In this document: piece by piece, positions 1-64,000 of the stretch
How the letters are laid out: each line of letters begins with the position of its first letter
Numbering within the stretch: position 1 is the stretch's first letter
Assembly: GCA_964343705.1 (NCBI GenBank)
Contig: CAYFJX010000008.1
Location: forward strand, 447-64,446
Direction: 5' to 3'
Source: an uncultured Methanosarcinales archaeon
GTDB lineage: Archaea; Nanobdellota; Nanobdellia; Woesearchaeales; UBA12501
Length of the DNA stretch: 64,000 nt
The notes under the pieces: model-generated
Seen by the model: only the letters and a program-made list of their open reading frames with translations
Databases searched by the model: none
Told to the model about the DNA's origin: nothing
Position numbers and translations under genes: made by a program

Positions 1-122
1 GCATCAAGACAATATTCCTTAATAACAAAATCCAAATTGTCAGCAGCCTTATGCAACTCTGATGCATCATCTTCTACTAGTGGCGCAAGTGGTGCTCTTA
101 GTCGATCTCGAAGATCTTGCAT
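1..122 (-). CDS. 5' end of an unidentified CDS running off the left edge (MQDLRDRLRAPLAPLVEDDASELHKAADNLDFVIKEYCLD...)
   Basis: ATG near 120-122 on the minus strand, open to position 1; no family recognised from 40 codons. Confidence 0.3.
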   Translation of the reverse strand, partial: MQDLRDRLRAPLAPLVEDDASELHKAADNLDFVIKEYCLD

Positions 123-197
123 CTCAAACGATATTATGGTAGTTCCCCCCCTCAAGTTAAGTAAAAAAATGTGAAAATAAAAAGAGTAAAAAAAAGT

Positions 198-2189
198 TTA
201 TCCAATAACTGCTACAAACAGTGGTACAAGTACCAGGCTTACAATAGTCATTAGCTTTAACAAAATGTTCAAGCTTGGACCTGCAGTGTCTTTTGCTGGG
301 TCACCTACGGTGTCTCCAACAACTGATGCTTTGTGAGCATCGCTTCCTTTACCACCATGCTTGCCTGTTTCAATGTACTTTTTTGCATTGTCCCATGCAC
401 CACCTGCGTTTGAAAGCATGATAGCAAGAACAACACCTGATGCAATTGCACCACCAAGCATTCCGCCCAGTGCTTCAAGGCCAAGTAAGAGACCAATTGC
501 CACTGGTGCAAGGATTGCAAGCATTGCTGGAGCAACCATACTTCTAAGTGCTCCTTGTGTTGCAATATCCACACACTTTGCATGATCTGCTTTTGCTTTT
601 CCTTTCATAAGGCCTTTGATGCTCTTAAATTGTCGTCGTACTTCTCCAATCATGGTGAATGCTGCTTTTCCTACTGCTTCTGTTGCCATTGAACAGAATA
701 AAAATGGAAGCATTCCACCGATAAGAAGACCGATGATAACACTTGGGTCAAGGAGGCTGATTGAAAGTGCTGCTGCTCCTTTTTCAGCAAGTAGTTTGTT
801 TGCTGAAGTGGTGTATGCACTGAAAAGTGCTAGTGCTGTAAGAGCTGCACTACCGATTGCAAATCCTTTCCCCATTGCAGCTGTGGTGTTACCCACACTG
901 TCAAGAGCGTCAGTTCGCTTTCGGATGTTTGCACCAAGGCCTGCCATTTCTGCGATGCCACCTGCATTATCTGCAACTGGACCATACGCGTCAACAGCAA
1001 GACTAATTCCCAGTGTTGAAAGCATTCCTACAGCAGCAATTGCAATTCCAAAGAGTCCTGCAAATGAGTAAGACAGGTAAATTGCCAATGCAATAACCAG
1101 TACTGGTAGTGCTGTTGACTGCATACCTGTTGCAAATCCTTGGATAATGTTTGTTGCTGATCCTGTTTTGGATGCTTCTGCAATTTTTTTAACATGTCTG
1201 AAATCATAGGATGTGTACCATTCAGTAAGCATACCAATTGCTACACCTGCTAGAAGACCTGCAACGGTTGCGTAAAACACGCCGATTTCTCCGACAAATC
1301 TTCCAATAAGATAGTATGATGCTATGATTTGTAATATACTTGCTACAATCAGCCCATTACGAAGTGCTGCGTGTAACTTGTCTTTGTTTTTTGTTCGTAC
1401 AAAAAAGCTACCAATAATAGATGCAAGAATACCTGCTCCAGCAAGAGCTAGAGGAAGAAGTACTGCTTTTGCACCAAATTGAACTGCAGCAATTGCCATT
1501 GCAGCAATAATACTGCCTACATAACTTTCAAAAAGGTCTGCTCCCATTCCAGCTACATCCCCAACATTGTCTCCAACATTGTCTGCGATAACAGCTGGGT
1601 TTCGAGGGTCATCTTCTGGAATGCCTGCTTCAACCTTTCCAACAAGGTCAGCTCCAACATCTGCTGCTTTGGTAAATACACCGCCACCTACACGTGCAAA
1701 AAGTGCAATAGCTGATGCTCCAAAGCCAAATCCAAAGATGTATTCTGGATTTCCAAAGAAGTGATAGAGACTTGTAACGCCAATTAAGCCAAGACTTACA
1801 ACTGTCAGTCCCATAACAGCGCCGCTTGAGAATGCAACATGAAGTGCTTTGTCCACCCCAGTTGTTGCTGCTTGTGCTGTCCGTGAGTTTGCCTGTGTTG
1901 CAATTTTCATACCAACAAAACCTGCAATTCCACTACAGATTGCTCCTACAAGGAATGCAACTCCTGTTTGCCAATTGATGAAGAATGCCAATAAGACAAA
2001 CACCACCAGTGCAAAAACAGAAATGGTTTTGTATTCTCTTTTCATGAATGCCATAGCACCTTCATGTATAGCATCAGAAATCTCAATCATTTTATCATTG
2101 CCACGGTCTTTGCGCATAATCAGGTAAGCAAATATGCCTGCAAAACCAAGGCCGATTAATCCAACAATAATAAATGCCAATAGTTCCAT
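198..2189 (-). CDS. hppA: membrane-bound ion-translocating pyrophosphatase (M-PPase), K+-dependent subfamily signature
   Basis: 663 aa polytopic protein with diagnostic M-PPase motifs [68 protein letters not shown] and [10 protein letters not shown]. Ala (not Lys) in GNTTAA marks the K+-dependent clade. Confidence 0.95.
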
Positions 2190-2353
2190 ATGTCCCCCTC
2201 CACTATAGTGTTATTGTAATAGGTATTGAATGTAAACCTTTTGTGACTATCGGGACAGCAATGGTTTATAAACTTTATGGGAGTCTATTATAAGGGTTGA
2301 GGGGGTTTAAAAACCACTAGAAAAGTGACAAAAGTAATAAAAAAGTAATAAAA

Positions 2354-2824
2354 TTATGGCTGACTAAGCCAGGATAGCTCAGTAGAATCGCTTTTTGCTG
2401 AAAACTGAAATGCAATCTTATTCTCTACTACTGGAAAACAGCGAGTCATGCCTTCATAAGCAAAACCAATTTTAATAGGGCCTGTCTTAAAAGATTCTAA
2501 TAAGCCGGGAGTAGCTGATGAAAATAAGTACACATTATTGTCTGATTTTTCTAAGTGCTTGAGTAGCTTGTCTGGCGCGTCAATCTTAGGATTGGCATGA
2601 TTAACCAAGCATAGCTCGTCAAAGCCAGCAGGTACATGGATGGTAACTTCACCAACATTCCCTTCAATAGAAAAGTGGTCTACAGCAGCAGCAAACTCGT
2701 TCTTGAAATTGTCAATAGTCAACTCGCCCATAGCATCATTAGTGGAAGGATCAACCGGAGCACCTGTAGACGTGCATCCACTAGTCAAAACCAACAATAC
2801 AACAAGAAAAATAACATGTTTCAT
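2354..2824 (-). CDS. small secreted/lipoprotein-like protein, paralogue of the next gene
   Basis: 156 aa; signal peptide ending in lipobox-like LTSGC. Shares blocks with 2831-3343 (ELCLVNHANPK vs KLCLIDHKNPN; NVYLFSS..LLESFKTGPI vs NVYLLSG..VVESFKADPI). Confidence 0.6.
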   Translation of the reverse strand: MKHVIFLVVLLVLTSGCTSTGAPVDPSTNDAMGELTIDNFKNEFAAAVDHFSIEGNVGEVTIHVPAGFDELCLVNHANPKIDAPDKLLKHLEKSDNNVYLFSSATPGLLESFKTGPIKIGFAYEGMTRCFPVVENKIAFQFSAKSDSTELSWLSQP

Positions 2825-2830
2825 AAAAAA

Positions 2831-3343
2831 TCATTCTGTTTCTTGAACAACTGTAATCTTGGTAAATCTGGTTTTACCTTCAAGCTGTAGTTTTATGTAG
2901 CCAAGGTTAATACTGTGACATTCACTTGCACCCTGTGCCATACCAATAGGGTCTGCTTTGAATGATTCAACAACATCATCACCGCCACTGAGCAGGTAGA
3001 CATTATTAACTTTAGTTGGATCACGTGCACTAGCCTGTGCACCAACTGATGTTGCTACAATGGGAGGCAGGGTCCCACTATTAGGATTTTTGTGATCTAT
3101 TAAACACAATTTTTCAAACTTGCTTGGCGTGTCAATGGTTTGCACCCGACCACGGCCGTACGCTGACATCTCGTCGATAATGTTACGGAAATCATTTTTG
3201 AACTGTTCAATGTCAGCTGTTTCAGATGTTTTCATAATAGATTGAATGCCTTTGAAAGCAAACATTACAATCATACCCATTATTACTACTCCAAGAACAT
3301 AGACAAAGATTTGAGATGCTTGTGCTTTAGTTGATTTCTCCAT
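2831..3343 (-). CDS. secreted/anchored protein with possible class III (prepilin-like) signal, paralogue of 2354-2824
   Basis: 170 aa; N-terminus MEKSTKA/QASQIFVYVLGVVIMGMIVMFAF resembles archaeal type IV prepilin signals (basic residue, small residue, then about 20 hydrophobic aa). Tandem with its paralogue, 6-nt gap. Confidence 0.55.
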   Translation of the reverse strand: MEKSTKAQASQIFVYVLGVVIMGMIVMFAFKGIQSIMKTSETADIEQFKNDFRNIIDEMSAYGRGRVQTIDTPSKFEKLCLIDHKNPNSGTLPPIVATSVGAQASARDPTKVNNVYLLSGGDDVVESFKADPIGMAQGASECHSINLGYIKLQLEGKTRFTKITVVQETE

Positions 3344-3413
3344 ATACTGCCTCTTTTACCTATCAATAATATACCAATAGTTTACCAAAGGACAATGAGC
3401 TATAAAAAGGTTG

Positions 3414-3569
3414 TTACTTTTTCTTCTTACCCTGCTTTTTCCCAAACTTTATCTCATCAGCTTTCTTAGTCATCCAGGCATACTGCATTGCCATACTAAA
3501 GCGGCCGACTAATACACCAATGGCAAAAATGAAGAGCCATATAATATAGGTAAGATTTGTTAAGTCCAT
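3414..3569 (-). CDS. possible 51-aa single-pass membrane peptide (MDLTNLTYIIWLFIFAIGVLVGRF...KKQGKKKK)
   Basis: Short ORF below the track cutoff; one clear TM helix followed by a Lys-rich tail; no homology evidence. Confidence 0.3.
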   Translation of the reverse strand: MDLTNLTYIIWLFIFAIGVLVGRFSMAMQYAWMTKKADEIKFGKKQGKKKK

Positions 3570-3809
3570 GTTATGGAAATGAGTAATAATGGTATTTAAA
3601 GCTAATGATTAAGGAGCTAAAAATTAATAATCATCACCTAATGTTTTTTAACTGCATAGCACTAACCGGCCATTAGCCGGATTAAATCGCCCTTTAGGGT
3701 GATTAAAACTATGCAGTAAAAAGGTTATGATCCTTATGACTAAGCACAAATTACTACAAAAAAATAAAACCGATAACTTTATATATCAATTGATAATAAA
3801 TAATATCAA

Positions 3810-4343
3810 ATGATAAAAATAAATATCAAAGAGAGGGTAAAGAGGTATTTTTTCCAGAACACAACAGAGAAACTACGTGTTCGGCAAATAGAACGAGTAG
3901 TTAAAGTTCCCTTACCATCAGCCATACGATACGCAAAAGAGCTTGTAAACGAGCACATACTCAAATCAGAAAAGATTGCTGGAATCACCTTATATTCAGC
4001 CAATAGGACATCACCACAATTTATTCTAGGGAAAAAACTGTATAACTTAGTAGCGCTCGAAGACAGTGGCATTATTGATAGGATAAAAGAAGAGTATCAC
4101 AATTCACCCATAATTCTTTTTGGTTCATTTGCACGTGGTGAAGACATTGAAGAGAGTGACATAGACCTATTTGTTGAATCACCGTCCAAAAAAAAAATCA
4201 ATCTTACACAACATGAAAAGAAGCTCAAAAGAAAAATACAACTTTTTGTTTACAAAAATTTAGAGGACATACCAAACAAAGACTTGCGAAATAACATCAT
4301 AAATGGTATGACGCTAAATGGATTTGTAGAAGTTTACAAATGA
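3810..4343 (+). CDS. minimal nucleotidyltransferase (MNT) with N-terminal wHTH
   Basis: 177 aa; pol-beta NTase motif ILFGSFARGEDIEESDIDLFV. N-terminal HTH-like segment. 4-nt ATGA overlap with the downstream HEPN-like gene. Confidence 0.8.
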   Translation: MIKINIKERVKRYFFQNTTEKLRVRQIERVVKVPLPSAIRYAKELVNEHILKSEKIAGITLYSANRTSPQFILGKKLYNLVALEDSGIIDRIKEEYHNSPIILFGSFARGEDIEESDIDLFVESPSKKKINLTQHEKKLKRKIQLFVYKNLEDIPNKDLRNNIINGMTLNGFVEVYK

Positions 4344-4783
4344 AAGAGTTGAAAGAAAGTACATGGAGCGAATGTGCAATTAACAATAAAGCCCTCACTA
4401 TTTCAAGTGACAAGGCTAAAGCACAATCATTGCTAGACACAATAGAAGGAAGAGTAAAATACCTTGAGAATCAGAAAATAGAAGAATCGAGTGCAAATTA
4501 TATATTTGAAGGCTATTACACGTGCATACTTGAGCTCTTGCACATGGTTGTTTTACTCGCGGGATTTAAGGTGATTAATCATACCTGCTTAGGCTATTAT
4601 GTACGAGATGTACTGCATAAACAGAGCTTGTTTATTGTGTTTGATGATTGCAGGATCAAACGCAACGCTTTAATCTACCAAGGGAGAAAAATGGATTTTG
4701 AAACTGCACAGATGGCAGTAGAAAAAAGTAAACAACTTGTACAATCTTTAAAAAAGATAGTAAGTGATGTACAAAAACAATAA
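4340..4783 (+). CDS. HEPN-like helical protein, partner of the MNT
   Basis: 147 aa all-helical; translationally coupled to the MNT gene. Layout is the same as the second pair at 18.5-19.6 kb; the HEPN assignment rests mainly on context. Confidence 0.55.
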   Translation: MKELKESTWSECAINNKALTISSDKAKAQSLLDTIEGRVKYLENQKIEESSANYIFEGYYTCILELLHMVVLLAGFKVINHTCLGYYVRDVLHKQSLFIVFDDCRIKRNALIYQGRKMDFETAQMAVEKSKQLVQSLKKIVSDVQKQ

Positions 4784-4809
4784 ATAATATCATCAGCTAT
4801 GTGCACTAA

Positions 4810-5091
4810 ATGACCCTCTTCAAAAAACACCTTATCACTCCATTCGAACTTATCACATGGCTCTTGTTCTTCACACTCCTAGCAACAGCATATCTCCTGA
4901 CCATGCCTCTCCTGGAAAACACTCTTCTCGTGATCGGCCTTGCCATTGGCATTTTCAGCATATTCAAGGTGTTCAGCCTCAGCAAACACTACCAACACCA
5001 TAAAAAAGAGGTCATGACATGGCTTTACCGGTTTTGTGCTTTCAAAGTCCTCCCCCTTTTCATTGCAATGATCCCCCCTCACCCTTTTTAA
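4810..5091 (+). CDS. small membrane protein (3 predicted TM helices)
   Basis: 93 aa, hydrophobic; no recognised family. Confidence 0.4.
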   Translation: MTLFKKHLITPFELITWLLFFTLLATAYLLTMPLLENTLLVIGLAIGIFSIFKVFSLSKHYQHHKKEVMTWLYRFCAFKVLPLFIAMIPPHPF

Positions 5092-5184
5092 GCCTTAAAT
5101 AGGCTCTGAATAACACAAAACTTTATAAACCACCTAAGAAGAGTACGGGGTGTAGGGAGACAAAAAACGCATAAGGGTGGTACA

Positions 5185-5499
5185 ATGATAACCGCTGTTA
5201 AGAAAGTACTTGAAACAGAAAAAAAAGCAGAACAAATCATAGAAAAAGCTGAGAAAGACAAGGAAAAGATTATCGAGCATGCACGGCATGCCGCACTCCA
5301 ACTTATTTCTGAAGAACAAAAAAAGGTAGATGAATCTCAGGAAGCATTTCTTCAAGAACGGCAAACTGAGATTGACCAAAAGAAAGAGAAAATTCTAGAA
5401 CAAGGACAAACTGCAATTGGCGAGATAAAACGTTCTGCTGACAACAACCTACACAAGGCAGAAGCGTTTATTGTGAAAAAATTAGAAGAAAGTTTGTAA
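5185..5499 (+). CDS. atpH: A-type ATP synthase subunit H (peripheral stalk)
   Basis: 104 aa Glu/Lys-rich long helix; first gene of the cluster, abutting atpI (1-nt spacer). Confidence 0.7.
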   Translation: MITAVKKVLETEKKAEQIIEKAEKDKEKIIEHARHAALQLISEEQKKVDESQEAFLQERQTEIDQKKEKILEQGQTAIGEIKRSADNNLHKAEAFIVKKLEESL

Positions 5500-5500
5500 A

Positions 5501-7495
5501 ATGATAAAAGCAGAAGCAATGTCCAAGGTTTCAATAGTATGCCCAAAAACATACCTTGAAAAAGTAATCAGCGCATTATACGAGCTGGGAGCATGCCATA
5601 TTGAAGAACACTCAAAAACAGAAGAGATGGATATTGGCAAACCACTGCAAAAAGCAGAAAAACTTGCAGAAATTCTTGTAAAAATCCGTGCCCTTATTTC
5701 TCAGTTGAAAATTGAAAAGAAACACGTTTCTATAAAACGAAAAAGTTTGCTAGAAAAAGATTATTATGAAATTGGTAAACAAGCTCGTGGAATATATAAT
5801 GATGTTGTTGAGCACACTGAGACCATAAAAAGCGCAAATGAAAAAATTACTGAAATTGAGGAAAAAGTGCATGTACTACAAACACTTCGCTCACTACACA
5901 TTTCTCAACAATTATTGCAAGAATCCAACTATCTTGCGCACCTTATCGGATCAGTTGACTTACCTTGCGACTTGCCAAAGTTAAGAAATGAATTAAACAA
6001 AGTCACAGAAGAGTATGAAATCATAATGCACAAAAATGAAGCAGGACAGAAAATGCTTATTGCCTTGTATATGCACAAGGAAAACAGAGCAGGCCTTAAC
6101 GAGGTCCTTGCAAGCCAGGGTTTTACCGAAGTAAATATCACTCCTGCTTTGGAAAGCAAGAAAAAAATTGACCATCAAGTTCATGATCTTCACACTGAAC
6201 TAACCACACATTCACAAGCACGAAATAAGGCACAGCTTAAACTTAACAAGCTAAAAAGAGAAAGTGCACACTTTCTTGTTGAAAATGAGCAACTCCTAAC
6301 TGAAGAGACAAAAAAAGCAGAGATCCCTCTTAAGTTTGGAGAAACAAAAAAAGCATTTACAGTAAAAGGATGGGTTCCAACTGCACGAATGGACAAAGTA
6401 AAAAAAGAATTACAAGAAATCACAAAAGGCAACATCCATATTATTGAAGAAGAACCAGGGAAGAAGGATAGTGTGCCAGTTAAGCTTAAACATAACTTTT
6501 TGGTAAAACCTTATGAGTTTTTCCTTAAACTATATGAACTGCCAAATTACAAAGAATTTGACCCATCTATTTTGATGTTTATTACATTCCCACTCTTTTT
6601 TGGATTTATGCTGGGAGATGTAGGATATGGAGTTATAACACTCATACTATTTAGCTTATTAAAATTAAAGCTACCTCATGCAAAAGCACTCTTAAACATC
6701 ATGATCTTTGCTTCAATTGTGACGATCATATTCGGGGTTGGCTTTGGCGAATACTTTGGTTTTGAACATGTAAGTTATGAAACAGGTAAAGAACTTTGTC
6801 AAAACACAGGTGTATGTCTACCAGTACACGAGTTAGAATCACATGGTGTAACAAAAAAAGTTGCAGACTTCCCACGATTATTTAACAGAGTGCACTCACA
6901 CATGAATATTGGAGGGTTTGAAGTATTATCTGTGTTAGTTATTGGTGCAATAGTAGGATTCATACATCTTAACTTTGCGCTTCTAGTTGGATTCTTTAAT
7001 ATCCTTGCAACACATGGATTTATGCATGCATTCCTTGAAAAAATTAGTTGGATGGTTATGGAAGCAGGAGTTATTATTGTTGCAATGGCCTATGCAGGTG
7101 CAACACCCTTGACACCCCTAACTGGTTTTACATTGATGGGGATGGGTATTGTAATGATTTACATGGGTGAAGGAGCAAAAGGACTTGTTGAGATACCTGC
7201 AATTTTTAGTAATATGCTATCTTACATGCGTCTTGGCGCAGTAGGTCTTGCCTCAGTTGGTTTAGCTGTGGTCGTTAATGAAAACTTAGCAATGCCTTTT
7301 ATTGAAAAAGGAGGAGTTCACATCTTTTTAGCAATCATCATACTCACTATTGGACATGTAATTAATATTGGCCTTGGAGTGCTTGGACCATTCCTGCACT
7401 CATTGAGGCTACATTACGTGGAGTTCTTCTCTAAGTTCTATCATGGCGGTGGAAAAGCATATCAACCGTTTGGAGAACAAAAAGAAGACCAATAA
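5501..7495 (+). CDS. atpI: A-type ATP synthase subunit I (a-subunit homologue)
   Basis: 664 aa; coiled soluble N-half plus membrane C-half with MLSYMRLGAVGLASVGLA (essential Arg) and LRLHYVEFFSKFY.GGGKAY.PF. Confidence 0.9.
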   Translation: MIKAEAMSKVSIVCPKTYLEKVISALYELGACHIEEHSKTEEMDIGKPLQKAEKLAEILVKIRALISQLKIEKKHVSIKRKSLLEKDYYEIGKQARGIYNDVVEHTETIKSANEKITEIEEKVHVLQTLRSLHISQQLLQESNYLAHLIGSVDLPCDLPKLRNELNKVTEEYEIIMHKNEAGQKMLIALYMHKENRAGLNEVLASQGFTEVNITPALESKKKIDHQVHDLHTELTTHSQARNKAQLKLNKLKRESAHFLVENEQLLTEETKKAEIPLKFGETKKAFTVKGWVPTARMDKVKKELQEITKGNIHIIEEEPGKKDSVPVKLKHNFLVKPYEFFLKLYELPNYKEFDPSILMFITFPLFFGFMLGDVGYGVITLILFSLLKLKLPHAKALLNIMIFASIVTIIFGVGFGEYFGFEHVSYETGKELCQNTGVCLPVHELESHGVTKKVADFPRLFNRVHSHMNIGGFEVLSVLVIGAIVGFIHLNFALLVGFFNILATHGFMHAFLEKISWMVMEAGVIIVAMAYAGATPLTPLTGFTLMGMGIVMIYMGEGAKGLVEIPAIFSNMLSYMRLGAVGLASVGLAVVVNENLAMPFIEKGGVHIFLAIIILTIGHVINIGLGVLGPFLHSLRLHYVEFFSKFYHGGGKAYQPFGEQKEDQ

Positions 7496-7562
7496 ACAAA
7501 GAAATAGATCAAAAAAACAAAGTAAGAAACAACAATCAAAAACAACAACGGAGGAAAACAAA

Positions 7563-7790
7563 ATGGCAACCGGAAGTGAAACTGGACTTATTGCATTGGC
7601 AGCAAGCCTTGCGCTTGGAGTTAGTGCTCTTGCAACAGCATGGGCAGAAAAGACAATTGGCGCAGCTGCTATTGGTGCAATGGCTGAAAAAGAACAATTA
7701 TTTGGTAAGGGACTTATCTTAACTGTTATCCCTGAAACAATTGTTATCTTCGGTCTTGTAGTAGCTATTCTAATAATTGGAATGGCTTAA
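7563..7790 (+). CDS. atpK: A-type ATP synthase proteolipid subunit K (c-subunit, single hairpin)
   Basis: 75-aa two-helix proteolipid with ion-binding Glu in IPETIVIFGLV. GGAGG lies 8 nt upstream of the ATG at 7563. The track start at 7443 would overlap atpI and add a non-membrane Lys/Gln-rich leader. Confidence 0.9.
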   Translation: MATGSETGLIALAASLALGVSALATAWAEKTIGAAAIGAMAEKEQLFGKGLILTVIPETIVIFGLVVAILIIGMA

Positions 7791-7875
7791 GTAGTTGTGG
7801 GCTTCTGGGAGTAGCAGCTTGTCTGCTGCACACCCAACAACCTACACTACACATAAATCCCAAAGGTGAAATAAT

Positions 7876-8439
7876 ATGGGTTTAGAAAACGTACAACAAA
7901 ACATATTGACAACAGTTGAACAAGAAGCTGAAGCTCTGCAAGCACAAGGACGTGCAGAAGGAGAACGTCTCAAGCAAGAAGCCGTAAAGAAAGTTGAAGC
8001 ATACAAGCTTGAACGAGCTGAACACACAAAAAAATTGAGTGAACAGCTTGAAAGACGTGAAACAGCGCAAGCTGAGTTTGATGTTAGAAAGAAAGTGCTC
8101 GATGCAAAAAAAGCAATTACTGAACAGGCTTTTGAGCAAGCAAGAAAAACACTTGCAGATCAAGCACTAGCAAAGCGCAAATCACAATTGAAAAAATTAC
8201 TTACACGAGCCCGAAAAGAAATTGATGTTGGACGAGTGTATGTAAGCAGCGCGGACAAAAAACTTATCAAACAACTTGTCTCCAGATCAGTAGATGTGAA
8301 GGAGAAAAAAATGCTTGGTGGATTAATTGCTGAAACAAGTGATGGAACCATTAGTGTAAATTACAGCTTTGAAGAACTGCTCGATGCATTGAAAGAAGAG
8401 TACATGCAAGAGATCAATGGAGTTTTGTTCAAAAACTGA
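7876..8439 (+). CDS. atpE: A-type ATP synthase subunit E
   Basis: 187 aa; long charged N-terminal helix and a C-terminal globular part (GGLIAETSDGTISVNYSFEELL); position in the operon. Confidence 0.8.
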   Translation: MGLENVQQNILTTVEQEAEALQAQGRAEGERLKQEAVKKVEAYKLERAEHTKKLSEQLERRETAQAEFDVRKKVLDAKKAITEQAFEQARKTLADQALAKRKSQLKKLLTRARKEIDVGRVYVSSADKKLIKQLVSRSVDVKEKKMLGGLIAETSDGTISVNYSFEELLDALKEEYMQEINGVLFKN

Positions 8440-8455
8440 AATAGGAGAAACAAAC

Positions 8456-9505
8456 ATGGGAAAGATACGCCTTTATGAGCACCCGTACACGTATGCACGA
8501 GTATGTGCCATGAAAAATAAGCTTGTTAAGAGAGACCAGTATCATCGACTCCTTAAGATGAAGGTACATGAGATCCTCAAGTTTTTACAGGAAACAACCT
8601 ACAAACAAGAAGTTGATGAACTTGCCATCAGTCATGCAGGCGCTGGTGCTATTGAAACTGTGCTTAACAAAAACATGATACGGACACTCAATAAACTCAA
8701 GCGTATCTCTGATGGTAATCTTGCAATTGTGATAGGTAAGTACCTGCAAAGGTATGACATCTACAACATCAAGACTATCCTAAGAGGATTGTTTACCAAA
8801 AGCAAACCTGAAAAAATTGAGAGCATGCTTCTCACTGTAGGAGAACTTAAAAAAACAGTACTCACGAACTTGATACATAAAGATTCTGTTGAAGAAGGTG
8901 TTGAACTTTTGCAAAAAATGATCCCTGATTTAAACATGAAAAAAGCATTAGAAGCATATAAGGAAAACAACAATCTCTTTGAGCTTGAAAATGTTCTTGA
9001 CCATTACTATTACAATAATCTGCTTGCATTTGCAGAAACAATTGCTGGACAAGGAGAACTATTCAAGATATTCTTGCTTCATGAAATTGACATTTTAAAC
9101 ATTAAAACCATTCTCAGATTAAAAAGAGAAAAAATTGAAGCCCGGGAAATAGAAAAATACCTCTTCTATGGAGGAGCACGATTAGACAAAAAAACATTAC
9201 TTAAAATCATTAAAATAGATGACTTAGGTATTATTATTGAACGAATAAAAAAAGCAGGATATAGTAAAACATTAGGCAACAACATGGAAAACTCATCATT
9301 AATTGATATTGAAAATCACTTAAAACATTATTTGTTGGAGCGAGCAAACCTGCTTATGCACCAGCACACACTAAGTATCAATGTCATACTTGGCTACTTA
9401 CTTGCCAAAGAGATTGAAACACGAAACCTAAAAATCTTAGTCAAAGGTAAGAGATTAGGACTGGAAGAGTCCTTCCTTGAAAGAGAACTTGTAATTGCAC
9501 GATAA
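8456..9505 (+). CDS. atpC: A-type ATP synthase subunit C (V-ATPase d homologue)
   Basis: 349 aa from Met14 of the track ORF (MGKIRLYEHPYTYARVCAMK); helical-repeat protein in the operon position of subunit C. Confidence 0.8.
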   Translation: MGKIRLYEHPYTYARVCAMKNKLVKRDQYHRLLKMKVHEILKFLQETTYKQEVDELAISHAGAGAIETVLNKNMIRTLNKLKRISDGNLAIVIGKYLQRYDIYNIKTILRGLFTKSKPEKIESMLLTVGELKKTVLTNLIHKDSVEEGVELLQKMIPDLNMKKALEAYKENNNLFELENVLDHYYYNNLLAFAETIAGQGELFKIFLLHEIDILNIKTILRLKREKIEAREIEKYLFYGGARLDKKTLLKIIKIDDLGIIIERIKKAGYSKTLGNNMENSSLIDIENHLKHYLLERANLLMHQHTLSINVILGYLLAKEIETRNLKILVKGKRLGLEESFLERELVIAR

Positions 9506-9520
9506 ACACAGGAGAAAAAA

Positions 9521-9823
9521 ATGGAAATTGCTGTACTTGGAAAAAGTGAATTCACCCTCGGCTTTATGCTGGCAGGGATCCAACGAATTCATACTGTAGA
9601 CAAAAACCCAGAAAAAGCAATAGACCAACTTATGCAAGAGAAAGATGTTGGAATCATAATCATTGATAACGTTGTACTTGAAAGCCTTGATGAAAAAACA
9701 CAAGAATCAGTAGAACGATCAGTCAAACCGGTCTTTGTTCCAGTTTCAACAGAGGCATCACAAGAAAACCTGCGAAAGATGATCATCAAGTCAATTGGTG
9801 TTGATCTTATGGCAGAAAAATAG
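9521..9823 (+). CDS. atpF: A-type ATP synthase subunit F
   Basis: 100 aa; MEIAVLGKSEFTLGFMLAGI N-terminus typical of subunit F. Confidence 0.8.
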   Translation: MEIAVLGKSEFTLGFMLAGIQRIHTVDKNPEKAIDQLMQEKDVGIIIIDNVVLESLDEKTQESVERSVKPVFVPVSTEASQENLRKMIIKSIGVDLMAEK

Positions 9824-9894
9824 CTTAGAAAAAAAGCAGATGGAACAACAAACAATAACAAAACATAATCAACCAAGAATACTAAGGTGAGAAC

Positions 9895-11838
9895 ATGGCA
9901 AAAAAACGAAAACAATCAAAAAGAACAAAACCAAAACGCGCAAAGAAAACAGCACAAAGAAAAGCGCGTAAGGCAAACAAAAAATCAAAAAAACCATCAC
10001 GACCAGCAAAAGGCAGCGGCAAAATTGTCAGCACAGGCATTCTTAACAGAATTGCAGGTCCTGTAGTTGTAGCCAAAGGCCTTAAGGCAGGGATGTATGA
10101 TGTTGTCCGAGTTGGTAATGAACGCATTATGGGTGAAGTTATTCAAATTGACAAAAACAACACTGTTATTCAAGTTTACGAAGATACTTCAGGTATAAAG
10201 CCTGGCGAACCTGTTGAAAACACAGGGGAACAATTGTCTGTTGAACTTGGACCTGGACTACTCACCAGTATTTATGATGGTATTCAACGACCACTGCCTG
10301 TTCTACAAACCCAAATGGGTGACTTTATTGAACGTGGTGTTGATGCACCTGGACTTGACCACAACAAATCATGGGAGTTCAAACCACGAAAAAAGAAAGG
10401 AGACAAAATTAGTGGTGGAGAATGCATTGGAGATGTTGAAGAAACAGAAGGAAACATGCACAGAATTATGATACCTCCAAATGTACTTAAACCAGGTGAA
10501 GACGGACGCATTGTGGAAATCAAAGCAGGCTCATTTACTATTGATGAAACAGTATGTGTTGTTGAATTCAAAGGAAAAAAACACAATGTTTGTATGCATC
10601 AACGATGGCCAGTTCGACTACCACGACCAGTTAGCAAAAAACTTGCACCTACTATTCCATTAATTACTGGACAACGTGTTTTCGATGTTTTGTTCCCTCT
10701 TGCAAAAGGAGGAGCTGGGGCAATCCCTGGACCGTTTGGAGCAGGAAAAACAGTTAGTCAACAGCAAATCGCTAAGTGGTGTGACGCAGACTTTATTGTC
10801 TATGTTGGTTGTGGAGAACGTGGAAACGAAATGACAGAAGTTCTCACAGAGTTCCCCCACCTTAATGACCCACGAAGTGGAAAGCCACTTATGAATCGTA
10901 CAGTACTTATTGCAAATACATCTAACATGCCAGTAGCTGCTCGAGAAGCTTCTATTTATACAGGAGTTACTATTGCAGAATACCTGCGAGACATGGGTTA
11001 CAGTGTTGCAATGATGGCAGACTCAACCAGTCGATGGGCAGAAGCAATGAGAGAGATCTCGTCACGACTAGAAGAGATGCCTGGTGAAGAAGGATACCCT
11101 GCGTACCTTTCTACACGACTTGCAGAATTTTATGAGAGAGCAGGACGTGTTGTACCTCTTGCAGCAACTGAAAAAGTACAAGAAGACGTGTCCAAAAAGG
11201 CAGACGCTAAAAAGAAGACAAACAGCATTGGTGAAGGTTCAGTAACTATTATTGGAGCTGTAAGTCCTCCTGGTGGAGACTTTTCAGAACCAGTAACACA
11301 ATCTACACTGAGAGTTACCAAAACCTTCTGGGCTCTTGATGCTAAACTTGCTCAGCGACGACACTTCCCCTCTATCAACTGGCTTAACAGTTACAGTTTG
11401 TACAGGGAATCATTAGAACCTTGGTTTGCACAAAGTGTTGCAAGCGACTGGGAAGAATTAGTAACCAAAATGATGGCTATTCTTCAAGAAGAAGACAAGC
11501 TCATGGAGATTGTACAGTTGGTAGGTTCAGACTCCTTGCCTGACAAGGAACAACTTACTTTGGAAGTTGCACGATTAATTCGTGAGTTCCTATTACAACA
11601 AAATGCGTTCCATGATATTGACACATTTTGTGAGCTACCAAAAAGTTATATGATCATGAAGACAATCCTTCACTTCTCAACTTTGGCACAAGCTGCGCTT
11701 GGCCAGGGAACACGAGTTAAGGATATCCTCAAAATGAAATCAAAAGACTCAATTGCAGACGCAAAGTTCAGTAAGGACTATGGAAAAGTTCTTAAGGACG
11801 CTCAGAAGGCCATGCAGTCTGAGTTTAACAAGGTATAG
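9895..11838 (+). CDS. atpA: A-type ATP synthase catalytic subunit A, with a 45-aa polybasic N-terminal extension
   Basis: Walker [89 protein letters not shown] lies 5 nt before the ATG at 9895. Confidence 0.95.
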
Positions 11839-11900
11839 GTGATCACGATGAAACAACAAAAATTAAAAATTTTTGAGCTTCATTTTCGGGGGTGCCGAAA

Positions 11901-13304
11901 ATGAAAGAATACAAAACAATAAACCGGGTCGCAGGACCATTAATCTTTGTAGAAAAAACACACCCAGTAGGGTACAATGATCTTGTACGGATCAGCTTAC
12001 CTAATGGTGAAATCAAAAATGGGCAAGTACTTGACACAGGCGATGAAATAGTTGTTGTACAAGTCTTTGAAGGTACTAGCAGTATCGACAAGGAAGCTAA
12101 GGTCAAGTTTCTTGGTGAAAACATCAAGTTGCCTGTTTCCAAAGACATGCTTGGAAGAATCCTTAACGGCGCGGGGAAACCAATTGATGGCGGTGCTGAA
12201 ATCATCCCTGAGAAAAAGATGGACATTACTGGAGCTGCCATTAACCCATACGCTCGAGGTAGTCCTGCTGACTTTATTCAAACAGGAATTTCAACTATTG
12301 ACGCAATGAACACACTTGTTCGGGGACAAAAGCTTCCAATCTTTAGTGGGAGTGGTCTTCCACACAACCAAATTGCCTTGCAAATTGCAAGACAAGCAAA
12401 AGTTGTTGGACAAGAAAGTAATTTCGTTGTTATCTTCGCAGCAATGGGAATTACTAATGAAGAAGCGCAGTACTTTATCAAAGATTTCGAGGAAACAGGA
12501 GCTCTACAAAGAAGTGTTGTTTTCCTTAATCTAGCAGACGACCCTGCAGTTGAAAGACTGGTTACACCAAGGATGGCATTAACTGCTGCAGAATACTTTG
12601 CGTATGAGAAAGACATGCACGTTCTTGTTATTCTAACAGACATGACAAACTATTGTGAATCACTTCGGGAAATTGGTTCAGCACGTGAAGAAGTTCCCGG
12701 GCGACGTGGATACCCAGGGTACATGTATACTGACCTTGCAATGATCTACGAACGAGCAGGAATGATCAAAGGACGAAAAGGAAGTGTAACACAGATTCCC
12801 ATCCTTACAATGGTTGGTGATGATATCACACACCCTATTCCTGACCTAACAGGTTATATTACAGAAGGACAGATTGTTCTTTCAAGAGAACTACATCGAA
12901 AGAATGTATATCCTCCTGTTGATGTTCTGCCATCTCTTTCAAGACTGATGAATCTTGGAATTGGAGAAGGAAAAGGTAAAACACGAGAAGATCATAAGAA
13001 TGTATCAGACCAGATGTATGCAAACTATGCAGAAGGTCGAGACTTACGTGGTCTTGTAGCTATTGTTGGAGAAGAAGCACTTTCTGACCGAGACAAGAAA
13101 CTACTGAAGTTTGCTGAAAAGTTCGAAGATCAATTCGTGCGACAGGATAGAAATGAAGATCGAAGCATTACCAAAGGCACCTTGAATATGGGATGGAAAC
13201 TCTTAGGTAGCTTTGAATCAAGAGAGCTCACACGGATTAGTCCTAAGTTGAGAGAAAAGTACCACAAAGAAATTTCAGAAAAAGAAGTAAAAGCAAGTGC
13301 TTAG
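11901..13304 (+). CDS. atpB: A-type ATP synthase subunit B
   Basis: [55 protein letters not shown] at 11901 follows a GGGGTG SD; the track uses a GTG at 11892. Confidence 0.95.
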
Positions 13305-13334
13305 ACAACAGAAACAACAAAGTAAGGTGAAAAA

Positions 13335-14015
13335 ATGAGTGGAAATGGACCAAGCATGGAAGAATCCGCAGGATTCCTGCGAACACTATTACAAAGAAAT
13401 GACAAACACGCAAAAGAAATGGGACCAGAAATATATGGCCCATTAGCAACTGGACAAAAACCAAAAGTTGCCATTGCATGGTGCGCAGATTCACGAGTAC
13501 ATAGTGTTGCATTTGCTCATGATTTTGATCACATGAAAGACGTAGTGAATGGTGTATTTGTTGGTCGAGATATTGGAAACACATACAATGATTCCGAAGG
13601 TATAGCTAACTATGCTGTTAACCATCTTGGCGTACCTATCCTTGTTGTAATGGGACACACTGGCTGCGGTGCAATTGCTGCATCCGCAGGAGATTATAGT
13701 GGTGAAGCACATGGTATTCAAACACGGCTAGACAAGCTAGGTGGTGTTACTGAAGGAGGAGCTTCATGCGCACAAAACAATGTTGATCACCAAGTAGGCA
13801 TTGCAATTGATAAATACCAAGAAAAAGTACAAGCAGGAGAACTGGTGGTGCTTGGCGCAATGTTTGACTTAACAGGAGAATTTGGTGGTAGCCCTGGAAA
13901 GATTTACATTACCAATGTGAATGGAACAAGTGATGCTTCAGGTATTAGAGAACACACCATTTTCAAGGGGTATGATGCAAGAATGCTTGAAGAAACAGTA
14001 CAGCGACTTGAATAA
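13335..14015 (+). CDS. beta-class carbonic anhydrase-like protein embedded in the ATPase operon
   Basis: 226 aa with the two beta-CA zinc-ligand motifs C-x-D-x-R (AWCADSRV) and H-x-x-C-G (VMGHTGCGAI). AAGGTGA SD. 30 nt after atpB and 2 nt before atpD. Confidence 0.75.
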   Translation: MSGNGPSMEESAGFLRTLLQRNDKHAKEMGPEIYGPLATGQKPKVAIAWCADSRVHSVAFAHDFDHMKDVVNGVFVGRDIGNTYNDSEGIANYAVNHLGVPILVVMGHTGCGAIAASAGDYSGEAHGIQTRLDKLGGVTEGGASCAQNNVDHQVGIAIDKYQEKVQAGELVVLGAMFDLTGEFGGSPGKIYITNVNGTSDASGIREHTIFKGYDARMLEETVQRLE

Positions 14016-14017
14016 AC

Positions 14018-14629
14018 ATGACAGACATAAAACCAACAAGAAGTGAGCTAATAAAGCTTAAGAAGAAAATCAAACTAGCTAAGTCAGGCCATAAACTGCT
14101 AAAGAAAAAGCGGGACGGCCTGATTCTTGACTTTTTTGAGATTATGAAAAAAGCTAAAACACTTCGACAGGAACTTGCAGCAGAGTACAAAGAAGCATTA
14201 GGCAAAATTAATATTGCTCGGACTCTTGAAAGTGATCTAAAAATAAAGAGTCTTGCACTTGCCATCAAGAACAATCCTGAAATCATGCTTGAAACTAAGA
14301 ATATTATGGGTGTTGTTGTTCCTAAGATTTCTGCAGAACACCGTAAGACAACTCTTATGGAGCGAGGTTATGGTTTTATTGACAGCAGCGCTGCGATTGA
14401 TGAAGCTGGAACAGCCTATGAAAAAGTTGTTGAGAAGATTATTGAAGCAGCAGAGACTGAAACTGCCATGAAGAAGATCCTTGCAGAAATTGAAAAGACA
14501 AAAAGGCGTGTAAATGCTCTTGAATTCGCTGTTATCCCCCAGATGGAGAAGGATGGCAAGTTCATCAAGCTACGGCTTGAAGAAATGGAACGAGAGAATG
14601 TTTTCCGTCTTAAACGGATTAAGGCTTAG
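14018..14629 (+). CDS. atpD: A-type ATP synthase subunit D (central stalk)
   Basis: 203 aa; KPTRSELIKLKKKIKLAKSGHKLLKKKRDGL N-terminus and RRVNALE C-terminal helix typical of subunit D. Confidence 0.9.
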   Translation: MTDIKPTRSELIKLKKKIKLAKSGHKLLKKKRDGLILDFFEIMKKAKTLRQELAAEYKEALGKINIARTLESDLKIKSLALAIKNNPEIMLETKNIMGVVVPKISAEHRKTTLMERGYGFIDSSAAIDEAGTAYEKVVEKIIEAAETETAMKKILAEIEKTKRRVNALEFAVIPQMEKDGKFIKLRLEEMERENVFRLKRIKA

Positions 14630-15417
14630 ATCATCTTTTTCTTAGCAAAGAGGTAAGTTACATACCCACTTGCTAGAGCAATAAGAAATGACACTAGAGT
14701 TCCATAAATAATCCCTTGTGTTGGATACAAGTAATACACTGCAACTGCATACACAACAACATTAAACGACCCAGTTAAACCAGTTACTTTCATCAACGCT
14801 GCTGAAAATGCCGCACCTCGTGCTTGATATGAAATAATCATTGTTGATAAGAAAATTGCAGGAAAACTTGCAAACAAACCACCCATCAAAGGACCACCAA
14901 CTTTAGCCATGACAACTGCAAAGGTAATAATACTTCCAGTAAGTAATGCACGGAAAAGGATTTGACCAGGTCTGTATTTGATTTTCTTTGTTGGTGGTGC
15001 AGGAAGATGCAATACTTTTTCTAAGTAATAATAAGATGCCAGCAAAAACAATGCAAAAACAAGTAGAGTATACTTGAAATTAAGTGGCCGAGACAAAGCA
15101 CCATAACCAATAAGTAACCATGCTACAAGTGCGATGGCAACTGCTCTCCAAAAACCCTTTTTTACCCATGCACAATACAATGCAATAAAAGCACAACTAC
15201 CTGCAAAAGCTAAGGGCATGATAGTAGTTGCTTGAGCTGCTGCTACAGGTGATTGTGTCCAGCCAATAAAAAACAATGCTATAAGTGCTGTGCCAGGAAG
15301 GCCAGTTAGAACACCACCTATTTTAGTGCCAAATCGTTCTGCAATAAGTGTGGTGGTTGGTATCCATATACTTGCCACGATAAATGTGATAATCAGTTTG
15401 ACGATGAATGGGTCCAT
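14626..15417 (-). CDS. polytopic membrane protein with internal duplication
   Basis: About 263 aa from MDPFIVKLIITF (Met52 of the track ORF; upstream codons are not membrane-like). 8 predicted TM helices in two similar halves. Family not recognised. Confidence 0.55.
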   Translation of the reverse strand: MDPFIVKLIITFIVASIWIPTTTLIAERFGTKIGGVLTGLPGTALIALFFIGWTQSPVAAAQATTIMPLAFAGSCAFIALYCAWVKKGFWRAVAIALVAWLLIGYGALSRPLNFKYTLLVFALFLLASYYYLEKVLHLPAPPTKKIKYRPGQILFRALLTGSIITFAVVMAKVGGPLMGGLFASFPAIFLSTMIISYQARGAAFSAALMKVTGLTGSFNVVVYAVAVYYLYPTQGIIYGTLVSFLIALASGYVTYLFAKKKMI

Positions 15418-15603
15418 TGTAAGACCTGAGATAAGTGAATATATAAAACTTGTTGTGCCATTACTGCGGAGCCAAACTGTCCGCATCCAGCGGACAGTAA
15501 ATACGCCAGAGCACCTGCATAAATCGGTGCTCTGGCTGACAAACTCCAAGGCAGTAATGACCAAGCACATACCTTTATATACCCCTGATGTTCTGTCAAG
15601 GGT

Positions 15604-16659
15604 ATGATCTCAGAAAAAAAGTGTGAAGAACTCAAAGCAGAGCTTGACAGCTGTGGTAGGCCATTCTTCTTATTTGACGATGATCCTGACGGTTTCACTT
15701 CATTCTTGCTCTTGTACCGCTATAAGCGTGAAGGAAAAGGCATTCCAGTAAAGAGCTCTTCAGTTAATACTAAGTTTATTGAAGCAATCAAGCGTTATGA
15801 ACCAGACAAAATATTTATCTTAGACGTTCCAGTGGTAGATGAAGCGTTTGTTGAAGCAATGGAAAAGATGAAACTTCCCATTGTATGGCTTGACCATCAT
15901 GCACCTCCTTCAAAAGATATGCAACAGCGGATTTCTTACTTTAGTCCTAAACTTGAGGATGAAAAAGATTCAAGTTCAACAGCAATCAATGCGTATGCTG
16001 TGGTTAAAGAACCAAAAGATATCTGGATTGCAATGATTGGTGCTGTGGGTGACTGGCAGATTCCACCCTACAAAGACGAGTTTTGCAAAGCATACCCTGA
16101 ACTTATGGATACTACAATTAACAAACCAGAGGTTGCTTTGTTTGGCACTGAGCTAGGCAAGCTGGTGAAGCTTGTTTCTTTTATGCTTAAAGGCACCACA
16201 AACCAAGTAATGAAGTGTGTAAAAATAATGACACGAATTGAAAACCCTGATGAAATACTCAAGCAAACAAGCTCCCGCGGGGCATTTCTTATGAAACACA
16301 GCAGCAAGGTACAAGAAAAGTATGATGCATTATACAAAGAAGCTAGTGATAGTATTAAAGAACAAAAAGAAAAAGTTGCAGTGTTTGCCTATCCTGATCA
16401 AAAAACAAGTTTTACTAAGGAAATATCTAACGAGCTCTTGTACAACTTCCCAGAAAAAATATTGATGATTGCTCGTGAAAAAAGTGGTGAAATGAAAATA
16501 AGTTTGAGAAGCGCAGGAAAACCAATTATTGGATCACTCAAAAAAGCACTTGCAGGAGTGCAGGGTTATGGTGGTGGTCATGATCACGCATGTGGTGCGT
16601 GTGTGAAAAAGAGAGATTTCGAAACATTTATAGAACAGTTTAGAAAAGAAGTAGCATAA
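15604..16659 (+). CDS. DHH-family phosphoesterase (DHH + DHHA1-like)
   Basis: 351 aa; FDDDPDG, VWLDHH (DHH motif) and C-terminal GYGGGHDHACG (DHHA1 GGGH motif). Confidence 0.75.
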   Translation: MISEKKCEELKAELDSCGRPFFLFDDDPDGFTSFLLLYRYKREGKGIPVKSSSVNTKFIEAIKRYEPDKIFILDVPVVDEAFVEAMEKMKLPIVWLDHHAPPSKDMQQRISYFSPKLEDEKDSSSTAINAYAVVKEPKDIWIAMIGAVGDWQIPPYKDEFCKAYPELMDTTINKPEVALFGTELGKLVKLVSFMLKGTTNQVMKCVKIMTRIENPDEILKQTSSRGAFLMKHSSKVQEKYDALYKEASDSIKEQKEKVAVFAYPDQKTSFTKEISNELLYNFPEKILMIAREKSGEMKISLRSAGKPIIGSLKKALAGVQGYGGGHDHACGACVKKRDFETFIEQFRKEVA

Positions 16660-16683
16660 ATAACAAGGTAAGAGGTGTGATAG

Positions 16684-17562
16684 GTGAAAAGTAAACTAGT
16701 GTCTCATTGTTCTATTTTCACAGCATCATTAGCACTAGCATTTATTGGAGTATTCGTCAAACTTATCGACGGTGCAGTACCAAGTTTCACTATTGCTTTT
16801 TTCAGAGCACTATTAGGGTTCTTATTCCTTCTCTGTATAGTTCCATTTATAGACAAAAGTGTATTCAAGAATTTTAGGGAGAACGCGCGCAACTATGCAC
16901 TCACTGGCTTGCTTATGGCAGCAGCGTTTACTGTAGCGATTATTGCCTTAAACAATGCTCCTGTATCTAATGTGATTATGATACTCGCTACCAATGTCAT
17001 TTTTGTTGCCTTGCTAGCATCTCACTTTCTGCATGAGAAGATTACCAATCGGGAAAAGATTGCCATGGTAGTGGGAATTGTCGGTGTTGCTGTCATCAAT
17101 CCCTTCAAAGGAGGATATGCTCTTGGCAATGGTTTAGCCTTGCTTGCCGCAGTTATAGGAGCATGCCTCATTGTCTACATGCGATATGAAGGAAAAGGCC
17201 ACACACCAGGAACAAGCATGTGGTTCTTATTTTTTGCAGCTTTGTTCCTTTCACCAACACCTTTTATCTGGGGAGTTGGAGATATACTAAGTAAATGGTA
17301 CTGGATACTACTGCTTGGAATTTTGTGCACTGGCCTTGCGTACTTCCTTTTCAACTTTGGGATTGAAAATGTGAAAGCAGAAGATGTATCACTGCTTATG
17401 ATGATCAGCCAGCCAGTATTTGCAATTACCCTTGCTTACTTTCTAATTGGAGAAGTACCATCTCAGAATGTACTATGGGGAGGAGCAATCCTGTTATTGG
17501 CAGGGTTCATACTTGAATCAGGTAAGAAGTTCTGCCCAAGTCATATATTAAAGAAGATATAA
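16684..17562 (+). CDS. EamA/DMT-superfamily transporter
   Basis: 292 aa, 10 TM helices in two 5-TM repeats; GTG start after a GAGGTG SD. Confidence 0.75.
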   Translation: MKSKLVSHCSIFTASLALAFIGVFVKLIDGAVPSFTIAFFRALLGFLFLLCIVPFIDKSVFKNFRENARNYALTGLLMAAAFTVAIIALNNAPVSNVIMILATNVIFVALLASHFLHEKITNREKIAMVVGIVGVAVINPFKGGYALGNGLALLAAVIGACLIVYMRYEGKGHTPGTSMWFLFFAALFLSPTPFIWGVGDILSKWYWILLLGILCTGLAYFLFNFGIENVKAEDVSLLMMISQPVFAITLAYFLIGEVPSQNVLWGGAILLLAGFILESGKKFCPSHILKKI

Positions 17563-17572
17563 AGAAAAAAAA

Positions 17573-17806
17573 TTACATTTTTTCGAGTGCTTCCTTCATC
17601 ATAGGAAGTACTGCTTCAGCTTCTTCTTGAGTCATACGTCCAAGCTTTGCAAACTTAAGCTCGCCAGCTACGTTCTTGTTTTCCCTGCTGATTTGCATTT
17701 TTTTAACGCCCTCGTTATAAGAGCAGATTGCTACTGTAATCTTTGTTTTTTCGAATTCTACTGACTTTTCAAAGAGTCGTTGGTCTAAATTTGGGTCAAA
17801 TGGCAT
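17573..17806 (-). CDS. small cytoplasmic protein; weak resemblance to PC4/YdbC-type ssDNA-binding fold
   Basis: 77 aa from MPFDPNLDQ. Its first 17 nt are duplicated 124 nt upstream across an inserted element (see findings). Functional call is tentative. Confidence 0.5.
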   Translation of the reverse strand: MPFDPNLDQRLFEKSVEFEKTKITVAICSYNEGVKKMQISRENKNVAGELKFAKLGRMTQEEAEAVLPMMKEALEKM

Positions 17807-17930
17807 ATAGATCATCTCCGTGTTTGGTTATCAATTGAGTCGCACATCCAAGGTGAGTTCCGAATCCAATGAGGAACTCGCCCACATTTTGAGTCTTTTG
17901 TGTAACAAAAGACTTTGGGTCAAATGGCAT
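17790..17930 (-). mobile_element. 107-nt hairpin element flanked by a 17-bp direct duplication (TTTGGGTCAAATGGCAT)
   Basis: Direct repeats at 17790-17806 and 17914-17930. The insert is homologous to the one at 41312-41421, with compensatory changes in two stems. Confidence 0.55.
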
Positions 17931-18535
17931 TTTTTGTTTCCTCCGTCGTTATGATACCTAGGAAATATTTGTACTCAGTTATATAGGTTTCGATAAAATG
18001 CTCCCACTGGACACAATTTTCGTCAAAGACGAAAATGCGCATCTGAGCTTTGCTCAGATTGCACTGGACATACATGGATGGCTTTGCCTGATAAGTATTA
18101 TTTCTGCCCGAAAAGTAGCATATCTTTGGATTTTGTCAGAGTTTAACATCGCGATTAAGAGAAGTTCGGTTTTGAGGCAACCCACACCAAAAAAATTTGG
18201 GAAACATTCGGGAAATCGCTTGGCGATTTAGGCGAAGCCGACCGAATTTTCCTGATAATTCCTGTTAGTTTCTTTTCCCATACGTAGTGTGGGAAAATTT
18301 CGTCCGAAAAGTTTTTTCGGGGGCGTTCCATCTTTGGAGCGAATAGCGACTATCCAGAACATGTATCTAAGGGCACACTCATTTTACATCTATAATCTGG
18401 GAAATCTTTTACTGCTATTCAAGGGGTTCGGGGGCGAAGAAGAGCAGACTAATTATCTCTTTTAGGCGGTAATAAATGCAAAGCTTTATATAGTTAAATC
18501 CTATTTTTAGGATAAATCAAACCTAAAAAAGAAAA

Positions 18536-19147
18536 ATGCTAAAAAAATCATATCAAGTCTTGGATGTCTTTGTAACTAATCCAACTATTACATACTTATT
18601 TGGGGATGTTAAAGGGCGGATTGGTAGCAAATCAGAAAGTTATACCTACAATTCTCTTAAATCATTTGTAAAAGAAGGAATATTAACCAAAGATAAAAGA
18701 GGGGGCGTAGCAATTTACAAGATCACAGATTCCCCTAAAGCAATTTCGTTCTTATCAATGGCTGCTGAATACAAAGCATGGAATAGAAAAGGCATTCCAA
18801 TTGATAATATTATAGAAGTTATCAAAAAAGCGAAAATTAATTTTTTGACTTTGTTAATTACTGGAAGTTATGTTAAAGGAAAGCAAACAGCAAAATCTGA
18901 TCTTGATCTTGTTTTAATTGTTCCAAGTGATGTTAAGAAAATAACAGCAAGATTAAAACAATTTTGTGAGTTGAGTATTCCTGAAATTCATCTGTATGTG
19001 TTTACTGATGATGAGTTCAAGCAGATGCTACTAGATGAGAAACATAACTACGGGAAGGAAATAGTTAAAAATAATCTCGTCTTTTTTGGAGCAGAAGTCT
19101 ATTATAAAATAATGTTTGAGGCAATGAAAAATGGGTTCACTTACTGA
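18536..19147 (+). CDS. minimal nucleotidyltransferase (MNT) with N-terminal wHTH
   Basis: 203 aa; LITGSYVKGKQTAKSDLDLVLIV NTase motif; overlaps the downstream HEPN gene by 17 nt. Confidence 0.8.
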   Translation: MLKKSYQVLDVFVTNPTITYLFGDVKGRIGSKSESYTYNSLKSFVKEGILTKDKRGGVAIYKITDSPKAISFLSMAAEYKAWNRKGIPIDNIIEVIKKAKINFLTLLITGSYVKGKQTAKSDLDLVLIVPSDVKKITARLKQFCELSIPEIHLYVFTDDEFKQMLLDEKHNYGKEIVKNNLVFFGAEVYYKIMFEAMKNGFTY

Positions 19148-19616
19148 AATATATCTGGATAGATCAAATAATGAAGTCATGATAGCAGAATCTCTCAAGA
19201 GATTAACTGAGAAAGAGGAAGATAAAGAAAATTTTGATCTTCCAGAAGATATCAGCTTTTACAGCGCAGTTATTTCTCATTCGTATTATGCAATATTTTA
19301 TGCAGCAAAGGCTCTTCTTTTAACGAAGAAAATTGATACAAAAGCTCCAGAAGTTCATAAGAAAACATTTGAAGAATTTAAGAAACATTTTGTTGATACC
19401 AAAGAATTGGATATCAATTTTCTGAAAATATATAAGAAAATGATAGTCAGAGCTGATGAACTCTTACAAATATTCAAAGATGAGAAATGGAAGCGTGGTC
19501 ATTTTACTTATCAAACGATACCTCAAGCAAATAAAGAGCCTGCTGAAGATTCATTGAAAAATGCAAAATTTTTCGTCTCAAACATAATGAAGGTTGTAAA
19601 AGAATCCAAGAAGTAA
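19131..19616 (+). CDS. HEPN domain protein
   Basis: 161 aa; SHSYYAIFYAAKALLLTKKIDTKAPEVHKKTFEEF is a typical HEPN helix pair; coupled to the MNT. Confidence 0.7.
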   Translation: MGSLTEIYLDRSNNEVMIAESLKRLTEKEEDKENFDLPEDISFYSAVISHSYYAIFYAAKALLLTKKIDTKAPEVHKKTFEEFKKHFVDTKELDINFLKIYKKMIVRADELLQIFKDEKWKRGHFTYQTIPQANKEPAEDSLKNAKFFVSNIMKVVKESKK

Positions 19617-20144
19617 TATTTTTCTTTACAATTATCCCACATAAATTGAAAGAACTTTCTGTATCCATCAGCTAGCATTTTACTTTTGAGAATGAATTGT
19701 AATGGTTCTTCGTATAATTCTCCTGGCTTTACACCAACAAAAGTAACGACATAATCTCCAAAAATATCAACAGCAGTAGGACTTGAATATTCTTTAGGTA
19801 AGAAGCGATAAGGTTTTCCTACTAATTTAAGAATTTCTGGCTTTTCTTTCTTTACTTCGTGATCAAAGAGATGCATAAATTTTATTCCTCGTTTTTTTCT
19901 TTCTTTATCAAAATGTCTAAGATAATGTTGCAATCTCGGATCAAGCCAGAATGCTTTTGTTCCCATAAAATACACTGTTTGTTTTCTTTCCCGATTTAAC
20001 GAAAGCGGCACCGTTAAGAAGTAGAGGTTTACCGTCGTAGAATACGTAAGGGCAATGTAAAAATTGGATATAATTCCTGTTAAGTTCGTTTTCCGTTACG
20101 AAGTCCGGAAAACCTGCGTCCGCAGAGTAAAATATGAGTTCCAA
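19523..20144 (-). pseudogene. N-terminally truncated, frameshifted TrmB-family regulator remnant
   Basis: The 162-aa ORF aligns with the C-terminal effector half of the TrmB-like protein at 21664-22419 (FMHLFDHEVK.., YRFLPKEY.., GYRKFFQFMW vs SYRDYFNHLW). No HTH part is present. The upstream piece is in another frame and runs into the 183-bp repeat. The 3' end overruns the HEPN gene. Confidence 0.45.
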
Positions 20145-20303
20145 TTAATTCGAGGCGAAGCCGAGTCATACTGTCCGTTAGGACTGGGGGTCTGTGTTCA
20201 ATAGAAAAAGCGTAGCGTTACATCAAGAACAGGAAGAAAGGGCAATTTCTATTTTATCCAGCACGAAGTGCTACCCAGTTAAAGAGGTTAGGGGGTCGCT
20301 GTT
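20121..20303. repeat. 183-bp direct repeat, copy 1
   Basis: Identical by eye to 26043-26225; contains boxes GGGGGTCTGTG, AGGGCAATTTCT and GGGGGTCGCTG, plus GAA-triloop mini-hairpins (GGCGAAGCC, GCACGAAGTGC). Confidence 0.9.
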
Positions 20304-20362
20304 CAGCTTTAGTAAGCTTTTTAATGTTCTACATTTATCTTTAGTAAAAAGGGGTCGCTGAT

Positions 20363-21667
20363 ATGAAAGAATCCGAAATACTTGAGTTCAAGAAGTCAAC
20401 AGGAGAGTTGAAAGAGGCTGTTATTTCAATAGGTTCCATTCTCAATAAACATCAAAGAGGTGATCTTTACTTTGGCGTTAGAAATGATGGCAAAGTTATT
20501 GGTCAAACTGTTACAGAAAAAACCATTAGAGATATTTCTAAATCCATTTCTGACCACATTGAACCAAAGATTTTTCCTAGAATTAAAGAAGTTGTTTTGG
20601 AAGGAAAGAAGTGTATCCATGTTGAATTTTCTGGTAACAACATTCCCTATTACGCTTTTGGTCGGGCTTACATTAGGGTAGGCGATGAAGACAAACAATT
20701 AAGTGCAAAAGAATTGGAAAAGATGATTCTTGATAAGAATAAGGAGAAAATGGCTTGGGATAAAGAAGTCTGTAAAGAAGCCAAAGTAAGCGACATTAAT
20801 GTTGAAAAATTGAAGTGGTTTCTGAAGAAAGCAGGAAAGAGTTTTGATAATGTTGAAAACTCATTGAAAAAGTTAAGTCTTCTTTCAAAAGGAAAACTGC
20901 TTAACACTGCTGTGATTCTATTTGCTAAAAATCCAGAAAACTTTTTCCCAAATGCAAAATTACGATGTGCAGTTTTTGGGAAAACAACAGCAGTAACTAT
21001 TGATATGCAACAGTTTACAGGTGATCTGTTTACTCTGATTGAGAAAGCTGAAAAATACATTCTTGAAAATATCCACATAGGAATGAGAGTTGAAGGGATG
21101 TACAGGGTTGATGTTCCAGAAATAGATAAAGAAGCTTTTAGGGAAGCAATCATTAATGCTTTTTGCCACAGGAATTATTATCTTTATGATTCAGTGAATA
21201 TTGCCGTCTTTAAAGATAGGTTGGAAATTAGAAATCCTGGCTTACTTTATGGTGGATTGACAATTGAAAGAATCAAAAATGAAGAAGTTTCTGAGCGAAG
21301 AAATGAATTACTTGCTGAGATGTTTCACCAAATTCATTTCGTGGAGAGATGGGGTAGAGGCATTAGTCTGATTCTATCAAAAGAGCCAAAAACAGAATTT
21401 AAAGAAGTGGGAAGACAGTTTATTGTTAAATTCAAGAGGAAAGTACAAATTGTAGAAACTACCCAAAAGACTACCCAAAAGACTACCCAAAAGATAATTT
21501 CTCTGATCAAAGAAAAACCGGCAATTACAAGAGAAGAATTAGCTAAAATTCTTAATATCTCATCAGATGGTGTAAAATATCATCTTAATAATTTAAAGAA
21601 AAGTGGTGTTTTGAAAAGGGTTGGTGGAAGGAAGGAGGGCCATTGGGAGATTGTGGAGAAAAATTAG
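20363..21667 (+). CDS. AlbA_2/Schlafen-type (divergent AAA, AAA_4) ATP-binding transcriptional regulator
   Basis: 434 aa; N-terminal ESEILEFKKS box, central HATPase_c_4-like region (AINAFCHRNY, RNPG), C-terminal wHTH (ITREELAKILNISSDGVKYHLNNLKKSGVLKRVG). Confidence 0.8.
   Translation: MKESEILEFKKSTGELKEAVISIGSILNKHQRGDLYFGVRNDGKVIGQTVTEKTIRDISKSISDHIEPKIFPRIKEVVLEGKKCIHVEFSGNNIPYYAFGRAYIRVGDEDKQLSAKELEKMILDKNKEKMAWDKEVCKEAKVSDINVEKLKWFLKKAGKSFDNVENSLKKLSLLSKGKLLNTAVILFAKNPENFFPNAKLRCAVFGKTTAVTIDMQQFTGDLFTLIEKAEKYILENIHIGMRVEGMYRVDVPEIDKEAFREAIINAFCHRNYYLYDSVNIAVFKDRLEIRNPGLLYGGLTIERIKNEEVSERRNELLAEMFHQIHFVERWGRGISLILSKEPKTEFKEVGRQFIVKFKRKVQIVETTQKTTQKTTQKIISLIKEKPAITREELAKILNISSDGVKYHLNNLKKSGVLKRVGGRKEGHWEIVEKN
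21458..21493 (+). repeat. 3 x 12-bp tandem repeat (ACTACCCAAAAG) encoding TTQK x3 linker
   Basis: Seen directly in DNA and in the protein (TTQKTTQKTTQK), between the ATPase-like part and the wHTH. Confidence 0.8.
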
Positions 21668-22419
21668 GGTTTTGCTGTTTTCCATAGGTGATTAAAATAA
21701 TCCCTATAGGATTGTGCTACTTCTTTACTTCTGACGACAATTCCGATTGGTTCAGAAGACCACATTATTGTTGCGACTTTATCACCATAAATTTGAATAG
21801 ATGTTAAAGATGCAAATGAAGCAGGAAGAATTCTAACTGGCGTATATTTATATTGCTTCAATTGTTTTGCTCTGAGAATTGATTTTTTTGGGAAAATGAA
21901 TTTCATCGTTTGTTTTTGCTTTACTCTCTTATTGTGAAAAGCCGGAAGGGAATATTTCATGTGATACTTCATTGATTCAGCATCTTCAGCATACGCTCCA
22001 ATAACAAGAATTTCTTTTTTATCCTCTAACCAGTCCTGAAATATAGACTTTAGTCCTTTATTTCCCTTGTAGAGGGTAACTTCTTGAGGAGCTTTGCCTA
22101 ATTTTCGTTTATCTTCAAGCTGAGGAATAAGCTGTAAGAGTTCTTGTTTCTCTTTCTGAATTTTATCTTCTTTTTTTTCTATCACATCAATAAAATTCTT
22201 GGCATTAGCTGCCTCAAAATATTTTCTATTGGCTTTAATGACATGCGAAACAAGACCTTTGTCAATCAACTTATCTAACGTATCATAAACTGCTCCCCTG
22301 TGGAGTTCAATTTTCTTTAATATTTCTCCTGCTGTAACAGACCCTAATTCTAACAGAGCAAGGTATACTTTAATCTCGTTTCCTGTCAATCCAACTTCTT
22401 CTAGTATTTTGGTGTTCAT
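21664..22419 (-). CDS. TrmB-family transcriptional regulator
   Basis: 251 aa; N-terminal wHTH LTGNEIKVYLALLELGSVTAGEILKKIELHRGAVYDTLDKLIDKGLV, coiled linker, C-terminal effector domain. Confidence 0.8.
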   Translation of the reverse strand: MNTKILEEVGLTGNEIKVYLALLELGSVTAGEILKKIELHRGAVYDTLDKLIDKGLVSHVIKANRKYFEAANAKNFIDVIEKKEDKIQKEKQELLQLIPQLEDKRKLGKAPQEVTLYKGNKGLKSIFQDWLEDKKEILVIGAYAEDAESMKYHMKYSLPAFHNKRVKQKQTMKFIFPKKSILRAKQLKQYKYTPVRILPASFASLTSIQIYGDKVATIMWSSEPIGIVVRSKEVAQSYRDYFNHLWKTAKP

Positions 22420-22518
22420 ATTAACTCTATTGGTTGATGTTTTATTTAAATCTTTCTACTGTCATACTGCAATAGGACGACATAATTATATATAACAACG
22501 AAGTACCACTTTACCGTT

Positions 22519-23424
22519 ATGAATATAAGAGATAGACTAAATGGCTTATTTGGAATTAATATTCCAGAAGTCTATGGTGGAGAAGAACTCTCATTGCCGG
22601 ATATCGTAGAAGTAGTTGTAAATCTATCTTCGCAAGACCTAAGTGCAGCAGCTATGCTTGGATCGCATATGCGAGTAGCTCATTACATCAACCATTTTGG
22701 AACAGAAGAACAAAAAGAGAAGTTTCTATCAAAACTAGCAAGTGGAGAAATTATTGGGGCGCATGCACGGACAGAACACGAAAGCACAGTAAGAGCTACA
22801 AAAGAAAAGGATGGATATGTACTTGATGGCATAAAACCCTACGTTACTAATGCAGAGGAAGCCGGACTATTTGTAGTTACAGCCAATAGCAATAACAACA
22901 TCTTTCTTGTAGAGAGAGATACTCCTGATTTTGTTGTGGGTAAAGACATTCCTCGCACAGGTGTTTTAGGGACAAGTCTTTGTAGTGTTTATCTGAACGA
23001 TTGTAAAGTTTCTCCAAATGCCCTACTTAGTGGGACTGAAGGTCAAGCAAAAGCATATTTAGAGGAAACTAAGAAACTTGCACTCATTAATTATGTTGCA
23101 CGTACAATTGGAACACTAAAAACTCTAAAATCAATTGTTAAAGATGCGCCACCAAATGCTATTCCAAACCATGACGATCTAGTGAGAAGAGTCAACTCAC
23201 GTATCGGTGTTGCAGAGGATCTAGTTGGAGAATCAATTAGGAAGTATCAAGAATCTGATCCATCACTTGTATCTTTTCTGTCAGCAGGACGTTCTGGTTG
23301 TGTTGATTCTTGTATGAAAACACTTACTGAAATGCTATGCAGTTATACGTACACAAATATAACATTTGCTCAATTTTACCGAGATGTACCATCTCTTGCA
23401 GTAATTGGAGGTGGCCGAAGATGA
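22519..23424 (+). CDS. acyl-CoA dehydrogenase-fold protein, short and lacking the canonical C-terminal catalytic Glu
   Basis: 301 aa; ACAD middle/C-terminal blocks (GINIPEVYGGEELS, GSHMRVAHYINHFGTEEQKEKFLSKLASGEIIGA, DGYVLDGIKPYVTNA). About 55 N-terminal residues of a typical ACAD are missing. The Y-E-G-T position reads IGGG. Confidence 0.65.
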   Translation: MNIRDRLNGLFGINIPEVYGGEELSLPDIVEVVVNLSSQDLSAAAMLGSHMRVAHYINHFGTEEQKEKFLSKLASGEIIGAHARTEHESTVRATKEKDGYVLDGIKPYVTNAEEAGLFVVTANSNNNIFLVERDTPDFVVGKDIPRTGVLGTSLCSVYLNDCKVSPNALLSGTEGQAKAYLEETKKLALINYVARTIGTLKTLKSIVKDAPPNAIPNHDDLVRRVNSRIGVAEDLVGESIRKYQESDPSLVSFLSAGRSGCVDSCMKTLTEMLCSYTYTNITFAQFYRDVPSLAVIGGGRR

Positions 23425-24341
23425 TTCTTGAATCAATATTGGATAATCTAACGCCAGTTTCTCTACTTCATTTACCAAGAGAAGAAGGCTCGGCTGATAT
23501 TTACGTAGCGTTGTTACATACTTTGCCAATGGGAAGCCACAAAATTCTTGCAGCAAAATCCATGATAGAAGATGCAGAACACACACATACAATAACAGAC
23601 GAAACTGTATTTGTAGATCAATCTTCAGGTAACGCTGCTTCTGCCGAAGCTTTTGTTTGTGCAACAAAAGGATACAGGTATGAGTGTTTTATGCCAGAAA
23701 GCATGGCTCCTGAAAAAATACAACAAGTTCTCGCCTGTGGGGGAATTATTCACTTTACTCCGGCGGAAGAATTTGTTGATAGCGCAAAGAAAATAGCAGA
23801 GGCATACTGTGAAGAAAATCCAGAAAGGAGGATATATCTTGATCAAAGTGTAAATCCTGCAAGCCCTAGAGGATACGAACCGATTGGAAGACAATTTATT
23901 AGTTTGCTACCATCAATTGATGCTTTTGTCTCTGGTGGTGGAACATATGGTACAATAACTGGGATTTCACGTGTCTTGAAGAAACATGATGAAAGCATTC
24001 AAGTTACTTGTGTTGAATCTGTCTATGCTCCTCGTCTTCATTCTCGCAGAAATAATTATTCCATGCCCAAATTTAGAGGACAAAAGATTACTGGATTTGG
24101 GGGAGAAGTTCTGCAAAGCAATGCTCAGCCAGAATTATATGATAATGTTGTTTTGACAGACGAAGAAAAAGCGATTCAACATCTCCGTAAGCTTCACAGA
24201 TCTGGTCTTCTTGTTGGTAAAAGTTCGGCAGCAGTTCTTCAAGTAGCACAAGATGTAGCAAGAAATCTGGGAGATGGTAAAATTGTAGTGACAAATACAT
24301 ACGACTCGTTCTCAAAAATGATTTCTGAAGGAATCTACTAA
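23421..24341 (+). CDS. PLP-dependent cysteine synthase/threonine dehydratase-fold enzyme (fold type II)
   Basis: 306 aa from MILESILD (ATGA overlap with the upstream stop). GSHKILAAKSMI matches the GS.K.R.A..MI PLP-lysine motif; Gly-rich SGGGTYGTITG phosphate loop. Confidence 0.7.
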   Translation: MILESILDNLTPVSLLHLPREEGSADIYVALLHTLPMGSHKILAAKSMIEDAEHTHTITDETVFVDQSSGNAASAEAFVCATKGYRYECFMPESMAPEKIQQVLACGGIIHFTPAEEFVDSAKKIAEAYCEENPERRIYLDQSVNPASPRGYEPIGRQFISLLPSIDAFVSGGGTYGTITGISRVLKKHDESIQVTCVESVYAPRLHSRRNNYSMPKFRGQKITGFGGEVLQSNAQPELYDNVVLTDEEKAIQHLRKLHRSGLLVGKSSAAVLQVAQDVARNLGDGKIVVTNTYDSFSKMISEGIY

Positions 24342-24353
24342 AGAGGATAAAAA

Positions 24354-25820
24354 ATGTGCGGCATTGCAGGAATTATCGGAGACAATTCTGACAAGGAAGC
24401 TGAAGGCTTAATTAGTAAGCTTTATCATAGAGGGCCAGACGACCAAGGCTATTGGAATAATGATAGCGCTCTTCTAGCTTCTACAAGGTTGATGATAACT
24501 AGTGATCAAGACGAAGGAGTACAACCATTCGTCAAAGGAGATTATGTGCTAGTCTTTAATGGTGAAATATTCAATTACAGATCATTAGGAACACATAAAA
24601 CAGATACAGAAGTGTTGATGGACGGATTGATCCACGAGGGAAATTCTTTTCTTCAAAAATTGGATGGACAGTTTGCTTTAGCATTTTATGATGCTAAACA
24701 TGATAAGATGTTGCTTGCTAGAGATCATTTGGGAAGAATGCCTCTATTCTATACTCTTTCGGAAGATGGACGATTTATTTTTGCTTCTGAAGTGAAAGCA
24801 ATATTTTCGGTTGGTGTGCAAGCTGAATTAAAAGAGGATGAAAATTTTAGATACCAGTGGAGCAATCAGATACCAACGACAAATGAGACAATATTTGAAA
24901 ATGTTTACCAAGTTCTGCCGGGTGAATTTTTGGTCATTAACAGGGGAGTTGGTAGGAGACAGTATTATACGCTTACACAACCACCTATTTTAGATAAACC
25001 TGAATCGTATTTTCTAGAACGGCTCCCAAGTATTTTGGAGGGTTCTGTTGCGAGAGAATTGACAGGGAATGCAAAAATAGGATTATCTTTCTCTGGAGGT
25101 GTAGATTCAACCATAGTGCTTAAGGTTTTAAGTGAAAGACTTCCGTATCGTCCTGTAGCAATCGCTGCTTTTCGTGATGAAGAACATTTTGATGTTGTAA
25201 GAGAAGCTTCTGAATTGTATGGAGCAGATCTTGTTGAACTAAAACTTGACAGAGGAATAGTAAAAGATCTCCCTAGAGTTCTTTATGCGACAGAAACGTA
25301 TGGTATGGGACATGGAATTGAATTACTTCATTATGCGATATCAAAGGAAGCTAAGAAACGAGGAGTTAAAGTGTTTATGTGTGGAGCAGGAATAGATGAA
25401 GAATTTTTAGGATATGAACATTTTTCGGATTCTCCGTCAGCTGAAGAAAGATTTAATGAGACAAGTCAATTGTTTAATTCACATTTATATGTTAGAGATA
25501 GGACTAGAATGGCTCATGGAATTGAAGCTAGGTGTCCATTTGTTAATAGGCAGTTAGTTGAATTTGCGTTAAGAGTGCCGGTGCAGTATTGTGTTAATGA
25601 ATCTGGGGCGAAGCAGGTCATGAGAAAAGCAGCTGGTACTTTTTTACCAGAAAAGTTTGCTAATTTGCCAAAAATTCAGTCTTACACTCACTCAAATATT
25701 TTTAGTTTGATACAGGAAGAGTTAGGAGTTAGAACAAATGAAGAATATATGGAGATATGTCATGATTTGGTAAAGCAGATGTTTGTAGATGGAAAAGATG
25801 TTGATGCAGTGAAATTATAA
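24354..25820 (+). CDS. asparagine synthase (glutamine-hydrolysing)-like amidotransferase
   Basis: 488 aa; N-terminal nucleophile MCGIAGI, Ntn-GATase blocks, PP-loop SFSGGVDS. Confidence 0.85.
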   Translation: MCGIAGIIGDNSDKEAEGLISKLYHRGPDDQGYWNNDSALLASTRLMITSDQDEGVQPFVKGDYVLVFNGEIFNYRSLGTHKTDTEVLMDGLIHEGNSFLQKLDGQFALAFYDAKHDKMLLARDHLGRMPLFYTLSEDGRFIFASEVKAIFSVGVQAELKEDENFRYQWSNQIPTTNETIFENVYQVLPGEFLVINRGVGRRQYYTLTQPPILDKPESYFLERLPSILEGSVARELTGNAKIGLSFSGGVDSTIVLKVLSERLPYRPVAIAAFRDEEHFDVVREASELYGADLVELKLDRGIVKDLPRVLYATETYGMGHGIELLHYAISKEAKKRGVKVFMCGAGIDEEFLGYEHFSDSPSAEERFNETSQLFNSHLYVRDRTRMAHGIEARCPFVNRQLVEFALRVPVQYCVNESGAKQVMRKAAGTFLPEKFANLPKIQSYTHSNIFSLIQEELGVRTNEEYMEICHDLVKQMFVDGKDVDAVKL

Positions 25821-26042
25821 AGCGACCCCCCATTTTAGTTTTTAGAAATTGCCCTATTAAATTAAATTTCTTTTTCATAGAAAAAGTCTAAATGTGCGTC
25901 AGCACCACAGACCCCCTCTTTTTTTAGAACTCAAATTTTATTGAAACTAACATCCGAATTCAGATGTTAAGTTCGTCGAGTTACGAGTGACCGAAGGGAA
26001 CGGAGTGGCGAGACCAAGATTTAACTCCGAAGGAGATTAAAT

Positions 26043-26225
26043 CGCAGAGTAAAATATGAGTTCCAATTAATTCGAGGCGAAGCCGAGTCATACTGTCCGT
26101 TAGGACTGGGGGTCTGTGTTCAATAGAAAAAGCGTAGCGTTACATCAAGAACAGGAAGAAAGGGCAATTTCTATTTTATCCAGCACGAAGTGCTACCCAG
26201 TTAAAGAGGTTAGGGGGTCGCTGTT
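26043..26225. repeat. 183-bp direct repeat, copy 2
   Basis: Identical by eye to 20121-20303, offset 5922 bp. Weaker homology continues upstream (TGTTAAGTTCGT at about 20088 and about 25963). Confidence 0.9.
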
Positions 26226-26277
26226 TTTGGAAAATTTAGTAGTAAAATATATAAATATCAAAGAACTTTAGGTTGAT

Positions 26278-26424
26278 ATGGAAACAGTTACAATCCCAAA
26301 AGAAGAATACGAAATGCTCAAGCACAAAGCCGAAGTAGATGAGGATTTATTAGTTTCATTAGTTAGAGGGCTTGAGGATATTAAAGCTGGTCGCATTAAG
26401 CCATGGAAAGGCTTCACAAATTAA
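26278..26424 (+). CDS. possible 48-aa antitoxin-like protein (METVTIPKEEYEMLKHKAEVDEDLLVSLVRGLEDIKAGRIKPW...)
   Basis: Short ORF below the track cutoff. Composition resembles small archaeal antitoxins, but it is convergent with, not upstream of, the RelE-like gene. Confidence 0.3.
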   Translation: METVTIPKEEYEMLKHKAEVDEDLLVSLVRGLEDIKAGRIKPWKGFTN

Positions 26425-26728
26425 GCTTCTTTTTAATCTCTTCTTGATAGTGTGGAATGAGTGATTTTATCTTGTCAATAGCATCCTGTTGATCTTTCTT
26501 GGTGCTGATTGTTATCACAAAGACAACAACGTACTCCTCATACACAAGATAATAAACACGATAATTCATAATTTTCTTCTCTCTAAAGAAGGGATAACTT
26601 AATTGCTTTCCAACAAATGGATTATCCTCAAGTTGATCAATTTCTTTGGCGATTGCTCGTTGCAACTGTTTATCTAACTTTTTGTATCGCCTATCAAATT
26701 CATCTGTAGTGAAGATTTTGTAACCCAT
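26414..26728 (-). CDS. RelE/ParE-superfamily toxin
   Basis: 104 aa; F.KRYKKL...L...I...I..L..NPF.GK.L, then YRVYYLV and VVVFVITISTKKD, the usual RelE/StbE pattern. Confidence 0.7.
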   Translation of the reverse strand: MGYKIFTTDEFDRRYKKLDKQLQRAIAKEIDQLEDNPFVGKQLSYPFFREKKIMNYRVYYLVYEEYVVVFVITISTKKDQQDAIDKIKSLIPHYQEEIKKKLNL

Positions 26729-26832
26729 TTTTAATGGAAAAGATTGAATTGATATAAAAGTTCTTTGGTAGTGTTTAAGCTGTTGCTGTACCCCACATTA
26801 TCTTAAAAAATTGATCGTACGATTCAGCAGCT

Positions 26833-27162
26833 TTGACAGCAGAACAGATAGCTGAATTTTTTGGTCAGATTGTTGAAGTCAGAAAAAAATATCCAAAAGA
26901 AGTTTTAGAAATAAAACCTCATGGAAATTTTGGACCAAGACCTGGATCAAAAGGAGAGACTTTAGCAAATGAAAATAGTTACTGTCCTGCTGGAAGGAAT
27001 TTAGTTACAATTGATCCACAGAATAGAGTTTATGGCTGTCCATTCTCTATGCATCCAAACAGTGTAATTGGTAGATATGAAAATGGACAAATAGTAATAG
27101 ACAAAGAATTGCTTGGTGGAAGAAGAAATACCTGTATTACGCATCTTTTGACATCAAGCTAG
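26833..27162 (+). pseudogene. C-terminal fragment of a radical-SAM/SPASM-domain protein
   Basis: Only the SPASM-like Cys region is present (YCPAGRNLVTIDPQNRVYGCPFS). No CxxxCxxC core and no ATG (the track start is TTG). Confidence 0.5.
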
Positions 27163-27433
27163 TTATTTCTTTTTTTTCAATTCTTGCCCATCTCATAATT
27201 CGCCCTTTCTCGATTGGATTTAATTCGTGTTAAATCCTACCGACTACGAAGTGGGAGGTACAAGGTTTAAGTTCCGAAGGAACATTAAACCGCAGAGTAA
27301 AATTTAAGTTTACATCAATCACCCGAAGGGTTCATATATTTTAGGACTCTCTCACGTTTTACATAAATTTAGAACATCAAGGGCAATCTCTACTTACAGT
27401 TTTTACATCCGTTTATTTCGGCACAGAGTTTTT

Positions 27434-28580
27434 TTAGGGAGAACTTCTTTTAATTAAGGTATTTGTGTGATTTTGATAAATGTATTTTTTTGGGGTTAGA
27501 ATAGTGGTTGTTTTTTGTGTTTATTTTGTTTTTATTTGTTGTTTTTTTACTTTTTTAAGAGTGCTTTCGCTAGGTTGAGAGTAGGAATCGTAGTCGGTGG
27601 ATGTTGTATGCTGCGTATTGGAATATTTGTTGTATGAATACTCTTCCTGTTGTGGTGAGTTTTGTTCGTCCTCCTTTGAAAACTCTACTAATTGTTGCTA
27701 AAGGATGTTCTCCTCGACAACGTGATTTTGTTATTCTTTTGTTCCGTAGTTTTTGTTTGGGTGTTAGGTTGCCTCTTTTCATTGTTGCGTTACCTTTTGC
27801 TTTTGTTGGTGACCCACTGTAACAACGATCACGTTTTATTATTTCATCTGGCTTTGCCAGATCAATATGCCCATCAAAAACTTTTGCAGTGGCAACTGCA
27901 AGCTTTGTCACTAGCTTAGTTCCTTCATCAACTTTGAAATGAGTTTTGTAACCAAAGAAACTTTTCTTTCCTTTCTTTGTCCATGTCGCGTCTTTATTAC
28001 GACTTGTTTTTGCTTCCCTACCACGATTTATTTTATCACTACTCTGCTTTTTACCAGGATCAGCAACAACAAAAGTCGCATCCTGAATTTTACCCTCTTT
28101 CAAAATAATATTGTTTTTAGCAAATTCTTTTTGGAGTGCACTCCAAAAAGAGTCAATCAAACCTTCTTCCTGAAGCCACTCACGATAAGCCCAAATAGTT
28201 TTAGCATCAGGAATATGAGCATAACCCAAAAAATTTCGAAAATCAAACCTGTTATAACACTGATATTCAAGCTCCTCATCACTCACATTATGCCACGCCT
28301 GAAGACACAATACTTTAAGCATTACAACATGAGGTATCGGACGACGACCAGCTTTTTCAGGAGTCCTATCAGGAAGAGAACCAGCAAGAGCCCCCCAATC
28401 AACCAAATCATGCACCTCCTGCAAAACACACTTACGCTTAACAACCTCCTTAAACTTCTCACTCAAAACAAAATCAACCAAAGTCCCCATAAAAAAACAC
28501 CTCACTTTTTTATAAACTATCGACGACAAAACAAGTATAAATAATTTACTATTTCAAACAATTAATAGAAATTCTCTAAA
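27434..28580 (-). mobile_element. IS5-family insertion sequence (about 1.15 kb)
   Basis: Imperfect terminal inverted repeats TTAGGGAGAACTTCTTTTAATT (about 27434-27455) and AATTAATAGAAATTCTCTAA (about 28561-28580) enclose one DDE transposase gene. Boundaries are approximate. Confidence 0.5.
27570..28529 (-). CDS. IS5-family DDE transposase (DUF772 N-terminal + DDE_Tnp_1)
   Basis: GRRPIPHVVMLKVLCLQAWHNVSDEELEYQCYNRFDFRNFLG (InsH N-terminal), DATFVVAD, DATWTKKGKKSFFGYKTHFKVDEGTKLV..A.VFDG, AAYNIHRL. The likely true start is Met14 (MGTLVDF, about 28490). Confidence 0.8.
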   Translation of the reverse strand: MSSIVYKKVRCFFMGTLVDFVLSEKFKEVVKRKCVLQEVHDLVDWGALAGSLPDRTPEKAGRRPIPHVVMLKVLCLQAWHNVSDEELEYQCYNRFDFRNFLGYAHIPDAKTIWAYREWLQEEGLIDSFWSALQKEFAKNNIILKEGKIQDATFVVADPGKKQSSDKINRGREAKTSRNKDATWTKKGKKSFFGYKTHFKVDEGTKLVTKLAVATAKVFDGHIDLAKPDEIIKRDRCYSGSPTKAKGNATMKRGNLTPKQKLRNKRITKSRCRGEHPLATISRVFKGGRTKLTTTGRVFIQQIFQYAAYNIHRLRFLLST

Positions 28581-28599
28581 GATAACTTTGAATTGGTGG

Positions 28600-28935
28600 A
28601 TAGCTTAGGGGGGACTTTTTATGTGCCTTTTAAAAACAACAGTAAAGGCTCTGGAAATGGTATGATTTGGAAGATAAATGTATCATTATTTCATGCTGAA
28701 TAATGAAGAATATTTACAGCACTATCACTCAAGAAGCAACGCAGAAAGTACAGTAAACATGATAAAAAGTAAATTCGGAGATAGAGTAAGAAGTAAACTA
28801 TGGACAGCACAGATTAATGAAGTGCTTTGTAAAATCATAGCCCATAATATCTGTTGTGTAATAATGGAAATGAACGAATTAGGATTAGAAAGCAATTTTT
28901 GCCCGAATAGTCAAGTAGTTGCCCGAAATGTCTAA
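28600..28935 (+). pseudogene. 3' remnant of a second transposase gene, frameshifted and truncated by the IS5-like insertion
   Basis: YVPFKNNSKGSGNGMIWK in one frame continues as MYHYFMLNNEEYLQHYHSRSNAESTVNMIKSKFGDRVRSK...AHNICC in another. This is a transposase C-terminal pattern, and the fragment begins right at the IS end. Confidence 0.5.
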
Positions 28936-29006
28936 CTTTTCATGGACTTATCGGGCAAAGCCTACATGGACGCAAAGCTTATATAGCTCGAAACCCTTAC
29001 GGAAAT

Positions 29007-29765
29007 ATGGTAAAAAGGTTAAAAAAAGAGCAGGTTGAGAATATATTTAGGCTTACAAAAAAAGGCATATCACTAAATAGAATAGAGAAGATTACTGGTT
29101 TAAAAAAGACAACCATCTATTATCATTTTAGAAAGATTAAGCCTAAAACAACCCAACCAATAATAGTTAATTCAGAAAATGATGAGTTGATAGGTGAAGT
29201 TGTAGGCTTATTTGCAGGAGATGGATCTTGTGATATAATGAAAAAAGGCAAATATAGAGTGAGACTCCATTTTAATATAACTGAAAAAGAATTTGTTAGA
29301 AAACTAAATGAAGATGTCCTAAAAAACATTTTTGGAAAAGAGCCCATGGTTTTTAGACAGGAAAATAGATTAAATCTTTGCTATTACTCAAAAAACATTC
29401 ATTTGTTACTTAACACTTACCTGACTTGGGATAAGTCAAGGAGAAAAACTTATTCTGTACAATTAAAGACACATAATCACCCCCTGGCTTTTTGTAAAGG
29501 TTTTATAAGAGGTTCTTTAGATAGTGATGGGTGTTTATCTGACAAAAAAATCAGTTTCGCAACAGTGTCACCTGGCTTAAAGGACAACATATCTTTTTTT
29601 CTGGAACAATTAGACATAAAACATTCAGTAAGAAAATATAAAGAGAAGAGATCAAACAGAAAGGACATTTACCACATTAATGTTATGAGAAAAGAACATG
29701 GTAGATTCATGGACATCATAAAACCAAGGAATATAAAGGGACTGAATGCACCAGCCGAGATTTGA
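29007..29765 (+). CDS. free-standing LAGLIDADG homing endonuclease-like protein with N-terminal HTH
   Basis: 252 aa; two LAGLIDADG motifs (VVGLFAGDGSC and FIRGSLDSDGCL). TTATATA box about 25 nt upstream, so possibly leaderless. The 3' end overlaps tRNA-Gly on the other strand. Confidence 0.8.
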   Translation: MVKRLKKEQVENIFRLTKKGISLNRIEKITGLKKTTIYYHFRKIKPKTTQPIIVNSENDELIGEVVGLFAGDGSCDIMKKGKYRVRLHFNITEKEFVRKLNEDVLKNIFGKEPMVFRQENRLNLCYYSKNIHLLLNTYLTWDKSRRKTYSVQLKTHNHPLAFCKGFIRGSLDSDGCLSDKKISFATVSPGLKDNISFFLEQLDIKHSVRKYKEKRSNRKDIYHINVMRKEHGRFMDIIKPRNIKGLNAPAEI

Positions 29766-29845
29766 ATTTCCGAACGCTCAGTCCCAAAACGTTTCTCGGA
29801 CCGCCGGCTTGGAAGGCCAGAATCCTACCATTAGACTACTGGTGC
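29747..29845 (-). tRNA. tRNA-Gly(UCC) with a roughly 28-nt non-canonical intron between the T-stem 5' strand and the T-loop
   Basis: GCACCAG/CTGGTGC acceptor; anticodon arm CTGGC-CTTCCAA-GCCGG. T-arm CCGAG...TTCAAAT-CTCGG is interrupted by AAACGTTTTGGGACTGAGCGTTCGGAAA (about 29767-29794). Mature length about 71 nt. Confidence 0.75.
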
Positions 29846-29939
29846 ATTAAGCAAAAAGAGAAATAAGTCGTTTATAAAGGTTTCTACCCTTATACAGCCT
29901 CAAATAGTCGAAAAGTATAAATAGGCACGTTTTAAAAGG

Positions 29940-30602
29940 GTGTACATGACACCGGATAAAGATTCAGTTATGGTCATTTGCGCCCATTCAGACGACCAAG
30001 TTATTGGAGTAGGTGGCACCCTTGCAAAATACATTGAAGAAGGCAAGGATGTTAATGTAATCATATTCTCATATGGTGAAAAATCACACCCTTGGCTTAA
30101 GAAAGAGATCATTGCTGAAACAAGAGTGCAAGAATCTGAAGAAGCAGCCAAGGTTCTGGGCATTACAGGAACACAATTCCTTGGACTTAATGAAGGTAAA
30201 TTCAAAGAAGAAATCAAGGAAAAAAACATTGACAAAGAACTTACTGCATTGCTCAAGAAGCATCAGCCAACAAGAATATTTACGCACTCTCCAGACGATC
30301 CACATCCAGACCATAAAGCTCTTAGCAAGTTTCTCACATCATTCTGTGAAAAAATTAACTATCCTGGCGATGTATATTGTTTTGATGTGTGGACACCAGT
30401 AAGCACAAAAAAGAGTGAAATGCCAAAAATGGTTGTGGATATCAGTGAAACATTCAAGAAGAAGAGAAAAGCACTTAATTGTTTTAAGAGTCAAAAATGG
30501 AATGCTATACTCCCTTTAATGTTTAGTATTTGGTGGGGAGCGTGGAAAAATGGAAGAAAAAACAGCTGCAAGTATGCAGAAGTATTTTACAAACTAAGGT
30601 GA
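29940..30602 (+). CDS. PIG-L/LmbE-family N-acetylglucosaminyl deacetylase
   Basis: 220 aa; VMVICAHSDDQVIGVGGTLAKY and HPDH motifs. Confidence 0.8.
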   Translation: MYMTPDKDSVMVICAHSDDQVIGVGGTLAKYIEEGKDVNVIIFSYGEKSHPWLKKEIIAETRVQESEEAAKVLGITGTQFLGLNEGKFKEEIKEKNIDKELTALLKKHQPTRIFTHSPDDPHPDHKALSKFLTSFCEKINYPGDVYCFDVWTPVSTKKSEMPKMVVDISETFKKKRKALNCFKSQKWNAILPLMFSIWWGAWKNGRKNSCKYAEVFYKLR

Positions 30603-30605
30603 ACA

Positions 30606-31742
30606 ATGAAAAAAAAGGTTGTGATAGTAACTGATAATTTCATCCCAAAAAGGGATGGAGTAACACGCTTTCTAAAGAATGTTGTACAAGAAATTAGTGA
30701 TAAATACACCATCACTATTCTGGCACCTTCATACAGTAGTTCATACACCACAGAAGAATTTCATGGTGCAAGTGTTATTCGTTTTCCGGTTTCAAGACTT
30801 GTAGGATTAGGAGGCTACAATGCAGTACTTGTGAGACCAAGCAAAATAAAACCCTACCTGCATGATGCAGACATTGTCTGGCTTAATAGTATGTCACCCT
30901 TTTGTACTTCTGCTTTGCGAGCTGCAAAACAATTGGACAAACCAGTTATTGCCTACAAGCATGCGATTGACTGGGATCTAGCGTCACACATGGCAGTTAA
31001 GTCAAAGATGATGAAGAAGTTGGTACGCTTTGGCCTTAAACAACCATTAAAGTACTTGTACAACAAGTGCGATCTTGTAATGGTCTCATCAAAGAACATT
31101 GCACGACACCTAACTGAGCAAGGTATTAAGACCAAGAAAACAATTATTCCATTGGGTGTTGATTGTGATTCATTTGTTGCTACAAAAGATAAAGATGCTG
31201 CAAAGGAAAAGCTAGGAATTAACGCTGAGCGTATAGTTGTGGGGTACTGCGGCCGTCTGAGTACTGAGAAGGATATTCCAACACTTGTAAAAGCCTTTTC
31301 TCGATTGCACCATCGTTATTTTAATTTATACCTCCTTATTGTAGGAGATGGTAATAGGAAAACAGTGACAGAATATGCAAAAAAGAATTATAGGATCACT
31401 GGCATGGTTGATGATGTTGTTCCCTACCTGCAAGCAATGGATATTTTTGTGTTGCCTTCTCTGACTGAGACTACTTCCTTGGCAACATTGGAAGCCATGA
31501 GTTGCGGTGTTCCTCCTATTGCAACACCAGTGGGGCATGTACGAGAGTATATTGAAAATAACTTTAATGGTATGCTGTTCCCTCGTGAAAATGTTGACGT
31601 GTTACAAGGACGCATTGAAAAGCTCATCAAAGATCCTGTAAAGCGAAAGCGAATGGGGGAATTGGCTAGGAAGACAATAACGACAAAATATAGTTGGGAA
31701 AGGACTATTGTACAGATAGATAGGGTATTAAGTAAGTATTGA
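30606..31742 (+). CDS. GT4-family (GT-B) glycosyltransferase
   Basis: 378 aa; C-terminal E.TSLATLEAMSCGVPPIAT (EX7E region). Confidence 0.8.
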   Translation: MKKKVVIVTDNFIPKRDGVTRFLKNVVQEISDKYTITILAPSYSSSYTTEEFHGASVIRFPVSRLVGLGGYNAVLVRPSKIKPYLHDADIVWLNSMSPFCTSALRAAKQLDKPVIAYKHAIDWDLASHMAVKSKMMKKLVRFGLKQPLKYLYNKCDLVMVSSKNIARHLTEQGIKTKKTIIPLGVDCDSFVATKDKDAAKEKLGINAERIVVGYCGRLSTEKDIPTLVKAFSRLHHRYFNLYLLIVGDGNRKTVTEYAKKNYRITGMVDDVVPYLQAMDIFVLPSLTETTSLATLEAMSCGVPPIATPVGHVREYIENNFNGMLFPRENVDVLQGRIEKLIKDPVKRKRMGELARKTITTKYSWERTIVQIDRVLSKY

Positions 31743-31765
31743 GTGAATAGTATGTGTAAAACAAG

Positions 31766-32521
31766 ATGGCCTTCAGATATAACCTCTTACAAAGAATACT
31801 AAAGAAAGTATATAGAAAATTCGATCCAGTTCCAAAGTCTCCTTGGACCCAGGGTCCTGTCTCTGATATTTGCGAAATCAATCTTGTACCCCCAGAAAAA
31901 TTAAAAATCTTCTTTGCTAAGTGCATAAAAACATTGCAAAAAAGTAAGGGAAAAGATATAGGTGCGTATCTTGAATTCGGAGTTTTTAATGGGTCTTCAA
32001 TGGCAAGCATGTATCAAACAGCAAAAAACATGGGGCAAGACTCAATGCAGTTTTTTGGGTTTGATGCATTCAGAGGACTACATAAGAATGCGGAAAAAGA
32101 GGATGGAGGAGTTTGGAAAAGAGGTCACTATTCTTGCTCATTTGCAAACCTGAAAAAGTGCTTAAAGAAAAAAAGCGTTAATCCAAGCAAGATCAATTGG
32201 ATCAGAGGATGGTATAATACCACACTAAATAAGCAAACAATCAAAAAATATAAAATTAAAAATCCTGGTATAGTTTTCATTGATTGTGACACATATAGTG
32301 CATCAAAAAAAGTACTTGACTTTGTTACTCCCCTAATCACCAGACCAGTCATTATATGTCTTGATGACTGGAAACTAAATGATCTTGACATTAAAGGAAT
32401 GGGAGAATATAGAGCCTTCAATGAGTTCTTGGAAAAAAATACCCATTTGCAAGCACAAGAGATGAGGTCTTATAACCGGAAATCAAAGGCATTTCTGGTC
32501 ATGCCAAAAAACAAAGGTTAA
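31766..32521 (+). CDS. TylF/MycF-like class I SAM-dependent methyltransferase
   Basis: 251 aa; GAYLEFGVFNGSSM (SAM loop) and IVFIDCDTYSASKKVLDF (metal-binding Asp pair pattern). Confidence 0.6.
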   Translation: MAFRYNLLQRILKKVYRKFDPVPKSPWTQGPVSDICEINLVPPEKLKIFFAKCIKTLQKSKGKDIGAYLEFGVFNGSSMASMYQTAKNMGQDSMQFFGFDAFRGLHKNAEKEDGGVWKRGHYSCSFANLKKCLKKKSVNPSKINWIRGWYNTTLNKQTIKKYKIKNPGIVFIDCDTYSASKKVLDFVTPLITRPVIICLDDWKLNDLDIKGMGEYRAFNEFLEKNTHLQAQEMRSYNRKSKAFLVMPKNKG

Positions 32522-32541
32522 AGAGAAAGATAAAAAAGAAA

Positions 32542-32778
32542 TTAATAATCTTCAAATTCATCATCATATTCTTCGTCGTACTCTTCTTCAAACTCGAGTT
32601 CGTCATCATCCAATTCAACATAGTCGTCATACACTTCTTCTGCAGGCTCAAACATTTCATCAACAACTGCCATGCCGGTGATGTCATCAAAACCACCAAC
32701 CATATAAAGAAGTCCTCCTAAAAGCGCGATTACTAAAAATACATGACTTGCTCGATCATAATCAACCACGATAATCAC
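32542..32778 (-). CDS. 78-aa anchored poly-acidic protein (TM - ITGMAV - D/E/Y tail)
   Basis: N-terminal TM LVIALLGGLLYMVGG, motif DDITGMAVVDE, then about 45 aa that are roughly 70% Asp/Glu with interspersed Tyr. AGGTGA SD. Confidence 0.65.
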   Translation of the reverse strand: MIIVVDYDRASHVFLVIALLGGLLYMVGGFDDITGMAVVDEMFEPAEEVYDDYVELDDDELEFEEEYDEEYDDEFEDY

Positions 32779-32851
32779 CTGTTTTAATCCTTAGTGTCTT
32801 CAAGAACATTTAGATTTATAAAGTTTATGAAAAAGAAAAGAAAAAGAAGAA

Positions 32852-33097
32852 TTATTCACCTTCTTCCTCATACATTTCATCTTCTCCATACTCTTCGTCG
32901 TCTTCGTACATTTCTTCATCTTCGTACTCTTCTTCAAAGTCTTCGTCACCTGCATCATCGTAGACAGCAAGACCAGTTGCATCGTCTGAGCCAAATACAT
33001 CGCCCATGATACCACTGGTAAACAAACCTACAACAGCTACAGCTGCTAGCATAAGAAACAGAAAACGGTTTTCACTTCGTGAGTCTCGTCGTGTCAT
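32852..33097 (-). CDS. 81-aa anchored poly-acidic protein, paralogue of 32542-32778
   Basis: TM LFLMLAAVAVVGLFTSG, motif DDATGLAVYDD, D/E/Y tail. Upstream AAACTTTTTAAATGCCC box is shared with the 33196-35328 gene. Confidence 0.65.
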   Translation of the reverse strand: MTRRDSRSENRFLFLMLAAVAVVGLFTSGIMGDVFGSDDATGLAVYDDAGDEDFEEEYEDEEMYEDDEEYGEDEMYEEEGE

Positions 33098-33195
33098 ACT
33101 ATCACCTGTTAGTTTTTTATTGATTGTTTAAGATAATTAGTGCCTTGGGCATTTAAAAAGTTTGTGAAAAGAAAAAGAGAAAAGAAAAAAAAGGT

Positions 33196-35328
33196 TTATT
33201 TGCTGAGACAATCAGCCTTATCCTTGCACGGACCACAGGAGAAATCTTTGTAGCTAGTTACTTTGGAACCTTTTTCCATGAAACCAGTTCTCCTTGTAGT
33301 AACTGCACGTCGGATTTCTTTGAGTGTCTTTTTTTCCTGATACACACCATAATCAAACATGTAATGGGTGGATTCTTGAGGTTGGGTCCAGTGTACATCC
33401 CAATTTAGAGCTCTCCCCATGCCGTACATGTAACCCCTATTAAAGATTCCACGGGCATAAGGTTTTTCAGCACCCTGGAAGATCAATTTCTTGGAATCAG
33501 CAAGAACCACAATCTTACTTGCCTTGTCACTTGTACTACATGCCCAAGAACCTTTTACATCGCCTTTAGGTATGACTGCTTTCTTTGCCTCGTGGTGTAC
33601 AGAAACCAAGCCACCTTTGAAACAGTAGTTCTTACCTGGCCTGTTTTCACATGCTTGACAAGTCCAGGACTTACTAGGACCTGATCCTGGAACAGGGAAT
33701 CCTACCTCGTTATGACGTTTCCTAACAAGATCCAAGGCATGCTTTCCATTGTCAAGCTTGTCATAAATCTTGACTTTGTACATATGGCTAGAATCCATGT
33801 GGAACTCAGTGATGGTACTTCTGCCTCTCCATATGCCTGGCTTCATACCATCAAGTTCAATAGTTTTGAAAATGTCTTTGCTATTTTTTTGGTACCACTG
33901 CATTTTGATGTGACCTTTTGTGTACAATTTTTCAGTTTTACCAATGGCACGTGTTCCCACTTTATTATCCATCAAAAGAATAGCTTTATTCCCATCATAT
34001 TCACATCGTACACCTTTCTTGTACTCTGGATCTGGATACTTTTTACCTTCGCACTTCCCAACTTCGTCCCGGTGCTTTGCCCGTTTACATTTACCGCTTT
34101 TACATTGGTTGTTTCGGTCACAAGGACGATTGTCACTAAGAAGTGTGTCAACACACTTGTAAGAACCATAGAATTTCCCAGTTTTCCGACTGATGTACCT
34201 TCTGCAAATACCTTTTTTACATTCACGGTTTGCTTTACTAAGACATTTTTTACCTTTGTCTTTCTTAGTCATGGTACACTTACTGTTTTTACAAGTTAAC
34301 CACTTTTTACAGTCAAGAGTGCCTCCTTTCTTATTGGTTCTACATTTATTCCCTTCACCACCAGAGTATGGTTTCACACATGTTCCATAAGGACCACACA
34401 TCAAGCTTCGTTGACATTCTGGACCTTTTTTACAAGCTGAGCCTTCAGGTCCTGTTCCTTGAACTCCTTTTGGAATATCACCAGGCTTCACACAGTAACC
34501 GCTTTTGTATTCGAGTTTACTTTGACAAGCAACAGCCCGAGGAGCTTCCTGTTGTGATCCTTTTGCCAATGCACACTTTCCACCATCACAAAACATGGTA
34601 ATACATGACGCGTCTGCAGTACATGATTTACCATTGTATTTCAAACCACACTTGCCTTCTTTTCCTTTTTTAATATCACAGAATTTTGATACACACTGGC
34701 TGTTTGCAGTACACTTAGAGTCTAAAGCTTTTTTACCATTACCACCTTGGAATAGGAGCGTGGTAAGTTCAGCCCTAGTACCTTCAAACTCACCTGCACC
34801 AGAAACTGATCTTTTGGAGGAGGATTTCCGTTTTCCTTTTAGTTTACCTTTTATTTTTTTTCCAACTTTACTCTTCATAGCTTTTTGACAGAGTTCTTTC
34901 CGACTTTTCTTCTTCATACTCTTCTTAGTACAACATTTCTTAAAATTTTTCCCCACAGATTTTACAGTTTTACAAGAAGATTTTTTTGTTTTTGATTTTT
35001 TCTTCGCCTTTTTCTTTATAGATTTCTTAGCCTTCCTAAACGTTTTCTTAGCAAAGTTACCAGTGATAGCGTTTTCACCCTCATCTTCTTCAGCTTTTTC
35101 TTCCATTTCAGTTTCGTAATCGTATAATGCATCAGCGTACGACACCGCACCGGTCAAAGAATTCTCTCCTTCAAGCTCTTCTTCCATCTCAGTTTCATAG
35201 TCATACAATTCATCAGCGTATGAAACCATACCAGTCATTGTTTCGTTTGCTTCAAATGTGCCATTTACATACAAACCGCCAACTGCAACTAATGCTATTA
35301 CTAGTAGAAGAACTCGATTTTCATCCAT
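33196..35328 (-). CDS. 710-aa secreted modular protein: TM, acidic repeats, polybasic block, Cys-knot repeats, C-terminal beta domain
   Basis: ATG at 35328 after AAGGTGA (the track begins at a TTG 6 nt upstream). Repeats TGMVSYADELYDYETEMEE / TGAVSYADALYDYETEMEE, then about 100 aa of about 45% Lys/Arg, then more than 40 Cys in CX5-7C..G.C spacing. Confidence 0.8.
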   Translation of the reverse strand: MDENRVLLLVIALVAVGGLYVNGTFEANETMTGMVSYADELYDYETEMEEELEGENSLTGAVSYADALYDYETEMEEKAEEDEGENAITGNFAKKTFRKAKKSIKKKAKKKSKTKKSSCKTVKSVGKNFKKCCTKKSMKKKSRKELCQKAMKSKVGKKIKGKLKGKRKSSSKRSVSGAGEFEGTRAELTTLLFQGGNGKKALDSKCTANSQCVSKFCDIKKGKEGKCGLKYNGKSCTADASCITMFCDGGKCALAKGSQQEAPRAVACQSKLEYKSGYCVKPGDIPKGVQGTGPEGSACKKGPECQRSLMCGPYGTCVKPYSGGEGNKCRTNKKGGTLDCKKWLTCKNSKCTMTKKDKGKKCLSKANRECKKGICRRYISRKTGKFYGSYKCVDTLLSDNRPCDRNNQCKSGKCKRAKHRDEVGKCEGKKYPDPEYKKGVRCEYDGNKAILLMDNKVGTRAIGKTEKLYTKGHIKMQWYQKNSKDIFKTIELDGMKPGIWRGRSTITEFHMDSSHMYKVKIYDKLDNGKHALDLVRKRHNEVGFPVPGSGPSKSWTCQACENRPGKNYCFKGGLVSVHHEAKKAVIPKGDVKGSWACSTSDKASKIVVLADSKKLIFQGAEKPYARGIFNRGYMYGMGRALNWDVHWTQPQESTHYMFDYGVYQEKKTLKEIRRAVTTRRTGFMEKGSKVTSYKDFSCGPCKDKADCLSK

Positions 35329-35412
35329 CACCAATCACCTTTTTTCATTTTTTAGGAATATAAAAACCTTTTTTAAGAATTATGGGCATTTACCTTTAAA
35401 AAGTTTGTTAAA

Positions 35413-38400
35413 TCAAACCTTTAAACTCGTAACTTGACTCACACCATGCTCGTTCATGCTTACACCATACAAACGATCTGCTTCTGCAATAACAGCGTCG
35501 TTGTGAGTGATAACCACATACTGTGCATTGCCAGTGTATTTCCGAATGAGTTGGGCAAAGCGTTCTGAGTTTCTTTTGTCAAGAGCTGCGTCAACCTCAT
35601 CAAGTACGTAAAAGCTTGCTGGTTCGTGTTCTTGAATTGCGAAAATAAATGCTAGTGCAGTGAGTGTTTTCTCACCACCAGACAAGCTTCGAATATCAAG
35701 GAATCGTTTTCCAGACAATCGCACTTTAATCATTAATCCGCCATCAAAGGGACTTTCTGGATTTTCTAGGACAATAGAAGCATCCCCTTTTGTTGAGATA
35801 GCAGAGAATAATACTTTAAAGTTGTTATTAACAATGTCAAATGTTTTCATAAAGAGATTTTTCTTTTTAGTTTCAATCTCGTTCATCATAAGCAGGACAT
35901 CTTCTTTTTCCACAATGAGTTTTTCTTTTTTCTGTACAAGAGACGCATACTCCTTTTCAATACTTGTGTAAATCTCAAGTGCTTTCATGTTTACTGCGCC
36001 AAGCTTAGTAACCACACCTTCCCAAATGCCAATTTGCTTTCGTAACTCCGCTGCTGGCTTTTTCACAATTTCAATACCCTCATAGTCTTTGTATTCATGT
36101 TCAAGACCTGCAATCTCAGCATTAACACGTGATAGTTCAATAGAACTTGTATTGAGTCTCAGTTCAATCTTACGCACCTGCTCTCCAACTTCTTCCATTT
36201 TGCTTGTTTCTTTTTTGATAGATTCATCAAGCTTTCCTCGTTTTGCAAAGAGCTCTTTGAATTGTGCGTGGAATTTTTGTTGTGCTGTTTCTTTTTGCTT
36301 AAGCTCCACACCCTTGTCTTGCATAAGTTTGTCAAGAGCAGCAAGTTCTTCCTTAAAGTCTTCTTCTTCCTTGTCATGTTGTTTGATTATCTTAAGAATG
36401 TTTTCAAGCTCTGGCCTGAGGATTGTATCCATTTGCGCGTCAAGATTCTTTAGGTCTGACTCTCTTTGTAAACCTTCTTCCATGCTTTGCTTGCGCTTTT
36501 CTTCAAAAGCATTAAGTTCTGCAATAAGTGAGGGGTTACGCAGCTCAACAATTTTGTTTCGCATTTCTTGCTTCTTTATTCTGTTTTGTGCAAGAGTTCT
36601 GTTTTGTTCTTGAATGTCATCCTCAACTTTCCTAATGTCCTTTTCTGATTCTTCAAGTGCTTTCTCCAGTTCTTTTCGTACTTTCCTGTTTGCTTCTGTA
36701 TCTGCAGCGTCAATATTAAGCACTTTTTCAAGTTTGATTATGTCCCCTTCAAGGTCAGCTTTGAACTGTCGTAAGCGTGCAATGTTTTGTTCAAGGTCTT
36801 TTCGTTCTTTATCTATCCGGGATATAAGTAGCTCTGCGTCTTGCAAGATTTTTTCATATTTTTCTATGTCTGAAGTTACTTCTTTTTGTTGGAATCCAAT
36901 ACCTAGTCGTTTTCTGTAACCACCCTGCATAACTCCTGAGAGTTCACTAAGGTCACCGTCCAGACTGACCATTTTTACTTTACCCACTCCAATTCGTCGA
37001 GCAACATCAATACTGTCAACAACAAGGGTGTTACCAAACACGTGACTAAAAACAGTTTTGTACTTAGGATTAAATTGCAATAAGTCTATAGCAAGTCCAT
37101 GTACGCCATTTGCTTTTTTTAGTTCAGCGATACCTTGTGCTGGAGCTGCCCCTCTTATTTTGTTCATTGGAACAAAGCTAGCAACCCCAAACTTGTTTTC
37201 TTTAAGAAACTTAATACACTGCACAGCTGTCTTGTCACTGTCCACTACCACACTCTTTAATTTGGATCCTGCTGCGATTTCTAATGCTTTTGAGTATTTT
37301 GATTCAGCTGTACCAAGTTCTGAGACAGTCCCATGAATCCCTTGGATTGAACCTTTTTGTTTTTGTTCAAGAATCTTCTTTAATCCAAGATCTCTACCGA
37401 GCACTTCTTGAATAGAAAGGTTTTGTGCGCGCAGCTTACCAAGTTGCTCACTTGATGTTGCACGCTTTCCTCTTGCAGTATCGAGTTGTGCACATAGGTT
37501 ACTATCATGATTAATAAGTTTAGATAATTCTAAGGTTGACTTTTTGAATTCTTCTTTCTTTTGTTTCAGTTCTTTTACTTGTGCCTGGTTTTCTTTTTCA
37601 ACTTCAAGCACTTTTTGTATTTTTTCGTCAATAGACTGTATCTGAAACTCAATTTTGTCTTTTTCTCTGAGTAGTTCTTGTTGCTTTTGGCGCAGTTCAA
37701 GCATTGCCTTTTGTTTTTGTTCTGCTTCCTTGTCAAGCTCATCAACTTGTTTTTCAATATCTCCAACATTGTCAAGCTTGTTTTTTTTCTTGAAGTCAGC
37801 AATTTTTTGTTCTATAACTCCTCTGAGCTTTTGCTTTGCTGCAAGTTGTGCTTGAAGTTCTTTTTTGTTTTCTTCATGCTTCTTGATTTTTGATCCTAGC
37901 TCATCATGGTTTTCGCGAAGCTGCACCTTACGTTGTTTTATTTTAGAGATCTCATTTTTAACTGCTTCAACACGATTTTTTGATGAAGCAATGTCAACTT
38001 TTAGTTTTTCAACTTCTTTGTGGATTTCAACTTGGCCTTTTTCTCCCCGCTCTTCAACTTGTTTATTGATCCCGCTAATTTCTTCGCCAAAACCTTTTAT
38101 TTTCTCTTTTGATTCCAGAACTCTGTTTTGTTTTTCTTCAAGTTGTTGTTTTGTTTGTCCGCTTACCTTGGATAGTTTTTCTTTTTCTGTTTTTTTATCG
38201 ACCATTGTTGCATGTAACAATGATGCTTTGTTGACTTTAATTTTATGAGTAAGATCATTGTATTTTTGTGCTTGTTCTTTTTCCTTGCCAAGTTCTTGCA
38301 AATGCGTCTTTCGCTCTTTAAGGACTATGCCTGACTCTTTAAGTTTTTCCTCAACTTTGTTAAGCTCATTCACTGCCTTTTGTTTTTTTTCTTCATACAC

Positions 38401-40542
38401 TGAAATACCTGCAATCTCTTCAATTATAAGACGACGTTCTTCAGGAGGCATTTCTACAAAACGTACAATATCCCCTTGCAGGATTACATTGTAACCATTG
38501 GGGTTAATTCTAGCAAGAGAAAGAAGTTCTAGAATTTGTTGTCGTGTTCGCGTTTCATTATTAATCTTGTAAACACTATTTCCTTTTGGCTTTACAATAC
38601 GTGAGATTTTAACTTCATCTTCTTCTGTAGGAAAAATCTTTTTTTTGTTATCAAAGAAGATTGATACTTCCCCACTTTTTGCTGGTTTTTTTGATTTACC
38701 ACCATTATAGATGAGATTAGCAGATTTTTCTGTTCGTAATGCTTTTGCAGAACTTTTCCCAAGTACAAAACAGAGAGCGTCCAGGACATTACTATTATGA
38801 ACAAAGAAATTATTAGCAACAAAATTATGATCATTTTCTACGCAAAGATCATACACCCATTTTTCTTTAGATTGCATGCTTTCTAGTTCTACAATTTCAT
38901 CCCAGTAGATATCTGATGTTGAAATCGCTTGTAAGACAGAAAGGGTTTGCGATTGTACTCCTGTTAGTGTTGCAGTAGGTGTGAATAGTTGACTCATAAG
39001 CTGTTGAACACCTGACCGGCTAGGCAAACATTGATTATAACAGTACGCATCAAGTTTTGCAAATGTCTTCTTAGTTCTTTTAATATTAATTCTTAATTCA
39101 TGTGTTGCTTGTTTAATAAGAGCATTTACTTCAAGCAGATCAAGATTGGGATTAGTTTTTTTAGATTGTAAGTTTTCCAAGCGTTCTTGTTTTTTAGGGT
39201 GAGTAAACTGAACAAAGGAGTGAAATAATTTAAAGTTATCAACACCTGTTACAGTTATATGTTCATATTTCCCTGAGTAACCACTATTTGTTGCAATCTT
39301 AATAATGTCTTTTGATCTAAAGAGGATCCCTAAACGAAGAAGGATTGTTTTTATTCCTTGAGCAAGTTTTTTGCTCTTTGTTGTAATCTCAATGGAACTT
39401 TGAGAAACATATCCATCACCAGAATAAAGACCATCGAGTAGTGCACCAAGCTCTTCGGGACTACTGTGAGTTAAGAAAAGGTCAGTTATCTTCTTGTTTC
39501 CTGTTGCACCCAATGACATACCTAATTTGTGTAAAATAATTTGGGCAGGAATAGAGTAAGCCAGCACATCCCAACATCTTGATTTATATTCATTTACTGT
39601 TGCTCGCAAGTCAAAAACATCTTGAATAAGACTGTGATAGTCTGCAACTACTTCCTCACAGCCATTTGTAAACCAGATCTGGTTAGAGTTAGTAAGACGA
39701 CCTTCTGCAAGAAGATAGCCTAACAAGCGAGCAACTGAAGGACTATTTTTCCAGGGCATCTTGTAGGTTATCCTACTTGTTTTTGCTTTTATTCGAGGTA
39801 TAAGTGTCATGATGACATCATTGTCAAGACCTGCTTTCCTAAGGATTTTTACAAGATGAGCAAAGTTAATTGATTGCTCATCACAAAGACCTTTAAGAAC
39901 ATAAAAAGATATATCAAGCTCCTGTGCAAGCTGCTTTAGGGTTTTATTCTGTTTTATTCTCCCTAAAATTTCTTTAAATTTTGGATCGTAAGGAACATAG
40001 ATTCCATCTTCTGCAGTTATCTTATCAAGTAACTCATAGAATATTTTTGTCTTTGGTTGGACTGGCATTGAACGAGGTACAGCAACACGAACACCTTCTT
40101 GTAATTCGTCAGCTCGAATACTTTTAATTTTTGTTCCATCCATAACAAACAGAGGATGATATTCTGTTGCAGTAATTTCCCGTCCTGAACGTGTTCGTAT
40201 TCGCACTAATTTCTTGGGAGAAGTTCTTTTTACAAAGGATTGTACATGTCGAACCTTTGTCTTTAATGTTTCTGTATCTAAACAAAGTATTTTTACATCC
40301 CCCCCAAGAGCTAGTTCACCATCATCAATTGTTTGAGCACCTAACTTTTTGATATTGTTTTCAACTAGTTTTTGTATTTCAATTGAGGATCCATCAGCTA
40401 GTTGGACCTTAGTGTCACCAACCACACATTTTCCAGAACCATTTGGACCAAGGATAATATTGAATTTATCGCCAAATGGCATCTCGGTTCGCTTGGCAAA
40501 TGATTTGAAACCATGCATCAATATTTTGTTGATTTTTGTCAT
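35413..40542 (-). CDS. smc: SMC chromosome-segregation ATPase interrupted by an intein
   Basis: N-terminal FKSF...LGPNGSGK / SNVLDALCFVLG split Walker A, about 350+350 aa coiled coils, hinge (GIHGTVSELG..), C-terminal LSGGEKTLTALAFIFAIQ signature and FYVLDEVDAALD Walker B. The extein totals 1164 aa. Confidence 0.95.
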   Translation of the reverse strand: MTKINKILMHGFKSFAKRTEMPFGDKFNIILGPNGSGKCVVGDTKVQLADGSSIEIQKLVENNIKKLGAQTIDDGELALGGDVKILCLDTETLKTKVRHVQSFVKRTSPKKLVRIRTRSGREITATEYHPLFVMDGTKIKSIRADELQEGVRVAVPRSMPVQPKTKIFYELLDKITAEDGIYVPYDPKFKEILGRIKQNKTLKQLAQELDISFYVLKGLCDEQSINFAHLVKILRKAGLDNDVIMTLIPRIKAKTSRITYKMPWKNSPSVARLLGYLLAEGRLTNSNQIWFTNGCEEVVADYHSLIQDVFDLRATVNEYKSRCWDVLAYSIPAQIILHKLGMSLGATGNKKITDLFLTHSSPEELGALLDGLYSGDGYVSQSSIEITTKSKKLAQGIKTILLRLGILFRSKDIIKIATNSGYSGKYEHITVTGVDNFKLFHSFVQFTHPKKQERLENLQSKKTNPNLDLLEVNALIKQATHELRINIKRTKKTFAKLDAYCYNQCLPSRSGVQQLMSQLFTPTATLTGVQSQTLSVLQAISTSDIYWDEIVELESMQSKEKWVYDLCVENDHNFVANNFFVHNSNVLDALCFVLGKSSAKALRTEKSANLIYNGGKSKKPAKSGEVSIFFDNKKKIFPTEEDEVKISRIVKPKGNSVYKINNETRTRQQILELLSLARINPNGYNVILQGDIVRFVEMPPEERRLIIEEIAGISVYEEKKQKAVNELNKVEEKLKESGIVLKERKTHLQELGKEKEQAQKYNDLTHKIKVNKASLLHATMVDKKTEKEKLSKVSGQTKQQLEEKQNRVLESKEKIKGFGEEISGINKQVEERGEKGQVEIHKEVEKLKVDIASSKNRVEAVKNEISKIKQRKVQLRENHDELGSKIKKHEENKKELQAQLAAKQKLRGVIEQKIADFKKKNKLDNVGDIEKQVDELDKEAEQKQKAMLELRQKQQELLREKDKIEFQIQSIDEKIQKVLEVEKENQAQVKELKQKKEEFKKSTLELSKLINHDSNLCAQLDTARGKRATSSEQLGKLRAQNLSIQEVLGRDLGLKKILEQKQKGSIQGIHGTVSELGTAESKYSKALEIAAGSKLKSVVVDSDKTAVQCIKFLKENKFGVASFVPMNKIRGAAPAQGIAELKKANGVHGLAIDLLQFNPKYKTVFSHVFGNTLVVDSIDVARRIGVGKVKMVSLDGDLSELSGVMQGGYRKRLGIGFQQKEVTSDIEKYEKILQDAELLISRIDKERKDLEQNIARLRQFKADLEGDIIKLEKVLNIDAADTEANRKVRKELEKALEESEKDIRKVEDDIQEQNRTLAQNRIKKQEMRNKIVELRNPSLIAELNAFEEKRKQSMEEGLQRESDLKNLDAQMDTILRPELENILKIIKQHDKEEEDFKEELAALDKLMQDKGVELKQKETAQQKFHAQFKELFAKRGKLDESIKKETSKMEEVGEQVRKIELRLNTSSIELSRVNAEIAGLEHEYKDYEGIEIVKKPAAELRKQIGIWEGVVTKLGAVNMKALEIYTSIEKEYASLVQKKEKLIVEKEDVLLMMNEIETKKKNLFMKTFDIVNNNFKVLFSAISTKGDASIVLENPESPFDGGLMIKVRLSGKRFLDIRSLSGGEKTLTALAFIFAIQEHEPASFYVLDEVDAALDKRNSERFAQLIRKYTGNAQYVVITHNDAVIAEADRLYGVSMNEHGVSQVTSLKV
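38794..40428 (-). mobile_element. 545-aa intein with LAGLIDADG homing-endonuclease domain, inserted after GPNGSGK of SMC
   Basis: Starts CVVGDTKVQLADGS (block A); TATEYHP (block B); LAGLIDADG motifs LLGYLLAEGRL and LLDGLYSGDGYV; ends VYDLCVENDHNFVANNFFVHN followed by Ser +1. Confidence 0.9.
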
Positions 40543-40730
40543 AACAATCGCCTAAAAAACAGAAGTTATTTTGTGTCCCAACCCCTTTTTTGTGATGTCT
40601 TGTGCCTCATTCAAGAAGAAAAACTGTGAGAAGTCATATATAAAGGTAGCGTTTTTAAAATCACTTCGAGAAAAATAGAAATATTTATATACTCAGCTAC
40701 CTAGGTATTAAAAAGAGCATACTAAAAATA

Positions 40731-41261
40731 ATGTTCAATAGAGGTGACGAGATGGCTGATGATACAAACAAATACCTGCTTTCTATAGTTGCTGTTGTAG
40801 CCCTTACTGGTTTATTCTTGTTATTCATGCAAGGAGCTGAAGTTCCAGGAACAGAAGCTGCTACAGGTCTAGCAGTAGGATACAGCCCAGAATTTGGCGA
40901 AATTCCCAGCTTTGACGAGCAAGGTAATAAGATTTGTACAGGACGCGTACGAGGAGATAAAATCATTCCTGATTACATCAACGGATGTCAAGGTCCACAT
41001 TTAAAAATAAGAGACTGGAACAACCTACCTCCTGCAGTAAAAGCGTACTACAACAAAAAGCGTGTTGCTTACCGTCTAGTTGCACATGGTAACCCAGCAT
41101 ATGACTGGCCTGAACAAGCAGATGGTGACCTGCGAACTCTAAAAGCAGACCCTAGAATTGGCGGATCAGGATTACCAGACTCACCACCACCTAATGAAGT
41201 TGAAGTGGTTGAAGTTCTTGGTGCAGCACAACTTGGACGATCAGTATCAACACTGGTTTAA
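40731..41261 (+). CDS. 176-aa secreted protein with TM + ATGLAV N-terminal motif
   Basis: TM LLSIVAVVALTGLFLLFM, then EAATGLAVGYSPE. TTTATATA box about 40 nt upstream. No recognised domain. Confidence 0.6.
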   Translation: MFNRGDEMADDTNKYLLSIVAVVALTGLFLLFMQGAEVPGTEAATGLAVGYSPEFGEIPSFDEQGNKICTGRVRGDKIIPDYINGCQGPHLKIRDWNNLPPAVKAYYNKKRVAYRLVAHGNPAYDWPEQADGDLRTLKADPRIGGSGLPDSPPPNEVEVVEVLGAAQLGRSVSTLV

Positions 41262-41298
41262 AATTTTCTTTTTTTATTCTCTTTTTTTTAAGGATTCT

Positions 41299-41434
41299 AT
41301 TTAGAAATCTGAAAAAGGACACTAACAACCAAGTGGGCTTTTAAGATTGCACTTCCAAGATGTACTCTGACTGAAAGGAAGAGTACGGCCACATTTTGTC
41401 TCTTTTGTGTTAACAAAAGAGATTTAGAAATCTG
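41299..41434 (-). mobile_element. 110-nt hairpin element flanked by a 13-bp direct duplication (ATTTAGAAATCTG) at the rnhB stop codon
   Basis: Repeats at 41299-41311 and 41422-41434; the insert is homologous to 17807-17913. Confidence 0.55.
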
Positions 41435-42086
41435 CAAGACTCTTTTGATCTTTCTTTGCCTTTTGTTTAGTGTATGACGACCAGCTTTTACGCATGATAT
41501 GAGGATATTCTTCAAAGTGATCCTCAACAAACGATTTAGTTAAGGGATCTGCTGCGTAACCACTCCCAAAATTAATACCTACCTGGGCTTTTATCTTCTC
41601 TATTTCCTCATCCCGAACAACTTTTGCAATAATAGATGCCGCAGCCACAACAACATGATTAACATCAGCCTTGTGTTCTGCAATAACTTCTGTCTTCTTT
41701 GCATCCCCTTCAAGCTTGTTTACTACATATTCTTTGTAGGCTCTCACATTTGGACTGGGACAGTCGAGAATCACCTTGTCAGGCTTTAATTCATTGACAA
41801 ATTGGGCTGATTTCATTGCTTCAAGCCAGTTAAGATTAATGCTTGAAGACAAAACAGCTGCGTCCACCTCTTCTGGAGGAATAATAAGAACTCTGAAACT
41901 GTGAGCAAGCTTTCGAATTGTTGAACTAAGATTTTTTCGTTTAGCAGGCGTAAGCAATTTAGAATCTTTGACACCTGCTTTTTTAAGTTTAGCCTCGTCT
42001 TTTTCATCAATAACAACAGCAACCATGACTAAGGGCCCAATTACAGGACCACGACCAGCTTCTTCAACGCCACAGACAAGTGCCAT
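41424..42086 (-). CDS. rnhB: ribonuclease HII
   Basis: 220 aa from MALVCGVEEAGRGPVIGPLV (DEAGRG-type active site) and later GSGYAAD. The 34 upstream codons of the track ORF are unlike RNase HII. Confidence 0.9.
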   Translation of the reverse strand: MALVCGVEEAGRGPVIGPLVMVAVVIDEKDEAKLKKAGVKDSKLLTPAKRKNLSSTIRKLAHSFRVLIIPPEEVDAAVLSSSINLNWLEAMKSAQFVNELKPDKVILDCPSPNVRAYKEYVVNKLEGDAKKTEVIAEHKADVNHVVVAAASIIAKVVRDEEIEKIKAQVGINFGSGYAADPLTKSFVEDHFEEYPHIMRKSWSSYTKQKAKKDQKSLADF

Positions 42087-42166
42087 AGTGTTAACACTAA
42101 GAAGTCTGTTTATATAGTTTATTCTTTTACAGGCTTGGCATTGTTTGTCTTTCTGAGGGATAGTGC

Positions 42167-42269
42167 AGCCTTGGAGTCTTTTCGCCAAAACGCCGATTCA
42201 TGCAGGCGTTTTGGCATTAAAACTGTCAGCTGGACGCTGACAGCCCTTACTCCGCTGCACTATCCCTCC
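42167..42269. other. 103-nt element closed by a perfect 15-bp inverted repeat, with two internal perfect hairpins
   Basis: GAGGGATAGTGCAGC ... GCTGCACTATCCCTC; internal stems CCAAAACGCC/GGCGTTTTGG and CTGTCAGC/GCTGACAG; lies between divergent rnhB and 42358. Confidence 0.5.
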
Positions 42270-42357
42270 TGCACTAAAGAAAAAGACAAAACACACACTT
42301 TCCTTACACAAAATTTAAAAATCTGGATACTAATAGAGTCTTTGGTGAGGTGGACAC

Positions 42358-42762
42358 ATGGAACAGATACAATACACTGGATTAGACAATATTGAAGAAG
42401 GACAACGACGAACACTTGACAAGCTTTCTGCAGAGTATTATGATAAGATTCAAAGAAGCTTGCAAAATATGACATCGCTACAAATCCATATCAAGACCTA
42501 CAAAAAGCAAGGAAAGCCAAAATATTCCATCCATGTAAAAGCTGTTGCACCAACTAAAATTTTTGTTTCTACTAAAGCACATGATTGGCACTTCAACAAC
42601 TGCCTTCACATGGCGTTTAAAGATATTCAAGCTCAAATCAACCACAGACTTCATTCTGACGACCAGAAACCTAAAGGGATTTACAAGCGTTCTGGGAAGC
42701 CAATGACACCTGCGTTTGCACAACGGATTGGTTTGCGGATTAAGAATATGTTTAGGCGTTGA
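42358..42762 (+). CDS. small basic protein, possibly ribosome hibernation factor (HPF/RaiA)-like
   Basis: 134 aa; beta-alpha-beta-beta-beta-alpha-like pattern (KYSIHVKAVAPTKIFVSTKAHDWHFNNCLHMAFKDIQAQINHRLH) reminiscent of HPF/YfiA. Assignment is tentative. Confidence 0.4.
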   Translation: MEQIQYTGLDNIEEGQRRTLDKLSAEYYDKIQRSLQNMTSLQIHIKTYKKQGKPKYSIHVKAVAPTKIFVSTKAHDWHFNNCLHMAFKDIQAQINHRLHSDDQKPKGIYKRSGKPMTPAFAQRIGLRIKNMFRR

Positions 42763-42783
42763 TAGTAGTTCTAAAGAAAAATA

Positions 42784-42903
42784 TAGCGGAGGGAGGATTT
42801 GAACCTCCGACCTCAGGGTGTCCAAGATAACAGATGCCATCATATGAGCCTTCCGCAGCCTTTAACAGGCTTCTGCGGGCACTCCTGGCTGCCCTACCCC
42901 GCT
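42784..42903 (-). tRNA. initiator tRNA-Met(CAU) with two introns (about 22 nt in the anticodon stem 5' strand, about 23 nt after position 37)
   Basis: AGCGGGG...CTCCGCT-A acceptor (A1:U72). Spliced anticodon arm CAGGG-CTCATAA-CCCTG has the three G:C pairs of initiators. T-arm GGAGG-TTCAAAT-CCTCC. Introns are at about 42851-42872 and about 42820-42842. Mature length 75 nt. Confidence 0.8.
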
Positions 42904-42962
42904 ATAATATTCTTGTCAGAAAAAGATTTACTTTATAAATGTTCCTGTTTAAAAAAATAATA

Positions 42963-43595
42963 ATGAGTAAAGAGCTTGAAGATGAAAAATATGCTGAGAT
43001 TTCAGGAATTCTCTTAGGAGATGGTTGCATTACTCTTAAAGAGAACAATCCCAAATCAATAAATCGACTAAAAATCAGTCTAAATTCAGTTGATGACCTT
43101 GCTTACATTTACCATGTGAAAAAGTTACTGCAAGACACATGTGGAGAAGAAGCAAAAGTAAAAAATAGAAAGAATGAGAACACAACAGATATAATGATTT
43201 TTAAGAAAAAAGTAGTCTTATTTTTTATACAAGAGTTAGGGTTGCAGATTTCACCCAAATGGGAACGAGCTATTATCCCTGAAAGGTTCATGCAAGAAAA
43301 ACTTGATTTAAAAGTTTTACAAGGATATTTTGACACAGATGGTTGTTTAGTTACTGCAAATAACAATGGAACTATCTACCCTCGATTAGAAATGAAAGTA
43401 TGTCCCTCCCCCATGCAAAAACAGTTTATAGAAATACTGAAAAAATATGATTTTAGGTTTGGTGTTTATGAAATAGGAAATGGAGAAGTTAGAATCCAAT
43501 TGAATGGTAAAGAACAGTTAAGAAAATGGATTGGACTAGTTGGATTTAATAATAAAAAGCATAGTGAAAAAATAAAACGTTTTAATCTAAACTGA
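42963..43595 (+). CDS. free-standing LAGLIDADG homing endonuclease-like protein
   Basis: 210 aa from MSKELEDEKY; motifs ISGILLGDGCI and LQGYFDTDGCL. TTTATAAA box about 28 nt upstream of this ATG, so possibly leaderless. Confidence 0.8.
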   Translation: MSKELEDEKYAEISGILLGDGCITLKENNPKSINRLKISLNSVDDLAYIYHVKKLLQDTCGEEAKVKNRKNENTTDIMIFKKKVVLFFIQELGLQISPKWERAIIPERFMQEKLDLKVLQGYFDTDGCLVTANNNGTIYPRLEMKVCPSPMQKQFIEILKKYDFRFGVYEIGNGEVRIQLNGKEQLRKWIGLVGFNNKKHSEKIKRFNLN

Positions 43596-43605
43596 CTATA
43601 CTTCC

Positions 43606-44703
43606 TCAAGCAGCAGGGTTCTTTGGATCAACTGCTTCTTTGTGACCTGGATGTGAGTCATGCTCTGGTTTGTGCTGGGGCTGTTGTTGCTGACCTGCTT
43701 GACCAGATTCCAATTCTTTGTGCGCTTGATCAATAACTTTGTGATCTATCCCTTGGTTTCGTAAGTGTGCAGTTATCTGCTGCTTGCTATGCCCAAGTTT
43801 ACTATATTGATCAATGTACGTTTTGATATGACCGCTTGAGAATTGTGTTGATTTTGTCATGCTACATGGAGTGTGATTCTTACTTTGATGATGTGCAAAG
43901 AAAATGCCTCCACCAATAACAACAACTGCTCCTATAACAAGTAAAATAATCATCCATAAACTTGATCCTTCTTCACTTGATGGCTGCTCGTATGCTTGCC
44001 CAGTTGCTGGAGCTGCAGACGGTGCTGGTTGTGCTGCTGGCTGTTCATATGCTGGCTCAGGAGCAGCAGGTTCTTCATAAGATTCTTCTTCATACACTGG
44101 CTCTGCAGGCGGAGGAGTGTACGGTGCTGGTGCTGCAGGAGGTGGCGTGTATGGTGCTGCAGCTGGTGTAGGTGCAGGAGGAACATAAGGTGCTGCAGGC
44201 GGAGGAGAGTAAGCTTCAGGCTCTTCATACTCTTCTTCTGGTTCTTCATATGCTGGTTCTTGTGCTTCAAACACTGGCTCTGGCGCAGGTGGAGGAGCTG
44301 CGCCACCCACTGTTAGTGTTGTGTCCCCACCAATATCTTGTTGACCACTTTGCATTGTTGCTTTACCTTCAAAAGTAAATGTGCCTGATGCGCCAGCAGG
44401 AATTTTCACTGTGTAGGTAAAATCTGTTGATTCTACTGTACCTGTTAAGCCATCAATAAGTGCTTTTCGAAGATTATTTTTGTCGTTGAGTTTTCCATCT
44501 TCATACATTTCTAGTCCTTCTGGGACAACTTCGTTAAGAAGCAGTGATTGTTCTGATCCTTCTTCAACAAATGATAGTGTTACGGTGATTTCATCTCCAG
44601 GCATTGCTTCTGTTGATGAGAGTGATCGAGTCATAGAGGAAGCTGCCAACACACTTTGTAAACAAAGTATAAATACAATACTAATTATGAGTGTTTTTTT
44701 CAT
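43606..44703 (-). CDS. 365-aa surface protein: signal peptide, one beta-sandwich module, Pro/Ala/Glu/Tyr stalk, TM anchor, cytoplasmic helical tail
   Basis: SP MKKTLIISIVFILCLQSVLA. Module MTRSLSS..GDEITVTLSF..SLLLNEVVPEGLEMY..ALIDGLTGTVEST..MQSGQQDIGGDTTLTV. TM LWMIILLVIGAVVVIGGGIFF. Tail IKTYIDQYSKLGHSKQQITAHLRNQGIDHKVIDQAHKEL. Confidence 0.85.
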   Translation of the reverse strand: MKKTLIISIVFILCLQSVLAASSMTRSLSSTEAMPGDEITVTLSFVEEGSEQSLLLNEVVPEGLEMYEDGKLNDKNNLRKALIDGLTGTVESTDFTYTVKIPAGASGTFTFEGKATMQSGQQDIGGDTTLTVGGAAPPPAPEPVFEAQEPAYEEPEEEYEEPEAYSPPPAAPYVPPAPTPAAAPYTPPPAAPAPYTPPPAEPVYEEESYEEPAAPEPAYEQPAAQPAPSAAPATGQAYEQPSSEEGSSLWMIILLVIGAVVVIGGGIFFAHHQSKNHTPCSMTKSTQFSSGHIKTYIDQYSKLGHSKQQITAHLRNQGIDHKVIDQAHKELESGQAGQQQQPQHKPEHDSHPGHKEAVDPKNPAA

Positions 44704-44704
44704 G

Positions 44705-47700
44705 TTATGCTCCTCCTTGTGGTGGTTTTGGTTTCTTTTTGAAAAATGCTTTGAGCTTATCCATGAAACCTGGCTTTGTTGCTCCTGCTGGGGCTGCTGG
44801 TTTTGCAGCAGCTGGTGTTGCTGGCTTGCCTGCTTCAGGTTTCTTTTTGAAAAATGACTTTAGTTTGTCCATGAAACCTGGCTTTGTTGCAGCTGCACCT
44901 GCTGCTCCTGCAGCCACTGCTGGTTTTGCTGCTCCAGGCACAGGTGGTTTTGCTGGATCTTTAGGCACACCCAAGTCTTTATATATTTTGTCGAGGAATT
45001 TCTGAGGTACACCATATTGTGCAAGGTGTTTGGTCAATTGTGACCTTGTGTAGCCGTGCTGAGAGTAATACTTGATGTAATCAATTATTTTCTTTTTCTT
45101 GTAGTCAGGGATTGCTGCAAGCTTTTTGTTTTCCATGTAATTGTATGCAAATGCTCCGCCGCCTCCAAGTACGCCAAGGATAACACAGATTATAATAATC
45201 CACAGCCAGATTTTTGGTTCTTTTTCTTTTGGAATGTCAAGTATTGGACCACTACCTGTTGGTTGTCGTGGGTAGGTGTCTGGGATTTCTTCGTCTGGTG
45301 CAGGAGGTGGAACATACGCTTCAGGGTCTTCAAGTGGCATGCTTGGAAGTCCGCTTGGTGCGGTTGCAATGCCATCGTCTGGTCGTGCTGGAGCTGCTGG
45401 TGCAGGACCGCCTGGTACACCACAGTCTTGTGGGCAGTTCAGTTGGTTTTCTCCAAATGCTGCTTGACAAAGGCCGTCGCCGCAGATTACTTGTCTGCTG
45501 AGTCGTGAACCTCGGCCGCCACGTCCTCGTCGGCCGCCACCAGTACCGCCTCCTGCTTGGTTGTTTCCACCATCATTGCCACCTTGTTGTTGGACAACAA
45601 CTTGTGGAGCTTTACACTCTCCATTTTGGCAGGTAGTTCCTTCGTCACAAACAACATCTTCTTGCGTGTATCCTTGACCATCACAAGTATATCTTGTGAG
45701 CACATTGTTAGTACATACTGGGTTGTGTATTTCAACACCCGCTGCAGTTACAACACGCACTGCTCCAGTACTTGGAGCTGTACAACCACTTTGTGGTTTG
45801 CATACACCCACAATGCATCCATACTGGCATGCTTGTGGTGCAACTGCTGCTGCTACATTTTCATTACATTGGAATTGGTTAACATTTGCACCGTCACACA
45901 CGTCACGTTCAACACGTAGCTCTTTGGTGTTTGCGTCAAAGTAGCGTACACGATCTTTTTTGTCTTTGTTGTTTGTTGTGTCAAACTCAAAGCAGTATGC
46001 TGTTGCAAAGACTTGGTCAAAGCATGCTGCATTGTTAGGATCTTGGATGGCTACACGTAGCTGGTCGTCATTCTTGCCTCGTAGTTCGTTCACTTTTCCA
46101 GTGCATGCAGCATCAAGACCATCAGGGATACATGACCCAAGGAATTGCCGTACTGGTTCAAGCAGTGCGCCATTGTGGTGCGCTGCGTTAGTAATATTAA
46201 TTGCCAAGCTTTTACAGAGTGGAATCGCTGGATACGGCTTGAGTATGCACTCATTGTTTTCACATGTTTCGTCGCCAGGACAGTCATAGTCTCCTGCGCA
46301 TTGAGCACCAGGTTGTCGAATACCATCACACTCATCTGATGGACATTGTGCACATGCTTGTTCTTGCACTGTTACAAAGTTTTGCTCACTGCACTGGTAG
46401 GATACTTTTCTACAGTTTTCTCCTTCACAGGTTGCAGCTGGGTCAAAGGTTGAAATTTCAGCTGTTGCAAGCCATTGTTGAATCAGCTCTGGCATAAGCA
46501 CTGGTTCTGGTGGAGGTGCTGCTTGACACTGTGCATTGCTACACTGGTTTGCACATGCCTGTGATTGCTTGGTAAGCATGTTTGTTGTTGGATCACAACT
46601 GTACGCGACTGATGAACACCCTGCTCCTTCACAGGTTGGTACTGGCTTGAAGCGCGGTAGTTGTCCTTCAAGGAATTTCTTTAATTCTTCTGGAACAAGG
46701 ACTGGATCTGGGAGTGCTTCGGGAGGTTGCTGAGGAGGTGCACCACCTGCAACAACTTTAATACCATTATCACCACCAATATCAAACTGGCCACTTTGCA
46801 GAGTGTATTTTCCTACAAACTCATGCCATTTGAGTTCTGCATTTTCAGGTATATTTATTTTGTAAGTAAGTGTCTGAGATGAGGGTGGTTCTCCCATCCC
46901 ACCTTCCATAAACAATTTCTTGAAATTATTATTTGCAACGACTTTGTTATCCACTACAAGTTGAACACCTTCTGGAACTTGCTCATTAATAATAAGGGAT
47001 TGTTCTTCAGCAACTTCAGTGATAGTCAATGTAACTGTTGCACTGCCACCTTGTGGTGCGTCAGGAGGTTGAATAGATCTAGTGACAAGGGTACGTGCTG
47101 CCGGGGGTGCCTGAGCACCCTCAACAACTCGAACACCATTGTCACCAATAATACCTTGTTGACCGGATTGTAGTGTATACACACCTGAGAACTCGTGGAT
47201 TTTTAGTTCAGCATCAGCTGGAATCTCCACTGTGTATTGTATATCTTTTGTGCTTGGGGCTTCTCCCATGCCACCTTCCATAAACAATTTCTTGAAATTA
47301 TTATTTTTGACTTGTTTACCATCAACAATTAATTGTAATCCTTCAGGAACTTGCTCGTTGATAATTAGTGATTGTTCTTCACCCACTTCTTCAACATGCA
47401 GTGTTACTGTAACACGTCCTCCCCGTGGTCCGTCAAATGGTTGTATAGAACGTCGTACTGTTGTTGCCTGACCAGGCGGTGGAGGTGGTTGACCACACAC
47501 ACCGTCTAAACATGAGCCTGTTTGACAATCAACATTTTCATCACATTTGCCACCCGGTTCTTGGTGCACTGCACATTTTTTAAAATCACCATCAGGAATA
47601 CAAACAAGACCACTGTTTGCGTCACAGTTAGCATTTATTTTACACATTTCACCATCTCTGCGGTTTCCGTCCCGTGTACAATCATTTACAACACACACTT

Positions 47701-48181
47701 GTTCTGCAGGGCATGCTGTGTCAAGGTTTGCACATCCAGGAGGTGGTTGTGGTGCTTCTGCTTGTTGAATACCAACTGTTAATGTAGCAGGTCCTGCAAT
47801 ATCTTGCTGGCCAGCTTGTAATGTTACTTTTCCATTGAAATTGTACTCGCCTGGTTGTGCATTGTCAGGAATATGAAGTTTGTACGTGAAATCACCTGTT
47901 TCAACAGTACCTGTAAGACCATCAATAACTGCTTTTTTGTAATTATTACTTTGCACAGGATTACCATCAACAAATAACTCAAGGCCGTCTGGAGAATTTT
48001 CATTAATAATTAGAGAAGGTTCCTCACCAACTTCTTCAAAGTGAAGTGTTACTGTGACATCACTACCAGGTGCAGCAGAGTCTGCAGAGAATGAACGCGT
48101 AAGTGTTGACCCAGGTGCAGCTAGTACAAGAGGAACTAGTAATACTACTACAATAATCCACTTTACTAATTTGTCATACAT
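44705..48181 (-). CDS. 1158-aa (1171 from the alternative start at 48220) surface protein: three beta-sandwich modules, Cys-rich modules, TM anchor, repeat-bearing basic tail
   Basis: SP MYDKLVKWIIVVVLLVPLVLA. Three copies of the TVTL..SLIINE.VPEG module. Two P.L.PE...L....PTCEG..C....Y.C modules. TM WLWIIIICVILGVLGGGGAFAY. Tail with YIKYYSQHGYTRSQLTKHLAQYGVPQKFLDKIYKDLG and 2 x KPGFMDKLK.FFKKKP. Confidence 0.85.
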   Translation of the reverse strand: MYDKLVKWIIVVVLLVPLVLAAPGSTLTRSFSADSAAPGSDVTVTLHFEEVGEEPSLIINENSPDGLELFVDGNPVQSNNYKKAVIDGLTGTVETGDFTYKLHIPDNAQPGEYNFNGKVTLQAGQQDIAGPATLTVGIQQAEAPQPPPGCANLDTACPAEQVCVVNDCTRDGNRRDGEMCKINANCDANSGLVCIPDGDFKKCAVHQEPGGKCDENVDCQTGSCLDGVCGQPPPPPGQATTVRRSIQPFDGPRGGRVTVTLHVEEVGEEQSLIINEQVPEGLQLIVDGKQVKNNNFKKLFMEGGMGEAPSTKDIQYTVEIPADAELKIHEFSGVYTLQSGQQGIIGDNGVRVVEGAQAPPAARTLVTRSIQPPDAPQGGSATVTLTITEVAEEQSLIINEQVPEGVQLVVDNKVVANNNFKKLFMEGGMGEPPSSQTLTYKINIPENAELKWHEFVGKYTLQSGQFDIGGDNGIKVVAGGAPPQQPPEALPDPVLVPEELKKFLEGQLPRFKPVPTCEGAGCSSVAYSCDPTTNMLTKQSQACANQCSNAQCQAAPPPEPVLMPELIQQWLATAEISTFDPAATCEGENCRKVSYQCSEQNFVTVQEQACAQCPSDECDGIRQPGAQCAGDYDCPGDETCENNECILKPYPAIPLCKSLAINITNAAHHNGALLEPVRQFLGSCIPDGLDAACTGKVNELRGKNDDQLRVAIQDPNNAACFDQVFATAYCFEFDTTNNKDKKDRVRYFDANTKELRVERDVCDGANVNQFQCNENVAAAVAPQACQYGCIVGVCKPQSGCTAPSTGAVRVVTAAGVEIHNPVCTNNVLTRYTCDGQGYTQEDVVCDEGTTCQNGECKAPQVVVQQQGGNDGGNNQAGGGTGGGRRGRGGRGSRLSRQVICGDGLCQAAFGENQLNCPQDCGVPGGPAPAAPARPDDGIATAPSGLPSMPLEDPEAYVPPPAPDEEIPDTYPRQPTGSGPILDIPKEKEPKIWLWIIIICVILGVLGGGGAFAYNYMENKKLAAIPDYKKKKIIDYIKYYSQHGYTRSQLTKHLAQYGVPQKFLDKIYKDLGVPKDPAKPPVPGAAKPAVAAGAAGAAATKPGFMDKLKSFFKKKPEAGKPATPAAAKPAAPAGATKPGFMDKLKAFFKKKPKPPQGGA

Positions 48182-48204
48182 GGTATCATTGATGAAATGG
48201 TTGC

Positions 48205-51201
48205 TTAGCCTTTCAGCCAAGCTCCAATTGATTGAGTAAGTTTCAAGTCATTCATAGGATCCTTGTCTGCCTTGAGCCACCATCCAATATACATGGATAG
48301 CTCAAGATCACTGATCTTTCCATCACAAGGATCTGTATCTCCTGGAAGTTCACACTTTGCTGGTCCTGCCAGTTGTTTATCTTCTTTTGGAGGTTCAACT
48401 GGTGCTTCAGGAGGTTTTGCAGCTGGCAAGCACACATTGTCTTTACCACATGCAAGTCCATCATCACACTTGGGTTCTTGGTCACGGCAGAACTGGTTCA
48501 AGTTACCTTTGAGTACTGGTTCTTCAGCAGGTGGTTCTGCTGCAGGTTCTTTTGCTTGTGCACCAACACACACGCCACCTTCACACTTGCCGCTTGCACA
48601 AAGGAGTCCTATCTGACATGCTGAGCCATCTCTTCCTTTGCAAACACCATCTGAGCATGCGTTATCAGGACGACATTGATTATCAGATTCGCAAGGAAGC
48701 TGTTGGAATCGTCGCAATTCTAATTTGCCATTGACATCAACACAGGAGTGATAGAAACTATCTTTTCCACCTTCACCCATGCTATCATCTTTGATCGCGA
48801 CAACACTAGCACCAAGTTCATTACATTCATAACCAGTAGTTTGACTGAGCAATCTGATCCAGCTGAGTGCATCACCAACATTAATACATTTGTGTCCAAC
48901 ACCATCAATGTCTTGTAGTGCGCCTTCTTGTTGGCAGATGCCACCTGCTTCTGTAGGCCCTTTGTCATTCAAGTCACCTTCAACACATGCACCGTCTTTA
49001 CAAACAGCACCTACTGATACACAATCAAACTCTTCAAAACCAACTTGGTTATGTTGATTGCAATTACGATCTTGCACAAAGTTTTCTTTACCTTCTGCAC
49101 CACTACACACATCTTCGTATTCTTCATTGAATCCAAACATGACTTTAGAGGGAATAAATGCCTGAGTAGGAAGTAATTCACCACTTGCAGCGTCAAAGTC
49201 AACACACTTACCTTCTTGGGGATATGGTTCACCTGGTTTTGGATCAGGAACAATCACGCATCGTCCATTTTCACAATAGTAAGGTTGGCCAACGCTGTTC
49301 TTATATTGAGCACAATCTACTGGTTGATATTCTAAAACACCCGCGGAACACACAGCCTCATTAAGTTGATTGTGTACACCTTGATCACACACATCTTCAA
49401 GGCGTTGTTCTCCAAGACCCAGAATTGCAACAGCTTTTGTCACCACTTGTTCACTGACAGGAGTGTTACCTTGCAGATTATCATTGTCTTTACATGCAAC
49501 ATCTCCACTACACATGCCATCAACACAAGATAAACTTGCACAGTCAATATTACTATGACAAGACTGCCCAACATCATTAACACACCTGCAAGATTCATGT
49601 GCAACACCAAGTCCTGCGCACTCATCTTTCTTGCCCATCTTATTACAGATTTTTGATACACACTGTCGTCCTTCAGTGCAAAGGTCACTGCCTACTGTCA
49701 TTTCTCCACAGACATTACCTTGGAACGTGTTACACCAGCCAGTATTACACTGGTCATTGGTCATGCAAGCTTCACCAATGTTTTTACCTGCACATTTATT
49801 TTCTAAACAGTTCCTTGTTTTACACATGTCACCTGGGCTGTTAATACCTGGAACAACACCCACAACTTGCTTAACTAGTGAGAATCCATTACATTGTGCA
49901 CCTGCAGGCCGTAACTCACACTCTTTAGTAGTTGGGTTACAGTAATCAAGTACACACTGACCATCTGTTTCACACGCACCGCCTAGTGGTTGTGCTTCAC
50001 AGATTCCTGTTGGTTGTAGTCCTTTCCTATTATCATTAGGATCTACCCATTCCCTTTTACACCTGTTTGATGTACAAGTGTTCTTTCTTCCAATTACTTG
50101 ACATGCTTCACCATTAGCAGATCCAGTACATACACCTGCTACACACTGCCCTGTTTTACACTGGTCAGCATTTTCACATTCTGCGCCAACAGGGTACCAT
50201 TTACACTTGCCACTTGGGTGGTTTCTGTCACCTTCTTTGCTAAATAGTTCACATTTTCCTTCACATTGATCATCTGATTTACATGGCTTACCTTCTTCAA
50301 AAAGTTTACATGTTTTTGGAACATTTTTACCCATGTATGGACAATTATCACTAAGACATTCTTTTTTAGCTTTACATGTTGCTCCTAGTGGTTGCTTTGC
50401 TGCACATGTCTTGGTTGATCTTTCACAGTATTCTGTAGCAGGACAATCCCTATCACGGTTACATGCTGCTCCACTACCAACAAGTTTTGGTGCTTCACCA
50501 ACAACTGGTTCTTCAACAACAGCACCTTCTGCTGCACATGCACCATTATTACAACTGTTACATTGCAAGATTTCTTTTTTAATAAGTCCTCGTTCATCGC
50601 ATGAATATTTAATTACATTACAATTTGCTCCTTGGCAGGTTGGAGTCATAAGTTCTCGTGACGCTCCACCTTGTAAGTATTGCATAAGTGCTGGAGGTAA
50701 GAACGGTCTACCAATCATTGCTTCTTCAAGAGGGGATAATTCAGGTTCGGGAGCAGGTTCTGGTTCAGGGTCAGGTGCTGGAGGAGCTGCTTGGGCAACA
50801 CTAACACTTGTTGCACCTGAAATAGTTGCAGGATCTTTACCAAGTACTTTTGTAACACCTGAAAATGATGCTGGGCCTTGATTAGCAGGTGCAGTTGCAG
50901 TATATTCCAAATCCATATCTCTAACACCATTCATAGCAGTCCGTAACCATTTGATAACATTCCCATTAAGATTTCCGCTTTCTGTAATACCAGACACTTG
51001 CCAGCCTGCAGGAATTGTTTCTTCAATAATAACACCAGATGGAACATTTGCTTCATCAACATCCATTTTTAAAGTGACTTTCATAGAGCCCTGTGGAACT
51101 AGGGTTGGCGTACTTACTTCTCGTGAAACTGATACAGCGTGTGCTGCAGGAAGTACCACTAGTAGTACCATTACTACCATTATTAGTTCACGAGTTCGCA
51201 T
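48205..51201 (-). CDS. 998-aa secreted Cys-rich protein with N-terminal beta-sandwich module and C-terminal dockerin-like repeats
   Basis: SP MRTRELIMVVMVLLVVLPAAHA; divergent module VSREVS..GSMKVTLKM..GVIIEETIPAGWQV; about 100 Cys; C-terminus DTDPCDGKISDLELSMYIGWWL..DPMNDLKLTQSIGAWLKG. Confidence 0.85.
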   Translation of the reverse strand: MRTRELIMVVMVLLVVLPAAHAVSVSREVSTPTLVPQGSMKVTLKMDVDEANVPSGVIIEETIPAGWQVSGITESGNLNGNVIKWLRTAMNGVRDMDLEYTATAPANQGPASFSGVTKVLGKDPATISGATSVSVAQAAPPAPDPEPEPAPEPELSPLEEAMIGRPFLPPALMQYLQGGASRELMTPTCQGANCNVIKYSCDERGLIKKEILQCNSCNNGACAAEGAVVEEPVVGEAPKLVGSGAACNRDRDCPATEYCERSTKTCAAKQPLGATCKAKKECLSDNCPYMGKNVPKTCKLFEEGKPCKSDDQCEGKCELFSKEGDRNHPSGKCKWYPVGAECENADQCKTGQCVAGVCTGSANGEACQVIGRKNTCTSNRCKREWVDPNDNRKGLQPTGICEAQPLGGACETDGQCVLDYCNPTTKECELRPAGAQCNGFSLVKQVVGVVPGINSPGDMCKTRNCLENKCAGKNIGEACMTNDQCNTGWCNTFQGNVCGEMTVGSDLCTEGRQCVSKICNKMGKKDECAGLGVAHESCRCVNDVGQSCHSNIDCASLSCVDGMCSGDVACKDNDNLQGNTPVSEQVVTKAVAILGLGEQRLEDVCDQGVHNQLNEAVCSAGVLEYQPVDCAQYKNSVGQPYYCENGRCVIVPDPKPGEPYPQEGKCVDFDAASGELLPTQAFIPSKVMFGFNEEYEDVCSGAEGKENFVQDRNCNQHNQVGFEEFDCVSVGAVCKDGACVEGDLNDKGPTEAGGICQQEGALQDIDGVGHKCINVGDALSWIRLLSQTTGYECNELGASVVAIKDDSMGEGGKDSFYHSCVDVNGKLELRRFQQLPCESDNQCRPDNACSDGVCKGRDGSACQIGLLCASGKCEGGVCVGAQAKEPAAEPPAEEPVLKGNLNQFCRDQEPKCDDGLACGKDNVCLPAAKPPEAPVEPPKEDKQLAGPAKCELPGDTDPCDGKISDLELSMYIGWWLKADKDPMNDLKLTQSIGAWLKG

Positions 51202-51228
51202 TTTGAATCACCTTGAGTTTCATGTTTT

Positions 51229-53715
51229 TCATTGTTTTGACCATAGTTCAATTGCCATAAGCAATTCCATATCATCCACTTGATTATTTGACCATTTATC
51301 TATAAACATAAGTAGTTCCATATCATCCACTGTACCATCATTGCTTGTATCTGCTGGAGAGACTTGCTGTTCTGGTGCTGGTTCAGGTTCTGGTGCTGCC
51401 TCTAAACAGACACCATTAGCACATCCATTTGCACAGTTTTCAGGCTGGCTGAAAATATGATTATCTCCTGCATTACACACATACTCAGTAAGTTGACGTG
51501 CAGTAATACACCTGTCTGTCAAAGTCTGCCGTGAACCTTGGTATACACCAGTAGTGGTTCCTACTACAAAAGTATCTGGGCCACCGCGAATATTTACATT
51601 AGTATTATCACTATCTACACAACCTTGAGGAGCAGGCTCAGGTGTAGGAGTCGGCGTTGGTGTTGGATCAACAACATGGTCATCTAGCCTTTCTAGTCGA
51701 TCTCTAAATTCTTCTGGGTCTGGACGTTCAACATCAACTATGACTTCTTGAGCAGCTTCACGTCGGCATACCCCATCATAACAACCATGCTCACAGGGTA
51801 TACGAACATCAACAGTGTCTCCGTCCTTACATGCAGCTTCAATAAGATCAGAACCATCACAAGCATCAGGGATGACAAGGTCACCTTTGGTTACTGTTCC
51901 TTTCTGATGTATAGTCACTCCATTGTCTGAATCTGAACAGGAATCCAATAGTGCAAGAGCTGCCCGTGGATCAGGCACATCTGCTTGGATTGGGATTGCT
52001 GGATGAGCAACTTCAGGTTGCTGTGGGGTAGGTGGTTCATTAACTGGTGCAACATCTTCCCTGAATTTTCGTGGATCAGGTTGTACAACTTGTTGTGGAG
52101 GAGGAGGCACCTCAGCTAGCTTTACACATTTTTTGTTTTTACATACATTACTTCCACATTGATTATCTCGTTCACATGGACCATTTGTTTTTACAGGAGC
52201 ACGGCAAGTATATCGCTTAGACCTAACCCATTTACCACTCCTATATCCTCGCCTACAAACAAGGCCAGTCCTACAAAGTTCGTTCCCTAATGCATTAATA
52301 CACGGTCCCCTATTACCCACTGGTTTTCTACAGGTTGTTTTTTTAGATCTACCCCAGTAGTACCTTTTTGTTTTCTTACTTTTGTAATAAGAACGTCGAC
52401 AAACTAGCTTAGCAGGATCTTGAGAACATTCAGATGTTTGTTTACATGCTTGTTTTTCTTTTTTACCACCTGCTGCTCCACGAGCAGCTACTTCTGCTGC
52501 TGCTCGAGCTGCAGCATCTGCACGTTGTGCAGCTTCAAGTTCTTGTCTTCGCTTATCTTGATCTTGCCTCATTGCTTGTGCCATTGCTGCAACACCAGCT
52601 CCAGCATTACCCACCCTACTTGCAAGAGCTGCAACAGCTGCAAGAGCAGCTGCGTTTTCATCAAGTGAAGCAAAAGCTCCTTGGTTTATACTTCCTTTTA
52701 GTGGGCCATCAAGCATTGTTTTGTAATGATCAAATTGTCGAATACCCATTTGACTGTGTGAGACGCGAACTCCTGGACGTTTTATTGTGCCATCTTCAAC
52801 TGTCCATTCAAGAATGTCAAATGCATCATAATCAGTTCCATACCTTTTTGTCCCATCTGCGTTTCTCTGACCAGTTTCTCTCTTTTTTCGTGCAGTCACA
52901 ACTACTAGTGCGTTGCCTCCAACAGGATTAAAATGTTCTTTGTTTACAGCAAGACGAAGTATGCTTGGTGAGTTTTCATCTTTTATTAACCCACTAAGGC
53001 TGTGCCACCACACTGGATTGTTTTGCTCGTCTAAACCAATAATGTATGCACTATTACCATCTACACCAAGAGTGTTTTTAGGTGCCATTCCTGTTGTTGA
53101 AATAACAAATGTTACTTGGTCCTTGTTTGCTTTAGGTTCTATATTGTATCTAATATATTGGAACATTTTAGATTTGTCTTTTCCAGGACCATCCTGGTTT
53201 AGTCCAAATTTAAGATTTGTTTCAAACAGAGTGTCATGCACATCGCCTCTACCACCACAGTAAGGGTCTTTCCACCCTTTAGCTAAACAGACACCTTCTC
53301 TACAATCACCATCATGTTCGCAATACCTATCATTTCGTGCAAGACTTCTGCATTTTTTTGTGCTTCCTGCACGGTTTCTTCTACAGGTGAGATCTTTAGC
53401 GCATTCAGAAGGAGTGTTACATAATTCATTTCTTTGTTTTAACCGCAAAGCATCTGCGCCAGGTGCGCTACGTTGCACAGGTCGTTGTTGTGCTGCCATT
53501 TGTGCTCCAACCTGGAAACCTGCCTGTGCCCCTGCACTTATTCCAGGCGTACCAACACCTACTCCTGGTGCACGAACTTGCTGACCAGTAATAGCAGTGT
53601 TTATTTCCTCGCCCCACACCTGATACAGTGCAAGCAGACCTACAAGTACAATTACAAGAACCATGTACCTATCTAGTTTAGGCTTCGCTTTTTTTTGTGA
53701 TCTCTTTTTTGCCAT
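51229..53715 (-). CDS. 828-aa secreted protein: TM + ITGQQV, Cys knots, Cys-free beta domain, Ala/Arg/Glu helix, Cys-rich modules, C-terminal dockerin-like repeats
   Basis: N-terminus KKAKPKLDRYMVLVIVLVGLLALY..NTAITGQQV; C-terminus DTSNDGTVDDMELLMFIDKWSNNQVDDMELLMAIELWSKQ (EF-hand-like DxSxDGxVDxxE loop). Confidence 0.85.
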   Translation of the reverse strand: MAKKRSQKKAKPKLDRYMVLVIVLVGLLALYQVWGEEINTAITGQQVRAPGVGVGTPGISAGAQAGFQVGAQMAAQQRPVQRSAPGADALRLKQRNELCNTPSECAKDLTCRRNRAGSTKKCRSLARNDRYCEHDGDCREGVCLAKGWKDPYCGGRGDVHDTLFETNLKFGLNQDGPGKDKSKMFQYIRYNIEPKANKDQVTFVISTTGMAPKNTLGVDGNSAYIIGLDEQNNPVWWHSLSGLIKDENSPSILRLAVNKEHFNPVGGNALVVVTARKKRETGQRNADGTKRYGTDYDAFDILEWTVEDGTIKRPGVRVSHSQMGIRQFDHYKTMLDGPLKGSINQGAFASLDENAAALAAVAALASRVGNAGAGVAAMAQAMRQDQDKRRQELEAAQRADAAARAAAEVAARGAAGGKKEKQACKQTSECSQDPAKLVCRRSYYKSKKTKRYYWGRSKKTTCRKPVGNRGPCINALGNELCRTGLVCRRGYRSGKWVRSKRYTCRAPVKTNGPCERDNQCGSNVCKNKKCVKLAEVPPPPQQVVQPDPRKFREDVAPVNEPPTPQQPEVAHPAIPIQADVPDPRAALALLDSCSDSDNGVTIHQKGTVTKGDLVIPDACDGSDLIEAACKDGDTVDVRIPCEHGCYDGVCRREAAQEVIVDVERPDPEEFRDRLERLDDHVVDPTPTPTPTPEPAPQGCVDSDNTNVNIRGGPDTFVVGTTTGVYQGSRQTLTDRCITARQLTEYVCNAGDNHIFSQPENCANGCANGVCLEAAPEPEPAPEQQVSPADTSNDGTVDDMELLMFIDKWSNNQVDDMELLMAIELWSKQ

Positions 53716-53716
53716 G

Positions 53717-56098
53717 TTACTTTAGTTGTTGTTCTTGTGCGTGTTGTTTTATTTCGCCAAAGAAGAGTGGCATCCTAGATTTAATGCGAGCAATTTGTTC
53801 CTTGTCACTTCCATCAAATAATCCAGGCAAGTGTTTTCGAATAATAGACTCAATAACTGCCTCACCAATTTCATCTTTGATGTTATTCTTTGCTAGCCAT
53901 ACACCCAGCTCACGAGAATGAGCAAGACCCATACCAACAAGAACCTCACCAACCGGATCAACTTTTGTAGTTAAGCCCACTTTGTATTCCATTTGACGAG
54001 CCCACGGACCAGCAAGAGGTTCAACTAACTTTGTGATTTCTTTACTGTTTTTCATAAGACGAGCAGTCGGCCTACCCCAATAATGGTAACCAGACAAGAC
54101 AAGCCTGTCAAGTTTTTCATCTGCGTATTTGTTGCTTGCGTCTGTTAGACGATCTGATAAGAGACCTTGCCGGTTTAATTCTGTACAGATTACACTTGCC
54201 ACAGCACATTTACCATCAGTACAAGTGGCTTTACATTCAACAGCTGATCTACATGACGCACCAATATCTTTTTTTGCAGCACACTTTTTACGGTTACAAT
54301 AAAGAGTGGATTCACAATCAGCATGCTGAGAACATTTTTGCCCTGCTCTCTTTTTTGCTGGTGCGGGAGGGGGTGTTCCTTGTTGTTGCTGTTGTTGTGG
54401 TGCTGGTTGTGGTTCTGCTTGTTGTCTTTGTTGACAGGTACCATCCTTACACACATGCATTCTGCTTTTACATTGTTTTGTACTATAACATGATTGTCCT
54501 TCTTCTGCTTGGGGAGCGCAAGCACCATCAGTACACAAGTTAGAATTACATTGCCTATGAGTTACACATGGTTTACCCGGACGTTCGCGTCGCTGGCACT
54601 TCTTACCTCGATTAGTTTCTTTACAATACAAACTATGTTCGCACTGAGCATCTAGTTCACATGGCTTATTATTTTTAATTAATTTAAATGATCCTTTTGG
54701 CCAGCAGGTTCCAACACCATACATGTTTATTTCAGCGCAGTGATTAGATGAACACTGACTATTTTCACTACAAGAATCACCTAATTGACCACGTGAAACA
54801 ATGCAATCAATTTTCCCTCTTCCAGAACCTTTTGAAAATCCTTCATCACAGTGGTAACTAACTTGGCGTCCTTGTCGTTGTTCACGAGCAACACCATTAC
54901 GCCGCGCTGGCTGTCCTCGGGTGACACACGCACCGTCAACACAGACTTTTCCTAAAGAGGCACAATCAATCCTTTTTGATTCACGCTTTCCATTTTTACA
55001 TACTCCTTCTGCAAGACCTTCTGGTTCATTTTTTGTAGGTGTGCAGCTATCAGAAATTGCTCGTGTGTCAGCAAACACATACGATCGAACTTCTGCTTGC
55101 TTGTTTGTATTTCCTCTGCCTGCATCTTCGTCTCTACAGTTAGCCTTTTGCTTACACTGTCCTAAATAACAGAATCCACTACTGCATTGCGTGTTTCGTA
55201 CACATGATTTGCCATTGCCAATTTTTGACGCACACACTTGTGCTTTGTCAAGTTTAAACTGGTTTCTTTTTGCGCCTCCTGAATACAATGGCCACCTACA
55301 AATTTGGTTGCCTGTACAATCAGATTCTTCATAACACTTGTCAATACTGTCAATGTTTACAGCCGCTGCTTGCACTTCAGGTACTTCTTCAGCAGGAGGT
55401 GGTTGTGGAGGAGGTGCTTGAACTTCTGGTTGTTGGGGAGCATGCCGAGGAGCTGGTTCAGGTTGTGGTTCTGGTACTTCAGCAGCTAGTCCTACGAGTG
55501 GAGCGTCTTGACACTCACCATTAACACAGTTACAATCTTCTTCTCCAATACGAAGATCTCTGTCATCACATGACACATATCCTCGCTTGCCTGATTCAGC
55601 AGCAATAACATAATTATCGTCGATACAGTATGATCTGAAGTTTTCTCTTTTACCACCATTGTGAGTAAAAATAATATTACCCGGATTGTTTTCATCAAAG
55701 ACACATCGTTCCCCAACAAGAAGCATATTTAGTTTTGGAGGTGCACCGCCAGGTTGTGAACCAGTAGAACAAGAATTTCGTTTTGCATTTTCATTAGTGA
55801 TAGTTTCAGCAATAGTAAACTCGCCTGCTTGCACTGTTGAAACACCCACACAACCGCTACCATCACACCTACATTCTATGTCTGCAACAGCTAATCCTGA
55901 CACAGATGGTTCTTCAACAAGCACAATTTCGTTTGATTCCAGTAAGAAAAGACTTGCAGCCATTAGTGCGAGTACAGCAACAAAGAATAGGGTTTTGTCT
56001 TTGGGTAGAGAGGGCTTTGCCTGTTTAGAATATACTTTATGCCTCTTCCGAGCAGCCCCCTTTTTTGCGTGCTCTTTTTTTACTTTTTTATCTACCAT
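53717..56098 (-). CDS. 793-aa secreted Cys-rich protein with a 156-aa Cys-free C-terminal domain shared with the next gene
   Basis: N-terminal TM LFFVAVLALMAASLFLL then SVSGLAVADIEC; Pro-rich linker; many CX5-6C..G.C knots; C-terminal CTELNRQGLL...LPGLFDGSDKEQIARIKSRMPLFFGEIKQ. Confidence 0.85.
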   Translation of the reverse strand: MVDKKVKKEHAKKGAARKRHKVYSKQAKPSLPKDKTLFFVAVLALMAASLFLLESNEIVLVEEPSVSGLAVADIECRCDGSGCVGVSTVQAGEFTIAETITNENAKRNSCSTGSQPGGAPPKLNMLLVGERCVFDENNPGNIIFTHNGGKRENFRSYCIDDNYVIAAESGKRGYVSCDDRDLRIGEEDCNCVNGECQDAPLVGLAAEVPEPQPEPAPRHAPQQPEVQAPPPQPPPAEEVPEVQAAAVNIDSIDKCYEESDCTGNQICRWPLYSGGAKRNQFKLDKAQVCASKIGNGKSCVRNTQCSSGFCYLGQCKQKANCRDEDAGRGNTNKQAEVRSYVFADTRAISDSCTPTKNEPEGLAEGVCKNGKRESKRIDCASLGKVCVDGACVTRGQPARRNGVAREQRQGRQVSYHCDEGFSKGSGRGKIDCIVSRGQLGDSCSENSQCSSNHCAEINMYGVGTCWPKGSFKLIKNNKPCELDAQCEHSLYCKETNRGKKCQRRERPGKPCVTHRQCNSNLCTDGACAPQAEEGQSCYSTKQCKSRMHVCKDGTCQQRQQAEPQPAPQQQQQQGTPPPAPAKKRAGQKCSQHADCESTLYCNRKKCAAKKDIGASCRSAVECKATCTDGKCAVASVICTELNRQGLLSDRLTDASNKYADEKLDRLVLSGYHYWGRPTARLMKNSKEITKLVEPLAGPWARQMEYKVGLTTKVDPVGEVLVGMGLAHSRELGVWLAKNNIKDEIGEAVIESIIRKHLPGLFDGSDKEQIARIKSRMPLFFGEIKQHAQEQQLK

Positions 56099-56130
56099 TC
56101 TTTTTTTTATGTGTTGTTTTTTGCTTTTAC

Positions 56131-56144
56131 CATTTATAAAGTTT
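56131..56144 (-). promoter_or_regulatory. BRE/TATA-like box (minus-strand AAACTTTATAAATG) upstream of the 793-aa gene
   Basis: Lies about 35 nt upstream of the ATG at 56098. The same AAACTTTWTAAA core occurs upstream of genes starting at 33097, 35328, 5185, 59506 and 62615. Confidence 0.4.
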
Positions 56145-56146
56145 GT

Positions 56147-59100
56147 TTATTTTTTGCTTTGTTTTTGCTCCATTGCATATTGTTTTATTTCCCCATAGAA
56201 TAGTGGCATTCTAGTCTTAATCCGTGCAATTACTTCTTCTTCTGTGCCATCAAATAAGCCAGGAAGATAAGTACGTAGGATTGTTTCCATTGCTTCTTCA
56301 CTAATCTCTGATTTTGCCATGCCGTTTTCTACAAGCCAGACACCAAGTTCGTGTGAAAAGTCTTCTGCAATACTCAAGACAACTTCACCAACCTGATCTT
56401 CTTTTTTGGTGACTCCCATTTGATGTGCTACATAGCGGCCCCAAGCTAGACCAACTGGTTTTACAATCTCTGTTATGTCGCTTGATTTTTTCATAAGACG
56501 TGCTGTAGGCTTAGCACCATAATGATACCCAATCATATTGTACTTGTCCAGTTTTTGATCTGCAAAGTCAGCACTAGCTTTATGATGAGAATCAGGCATA
56601 AAACCTTGCCTGTTTAGCTCGGTGCAAACCACCTTACATTTTCCATTTTGACATCCTTTGGTACATTCAGCACCTTCACTACATGAAGCTCCCGTTGTCT
56701 TTTTTGCTGCACATTTTTTATTTGCACAATATAACCCTGCATCACAATCAGTGTGTGCAGAACATGACTCTCCTGCTTTCTTTTTTGGTGGAACATAACA
56801 TTTGTTGTTACGACACGTACCTGTTGAACAATCACCTGTTGTAGCACAATAACTATTTGGCGGAGCTTTGAAGTTATGACATGTCTTAGGAGCACCTTGT
56901 TGAGCTGGTCGACAAGAGTTGTAATTAAAATTCCAATCTTTACATTCATCATCAGTATTACACTCCCGTGGACCAGGTTTGTCCTCGCAAACTCCTTTGA
57001 ATTGTCCTTGCACTTTTGTTCGTTTACATTGTTTGTTTCGATCATCACAGTCCGGACTTTGCACACATTGTGAGTCTTCATGCACATCGAGACAGCTGGT
57101 TTCTTCTGTGTAACATACTTGGTTTTCACCACATTGATGACTGTATAAACATTTTTTAGAACACTTGTTGTTGTTACATTCCATAGGAGATTTGCAATCA
57201 GACTTTGCCTCACAATATTCACCTGCTTCCCCTGGAACAGGCCTACAAAGACGAGATAAAACAGCAGGATCATCTCCATACTGAATTAGATCCATACTAC
57301 ATGTCGCGCGACCATCGCAATCATCGTCTGTCACACATTGAGGTTGACCTCGGAATGAATAACACATACTTTCATGACATCCTTCACCTTCATTACAGTC
57401 ATCATCAGAAGCACAACCCTCATCAAGAACAGGTGTTGTTCCACCTTCTGTACACAGTCCAACAGTTGGATTACATGCAAGACCTGCATTTCGGTCACAG
57501 AGATCATTGATTACATCACATTCTTCACCTTCTCCAAGTTCACCTGGGCCACCAATGAGTCCGAGTGGTTCTCCACCTTGCATTGCTCGTACACCAGGTT
57601 CCCCTACAACAATTGTTGCTTGCATACTTTCCATTCCTTCATGAGGAATGCAGTAGTAAGGGAATGTTCCTGCAGTGTCAAAAGTGTGAGTAAATGTTGC
57701 TGATTGTGCCATCCAATCAGCTTGATCAGAACCAGAATCAAAACTACCATCTCGTGCAGTCACTGTATGTTTTGAGACATCATTATTAGTCCATACTACT
57801 GTGTCACCGACGTTAATAGTAAGTTCTTGAGGAGTAAAAGTAAAACTTTCAATAGCTATTTGATGTGTTTCCGCTTGATTACCTAAAAGCTGTAATTGAC
57901 CTTGTGCACATACACCACCTGCTTCGAGATTACATACACCACTTGCACAGTTACGGTTTTCACTACAATCCCCACCATCTTCAATAGCAACGCAAACACC
58001 GCCTTCACAAATATTTGATGCACACCTATCTGATGATGGACATGCTTGACCTGTTGCAATAAGTTCATCACCTTGCTCTGGTGGTTGATCTGGTGCTGGA
58101 GGTGGTTGATCACCAGGAGGTTGATCCCCCGGGGGTGCACCATCTGGAGCTGGTGGAGCACCGATTGCATTAGGGTCACCAATGCCAATACTTTGTGCAC
58201 CAAAGATGTTAAACTGGCCAGATTGTAGTGTAAAAATTCCTGAGAATGTGTACCAGCCTGGTGCAGCGTCAAGAGGAACTCTCACTGTGTAAGTAACTTC
58301 TTGTGACGAGGGAGCTTCCCCTATGCCACCTTCCATGTATAGTTTTCTGAAGAGGTTGTTTTCAACCGGCGCATTGTTTACAACTAATTGTAATCCTTCA
58401 GGCACTGTATCAGTAATAACAAGGGATTGTTCTTCACCTTGCTCATGAATAGCTAGTGTAACAGTAAACTCTCCACCAAGTGGAACAAATGCATTAGACA
58501 TTCGTCGTGTAACATAACTAGAATCTAGAGGAGGAGGTATTTGAGATGCTGCTGCCCTACATGATTTTATAAGAATTTGATACGTTCTTCCAACAGCGTC
58601 AGTGTAGTCACGTGCACTGCTTACAAGACAAACACCACCATCACATTCTGCGTCTGTTCTACATTCTGATTCCGCACCAATTTGTAAACAACGCAGATTG
58701 TAACATCCTTGTCCTTCTGCACATTGATCATCAGTTCTACATTGTCCGTCTGGAACAGGTGGTTGATCTTGTTGTTGTACTTCTGGAGGTTGTTCAGGCT
58801 CGCCTGGTTGTGCTGCAACACACACTTTCTCCTGACAGGTTAAACCATCTCCACAATCATCAACATACTCGCACGCGCCACCTGCAAGAACAGTATAACA
58901 GCGACGGCCAAGACCATTCATTTTATCTACACAGCCTTTGTTAGCATCAGCAACAGTGCAGTCTTCGTTTGAATCACACCGCAGAAGATTAGTACAGTCA
59001 CCATCTTGACAGCCACATTTTATTATGTTTATTTGCGCGTCTTTTCCAGAACAAACATTTTTAATAAGTTTTTTTGACGACGGTACTGTTTGATAATTCA

Positions 59101-59506
59101 TGTCACTACAGCCACTTTTAAGACCTTGAAGATTACCATTGGCAAGCGTCAATGAAACAATGCCATTTTGCGAGGAACATGCTTGACCTTGTAAAAGAAA
59201 ACTTCTGAGTGTGCTTGCAGGTTTTTTAGTTACTGTTGCACACGTTGTTTTTTTGGTTGCTTTTTGTGCTATTTCAAAGGGCCCTGTTTGGCCAAGGAGC
59301 ATAACCCCACTTGTTTGTGCAGCGTTAGCACTGCATTCCGCATCAGGACGTGCAATCACTTGCCCAGTGATCCCTACTGGACTGTATATAACTGAAATTG
59401 CTCCGAAAACAACAATAAGAAACGCTGCAATGAGTGCAGGATTATTATATCTGGACAGAGTACTCTGAAGTCTACCAACTAATCCCCTTTTTTGTGGTTT
59501 TTTCAT
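56147..59506 (-). CDS. 1119-aa secreted modular protein containing a cupredoxin (amicyanin/plastocyanin-like) domain
   Basis: N-terminus KRGLVGRLQSTLSRYNN-TM-VGITGQVI. One beta-sandwich module (about 58178-58513). Cupredoxin at about 57602-57868 with ligand pattern H(KHTV)...C-I-P-H-E-G-M. C-terminal CTELNRQG domain (about 56150-56626). Confidence 0.85.
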   Translation of the reverse strand: MKKPQKRGLVGRLQSTLSRYNNPALIAAFLIVVFGAISVIYSPVGITGQVIARPDAECSANAAQTSGVMLLGQTGPFEIAQKATKKTTCATVTKKPASTLRSFLLQGQACSSQNGIVSLTLANGNLQGLKSGCSDMNYQTVPSSKKLIKNVCSGKDAQINIIKCGCQDGDCTNLLRCDSNEDCTVADANKGCVDKMNGLGRRCYTVLAGGACEYVDDCGDGLTCQEKVCVAAQPGEPEQPPEVQQQDQPPVPDGQCRTDDQCAEGQGCYNLRCLQIGAESECRTDAECDGGVCLVSSARDYTDAVGRTYQILIKSCRAAASQIPPPLDSSYVTRRMSNAFVPLGGEFTVTLAIHEQGEEQSLVITDTVPEGLQLVVNNAPVENNLFRKLYMEGGIGEAPSSQEVTYTVRVPLDAAPGWYTFSGIFTLQSGQFNIFGAQSIGIGDPNAIGAPPAPDGAPPGDQPPGDQPPPAPDQPPEQGDELIATGQACPSSDRCASNICEGGVCVAIEDGGDCSENRNCASGVCNLEAGGVCAQGQLQLLGNQAETHQIAIESFTFTPQELTINVGDTVVWTNNDVSKHTVTARDGSFDSGSDQADWMAQSATFTHTFDTAGTFPYYCIPHEGMESMQATIVVGEPGVRAMQGGEPLGLIGGPGELGEGEECDVINDLCDRNAGLACNPTVGLCTEGGTTPVLDEGCASDDDCNEGEGCHESMCYSFRGQPQCVTDDDCDGRATCSMDLIQYGDDPAVLSRLCRPVPGEAGEYCEAKSDCKSPMECNNNKCSKKCLYSHQCGENQVCYTEETSCLDVHEDSQCVQSPDCDDRNKQCKRTKVQGQFKGVCEDKPGPRECNTDDECKDWNFNYNSCRPAQQGAPKTCHNFKAPPNSYCATTGDCSTGTCRNNKCYVPPKKKAGESCSAHTDCDAGLYCANKKCAAKKTTGASCSEGAECTKGCQNGKCKVVCTELNRQGFMPDSHHKASADFADQKLDKYNMIGYHYGAKPTARLMKKSSDITEIVKPVGLAWGRYVAHQMGVTKKEDQVGEVVLSIAEDFSHELGVWLVENGMAKSEISEEAMETILRTYLPGLFDGTEEEVIARIKTRMPLFYGEIKQYAMEQKQSKK

Positions 59507-59535
59507 TATCCCGTTTAAAAATAGAGCTATTTCCT

Positions 59536-59550
59536 TTTATATAGTTTGTG
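59536..59550 (-). promoter_or_regulatory. BRE/TATA-like box (minus-strand CAAACTATATAAAAGG) upstream of the 1119-aa gene
   Basis: About 30-40 nt upstream of the ATG. The flanking 50 nt align with the upstream region of the 1009-aa gene (62616-62670). Confidence 0.4.
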
Positions 59551-59585
59551 TTTTGGTGAATAGAAAGTGAAAAGAAGAGCCTAAT

Positions 59586-62500
59586 TTAAATGAAAGCATG
59601 CCATGGATACTCTTTCACACAATAACTATTTACGCAGACAAGATCACCATTACATTCTCCAGCTGAACATGGCATGTTAAAACCATTACGTTCAAGATCC
59701 CCTTCTCCAGTACCATCTATGCATTGGTTGTAGATACATTTACCCTTTACACACTCTTTATCATTACTACAAAACATACCAATACCTGCAAGACAGCGCA
59801 TTCCTGCTTGATCACTTGCTTGACAAGTGTACCCCATCTCACATTGTTTATTTATGAAACAGTAATCAGTTGCCCCCCCTGCATTCTGCCTATAGCTTAT
59901 CTCTTCACTTACAGCGTCAGCATAGGCACCACTTGAGTCAGTGTTAAGCTGGATAGTTACATCCCTCACATTAAAGCCCATGGTTGAAATTCGTTCTATG
60001 GTGAATGCGTCATGAGTATTTCCCCAATTACCAGTTGAATCGCTTCCCGCAAGAATTTTTACTGTGTTGGTTTCTCCTGATCGAAGGCGTTCACGAGGAA
60101 TAACAACATGTACTGCACGTTCTTGCCCGTCTTTTAGAACAGGGTCATTTCCTTGCACATAAATTTGTTTGTTCATACGATATACATAGTCAGAATCTTC
60201 AGCAGGATTTTTTACAAAGTAAGTTACAAATTGTCCTGCCCTGTATGCAAGGCTGTTACTACTAACTAAACCTTTTGTAGCAACATTAAAGACCAATTGA
60301 TCAGACCCTTCATTGATATACGGATCAAAAGTAATAATTGCTTCTTTCACCCCATTAGGTCCAAATTCAATTGCATCATTTACCAGTACTGGCTGGCCTA
60401 GTGTTTCTTGAAGTTCTCTTCGTGCTTCAGCTTCAGCTTCAGCAGCAGCTTGCCGTTGTCGTTCTTCAGCAGCTGCACGCTCGGCTTCAGCTTGCCCTTG
60501 CATTTCAGCAAATCCTTCTTCACTAAAAATACATGCCTTGCTTGCAGGATTACAGGTTAAGCCAGGTTTACATCGCGCATAGCCTTCACCACATGGGTGA
60601 CCAAAGTCTCCTGAAGGTGTTCCTTCACAAATGCCTTCCCCTGGACCTTCTTTTTTACATATGCCACTGTCACAATCATTGTGATAGTTACATGCACCAC
60701 CTATTGGACTTACACACCTGTTAAATCCTGGGCCTAATTTTTTACATATACCTGTTGCACATTGCTCGTTTCCTCGACAATCACTACCAAACTGCATTGT
60801 TTGACATGATCCTTGCCAGCAGAAGTTTGATTGACATTGTGCAAAGCTTTGACATGCTTCACCTTCTGATTTCCCTGAACAAGCACCATTGTCACATTTT
60901 TTAGTCATACACATGTCATCTGCAATGTTCATAAACTGGTTTTTAGGTGTGTTCATGTGTGCTTTTTGCTCGTCAGTTGGCATGAAACATTCCATCCCAG
61001 CAGGTCTTAATTCACATTCTTCAGATTTACTGTTACAATAACCAAGAACACATTGTTCATCTATTGCACACCGTCGTCCAAGTTGTTGTGGCTTACATGT
61101 TTTATCAGGACTCACACCTGTGAAGTCTCCGTTTTCATCAAATAAGTTGTCACCAGCGCATTTACCACTGAAACATTCTTTTGCTGTGGAACATGCTTCG
61201 CCATTTGGCTTGCCACCACATGCTCCGTCAATACATTGATTTGAATCGCATTGTTCATTAGTGTCACAAGGGAAGGTTACAGGTCGTAAACGACATTGGG
61301 ATTTACAATACCCTGTAAGACATTGCTCGTGACGGTCACATGCTTTTCCTTTTGCAACCATTTCACACTTTTGCGTTTTTCGATTACACATCCCTTGAAT
61401 ATGCCCTTTACAATCCCTACTTGTTTTACATGCAATGTCTGGTAGGTCTGGTCGTTGTGCAGGTGGAGCTGGCAAGCCAGCAATAGTAAGTTTGTAATCT
61501 CCTGCAATATCAGTTTGCCCGCTTTGCAGTGTTCGTTTTCCAATAAAGATGTAGTCTCCACCAATAACATCTTGAGGGATTTCGACTTCATACGTAAACT
61601 TTGTTGACTCAACAGTGCCTGTTAAACCGTCGACAATTGCTTTTCTGTAATTGTTTGCTGGAGCACGCTTACCATCTTTTAATAATTCTAATCCAGTTGG
61701 CACTTGCTCATTAATAATAAGAGAGGGTTCTTGCCCAACTTCCTGGAAATGTAACGTAACAGTAACTTTGCTTCCAGGTGCAGGTGTTTTAGTGTTAAAA
61801 GTTCGTGAAAGGAGTGACTTTCCAGGTGGTGCTTGAGCTGCTTGGCCCACAACTGGTTCTTTTACAGGTTCCTTAGCTGGTGGAGGTGAAGGAGCTACTG
61901 CAACAAGAGGAGCTTCACCACTTGTACAAATATTATTAATACAGTTTAATTCACCAACGCAATCATCAAGAAAATGACAAGCAGCACCTTCTTGGAGATA
62001 ACATCTTTTGCCAAGGCCATTTCCTTTGTCTACACATTCACTTTGCGCATTTTGTACTCTGCAATCTTCTGTTGCAGCGCACTGCTTTAAGTTTTTACAG
62101 TCGCCATTGTCACAATCACATCCAATAATGTTTAGTTTGACGTCTTTATTATCATTATAACAAAAAGATTTTACCAGCTTAGCTGATGTTGCAGCTTCAG
62201 CATATCCTGCTGCTGTACACCCACTTTTGAATCGTTTCTTTGTGCCTCCCTCAAGTGTGAGTGTAAGAATTCCTGCAGCATCTTCACACAGTTCACCAAG
62301 TAACAAAAAACTTTTTACTGACGCGGCAGGGTAATTTTCTTGTTGACCACAACTGTTTTGCTTACTCATTTTACCAGCAACAGCATACGGTCCCGCTTGG
62401 CCAAGAAGCATAACACCGGTTGCAGTTCCACCTACAGCAGTACATTCTCCTGCAGGTCGTGCAATGGCTTTACCTGTAATACCAATAGGACCATACATCA

Positions 62501-62615
62501 AAGAAAACAAGCCAACTCCAATAATAAAAACAGCAGCAATTACAGCAAGATTGTTGTACCTGGATAAAGTACTCTTAAGACTATCACCTAACCCTCTTTT
62601 TGCTGTCTGTTTCAT
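59586..62615 (-). CDS. 1009-aa secreted modular protein, N-terminal 230 aa paralogous to the 1119-aa protein
   Basis: N-terminus KRGLGDSLKSTLSRYNN-TM-IGITGKAI; one beta-sandwich module (LSRTFNT..SKVTVTLHF..SLIINEQVPTGLELL); Cys knots; AEAERAAAEERQRQAAAEAEAEARRELQ helix followed by a Cys-free beta domain. Confidence 0.85.
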   Translation of the reverse strand: MKQTAKRGLGDSLKSTLSRYNNLAVIAAVFIIGVGLFSLMYGPIGITGKAIARPAGECTAVGGTATGVMLLGQAGPYAVAGKMSKQNSCGQQENYPAASVKSFLLLGELCEDAAGILTLTLEGGTKKRFKSGCTAAGYAEAATSAKLVKSFCYNDNKDVKLNIIGCDCDNGDCKNLKQCAATEDCRVQNAQSECVDKGNGLGKRCYLQEGAACHFLDDCVGELNCINNICTSGEAPLVAVAPSPPPAKEPVKEPVVGQAAQAPPGKSLLSRTFNTKTPAPGSKVTVTLHFQEVGQEPSLIINEQVPTGLELLKDGKRAPANNYRKAIVDGLTGTVESTKFTYEVEIPQDVIGGDYIFIGKRTLQSGQTDIAGDYKLTIAGLPAPPAQRPDLPDIACKTSRDCKGHIQGMCNRKTQKCEMVAKGKACDRHEQCLTGYCKSQCRLRPVTFPCDTNEQCDSNQCIDGACGGKPNGEACSTAKECFSGKCAGDNLFDENGDFTGVSPDKTCKPQQLGRRCAIDEQCVLGYCNSKSEECELRPAGMECFMPTDEQKAHMNTPKNQFMNIADDMCMTKKCDNGACSGKSEGEACQSFAQCQSNFCWQGSCQTMQFGSDCRGNEQCATGICKKLGPGFNRCVSPIGGACNYHNDCDSGICKKEGPGEGICEGTPSGDFGHPCGEGYARCKPGLTCNPASKACIFSEEGFAEMQGQAEAERAAAEERQRQAAAEAEAEARRELQETLGQPVLVNDAIEFGPNGVKEAIITFDPYINEGSDQLVFNVATKGLVSSNSLAYRAGQFVTYFVKNPAEDSDYVYRMNKQIYVQGNDPVLKDGQERAVHVVIPRERLRSGETNTVKILAGSDSTGNWGNTHDAFTIERISTMGFNVRDVTIQLNTDSSGAYADAVSEEISYRQNAGGATDYCFINKQCEMGYTCQASDQAGMRCLAGIGMFCSNDKECVKGKCIYNQCIDGTGEGDLERNGFNMPCSAGECNGDLVCVNSYCVKEYPWHAFI

Positions 62616-62643
62616 AATCCTGTTTAAAAAAGGGGCATCGCCA

Positions 62644-62658
62644 TTTTTATAGTTTGTG
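62644..62658 (-). promoter_or_regulatory. BRE/TATA-like box (minus-strand CAAACTATAAAAATGG) upstream of the 1009-aa gene
   Basis: Paralogous to the 59536-59550 box. Confidence 0.4.
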
Positions 62659-62795
62659 TTTTAGTTATCAAGTGAAGAGAGCACAATCCAAGCATTACCA
62701 AAAATAAGGAAGAACAAACAGCTCAAGGACGCCCTTACACTTATTGATAACGACTCTCAATAAAACTTATAAAAGACCCTTAAAAACAAATTCTG

Positions 62796-63104
62796 ATGGA
62801 AGGAAAAAAAACAAGAAACCCCCTTATCAGGTTTTTAATTCCTCTAATAGTCTCATTTATTATTATTCTCAGTTGGTTTGACTTACCCATCTTCTTTAAG
62901 ATTTTGGTGGTTATATACGCACTTTTCCGAGTCGGTTTACTTGCTCTTGAGATGTTTATTTGTCCTGTGTGTTGGCTGCACGTCATTGTTGCTGGCTTCC
63001 TGGTGGCATTTGCGTTTGCTAAGCTCCCTGGATACTATTACATTGGAGCACTACTGTTTGTGTGGTTTCCATCAATTATGTCAGCAGGTCATGGGAAGAG
63101 ATAA
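62796..63104 (+). CDS. small membrane protein (3-4 TM helices)
   Basis: 102 aa, hydrophobic; no recognised family. Confidence 0.45.
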   Translation: MEGKKTRNPLIRFLIPLIVSFIIILSWFDLPIFFKILVVIYALFRVGLLALEMFICPVCWLHVIVAGFLVAFAFAKLPGYYYIGALLFVWFPSIMSAGHGKR

Positions 63105-63196
63105 AAGACAGCTTATTTAGAATGGGATGTCAACAATTAGCCAGAAGGACAAAAACTTTTATAAAGAGGCCCTGTTACCTGTGCTGTTATCCTTAT

Positions 63197-63280
63197 GCCG
63201 TCATCGCATAACCTGGTATTGCGCGGGATTGCTAATCCCGTTTCCTCACGGATATCTGGGTTCAAATCCCAGTGACGGCG
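63197..63280 (+). tRNA. tRNA-Ser(GCU) with long variable arm
   Basis: Acceptor GCCGTCA/TGACGGC; anticodon arm CGGGA-TTGCTAA-TCCCG; about 15-nt variable arm; T-arm CTGGG-TTCAAAT-CCCAG. TTTTATAAA box about 30 nt upstream. Confidence 0.75.
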
Positions 63281-63365
63281 TGGTCTGGAGCTGAGCAGCG
63301 CGAGGCTCTATAATTTCGCCTGATTGAGATTTGGGCACAGGCTCAAAAATCTTTGATTTTTGTTG

Positions 63366-63392
63366 TCTGGGTTCAAATCCCAGTGACGGCGT
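63366..63392 (+). repeat. 27-nt exact duplicate of the tRNA-Ser T-arm plus 3' acceptor strand (orphan 3' half)
   Basis: TCTGGGTTCAAATCCCAGTGACGGCGT occurs at 63255-63281 and again at 63366-63392. This is confirmed by the duplicated TPSLGFEPR in the artefactual antisense ORF. Confidence 0.9.
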
Positions 63393-63470
63393 ATTTTTCT
63401 TCCTTATCCTTCCAAAGGGAAGAATCAAAAAACTAGAAAAGAGATTTTGGAAACCCTTATCATGATTAGT

Positions 63471-63989
63471 TTAAAATGTTAAAGTGGCAGTAATGATCGT
63501 CTTTGAAGGATTTATTTCAATTTGGATACTAATGTACTCTTCATCTTCATAATCCCCAACTAATGCAAGTGTTGTAGCTACATTCTCTTTACCCAAACCA
63601 TGAATTAGCAGTTTACCGGTACCATATTTCCTCAATTTCCCTAGTTTAAACATGATTTCACCACTCATTGAATCATAAGATTTGTAACGAGTAACAAAGA
63701 CTGTATACGGCAAGGATACAACGATCTTTTTCACCTTTCTTTGATACGTCCTGATATCAAAAGGATCCTCATCATTTAACATACTGTAATATAAGTCTTT
63801 AAAATGATTATCAAAATATTTTTCACCAACCATATTACATAAATTGTTTCCAAAAGAAGGATATTGCCTGGCTATGTCCCTCTTCAATTCCTTTATTTCT
63901 CCCCCATTTTTGAAAGAATTACGCACAACAAGAGATGCTTCCAAAGCTTTGTACATTTCAGGTCTCAGTTTATCTTTATAAAATTCCAA
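63471..63989 (-). CDS. hypothetical cytoplasmic protein (172 aa)
   Basis: Clean ORF with typical composition; no confident family. The LLIHGLGKEN segment is vaguely Smr-like. Confidence 0.45.
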   Translation of the reverse strand: MEFYKDKLRPEMYKALEASLVVRNSFKNGGEIKELKRDIARQYPSFGNNLCNMVGEKYFDNHFKDLYYSMLNDEDPFDIRTYQRKVKKIVVSLPYTVFVTRYKSYDSMSGEIMFKLGKLRKYGTGKLLIHGLGKENVATTLALVGDYEDEEYISIQIEINPSKTIITATLTF

Positions 63990-64000
63990 AAGTTTTTGAT

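Follow-up and report, generated by a model that had tools for sequence, protein, structure and literature searches.

A free-standing LAGLIDADG endonuclease gene beside the two-intron initiator tRNA gene of a DPANN archaeon, and the recurrence of this pairing among its relatives

The stretch of DNA analysed here, 64,000 nucleotides long and called the window below, belongs to a tiny DPANN archaeon of the Woesearchaeota type. It contains an initiator tRNA-Met(CAU) gene, tRNAiMet, that is encoded in three exons on the minus strand (42784..42903, 120 nt). The first intron, of 22 nt (42851..42872, minus strand), interrupts the 5' strand of the anticodon stem at the non-canonical position 29/30 and folds into an hBHBh' motif, with a central helix CCGC/GCGG paired at four of four positions, an inner helix of 5 bp and the bulges AGA and AAG. 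The second, of 23 nt (42820..42842, minus strand), occupies the canonical site 37/38. Its BHB fold has three of four central-helix pairs and an inner helix of 6 bp and forms in the 37/38 register only; in registers shifted by one base no BHB could be folded for it. ARAGORN, run on the RNA minus both inserts, returned a flawless tRNA-Met(CAU) cloverleaf of 75 nt, bearing out the sequence-only reading of this gene as an initiator tRNA-Met with two introns at these sites. The spliced form has the archaeal initiator hallmarks of a CAU anticodon, A1-U72 and, at the base of the anticodon stem, three consecutive G-C pairs (GGG/CCC). The gene was assembled by hand and its spliced form then checked because the standard finders missed or misnamed it. 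ARAGORN without introns and Rfam at the gathering score did not report it, and ARAGORN in intron mode called a tRNA-Ile with the wrong intron, which the cloverleaf of the spliced form overruled.

No other tRNAiMet gene was found in the assembly, nor a second iMet-like 5' end in the genome, and the uninterrupted anticodon-arm pattern GGGCTCATAACCC does not occur in this genome. Since the split gene is the only tRNAiMet gene, it must work. The genome has a single gene for the splicing endonuclease EndA (PF01974, 102.6 bits). Removal of the two inserts by splicing is inferred, without RNA data.

Divergent from the tRNA gene, on the plus strand, is a free-standing gene for a monomeric, double-motif LAGLIDADG homing endonuclease of 210 aa (42963..43595). 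Pfam assigned the protein to PF03161 (E 6e-9) and PF14528, both above the cut-off. Motif 1, LLGDG (about 43014-43025, plus strand), carries the catalytic D20, and motif 2, FDTDG (about 43329-43343, plus strand), carries the catalytic D126; both aspartates are invariant in all 32 homologues compared, among which the mean column identity is 55%. A search of solved structures with the single sequence gave no match, and profile and fold searches were required. The AlphaFold2 model (pLDDT 96.6, pTM 0.92) and its Foldseek matches show the tandem alpha-beta-beta-alpha-beta-beta-alpha fold. The model had 145 PDB matches at E<=0.001, and the best 50 of the 145 are all of the LAGLIDADG fold. The best was I-Tsp061I (2dch), with TM 0.69/0.71 over 204 columns; I-AniI, I-HjeMI and I-DmoI were also leading matches, and WhiA and the bI3 maturase were among the matches as well. 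By sequence and fold, the ORF is thus an intact homing endonuclease, and DNA cleavage by it is inferred.

The longest ORF begins at the ATG at 42939, 35 nt from the tRNA gene, the distance originally noted for it; the start shared with the homologues is at 42963 and widens the gap to 59 nt. Between the two genes, we read a palindromic TATA-like box, TTTATAAA (42926..42933). It precedes tRNA position 1 by 23 nt on the minus strand and the ATG at 42963 by 30 nt on the plus strand. Judged from its placement alone, this box may serve both genes. Among the closest known systems are I-Tsp061I, I-DmoI and I-PorI, monomeric enzymes of the LAGLIDADG family whose genes lie within BHB introns of rRNA genes in archaea. 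They share with the enzyme described here the fold, size, two motifs per chain, archaeal host and partnership with a BHB intron. In contrast, identity to them is only 14-17%, the partner here is a tRNA gene rather than an rRNA gene, and the endonuclease gene is external to the intron, which is much too short to contain it.

A second pair lies elsewhere in the window. A free-standing LAGLIDADG gene of 252 aa with an N-terminal HTH (29007..29765, plus strand; PF14528, E 4e-13) converges on a tRNA-Gly(UCC) gene (29747..29845, minus strand; Rfam tRNA 44.8 bits; mature tRNA 71 nt) and overlaps the tRNA 3' end by 19 nt. The tRNA has a 28-nt intron in the T-arm at site 53/54 (29767-29794, minus strand), whose BHB motif comprises a central helix TCCG/CGGA with four of four pairs and an inner helix of 7 bp. 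BHB motifs therefore fold at all three proposed junctions, two in tRNAiMet and one in tRNA-Gly, where a failure to fold would have counted against the original proposal. That proposal also held that the same pairing recurs at 29.0-29.8 kb. The combination of an intron-bearing tRNA with a LAGLIDADG ORF is real there, whereas the layout and the intron site are not the same: the iMet pair is divergent at the tRNA 5' side with an intron at 29/30, and the Gly pair is convergent at the 3' end with an intron at 53/54. Many such ORFs, in other genomes as well as on contig C2, are preceded by the motif CACTGGACA; neither ORF of the window has it upstream.

At all seven loci with 42% identity or more to the 252-aa protein, the window's own included, the gene is convergent with tRNA-Gly(UCC) and faces its 3' end. 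In G131, which has no such ORF, the tRNA-Gly gene is followed 23 nt on by an LmbE-type gene, and in G045, G062 and G293 the endonuclease gene is inserted exactly between these two. Compared with the latter three genomes, the Gly unit of the window (tRNA and ORF) is inverted as a whole relative to its LmbE-type neighbour. An IS5-type transposase gene lies just upstream of the Gly locus.

Four of the eight free-standing LAGLIDADG genes of the genome touch tRNA genes. The chance of at least four of eight such ORFs lying within 60 bp of a tRNA gene is about 5e-6 (once in 200,000 random placements). This adjacency is no accident of chance, and the enrichment whose absence had been named in advance as grounds for refutation is present. 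Four free-standing LAGLIDADG ORFs are larger (309-397 aa), and neither Rfam at a relaxed threshold nor our own scan revealed a tRNA near them; the tRNA inventory of the genome is incomplete, with about 30 genes found. Most of its tRNA genes carry introns. Short inserts flanked by copies of tRNA 3' ends were seen at tRNA-Ser in the window, at tRNA-Arg on contig C10 and at the tRNAiMet gene of G207, a genome of the same genus.

The pairing was then followed through relatives. The iMet-family loci covered comprise 10 genomes of 10 families and two further metagenome contigs; all other contigs retrieved proved to be duplicates, either of two of the genomes or of one of the two contigs. Wherever an iMet-family locus with at least 51% identity had readable flanks, tRNAiMet was adjacent. 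Every tRNAiMet gene adjoining a close orthologue has the 29/30 intron, whichever side the ORF is on. In the protein tree, the iMet-associated proteins form one clade (100/98), apart from the clades found with elongator Met/CAU-, Gln-, Asn- and Thr-tRNAs, and each LAGLIDADG lineage keeps to a single tRNA species throughout many families of the order. The position and orientation of the ORF relative to tRNAiMet vary: some ORFs lie 3' of the tRNA and on its strand, some converge on it, and others diverge from its 5' side. The module is therefore no fixed cassette. Whether the arrangement tracks phylogeny inside the iMet clade was not resolved by the tree.

Among 301 genomes of the order, the uninterrupted anticodon arm (the clean pattern GGGCTCATAACCC) is present in none of the 12 genomes with an orthologue, compared with 158 of the 289 without. 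This cross-tabulation overstates the independence of the observations, because the compared genomes are kin. The pattern CGRAWGGCTCATA, a signature of the 29/30 intron, was noisy, with 67 matches against about 29 in a reversed control and many of them in coding sequence, and only individually inspected loci were used from it. Of five genomes inspected that lack this ORF, four have an intron-less 75-nt tRNAiMet, genomes of the same genus and the same family among them. The tRNAiMet of the fifth, G015, is also uninterrupted at 29/30; it has a T-arm intron only and lies beside a different LAGLIDADG lineage. Here another lineage accompanies another intron site, so that intron site and endonuclease lineage go together. 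The specificity of each lineage for its tRNA and the co-occurrence of ORF and non-canonical intron across relatives support the functional or mobility link that the sequence-only reading had surmised.

Relatives have an intron at 29/30 in 19 distinct tRNAiMet genes. Their inner-helix sequences differ, and all 19 introns retain BHB geometry with covarying helices. The exon pairs 27:43 and 28:42, which flank the intron, vary among occupied genomes, and the central helix of the intron covaries with them, which indicates long residence in each lineage rather than recent co-conversion. Between occupied and unoccupied genomes, the tRNAiMet exons are almost identical.

Close orthologues of the endonuclease occur in just 12 of the 301 genomes, and none was found in the same genus or the same family. 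Three of the 12 copies have stops or truncations, and at least six genomes retain the 29/30 intron with no endonuclease gene within 1.5 kb. Between genome pairs whose RNase HII shares only 51-56% identity, the endonuclease is 62-64% identical, which fits selfish behaviour. An RNase HII gene is syntenic with tRNAiMet in G000, G207, G102 and G267; this synteny and the insertion between tRNA-Gly and the LmbE-type gene speak for docking in situ. With patchy orthologues, decayed copies and syntenic sites both occupied and unoccupied, the distribution is that of an optional mobile element. G207 was considered as a pristine empty site and rejected: relative to the shared flank, its intron-less tRNAiMet gene is turned around, and 16 nt of the gene's 3' end are repeated after it.

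We propose that 42963-43595 is an optional selfish module that docks at tRNAiMet genes bearing the 29/30 intron, in a manner like that of collaborative homing, and that the intron splits the target of the enzyme. We put the probability of this reading at roughly 55%. It starts from what was observed, namely the anatomy of the locus, the fold, the intact catalytic residues, the tRNA specificity of the lineages, the co-occurrence of ORF and intron, and the patchiness and decay of the copies; what is inferred is that the enzyme cleaves DNA, where its target lies, that the intron confers immunity and that the inserts are in fact spliced out. The enzyme would recognise and cut about 20 bp in the conserved anticodon arm of an uninterrupted tRNAiMet gene. 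The resident 29/30 intron, perhaps together with the 37/38 intron, would split this site in the DNA and so render the sole initiator tRNA gene immune, while EndA and a ligase would restore the RNA. A cut intron-less allele might then be repaired from an occupied one, by which the intron-bearing tRNA gene and the neighbouring endonuclease gene would be copied together. After fixation, the endonuclease gene would decay or be lost and the intron would remain. The pair at 29.0-29.8 kb would be a second, independent lineage behaving in the same way at tRNA-Gly(UCC) with its T-arm intron. Weighing against this reading are the long residence indicated by the covarying exon pairs, the varying arrangement of ORF and tRNA, the kinship of the compared genomes, the imperfect empty site in G207 and the endonuclease relatives, named below, whose tRNA lacks the expected intron.

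Free-standing endonucleases are known from phage systems. Phage T4, for instance, has in its cluster of tRNA genes a free-standing endonuclease of the GIY-YIG family, SegB. As here, a free-standing homing endonuclease gene sits amid tRNA genes, and SegB targets that region in relatives; unlike the present gene, it is phage-borne, belongs to another nuclease family and has no intron partner. The collaborative homing model reportedly goes back to Zeng, Bonocora and Shub in 2009. In that model, as at this locus, a free-standing endonuclease gene adjoins a conserved gene with an ORF-less intron, endonuclease and intron co-occur, and the intron presumably divides the site that the enzyme targets. 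Examples are free-standing F-CphI beside the intron-containing psbA of cyanophage S-PM2, and MobE of T4, which acts in trans-homing with the defunct I-TevIII (PMC6083498, PMC2790892). There the intron is a self-splicing group I intron, whereas here the introns are protein-spliced BHB introns of 22-28 nt, they interrupt a chromosomal tRNA gene of an archaeon, and the enzyme belongs to the LAGLIDADG family, with cleavage and immunity only inferred. As the locus meets the criteria of adjacency and co-occurrence and fails that of a self-splicing group I intron, we class it as working like collaborative homing and not as a member.

The data were also weighed against other explanations. The tRNA gene could be a mere target or landing mark, with the introns as passengers or unrelated features and immunity arising from the insertion itself or from differences in the flanks. 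Introns are found in most tRNA genes of this genome anyway, and the expected intron is missing beside some endonuclease relatives: from the T-arm of tRNA-Gly in G045, from an intron-less elongator tRNA-Met at L055, and from this genome's own tRNA-Cys, which is intron-less beside a LAGLIDADG relative. Several copies, moreover, end within 3-12 nt of the tRNA 3' end, as if insertion had occurred there and not in the anticodon arm. We nevertheless consider this explanation unlikely: with exons nearly identical in occupied and unoccupied genomes, a target within the gene needs some shield, and the 29/30 intron is the one feature common to all occupied tRNAiMet genes on any side of the ORF, the uninterrupted arm being absent from all 12 occupied genomes. 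An element that brings its own intron-bearing tRNA and endonuclease, and ousts the resident by integration and deletion rather than by double-strand-break repair, seems a poorer prospect still. No left-over tRNAiMet fragment was found within the window and no integrase next to either LAGLIDADG-tRNA pair, the ancestral neighbours of the tRNA loci are kept in several families, and the exon stem pairs appear lineage-specific rather than imported. Such replacement would account for the inversion of the Gly tRNA and ORF as a unit, and the nearby IS5-type transposase and the inserts flanked by tRNA 3'-end copies at tRNA-Ser, tRNA-Arg and the G207 tRNAiMet also speak for it.

Also to be weighed is domestication, in which the LAGLIDADG protein would have a host role at the tRNA locus, for instance as a WhiA-like transcription factor or a maturase-like helper of intron removal. 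Conservation of the protein is high, its 62-64% identity between genome pairs exceeding the 51-56% of RNase HII between the same pairs; WhiA and the bI3 maturase are among its fold matches, and the palindromic TATA box may be common to tRNA and ORF. Members of the family that become domesticated usually lose the catalytic aspartates, and both are invariant here. The restriction to 12 of 301 genomes, the three decayed copies and the unsplit tRNA with which the same genus and family manage also oppose a host role, and EndA cuts BHB introns, making a maturase unnecessary. We therefore regard domestication as very improbable.

Archaeal tRNA genes with multiple and non-canonical BHB introns have been described in Thermoproteales, ARMAN and other DPANN (PMC4090602, PMC4033280), and types of EndA have been compared (PMC5829648). 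The tRNA genes of the window share with these the hBHBh' introns at 29/30 and 53/54, the presence of more than one intron in a gene, the DPANN host and the single EndA gene; an endonuclease partner is named in none of these three studies. Several routes by which Asgard tRNA introns may have arrived were tested in a 2026 preprint, which states that the route is still open. Protection has been invoked before, in the hypothesis of Randau and Söll for split tRNA genes, as cited in PMC3293823, and in a model of the same type by Sugahara et al. 2012 for Caldiarchaeum tRNA-Thr. There the tRNA intron is likewise seen as a shield from mobile DNA that targets conserved tRNA sequence. The difference lies in the attacker, which there is an integrating virus or plasmid using attachment sites for its integrase, proposed without direct evidence, and here is suspected to be the neighbouring homing endonuclease. 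No paper was found in the literature that describes a link of free-standing LAGLIDADG genes with intron-split archaeal tRNA genes.

The origin of archaeal tRNA introns at odd positions is a standing question, and the locus gives a testable route for their spread. It is a concrete, cloneable pair: an enzyme of 210 aa whose catalytic residues are intact, together with natural alleles of its presumed target, some with the intron and some without. If the unsplit gene were cut and the split gene spared, homing endonucleases would have as partners not only group I introns and inteins but also small protein-spliced introns, multi-intron tRNAs could be read as a record of earlier invasions, and a new natural set of meganucleases with tRNA-gene targets would be at hand. 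Only tentatively, and at odds that we put somewhat below even, do we extend the homing-like reading to non-canonical tRNA BHB introns in general, which may have been acquired and retained in the role of immunity partners to free-standing LAGLIDADG genes, each lineage having its own target and the intron travelling with it. Multi-intron tRNA genes would then be scars of successive invasions, in an archaeal, protein-spliced counterpart of collaborative homing. Were this so, it would provide a general answer to how non-canonical archaeal tRNA introns arrived.

The initiator tRNA-Met gene (tRNAiMet; 42903..42784, minus strand; 5' end AGCGGGG, 3' end CTCCGCTA) was missed by tRNA finders at default settings. 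Excision of 42872..42851 (intron 1, 22 nt) and 42842..42820 (intron 2, 23 nt) yielded a 75-nt sequence that ARAGORN recognised as a flawless tRNA-Met(CAU), confirming the two inserts of ~22 and ~23 nt proposed by the sequence-only reading. The spliced form has A1-U72 and three G-C pairs closing the anticodon stem, both of which are marks of archaeal initiators. Intron 1 occupies the non-canonical site 29/30 and intron 2 the canonical site 37/38. With hBHBh' scoring, in which the splice site lies between bases 2 and 3 of each 3-nt bulge, the BHB motif folds at both of the proposed junctions. In intron 1 all four pairs of the central helix form (CCGC/GCGG), the inner helix has 5 bp, and the bulges are AGA and AAG. 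Intron 2 forms three of four central pairs with an inner helix of 6 bp, and its motif was lost when the borders were moved by one base. Nucleotides 31-32 are common to both motifs, so the two BHBs cannot form simultaneously; in the absence of splicing data, we infer that the introns are taken out sequentially rather than together. Since no second initiator tRNA gene was found in the assembly, this split gene must work.

A LAGLIDADG ORF (42963-43595, plus strand) diverges from tRNAiMet and encodes a 210-aa protein with two LAGLIDADG motifs. The ORF-tRNA spacing of 35 nt noted from the sequence alone holds for a start at ATG 42939, but not for the start shared with the homologues (42963), which gives 59 nt. 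A palindromic TATA-like box, TTTATAAA (42926-42933), lies between the two genes at a suitable distance from each, and we infer that it drives both. In an alignment of 32 homologues (mean column identity 55%), the catalytic aspartates D20 (LLGDG) and D126 (FDTDG) were invariant. The closest solved structure to the AlphaFold2 model (pLDDT 96.6, pTM 0.92) was I-Tsp061I (TM 0.69/0.71), a homing endonuclease whose gene lies in an intron of archaeal rRNA, followed by I-AniI, I-HjeMI, intein endonucleases and I-DmoI.

A search of a large protein collection returned 297 homologues at E<=0.001; the best 120 of these are ~200-210 aa long and 50-68% identical, and the source names of the closest point to Woesearchaeota or Nanoarchaeota (DPANN). 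Gene context was examined in five metagenome contigs and a sample of 301 genomes of the same order. Close orthologues (at least 44% identity) were present in 12 of the 301 genomes, spanning 11 families, and were found neither in the congeneric genome (G207) nor in the other two family members (G131, G264). Three orthologue copies contain internal stops or are truncated. At every locus of at least 51% identity with readable flanks the ORF adjoined tRNAiMet, as did the ORF of G106 at 44% identity. The flanking protein genes vary between genomes, and the ORF lies downstream on the same strand (six cases), convergent at 3-12 nt from the tRNA 3' end (three) or divergent on the 5' side (three, including the present one). 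The ORF-linked tRNAiMet genes carry two to four or more introns each, of which the 29/30 site is always occupied and the others vary (D-loop, 37/38, variable region, T-arm). All 19 distinct 29/30 introns (21-44 nt) retain BHB geometry; their inner-helix sequences are wholly different, and the central helix tracks changes at exon position 27. In G000, G207, G102 and G267, tRNAiMet has a gene for RNase HII within 1-2 kb. Identities between G000 and G086, G208, G102 and G267 were 56, 51, 56 and 55% for RNase HII and 64, 64, 62 and 63% for the LAGLIDADG protein. The optional gene is more conserved than the housekeeping gene, which, judged from these comparisons, may reflect either transfer between lineages after their split or strong constraint; the two cannot be separated.

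Genomes lacking the ORF were compared at the same tRNA. In G207, G131, G264 and G016, tRNAiMet is an uninterrupted 75-nt gene. In G015 it has a lone T-arm intron with the 29/30 site uninterrupted, and a LAGLIDADG gene of another lineage overlaps its 3' end. The exact uninterrupted initiator anticodon arm, GGGCTCATAACCC, was present in none of the 12 genomes with a close orthologue but in 158 of the 289 that lack one, and the reversed control gave ~4 matches in total. This corresponds to P ~1e-4 if genomes are independent; kinship makes the real significance weaker, although the 12 orthologue-bearing genomes represent 11 families. At least six genomes have a 29/30 intron with no LAGLIDADG gene within 1.5 kb.

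At three tRNA genes, a short insert ending in a repeat of the gene's own 3' end was also observed. The last 27 nt of tRNA-Ser(GCU) (63196-63281), at 63255-63281, are exactly repeated 111 nt downstream at 63366-63392, and similar arrangements, with inserts of about 85-95 nt, occur after a tRNA-Arg (contig C10 of the same assembly, about 31230-31345) and after tRNAiMet of G207 (L063:1563-1725). The three inserts are unlike in sequence; they could be scars of elements integrating at tRNA 3' ends.

The recurrence of the pairing at 29.0-29.8 kb proved to be real, but with a different layout and intron site. Here, a 252-aa LAGLIDADG ORF with an N-terminal helix-turn-helix (29007-29765, plus strand) is convergent with tRNA-Gly(UCC) (29845..29747, minus strand; found by Rfam) and overlaps its final 19 nt. 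The tRNA contains a 28-nt insert at site 53/54 in the T-arm with a perfect BHB (central helix TCCG/CGGA, 7-bp inner helix). The protein has matches in 13 of the 301 genomes. All seven loci of at least 42% identity, this one included, converge on the 3' end of tRNA-Gly(UCC), and the T-arm intron is present in six, the exception being G045. In G207 and G131 tRNA-Gly(UCC) is intron-less, and a protein search gave no match to the ORF in either genome. An LmbE-type deacetylase gene follows tRNA-Gly by 23 nt in G131, and the LAGLIDADG gene occupies precisely this gap in G045, G062 and G293. In the present contig the whole tRNA-Gly and ORF unit is inverted beside the same LmbE-type neighbour. The Gly locus is therefore a clean contrast of occupied and unoccupied sites within a shared gene context. 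Just upstream of the ORF (27570-28935) are an IS5-type transposase gene (319 aa, DUF772 and DDE_Tnp_1, minus strand) and an 85-aa ORF without a Pfam match, which may explain the inversion.

A census of LAGLIDADG domains (PF14528 and PF03161) was performed on the whole genome (1.84 Mb, 36 contigs, estimated completeness ~90%). Many domains were detected, the majority in inteins within long proteins, and eight ORFs were free-standing. The small ones, four ORFs of 218-264 aa, are each separated from a tRNA gene by 0-36 bp: the iMet and Gly pairs, a third adjoining tRNA-Phe(GAA), whose intron sits at about 30/31, and a fourth between an intron-less tRNA-Cys and tRNA-Arg(UCU), the latter interrupted at about 29/30 by a 13-nt intron. 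Absence of enrichment next to tRNA genes would have refuted the proposed link, but enrichment was observed. Using a list of 29 tRNA genes, random placement put at least four of eight ORFs within 60 bp of a tRNA in only 1 of 200,000 trials. At least ten intein-type domains in long proteins were counted, and a 1709-aa open frame at 35413-40542 (minus strand; 35859-40988 of the contig) contains a LAGLIDADG domain. On contig C2 (83729-85604; L110:1-1788), tRNA-Cys, the 264-aa LAGLIDADG gene and tRNA-Arg(UCU) are directly followed by the genome's only gene for the splicing endonuclease EndA (221 aa, Lys-rich N-terminus). In an assembly estimated to be this complete, only ~30 tRNA genes were found by Rfam, ARAGORN and our own scan, and introns that are multiple or lie at unusual sites probably conceal many more.

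Distant homologues (31-38% identity) are also found beside tRNA genes. Among 16 fetched loci (L043-L058, including three closer-orthologue loci), ARAGORN alone detected an adjacent tRNA in 12, and inspection by eye revealed one in three of the four it had missed. In a maximum-likelihood tree the iMet-linked proteins formed a single clade (100/98), separate from an elongator Met/CAU-linked clade (100/99) and from branches linked to tRNA-Gln, Asn and Thr. An elongator-type CAU tRNA on contig C17 (about 3490-3600) has a multi-intron build like the LAGLIDADG-linked elongator Met genes (L046-L048); C17 contains no LAGLIDADG domain, and these introns may be a remnant after loss of the endonuclease gene. 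The motif CACTGGACA or its variant CACTGGTCAAC (CACTAGACA in L032), often doubled, was seen ahead of many tRNA-linked LAGLIDADG ORFs, ~20-30 nt upstream of the TATA-like box (L029, L030, L031, L032, L042, L044, L056, L057, L088 and C2 at about 83935-83950), and could serve as an operator or shared promoter element. Neither the iMet-linked nor the Gly-linked ORF is preceded by it; two copies at 18005-18013 and 18062-18070 are non-coding and lie upstream of a nucleotidyltransferase/HEPN-like gene pair.

We favour, at a probability of roughly 0.55, the reading that the ORF is a homing endonuclease gene that, as is usual for such genes, invades, becomes fixed, decays and is lost, and that its mode resembles collaborative homing, with an intron splitting the target; cleavage and splicing are inferred. 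This reading rests on the patchy distribution, the decayed copies alongside intact catalytic residues in full-length ones, the strict pairing of every lineage with a single tRNA, the docking at the resident locus, and the persistence of introns without a neighbouring endonuclease gene. The tRNAiMet exons hardly differ between genomes with and without the ORF. A target within the gene would thus call for a shield on the resident copy that leaves the mature RNA unchanged: the intron would split the DNA target site and then leave the RNA. Collaborative homing is known from a cyanophage, where the free-standing endonuclease F-CphI is paired with the psbA group I intron, and the logic is alike, with an intron interrupting the target of an endonuclease encoded beside it.

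The homing reading has weak points in the variable position of the ORF and in the few pairs without the expected intron, and rival explanations are that the introns are passengers, that tRNA and ORF form a replacement cassette, or that the LAGLIDADG protein has been domesticated. The exon pairs flanking the 29/30 intron vary from one occupied genome to another, with covariation in the intron, a pattern that favours long residence over recent co-conversion.

Reading the intron as a shield echoes an older idea, cited in PMC3293823, that disruption of tRNA genes protects against mobile DNA. A full-text literature search found no paper connecting LAGLIDADG genes with introns in archaeal tRNAs. Neither LAGLIDADG nor homing is mentioned in a 2026 preprint on Asgard tRNA introns, which concludes that the route by which tRNA introns arrive remains open. 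To this the locus adds the initiator tRNA as a host, a cross-tabulation over 301 genomes, one tRNA associated with two LAGLIDADG lineages and differing intron sites, and a comparison of occupied with unoccupied sites in conserved synteny.

Follow-up and report, generated by a model that had tools for sequence, protein, structure and literature searches.

A cluster of paralogous genes in a Woesearchaeote probably encodes a fibrillar attachment coat, built from modular surface proteins that appear to be specific to the clade, stabilised by disulfides and apparently non-glycosylated. The window analysed is a stretch of 64,000 nt, in which seven intact genes form a minus-strand array at 43606-62615 and an eighth paralogue lies outside it:

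59586..62615, minus strand: g1009, 1009 aa; N-terminal basic segment and TM anchor, own promoter
56147..59506, minus strand: g1119, 1119 aa; N-terminal anchor, own promoter
53717..56098, minus strand: g793, 793 aa; N-terminal anchor
51229..53715, minus strand: g828, 828 aa; N-terminal anchor; starts 1 nt after g793
48205..51201, minus strand: g998, 998 aa; cleavable-looking signal peptide, no further TM segment
44705..48220, minus strand: g1171, 1171 aa from TTG; signal peptide, TM segment 1006-1024
43606..44703, minus strand: g365, 365 aa; signal peptide, TM segment 251-269
33196..35334, minus strand: g712, detached paralogue, 712 aa from TTG or 710 aa from an in-frame ATG; N-terminal anchor, own TATA-like promoter

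The seven ORFs agree in coordinates, strand and length with an earlier sequence-only reading of this DNA, as does the eighth gene, placed by that reading at 33.2-35.3 kb, and the eight together occupy 21,149 nt, the 33% of the window that it had estimated. At 365-1171 aa, the array proteins are large rather than "giant", as they had been called. Gaps of 1-79 nt had been described, which holds for five junctions (1, 27, 1, 48, and 79 nt), but g1171 read from its TTG overlaps g998 by 16 nt; independent gene calls start g1171 at an ATG at 48181 (1158 aa), leaving a 23-nt gap to g998, and this shorter form is probably the correct one. All seven proteins had been considered Cys-rich; six are, but g365 has just 2 Cys, neither of them in its ectodomain. 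Frameshifts in the real assembly had been named as a possible refutation, and the ORFs are unbroken in independent assemblies from the five same-project samples that carry them. BLASTP between array proteins gave E-values down to 3e-76, paralogy far above chance, which together with the spread of module copies over different proteins supports the proposed reshuffling of modules between paralogues.

By hydropathy scan only, a signal peptide or N-terminal anchor was found in all eight proteins, which are therefore taken to be extracytoplasmic. After its anchor, g1009 has module (e) and one Ig-like module (a), then ~13 Cys knots (module b), a helix of Ala/Glu/Arg type, a beta domain free of Cys, and 3 knots at the terminus. 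Module (e) also opens g1119, followed by Cys knots, a single Ig module, the cupredoxin, and a second set of Cys knots before the phage-like helical domain at the C-terminus; g793 runs from a diverged module (e) through Cys knots and module (c) to the same type of C-terminal domain. In g828, Cys knots lead to a beta domain without Cys, a helix rich in Ala, a group of basic knots, and two copies of module (c) before a dockerin-like tail. In g998, a divergent Ig module is combined with module (d), no fewer than 10 Cys knots, and a pair of (c) modules ahead of a dockerin-like tail; since no TM segment was seen beyond the signal peptide, the protein is probably secreted. Three Ig modules, two copies each of modules (d) and (c), a CGDGxC...CPQDCG knot, and a Pro-rich stalk make up g1171, which ends in a TM segment and a cytoplasmic three-helix tail. 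A cytoplasmic three-helix tail likewise follows the TM segment of g365, after one Ig module and a Pro/Glu-rich stalk, and g712 has an acidic repeat and a stretch rich in Lys besides its Cys knots and a C-terminal domain without an assigned family. The helix and Cys-free beta domain had been described as one module (f) placed in opposite order in g828 and g1009, with which a weak pairwise match (E = 2e-4, 26% identity) is consistent.

The array has strong TATA-like promoters, and ribosome-binding sites were also seen:

62644..62662, minus strand: BRE/TATA-like promoter element upstream of g1009, AAAACACAAACTATAAAAA
59535-59554, minus strand: paralogous promoter element upstream of g1119, AAAACACAAACTATATAAAA
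56132-56144, minus strand: promoter element upstream of g793, AAACTTTATAAAT
35394-35406, minus strand: TATA-like promoter of g712

The g1009 and g1119 elements are paralogous, in keeping with the suggestion that some units are independently transcribed, and the remaining genes probably form a five-gene operon in the order g793-g828-g998-g1171-g365.

The Ig-like module was recovered with an HMM as six strong copies (i-E 1e-55 to 1e-59) and one weak copy in g998 (6e-07). This makes seven copies rather than the eight initially counted, although their distribution over five proteins and their two subtypes are real:

44302..44649, minus strand: module (a) of g365
47768-48115, 47120-47470, and 46748-47101, minus strand: the three copies of g1171
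61476-61823, minus strand: copy of g1009
58175-58528, minus strand: copy of g1119
50791-51141, minus strand: weak copy of g998

A profile search with the module returned 1847 cluster representatives, frequently with tandem copies; the best matches bear DUF11, NPCBM_assoc, bMG10, or BatD annotations, and the top ones are named COG1361 family proteins from Methanohalophilus, Altiarchaeota, and Woesearchaeota. In the PDB, a weak match was obtained to the CLIPPER domain 9IFR, and CLIPPER/DUF11 domains build the stalks of fibrillar adhesins (PMC12617251). None of the window's copies reaches the DUF11 gathering score in Pfam. These profile matches identify module (a) as an ordinary stalk domain of the archaeal COG1361/DUF11 (CLIPPER) type. 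The sequence-only reading would have been overturned by ordinary members of a characterised family with conserved synteny; module (a) does belong to a widespread archaeal surface-domain family, but this does not extend to the whole array, which showed no synteny among unrelated archaea. Like DUF11/CLIPPER (PF01345) fibrillar adhesins and archaeal COG1361 proteins (Methanothermobacter, Methanosarcinales, Altiarchaeota), the array proteins are long, have a signal peptide, and present repeated ~115-aa Ig-like beta-sandwich modules (V-T-[KR]...TVTL...E..P.G) on stalks, sometimes with dockerin tails (from profile matches and the Pfam labels of homologues). Unlike them, they have just 1-3 modules per protein, interleaved with dozens of Cys knots, and an invariant Arg at the position of the isopeptide Lys.

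The four-Cys knots of module (b) number ~49 by regex, consistent with the "dozens" noted before, and resemble Dickkopf_N and DUF7107 weakly. Module (c), a six-Cys small all-beta module that folds as a self-contained domain in an AF2 model, had been placed in four proteins; this is borne out and widened to 10 copies in six proteins, since module (e) contains a further copy as its second half. Module (e) is 47-48% identical between g1119 and g1009, where it had been recognised, and its diverged form is that of g793. Module (d) occurs twice in g1171 and once in g998, as claimed:

51757..51948, minus strand: module (c), reference copy in g828
51397-51630, 49249-49503, 48976-49215, and 45791-46003, minus strand: module (c), copies 2-5
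45605-45790, 54917-55147, 55502-55714, 58985-59188, and 62088-62297, minus strand: module (c), copies 6-10
46322..46720, minus strand: module (d), tandem pair in g1171, P.L.PE...PTC(E/Q)G..C....Y.C
50530-50721, minus strand: module (d), third copy, in g998

The Cys modules would be disulfide-bonded. Each of the eight proteins has an even number of extracellular Cys when those of the signal, TM, and cytoplasmic segments, the Cu ligands, and the CTEL motif are left out, and together with the compact four-Cys and six-Cys units this points to pairing that is more likely intradomain than intermolecular. The surface proteins also appear to be non-glycosylated: the six Cys-rich array proteins contain 2 N-x-S/T sequons against ~30 expected from shuffles that ignore motif constraints, while counts in cytoplasmic neighbours are as expected. 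The same depletion is found in orthologous proteins of a related locus (L092) and in a Woesearchaeal protein described below, in contrast to the Cys-poor COG1361 proteins of other archaea, which are enriched in sequons.

Three further kinds of domain lie beside the repeated modules:

57605..57862, minus strand: type-1 copper cupredoxin of g1119, residues 549-634 (PF00127, E = 3.5e-12)
56150..56635, minus strand: C-terminal all-helical domain of g1119, invariant V-x-C-T-E-L-N-R-Q-G motif
53720-54202, minus strand: paralogous copy of this domain in g793
51232..51357, minus strand: dockerin/EF-hand-like duplicated loop-helix tail of g828, DTSNDGTVDDMELLMFIDKW...DDMELLMAIELW
48208-48357, minus strand: dockerin-like tail of g998

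The cupredoxin retains all four type-1 copper ligands (His, Cys, His, Met) and, as had been asserted, no other enzymatic domain was detected with Pfam, NCBIfam, or PHROGs. Outside g793 and g1119, the helical domain was met only in virion modules of tailed phages, for example in gp49 of the podophage Puniceispirillum phage HMO-2011 (YP_008320311.1); the last ~100 residues of g793 and g1119 have the invariant CTELNRQG...GY...P...G pattern and a predicted helical fold in common with these proteins. In the podophages it ends uncharacterised proteins of 136-762 aa among portal, tail, and structural genes, whereas in the array it terminates Cys-rich archaeal surface proteins anchored at the N-terminus and is extended by two additional C-terminal helices. 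Neither a cupredoxin nor a phage-like domain is usual as an adhesin head, and this counts against an attachment coat. The tail of g828 is 52% identical (E = 5e-16) to that of Altiarchaeota COG1361-like proteins, and 6 of 12 such Altiarchaeota-type tails match Pfam Dockerin_1 (best E = 3e-11), although Pfam does not detect the g828 or g998 tail itself. By this relationship the g828 and g998 tails are divergent dockerin-like tails, sharing the C-terminal duplicated Ca-loop and helix of cohesin-dockerin assemblies, including non-cellulosomal archaeal dockerins. They differ in a truncated second Ca loop and in the C...PC pair of the g998-type tail; the array has no attached carbohydrate-active enzymes, and neither a cohesin nor another recognisable dockerin partner was found in the window by Pfam.

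Other Woesearchaeota have large modular surface proteins, such as P0013 (MBR9701204.1, 1632 aa) and P0081 (MBW2989157.1). P0013 follows the plan of g1171: behind a signal peptide, COG1361-like Ig modules are interspersed with Cys-rich repeats, a CGDGxC...DCG knot is present, and the chain ends with a TM segment and the same three-helix tail in the cytoplasm; it too is depleted in sequons. The repeats are unlike those of the array, being of CGDGxLDPGEECDDGN type in P0013 and MopE and LamG in P0081, and both are single genes rather than members of an eight-member array, without a cupredoxin or CTELNRQG domain. The host of the array, a tiny-celled DPANN archaeon, is itself a Woesearchaeote by sequence, with AtpB 75-87% identical to that of Woesearchaeota/Nanoarchaeota MAGs and surrounding genes that form an archaeal chromosome context, which agrees with the small-genome archaeon proposed earlier. 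Syntenic, diverged arrays were found at two related loci (L092 and L095). At a relative's syntenic locus, identity is ~40% in the array vs. 70% in a flanking gene, and module counts differ. The "rapidly diversifying" pattern thus stands as divergence faster than that of the flank and changing module number, but not as ongoing hypervariation at strain level: the five sample assemblies that could be compared are virtually identical (≤1 SNP per 14 kb in those compared at the DNA level) and DNA repeats within the array do not exceed 80% identity, which indicates that shuffling and divergence are old.

A structural envelope matrix, in which Cys-rich proteins joined by intermolecular disulfides form a rigid cell-wall substitute, is an unlikely alternative to an attachment coat. 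The chlamydial OmcA and OmcB form such a cysteine-rich outer-membrane complex, a Cys-rich coat of small or parasitic cells, and OmcB carries DUF11-type domains (Pfam). The high Cys content (3.9-7.8%) encoded by seven genes of one orientation with strong promoters, the DUF11-like module, conservation of the array in related genomes, and the lack of a detectable S-layer family protein in the window (Pfam) fit this reading. However, the even Cys counts, compact units, and self-contained fold of module (c) favour intradomain pairing, fast divergence and shifting module number are unusual for a load-bearing lattice, and a lattice gives no structural rationale for the cupredoxin, dockerin-like tails, or phage-like heads. 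It is quite improbable that the proteins serve extracellular redox or metal handling, with cupredoxin and thiols binding or passing copper or electrons at the surface, for example taken from a partner. Of the eight proteins, a single one has the Cu domain; cytochromes, a multicopper oxidase, and membrane electron acceptors were not found in the window; and the Cys spacing suits disulfide knots rather than CxxC/CxxxC metal sites, despite the intact type-1 site in g1119 and the Cu-binding MopE repeats of P0081.

Giardia VSPs, type-I membrane proteins in paralogous families, also form a Cys-rich surface coat. A comparable variant coat or virus decoy, with alternative, separately expressed antigens or receptors evolving fast under virus or host pressure, is very improbable here, even with three separate promoters (two paralogous), rapid divergence, variable module number, and a DGR-type reverse transcriptase 8.7 kb from the array. 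Five of the seven genes look co-transcribed, near-identical repeats for recombination are absent, the compared sample assemblies hardly vary, no template/variable repeat pair ties the reverse transcriptase to the array, and the paralogues are not interchangeable, since their anchors and heads differ. No sequence relationship to OmcA/OmcB or Giardia VSPs was detected, and the array lacks CXXC periodicity and a CRGKA tail. Least credible, and extremely improbable, is an integrated viral or mobile island bearing virion-derived genes. The raised GC at 44-62 kb might suggest one, but GC3 in the array (0.22-0.27) lies partly within the range of the chromosomal genes used for comparison (0.25-0.34) and the excess falls at codon positions 1 and 2, which attributes the hump to amino-acid composition rather than foreign origin. 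A tRNA-Ser with a duplicated 3′ end adjoins the array, but the repeat sits on the tRNA's far side; a LAGLIDADG gene lies at the opposite end, but relatives keep the array beside the same 134-aa gene without it. The domain shared with phage virion proteins notwithstanding, plastocyanin was the sole PHROGs match of the eight array proteins, and the scanned window proteins (most flanking genes by Pfam only) yielded no integrase, capsid, or terminase.

We infer that the array is a surface attachment or envelope apparatus, and its eight proteins are most likely a fast-evolving attachment coat akin to known adhesin-like surface proteins. In such a coat, three transcription units (g1009; g1119; g793-g828-g998-g1171-g365) would supply the array's products, and all eight proteins would be exported. 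As type-I membrane proteins, g1171 and g365 would display Ig-like stalk modules on Pro-rich stalks, with the small three-helix domain in the cytoplasm, while g1009, g1119, g793, g828, and g712 would be held by their N-terminal anchors with C-termini facing outward and g998 would be released by secretion. The Ca-loop/helix tails of g998 and g828 may dock non-covalently to a coat partner, and rigidity would come from the disulfides of dozens of four-Cys knots and six-Cys beta modules, replacing N-glycans. The type-1 copper domain of g1119 and the phage-virion-like helical domain of g793 and g1119 would form distal heads, candidate sites of contact to a partner cell or substrate, through which the coat may serve this DPANN archaeon in adhesion or host contact.

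Eight paralogous genes for surface proteins, named here by their length in amino acids, take up 33% of the window, as the sequence-only reading had estimated. Seven of them form an array at 43606-62615, and their minus-strand open reading frames lie exactly where they had been placed:

43606-44703, minus strand, g365, 365 aa
44705-48220, minus strand, g1171, 1171 aa
48205-51201, minus strand, g998, 998 aa
51229-53715, minus strand, g828, 828 aa
53717-56098, minus strand, g793, 793 aa
56147-59506, minus strand, g1119, 1119 aa
59586-62615, minus strand, g1009, 1009 aa
33196-35334, minus strand, g712 (outside the array), 712 aa from TTG or 710 aa from ATG

The same genes are intact in ENA assemblies of five samples of PRJEB17505, in which independent gene calls start g1171 at an ATG at 48181, giving a protein of 1158 aa. 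All-against-all BLASTP, with E-values down to 3e-76, bears out the proposed paralogy. The description of the proteins as cysteine-rich holds for seven of them (3.9-7.8% Cys) but fails for g365 (0.5%).

The proteins had been described as assembled from shared modules, here labeled (a) to (f). The Ig-like module (a), reported as eight copies in five proteins, was detected in five proteins but in only seven copies by an HMM built from six copies, which gave six strong matches and a weak one in g998; its two subtypes are real. Dozens of four-cysteine knots (b) had been claimed, and about 49 are found with a loose four-Cys regular expression. The six-cysteine module (c) could be aligned in ten copies from six proteins, a count that takes in the second half of module (e), which is a copy too. 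In an AF2 model it is a small all-beta domain (pLDDT 87), for which Foldseek returned no meaningful fold match in the PDB; among PDB sequences the only lead was the rhamnose-binding lectin CSL3 (E = 0.27). Module (d), of the PTC(E/Q)G type, occurs twice in g1171 and once in g998, and the N-terminal module (e) is common to g1119 and g1009, both as reported. The two copies of module (e) are 47-48% identical, and a diverged form of module (e) is also present in g793. For module (f), a helix followed or preceded by a Cys-free beta domain in g828 and g1009, the claim is only weakly supported, the two beta domains being weakly alike (E = 2e-4). PDB sequence searches found no relatives of these beta domains and none of the g712 C-terminal domain. 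A cupredoxin is the one family recognized by Pfam, NCBIfam and PHROGs, in agreement with the earlier statement that no other enzymatic domain is apparent. Word-index searches for homologues, with the Ig-module alignment or whole g1119 as the query, gave no match beyond the query itself, their lists being swamped, probably by low-complexity words, and no relative was found by a scan of genome contigs with the Ig-module alignment or by a metagenome scan with the N-terminal module. Literature searches turned up neither an account of Cys-rich surface arrays in Woesearchaeota nor a publication on PRJEB17505.

A profile of the seven copies of module (a) matched 1847 cluster representatives among 1.84 billion proteins, many of them with 3-30 tandem copies. 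The best of these matches correspond to Pfam DUF11, NPCBM_assoc, bMG10 or BatD, and those with names are annotated as 'COG1361 family protein' (Methanohalophilus) or as hypothetical proteins (Altiarchaeota, Woesearchaeota). The window copies are themselves sub-threshold for DUF11 (PF01345), the g1119 copy reaching E = 0.018 and 15.8 bits against a cut-off of 24.6 bits, and the one PDB profile match is 9IFR, or CLIPPER (E = 0.074). [quoted passage not shown] The isopeptide triad comprises a first-strand lysine, a catalytic Asp or Glu and a last-strand asparagine, which in 9IFR are Lys715, Asp748 and Asn806. Module (a) retains the acidic residue (SLIINE), and all seven window copies carry arginine (VTR) where 9IFR aligns the lysine (VVK); an isopeptide bond is therefore not expected here, and an isopeptide-stabilized CLIPPER domain was rejected. 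The arrangement of the module is that of a DUF11-type stalk, with 1-3 copies per protein in five exported proteins and Pro-rich linkers on the flanks.

The C-terminal tails of g828 and g998 gave no Pfam match to Dockerin_1 (PF00404) even at E <= 10. The same tail closes many COG1361-type proteins of other archaea, and six of 12 homologous archaeal tails do match Dockerin_1 (best E = 3e-11); an Altiarchaeota version belonging to this set is 52% identical to the g828 tail (E = 5e-16). Type I dockerins have two tandem EF-hand-like calcium-binding loops, each with a helix after it. The first loop of g828 (D-T-S-N-D-G-T-V-D-D-M-E) fits at positions 1, 3, 5, 9, and 12, and its second repeat keeps the helix and only part of the loop; EF-hand matches of the tail in the PDB are weak (E about 0.01). 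No cohesin match was obtained in any array protein or scanned window neighbor. From their homology to archaeal tails that match Dockerin_1, the two tails look like divergent dockerin-like tails, through which the proteins may dock.

The cupredoxin (PF00127) spans residues 549-634 of g1119, with 47.1 bits against a cut-off of 21.2 bits (E = 3.5e-12). Alignment to amicyanin 1ID2 shows all four type-1 copper ligands, His, Cys, His, and Met, to be present (kHtV against pHnV; yyCiPHegM against yfCtPHpfM). Both g1119 and g793 end in a helical domain; the last 160 residues of the two proteins are 53% identical. Among 5.8 billion proteins, the sole homologues of this domain number 25, all of them small (136-277 aa) and unannotated, and they have in common with g793 and g1119 an invariant CTELNRQG motif. 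In each of three contigs that encode such proteins (L004, L006, L007), the gene lies in a structural module that includes an SU10-type capsid gene, and L004 has a portal gene and tail/virion structural genes as well. The domain also occurs in 18 IMG/VR contigs, forming the C-terminal end of the protein in all ten examined, and in both of the two contigs with scanned neighbors the gene adjoins tail or virion structural genes. In Puniceispirillum phage HMO-2011, which was reached from the phage-type member of the domain only, it ends gp49, the product of a 762-aa gene after the portal gene; tblastn with the g1119 domain itself gave no match among GenBank phages. The AF2 model of the domain is helical and confident (pLDDT 85.5). 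A PDB sequence search was empty and Foldseek against the PDB gave no meaningful match, and in BFVD the model matches uncharacterized Caudovirales proteins (E = 3e-4, TM 0.6). Neither the domain nor its phage carriers match any PHROG, Pfam family or PDB fold, the T7-like ejection proteins gp14/15/16 included; the one likeness to gp14 is where the gene sits in some podophage contigs. Two testable oddities are thus a domain known elsewhere from phage virion modules alone and a blue-copper domain built into an adhesin-like protein.

The number of extracellular cysteines is even in all eight proteins, once signal, transmembrane and cytoplasmic cysteines, the copper ligand and the cysteine of the CTELNRQG domain are set aside, which fits complete disulfide pairing. 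Sequons for N-glycosylation (N-x-S/T) are nearly absent: the six Cys-rich array proteins have 2, against about 30 expected from shuffles, and five of the six (4747 residues) have none. Cytoplasmic proteins of the window carry sequons at expectation. The depletion is likewise seen in array orthologues on L092, a contig of a relative, and in the Woesearchaeal surface protein MBR9701204.1, whereas Cys-poor COG1361 proteins of other archaea are enriched for sequons 2-3 fold. The array proteins would lack N-glycans. Archaeal S-layer proteins are typically heavily N-glycosylated and poor in cysteine; the array differs from them on both counts (3.9-7.8% Cys; 2 sequons where about 30 are expected), and its proteins match no S-layer family. 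A trade-off between disulfides and N-glycans is a third testable oddity, and could be a general rule by which small archaea stabilize exposed proteins.

Paralogous BRE/TATA-like elements (AAAACACAAACTATA(T)AAAA), about 30-45 nt 5' of the start codons of g1009 and g1119, agree with the claim of paralogous promoters, and g793 and g712 have AAACTTT(A/T)TAAA elements. After g793 come g828, g998, g1171, and g365, only 1-27 nt apart, and at least g998 and g365 have a purine-rich Shine-Dalgarno-like site in front of them. The promoter elements and short gaps suggest three likely transcription units, namely [g1009], [g1119], and [g793-g828-g998-g1171-g365]. A further exact copy of the g793 promoter-like AAACTTTATAAAT lies downstream of g712 (32814-32826, minus strand), with no same-strand open reading frame of at least 100 aa after it. 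By hydropathy scan, g365 and g1171 have a signal peptide, a C-terminal transmembrane segment and a cytoplasmic tail, g998 has a signal peptide only, and the other five have a basic N-terminal segment and a single transmembrane anchor. Right behind this anchor, g1119, g1009, g828, and g712 carry an (I/L/M)-T-G motif (e.g., 59356-59370) in the forms GITGQVIARP, GITGKAIARP, AITGQQVRAP, and MTGMVSYAD, which may serve as a signal for processing or for sorting. The motif and the acidic stretch that follows occur twice in full in g712, and the ITG motif alone a third time.

AtpB shares 75-87% identity with Woesearchaeota/Nanoarchaeota MAGs, against 59-68% with other lineages, and the host is therefore a Woesearchaeote (DPANN), for which GTDB has no species-level representative. 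The window also encodes an H+-pyrophosphatase, an A/V-type ATPase operon, asparagine synthase, glycosylation genes and RNase HII. Its SMC gene (35413-40542, minus strand, 1709 aa) is split directly behind Walker A by an intein that carries a homing endonuclease of the LAGLIDADG type (Pfam Intein_splicing and LAGLIDADG_3). Several further features were observed around the array:

20363-21667, plus strand, protein with Schlafen/AlbA_2, HATPase_c_4, and winged HTH, a combination often tied to defense or regulation
27570-28529, minus strand, IS-type DDE transposase (DUF772 and DDE_Tnp_1)
29007-29765, plus strand, LAGLIDADG-domain open reading frame, its 3' end overlapped by the next feature
29747-29845, minus strand, tRNA matched by Rfam (44.8 bits) and missed by ARAGORN, its 99 nt suggesting an archaeal intron
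42358-42762, flanking 134-aa gene
42939-43595, plus strand, free-standing LAGLIDADG endonuclease gene between the array end and the 134-aa gene
63196-63281, tRNA-Ser(GCU), its last 27 nt (63255-63281, plus strand) repeated exactly about 85 nt downstream (63366-63392, plus strand), on the tRNA side facing away from the array; the repeat resembles a scar of the att type, as left by integration or excision

A mobile island is one rival explanation of the array. There is a GC hump over the array, due to codon positions 1 and 2; its GC3 range (0.22-0.27) overlaps with the range in the chromosomal genes used for comparison (0.25-0.34), and relatives have the array in synteny. A foreign island was rejected on GC3 and synteny; the evidence argues against a mobile one, and the array is native, not a recent import. 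The syntenic Logan contig L092 opens with a partial gene bearing module (d). Next come a protein of 572 aa that ends in a dockerin-like tail and orthologues of g1171 (1108 aa) and g365 (374 aa), and last the 134-aa flanking gene. Identity to the window is 70% in the flank and about 40% at the aligned positions of the array orthologues, which have large indels and differ in their module counts. On the JGI contig L095, the g1171 tail and the 134-aa gene are both present, and genes that resemble a toxin-antitoxin system stand where g365 would be. There (L095:372-1052), a 91-aa RHH-like gene and an opposed 137-aa PIN-like gene, a putative toxin-antitoxin pair, stand beside a 167-aa membrane protein, as assigned by eye. 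The array is therefore conserved in a clade, yet fast-diverging and re-tiled. The free-standing LAGLIDADG gene is missing at its position in both contigs and is therefore a recent insertion. A variant coat is another rival, and rapid diversification had been proposed. Divergence between relatives is indeed fast, but there is no sign that hypervariation is ongoing: strain hypervariability was rejected for the available samples, whose assemblies differ by at most one SNP, and the array has no substrates for recent duplication or recombination, its DNA repeats reaching at most 80% identity. Upstream of g1009, about 8.7 kb beyond the window end, lies a reverse transcriptase of the diversity-generating (DGR) type (L087:1-1326, on a contig extending past the window), with the motif PLGNLTSQFFANIYL (GNLTSQ), YVDD and a C-terminal HTH_40 domain; a 794-aa Laminin_G_3 protein and a 707-aa transglutaminase-core protein separate it from the array. 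A DGR target gene would contain a variable repeat that corresponds, apart from mismatches specific to adenines, to a template repeat close to the reverse transcriptase. No template/variable repeat pair linking the reverse transcriptase flank to the array was found in the DNA compared, which excludes the 5' flank of the reverse transcriptase gene, and DGR targeting was rejected on that basis.

The array is best read as a modular surface apparatus of the fibrillar-adhesin type that is specific to a clade, stabilized by disulfides and not glycosylated, and that dockerin-like tails help to assemble. The analysis shows export, modular build, family membership, transcription units, taxonomy and divergence; the disulfides, the lack of glycans, the docking and a role in adhesion or host contact are inferred. 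A cross-linked envelope matrix and a copper or redox system are the other rivals of this reading. A much more elaborate version, which we regard as very improbable, makes the array the dockerin-assembled, disulfide-armored contact apparatus of an episymbiotic Woesearchaeote. Its distal heads would be the phage-virion-type helical domain, borrowed or shared, engaging or breaching the envelope of a partner, possibly a bacterium, and the type-1 copper domain, exchanging electrons with the partner cell. The avoidance of sequons would then be the outcome of selection for glycan-free binding surfaces.

The building blocks are familiar (Ig stalk, dockerin-like tail, cupredoxin, Cys knots), and a new kind of system is not established. 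Single proteins of the same plan as array members occur in other Woesearchaeota (MBR9701204.1, MBW2989157.1), and the array is therefore not a new category; it represents a known but uncharacterized kind of DPANN surface protein. Worth following are the domain shared with phages, the cupredoxin embedded in g1119 and the trade-off between cysteines and sequons. DPANN archaea are believed to live attached to other cells, and we know of neither hosts nor attachment molecules for Woesearchaeota. For the question of how Woesearchaeota attach, the cluster supplies concrete candidates in the form of a conserved set of surface proteins.

Follow-up and report, generated by a model that had tools for sequence, protein, structure and literature searches.

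On bacterial cell surfaces, the pairing of dockerins with cohesins is the textbook example of a modular glue, and it is widely exploited in engineering. A dockerin is 60-70 amino acids long and consists of two tandem segments of approximately 22 residues, in each of which a helix comes after a 12-residue Ca-binding loop. EF-hands in general nearly always work in pairs. The type I dockerins (PF00404), such as those of CelS (2mte), CelD (1clc) and XynY (1ohz), occur as C-terminal appendages on diverse secreted enzymes, while in the type II dockerins (2b59, 5g5d) an Ig-like X-module lies, without a linker, N-terminal of the Ca-binding helical module. Non-cellulosomal cohesin and dockerin modules have been described in archaea, namely in Archaeoglobus fulgidus (2xdh) and in ANME archaea (PMC9012536), where these docking domains are carried by surface or secreted proteins other than cellulases. 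The DUF11/CLIPPER domains (PF01345; 9ifr) form generic stalks in the surface proteins of archaea and occur in bacterial and archaeal fibrillar adhesins; some DUF11 domains have no isopeptide bond (10.1101/2025.04.25.650565).

The stretch of archaeal DNA analyzed here in its whole length of 64 kb (the window) carries a tightly packed, co-oriented array of seven Cys-rich genes encoding p365, p1171, p998, p828, p793, p1119, and p1009 (Table 1). When counted from the ATG chosen by the gene callers, p1171 is 1158 amino acids long. A C-terminal domain of 165 amino acids is common to p1119 and p793, and an N-domain is common to p1009 and p1119. The window also encodes an A-type ATPase, an intein-bearing SMC protein and a tRNA that probably contains an intron, from which its attribution to an uncultivated archaeon follows. 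In a first-pass annotation of this DNA, the C-termini of p828 and p998 were described as dockerins in architecture, and the beta-sandwich modules of other array proteins as their candidate partners.

Table 1. Positions in the window of the array genes and of the modules, tails and membrane segments that they encode
Feature	Position	Strand	Description or basis
p365	43606..44703	(-)	Signal peptide, one DUF11-like module, Pro/Glu-rich linker, TM segment, cytoplasmic domain
p365 TM segment, residues 244-272	43888-43974	(-)	
p365 module	44302-44640	(-)	
p1171	44705..48220	(-)	Signal peptide, three DUF11-like modules, Cys-rich region, TM segment, cytoplasmic tail
p1171 TM segment, residues 1001-1027	45140-45220	(-)	
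p1171 modules	47768-48109, 47120-47464, 46748-47092	(-)	Module HMM
p998	48205..51201	(-)	Signal peptide, divergent DUF11-like module, Cys-rich knots, tail; no TM anchor
p998 tail, residues 950-998	48208..48354	(-)	Family HMM, E 1.3e-8
p998 DUF11-like module, residues 23-137	50791-51135	(-)	Module HMM, E 2e-5
p828	51229..53715	(-)	Basic N-terminus, hydrophobic segment (residues 16-36), Cys-rich modules, tail
p828 tail, residues 786-828	51232..51360	(-)	Family HMM, PS00018, AF2
p828 EF-hand-type loop DTSNDGTVDDME	51316-51351	(-)	Followed by helix, turn, helix
p793	53717..56098	(-)	N-terminal TM segment, Cys-rich regions; no module, no tail
p1119	56147..59506	(-)	N-terminal TM, Cys-rich regions, one DUF11-like module, cupredoxin domain
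p1119 module	58175-58519	(-)	
p1009	59586..62615	(-)	N-terminal TM segment, one DUF11-like module, Cys-rich knots
p1009 module	61476-61817	(-)	

A family of C-terminal tails

The two tails, which had been quoted correctly (SPADTSNDGTVDDMELLMFIDKWSNNQVDDMELLMAIELWSKQ at the end of p828 and CELPGDTDPCDGKISDLELSMYIGWWLKADKDPMNDLKLTQSIGAWLKG at that of p998), are members of a conserved family of C-terminal modules for which Pfam and NCBIfam have no model. An HMM built from 33 tails of other organisms, with no window sequences, matched exactly two ORFs of the window, at the C-termini of p828 (E 2e-18, model positions 3-44) and p998 (E 1.3e-8, model positions 1-45), the third-ranked match having an E-value of only 2.6. 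Since neither protein contributed to the model, these values place their membership of the family far beyond chance. When compared with every six-frame ORF of the window, each of the two tails also has the other as its best non-self match (E 0.005 and 0.0018), and their alignment is colinear over the full length.

Scanning 1.84 billion representatives with the 45-residue tail by HMMER gave 43 matches besides p828 at E <= 1e-3, the majority of which are approximately 50% identical from one end of the tail to the other and are located at the C-termini of their proteins. A total of 87 distinct tails from archaea and bacteria were collected, nearly all of them at the very C-terminal end of secreted proteins, and in an alignment of 35 sequences the Asp at loop position 1, the Glu at position 12 and both Trp residues are invariant. 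The idea that the resemblance is fortuitous, the tails being low-complexity acidic or Leu-rich C-termini without any specific function, agrees with the lack of a curated-family match for the window tails, but it is refuted by the HMMER scan, the invariant positions and the HMM built from outside sequences, and we give it practically no credence. Word-index homology searches returned no candidate for the 68-residue C-terminus and, among 5.8 billion proteins, only p828 itself for the whole of p828, which matches no Pfam family. Nothing on a tail of this kind was found in the literature on dockerins in Altiarchaeota or DPANN.

The tail is approximately 42 amino acids long (42-45 residues in the window) and consists of one Ca2+ loop of the canonical EF-hand type that lacks an entering helix, that is to say an "F-hand" like that of the dockerins, followed by a helical hairpin. 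Within the hairpin, a segment of 13-14 residues, V-x-D-[FML]-[ED]-L-L-x-x-I-x-x-W, is duplicated: the helices derive from the duplicated V-x-D-F-[ED]-L-L-x-x-I-D-x-W, and the family consensus reads VSDFELLxYIDxW and then VxDFDLLxAIDxW. The AF2 model of the p828 tail, obtained with the family alignment, is a compact monomer (pLDDT 95.6, pTM 0.75) with a loop in coil conformation (residues 1-14) and two helices (15-26 and 32-44), and no helix precedes the loop.

In p828, the loop DTSNDGTVDDMEL fits the PROSITE pattern PS00018 (D-x-[DNS]-x-[DENSTG]-[DNQGHRK]-x-[LIVMC]-x-x-x-[DE]-[LIVMFYW]) and is the sole such site in the six-frame translation of the window. The duplicate copies VDDMELLMFIDKWS and VDDMELLMAIELWS are identical at 10 of 14 residues, and they have 15 bases in common at the beginning of the DNA repeat. 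The second copy begins at loop position 8 and thus repeats merely the last five loop positions and the helix, so that the duplicated loop and helix claimed previously for p828 hold good in full only for the first segment. The same two-segment layout had been ascribed to p998; its tail, likewise a member of the family, belongs to a Cys-stapled "D-x-x-P-C-D-G" subtype with a 13-residue loop, which has a P-C insertion and does not fit PS00018, and its second segment is degenerate, with a Lys at the acidic position and a 3-residue insertion in the turn. The P-C insertion was also found in 11 of the 87 tails, all from other organisms, and in this subfamily the loop is stapled by a Cys pair able to form a disulfide. 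PS00018 fits exactly once in 60 of the 87 distinct tails, and none of the 87 carries two loops of this type. Since the second segment is devoid of loop positions 1-7, and in p998 of the acidic residue as well, the two-site geometry of the dockerins is not present.

Comparison with dockerins and EF-hands

The tail is not identified as a dockerin by any curated model. The Pfam models, which the first-pass annotation had proposed as a check, gave no dockerin match in the two window tails at E <= 10, nor did any appear at E <= 0.1 in 10 proteins that carry the tail. When 35 tails were scanned alone, the EF-hand matches were all below threshold, and Dockerin_1 appeared in just two of them, likewise below threshold (best E 0.028). 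Among the NCBIfam dockerin models, the best match was that of dockerin_GC to one relative (E 0.16), and no relevant match was obtained for the window tails. The top structural match of the tail in the PDB (Foldseek) was a dockerin, 2y3n_D, and several other dockerins were among the first 50, but this match is non-significant (E 2.2, TM 0.52) and nothing was found at E < 2. Alignment with hhalign to three PDB-verified type I dockerins (CelS, CelD, and XynY) gave a probability of 32% over merely 16 loop columns, as compared with 14% for the calmodulin control, whose match was also confined to the loop. In the PDB, the profile of the family matched EF-hand loops in proteins of the calmodulin type (E 1e-5), while phmmer searches with single tails yielded nothing beyond weak EF-hand matches for p828 and no match for p998. 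In these profile comparisons, what resembles the true dockerins and calmodulin is the loop alone.

In common with the type I dockerins, the tail is a C-terminal appendage on diverse secreted enzymes, with a 12-residue EF-hand-like Ca loop lacking an entering helix, a helix starting from the Glu/Asp of loop position 12, an internal duplication, antiparallel helices and an occasional fusion to cohesin-bearing proteins. It differs from them in its length (approximately 42 instead of 60-70 amino acids), in having a single complete Ca loop where the dockerins have two, with positions 8-12 alone kept in the second repeat, in the 5-residue turn that takes the place of the linker helix, and in the invariant Trp that ends each helix. 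The dockerin architecture proposed at first is supported as regards a genuine, conserved C-terminal module with an EF-hand-type loop and a duplicated helix segment, and is not supported by the number of Ca loops and the size. With the canonical EF-hands (calmodulin-type; PS00018; Pfam EF-hand_1/5/6/8) the tail shares the loop consensus D-x-[DNS]-x-[DN]-G-x-[VI]-x-x-x-E, but it has no preceding helix, carries a single loop per module and occurs as an extracellular C-terminal tag. The archaeal non-cellulosomal cohesins and dockerins, for their part, are recognized by standard models, contrary to the tails and modules studied here.

As single EF-hands normally pair, two tails, each with one complete loop, might dimerise into a four-helix, two-site unit, and the tail would then be a Ca-dependent self-association module cross-linking its carriers. 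Tandem double tails do occur in short proteins (P0003, P0006, and P0017), and adjacent genes are often both tailed (L006, L012, L013, L022, L034, L036, L038, and p828 with p998). We nevertheless hold this to be quite improbable: the AF2 monomer is already compact and of high confidence, and monomeric enzymes carried as cargo would gain little by dimerising.

Distribution, cargo and anchoring of the tailed proteins

In four genomes, 28 tail ORFs were found in 23 loci (9, 8, 5, and 1 loci, respectively), using for the scan an 8-sequence alignment, since the 35-sequence alignment was too diverse; metagenome loci yielded 19 further ORFs. Two Altiarchaeota MAGs and one unclassified Methanobacteriota MAG carry at least 5-9 tail loci per genome, and the tail is also present in some bacteria. 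In the 28 ORFs, the tail stops 0-5 residues before the stop codon, apart from the bacterial one, where the distance is 16 residues. The cargo domains of the tail ORFs in the four genomes belong to 48 different Pfam families, and the cargo includes Peptidase_C25, S8, GH114, beta-helix, PKD, SNase, a PHB-depolymerase-like esterase, Amidase_2 (muramoyl amidase), and adhesin-like proteins. Complete tail ORFs (e.g., P0011, P0012, P0018, P0020, P0021, P0042, and P0044) show, when inspected by eye, a signal-peptide-like N-terminus and no other anchor. Two bacterial proteins carry both a Pfam cohesin and the tail.

The strict C-terminal position and the many paralogues on unrelated cargo in one genome are also hallmarks of the CTERM signals and of the T9SS C-terminal domain, and the tail could accordingly be a sorting, secretion or envelope-binding tag instead of a protein-protein docking module, with a machine for export or processing that recognizes it, or with a non-protein component of the envelope, such as S-layer glycan or lipid, to which it binds. 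This is an unlikely reading in our opinion. A match to a known sorting signal, which the first-pass annotation had named as a possible refutation of its proposal, was not found: PGF-CTERM, PEP-CTERM, LPXTG, and the other NCBIfam CTERM models matched neither the window tails nor five short tail proteins, and the tails of p828 and p998 contain no hydrophobic segment and nothing like the hydrophobic helix and basic tail that, together with a short motif, make up such signals. The tail is, moreover, a confidently folded domain with a Ca loop in the AF2 model, and it is internal or in tandem in P0003, P0006, P0017, P0034, P0036, and P0040, which is untypical of a processed signal.

The two tailed proteins of the window had both been described as having no anchor after the signal sequence. 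This is correct for p998, which has a classical signal peptide (..AAHA/VS) followed, beyond its module, by Cys-rich knots of approximately 800 amino acids (7.8% Cys). In p828, the hydrophobic N-terminal stretch comes after a long basic segment and shows no obvious cleavage site, and may thus remain uncleaved and anchor the protein by its N-terminus; since p828 is possibly anchored already, retention by the tail would not be needed in its case. The Cys-rich modules of p828 are followed by an Ala-rich probable coiled coil and by two CxDSDN-type Cys modules preceding the tail. Part of p1009 seemed by eye to resemble the beta-rich middle of p828, but phmmer did not bear this out.

The beta-sandwich modules

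The window contains seven copies of the beta-sandwich module in five proteins: one each in p365, p1009, and p1119, three in p1171, and a divergent one in p998, while p793 and p828 have none. The candidate partner modules, previously placed on five proteins other than the tailed ones, are hence carried by four (p365, p1171, p1009, and p1119) and by the tailed p998; in p365 and p1171, both the module and the C-terminal TM segment were confirmed.

These modules are DUF11/CLIPPER-type stalk domains and not cohesins. The top Foldseek match of the AF2 model of the p365 module (pLDDT 92.4) is the CLIPPER domain 9ifr (E 1.2e-5, TM 0.72), which is also the best PDB sequence match of the window module. 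Cohesins come first at rank 17 (E ~3e-4, TM 0.54-0.69), after CLIPPER, YcnI, Spo0M, C3 MG domains, TRAP subunits, and BslA. The Pfam cohesin model (PF00963) matched none of the seven array proteins at E <= 1, and no cohesin was found when the module profile was searched against the PDB sequences. An HMM made from the two cohesin-plus-tail sequences detected no cohesin among the six-frame ORFs of the window and, in the archaeal and metagenome loci, just one marginal match (L036, E 0.006). The copies in the window are below the Pfam threshold for DUF11 (p1119, E 0.018), but homologous modules recovered by the HMM of the window modules exceed the cutoff of 24.6 bits (30.9 in P0012, 35.5 in L019, and 26 in L005); in a homology search with the module profile, P0002 was the sole match. 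An invariant Arg in all seven copies aligns with the first-strand Lys of 9ifr, which we take to be the isopeptide Lys-715, assuming an offset of 2 residues due to a tag in the deposited chain. With Arg in place of the Lys forming it, no isopeptide bond is expected in the window modules.

Tails and modules: possible partnership

In the proteins carrying both a tail and a DUF11-like module, the tail directly abuts the module in 14 cases out of 16, p998 being different in that 813 residues separate the two. A gene pair conserved at 48-50% identity in L019 and L029 encodes a TM-anchored multi-module protein and then a small secreted protein whose tail is of the PC type, an arrangement that mirrors p365 and p1171 adjoining p998. 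In L005, from a bacterial MAG, the protein encoded after one with a cohesin and the tail carries two modules. The fusions and the conserved gene pair show a link between modules and tail, in which direct binding is a candidate.

These data bear on the scaffold initially proposed, in which the tails would be the equivalents of dockerins and the beta-sandwich modules those of cohesins, with the TM-anchored p365 and p1171, and also the module-bearing p1009 and p1119, capturing p998 and p828. On such a reading, proteins carrying both could chain head-to-tail. The linker-less fusions, the gene pair and its counterpart in the window, the L005 locus and the presence of cohesins among the structural neighbors of the module are in keeping with a scaffold, and the dockerin-like use of the tail and its fusion with or proximity to modules stand. 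The tail is not a dockerin by any curated model, however, and the module is by sequence and fold a known stalk domain without a Pfam cohesin match. The tight junction is more like a structural dyad, as in the X-module-dockerin, than a receptor-ligand pair; the linker-less Ig-like module is indeed common to both, although the tail-module proteins have no sequence relationship to that dyad. The majority of the tail proteins, in addition, have no modules nearby, and the scaffold is in our view doubtful. To a new docking pair independent of cohesins we likewise assign only a minor probability: it would consist of the Arg-type DUF11/CLIPPER-like "GW" module on anchored receptors (p365, p1171, L019-552, L029-518, and P0002) and of the one-loop tail as the ligand, the proteins with both chaining head-to-tail.

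The reading towards which we incline, with moderate confidence, is that the tail is a compact, probably Ca2+-stabilized docking or retention tag, similar to the dockerins in its logic but a distinct, half-sized variant. The data above establish the family and its conservation, the C-terminal position, the diversity of the cargo, the EF-hand-like loop and the predicted fold; the Ca binding, the docking function and the partner are inferences. Such a tag would hold anchorless secreted proteins at the cell surface, or join surface proteins to one another, by non-covalent protein-protein binding; in the window, the anchorless p998 and, by its distal end, p828 would be bound in this way into a surface assembly encoded by the seven-gene array, the leading candidate receptors being the putative ones formed by the modules of the TM-anchored p365 and p1171. 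Several points argue against a compact docking tag: the second segment lacks the first part of the loop, approximately 55 of the 71 tail proteins have no DUF11-like module, no cohesin was found in the window or the archaeal loci, the Foldseek matches are non-significant, and the hhalign probability is little better for the dockerins than for calmodulin.

Biological significance

The tail is a half-sized, dockerin-like module with one predicted Ca site, missed by the current Pfam and NCBIfam models, and its carriers include the Altiarchaeota and the lineage of the window. The HMM of the family provides a sequence handle with which to annotate dozens of "hypothetical" surface proteins and to fish out the receptor, and a Ca-switchable tag of 42 residues would appeal to protein engineering. 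If the tail is a docking tag, it would explain how anchorless secreted enzymes and giant Cys-rich proteins are retained at the surface of poorly known archaea. If the pairing of tail and module is true, these uncultivated archaea (Altiarchaeota and the lineage of the window) and some bacteria would have a modular system for surface assembly and for the display of exo-enzymes.

Conservation and structure of the C-terminal tails

The C-terminal sequences given by the first-pass annotation for p828 and p998 (window proteins are denoted here by p and their length in amino acids) were found to be correct. Both proteins end with a segment of about 42 residues, hereafter the tail, consisting of a Ca-loop and two helices (residues 786–828 and 950–998, respectively). 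Within the window, each tail has the other as its best non-self match (colinear, E 0.005 and 0.0018), with 36% identity over 45 aa (BLASTP), and the p828 loop, DTSNDGTVDDMEL, matches the PROSITE EF-hand pattern, as does no other site in the six-frame window translation. Word-index searches with the C-terminus of p828 and with the whole protein detected no relatives besides p828 itself; when the 45-aa p828 tail was run through HMMER against the full set of 1.84 billion representative proteins, 43 others were retrieved at E ≤ 1e-3, most of them about 50% identical along the entire tail and matching at the C-terminus. A family HMM built from 33 foreign tails only, the window sequences being left out, matched just two window ORFs, p828 (E 2e-18) and p998 (E 1.3e-8), the next E value being 2.6; both matches span the full model and end at the stop codon.

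The tails form a conserved family in which the Ca-ligand positions are also conserved. In the tail alignment, the consensus of which reads h-P-[AG]-D-T-N-G-D-G-x-V-[SD]-D-F-E-L-L-x-Y-I-D-x-W-x-x-G-x-V-x-D-F-D-L-L-x-A-I-D-x-W-A-x-G, loop positions 1 (Asp) and 12 (Glu) and both Trp residues are invariant. PS00018 is fitted once by 60 of the 87 distinct tails and twice by none; the 13-residue loop of p998 ('D-x-x-P-C-D', the PC type) also occurs in 11 of them, and in 22 the loop is flanked on both sides by a pair of Cys, again as in p998. Neither Pfam nor NCBIfam has a model for this 42-residue, one-loop family, and a literature search found no paper on it.

The AlphaFold2 model of the tail, obtained with the family alignment as input (pLDDT 95.6, pTM 0.75), consists of a loop (1–14), a helix (15–26), a turn (27–31) and a second helix (32–44). 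Since the second helix segment is a repeat of the first one starting at loop position 8, the tail comprises one complete 'F-hand' and a truncated copy rather than two. In p828 the repeat reads VDDMELLMFIDKWS, then VDDMELLMAIELWS. The fact that both segments carry Met at the family Phe position and begin with identical bases points to recent internal duplication, gene conversion or co-variation of the helices.

Relationship to dockerins

The tails had been assigned the architecture of a dockerin. They do share with dockerins the Ca-loop-plus-helix principle and internal duplication, whereas dockerins have two loops and 60–70 aa: the second loop, the size and a match to the curated dockerin models are all lacking in the tail. 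The Pfam and NCBIfam dockerin models matched neither the window tails nor the tail-bearing proteins. The comparison with Pfam dockerin and EF-hand HMMs that had been proposed as a check gave sub-threshold matches only among 35 tails scanned alone, namely with EF-hand_1 (12), EF-hand_5 (11), EF-hand_8 (8), EF-hand_6 (7) and Dockerin_1 (two tails, best E 0.028). The PDB matches of the family profile include EF-hand loops of the calmodulin type (E 1e-5), and the best 60 contain no dockerin. The type I dockerins CelS, CelD and XynY were reconstructed and their sequences checked against the PDB; hhalign aligned the tail family with these three over 16 loop columns only, with a probability of 32% (14% in the case of calmodulin). 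Foldseek searches with the tail model against the PDB gave nothing significant, the nominal top match being dockerin 2y3n_D (E 2.2, TM 0.52), with several more dockerins in the top 50. Named members of the tail clusters are annotated as 'hypothetical protein' (Altiarchaeota), 'cohesin domain-containing protein' (a bacterium), 'PEGA domain-containing protein' (Desantisbacteria) and 'PKD repeat protein', and none of them bears a dockerin label. Non-cellulosomal cohesin and dockerin modules are already known in archaea (PMC9012536 and works cited there).

DUF11-like modules and their linkage to the tail

The repeated beta-sandwich module, 116 aa long, occurs in seven copies in five proteins: three in p1171 and one each in p365, p1009, p1119 and p998, the p998 copy being divergent and N-terminal. 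Since the seven copies include that of p998, the candidate partner modules previously described on five others are borne by four others and by the tailed p998 itself. AlphaFold2 models the module with confidence (pLDDT 92.4). In Foldseek the model is closest to the CLIPPER (DUF11) domain 9ifr (E 1.2e-5, TM 0.72), which also heads the PDB sequence matches; cohesins appear among the structural matches only from rank 17 on (TM 0.54–0.69), and homologous modules found in other organisms score above the DUF11 threshold of Pfam. The modules, which had been viewed as cohesin counterparts, are therefore not cohesins: by structure and sequence they are DUF11/CLIPPER, a domain described as forming the stalks of fibrillar adhesins, bacterial and archaeal alike (bioRxiv 10.1101/2025.04.25.650565). 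All seven window modules (e.g., 44302–44640, minus strand) have an Arg aligned with the first-strand Lys of 9ifr. We take this Lys to be the CLIPPER isopeptide Lys, and judging from the alignment, the Arg-bearing modules would be an isopeptide-less subfamily.

The tail is genomically linked to DUF11-like modules. The window-module HMM detected modules in many tail proteins. Of the 16 proteins that combine module and tail, 14 have the last module directly before the tail (gap −2 to +4 residues); about 55 of the 71 tail proteins have no DUF11-like module. A gene pair is kept between two tail loci, L019 and L029 (48–50% identity): the product of the first gene runs from a signal peptide through DUF11-like modules and a linker to a TM anchor, and that of the second is small and secreted, with a tail of the PC type, in parallel with p365/p1171 beside p998 in the window. 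At L005, a bacterial MAG locus, the gene after that of a cohesin-plus-tail protein encodes a protein with two modules.

Usage of the tail across genomes

When 185,579 species genomes were scanned for the tail pattern, only four had matches, with 23 loci in total: nine in an unclassified 'Methanobacteriota archaeon' MAG, eight and five in two Altiarchaeota MAGs, and one in a bacterial MAG. These loci carry 28 tail ORFs, several genes being in tandem, and the stop codon lies 0–5 residues past the tail end (16 in the bacterial one); 19 additional tail ORFs came from a metagenome scan. The cargo domains include Peptidase_C25, GH114, InhA-MAM, beta-helix/NosD, CarboxypepD_reg, PKD, subtilase, LTD, CARDB, SNase, a PHB-depolymerase-like esterase and Amidase_2. 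The complete tail ORFs inspected by eye have a signal-peptide-like N-terminus and are otherwise anchorless. The secreted archaeal amidase at L013 might be displayed on the cell surface to lyse bacteria.

This usage fits a docking or retention tag, the reading towards which we lean slightly. A sorting signal would fit it as well, but the tail lacks a hydrophobic helix, is not matched by any CTERM model of NCBIfam and is internal or in tandem in some proteins.

The surface-protein array and its surroundings

The array products are large and Cys-rich (4–8% Cys), p365 excepted. The module-bearing p365 and p1171 each start with a signal peptide and carry a C-terminal TM segment, in line with the anchoring previously described. 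The statement that the tailed proteins have no anchor after the signal sequence holds for p998, whose only hydrophobic segment is that of a classical signal peptide, but p828, which like p793, p1119 and p1009 has a basic N-terminus followed by one hydrophobic segment, may be anchored N-terminally. An I-T-G-[QK] motif, possibly a processing site, follows this segment in p828 (40–46), p1119 (44–50) and p1009 (43–49). The cytoplasmic tail of p1171 contains K-P-G-F-M-D-K-L-K-x-F-F-K-K-K-P twice (44705–45140, minus strand), and a cytoplasmic helical motif of about 40 aa is common to p1171 and p365 (within 273–365; E 2e-6), with a weak RecX_HTH2-like Pfam match (E 0.042). The C-terminal domain common to p793 and p1119 opens with C-T-E-L-N-R-Q-G and has no Pfam match; at their N-termini, p1009 and p1119 have in common a Cys-containing domain of 185 aa (E 6e-49). 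The cupredoxin domain inside the giant Cys-rich p1119 suggests a redox or copper role at the cell surface. An eighth Cys-rich protein, p712, located beyond the SMC gene relative to the array, is probably part of the same surface-protein repertoire.

The G+C content of the array (44001–62000) is 0.41–0.47 vs. 0.33–0.38 in the surrounding genome, which could reflect amino-acid composition (Cys, Gly, Ala, Pro) or foreign origin. Copies identical to the array region are present in ENA metagenome contigs of project PRJEB17505. The free-standing LAGLIDADG_2 ORF directly adjoins the 3′ end of the array, and occupies the same position on independent metagenome contigs. The window DNA is archaeal and also carries genes for an A-type ATPase and an H+-pyrophosphatase, an SMC gene split by an intein (Intein_splicing, E 8e-28; homing-endonuclease domain LAGLIDADG_3, E 6e-16) and a tRNA gene, the product of which is probably an intron-containing archaeal tRNA.

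Features of the window and of one tail locus
Feature	Position	Strand	Remarks
tRNA, 99 nt	29747–29845	minus	Rfam 44.8 bits; missed by ARAGORN
p712	33196–35334	minus	5.3% Cys; N-terminal hydrophobic segment; no Pfam match
SMC gene, 1709 aa	35413–40542	minus	intein near N-terminal ATPase motif
LAGLIDADG_2 endonuclease ORF	42939–43595	plus	E 7e-9
Seven-gene array	43606–62615	minus	all co-oriented, nearly abutting
p828 tail repeat segments	51232–51330	minus	first 15 bases identical, gtggatgatatggaa
C-terminal domain of p793 and p1119, ~165 aa	53720–54223, 56150–56650 (approx.)	minus	mutual E 1.7e-55
Cupredoxin domain, plastocyanin/azurin type	p1119 residues 549–634 (gene 56147–59506)	minus	PF00127, E 3.5e-12
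N-acetylmuramoyl-L-alanine amidase with tail	L013 4874–5623 (Ca. Altiarchaeota KR13_N1.mb.66)		Amidase_2, E 1e-22

Possible role of the tail

On the likeliest reading, the tail would be a small extracellular binding module, probably Ca2+-stabilised, that fastens the protein bearing it to some other component of the surface by non-covalent contacts; Ca2+ binding, docking and the identity of the partner are all points that we infer. The secreted, anchorless p998 would be the window protein most in need of such an attachment device, and in p828, perhaps anchored N-terminally, the tail would lie at the distal end. That the DUF11-like modules serve as the tail receptors seems to us unlikely; if this were true, the interest of the tail family would be far higher.
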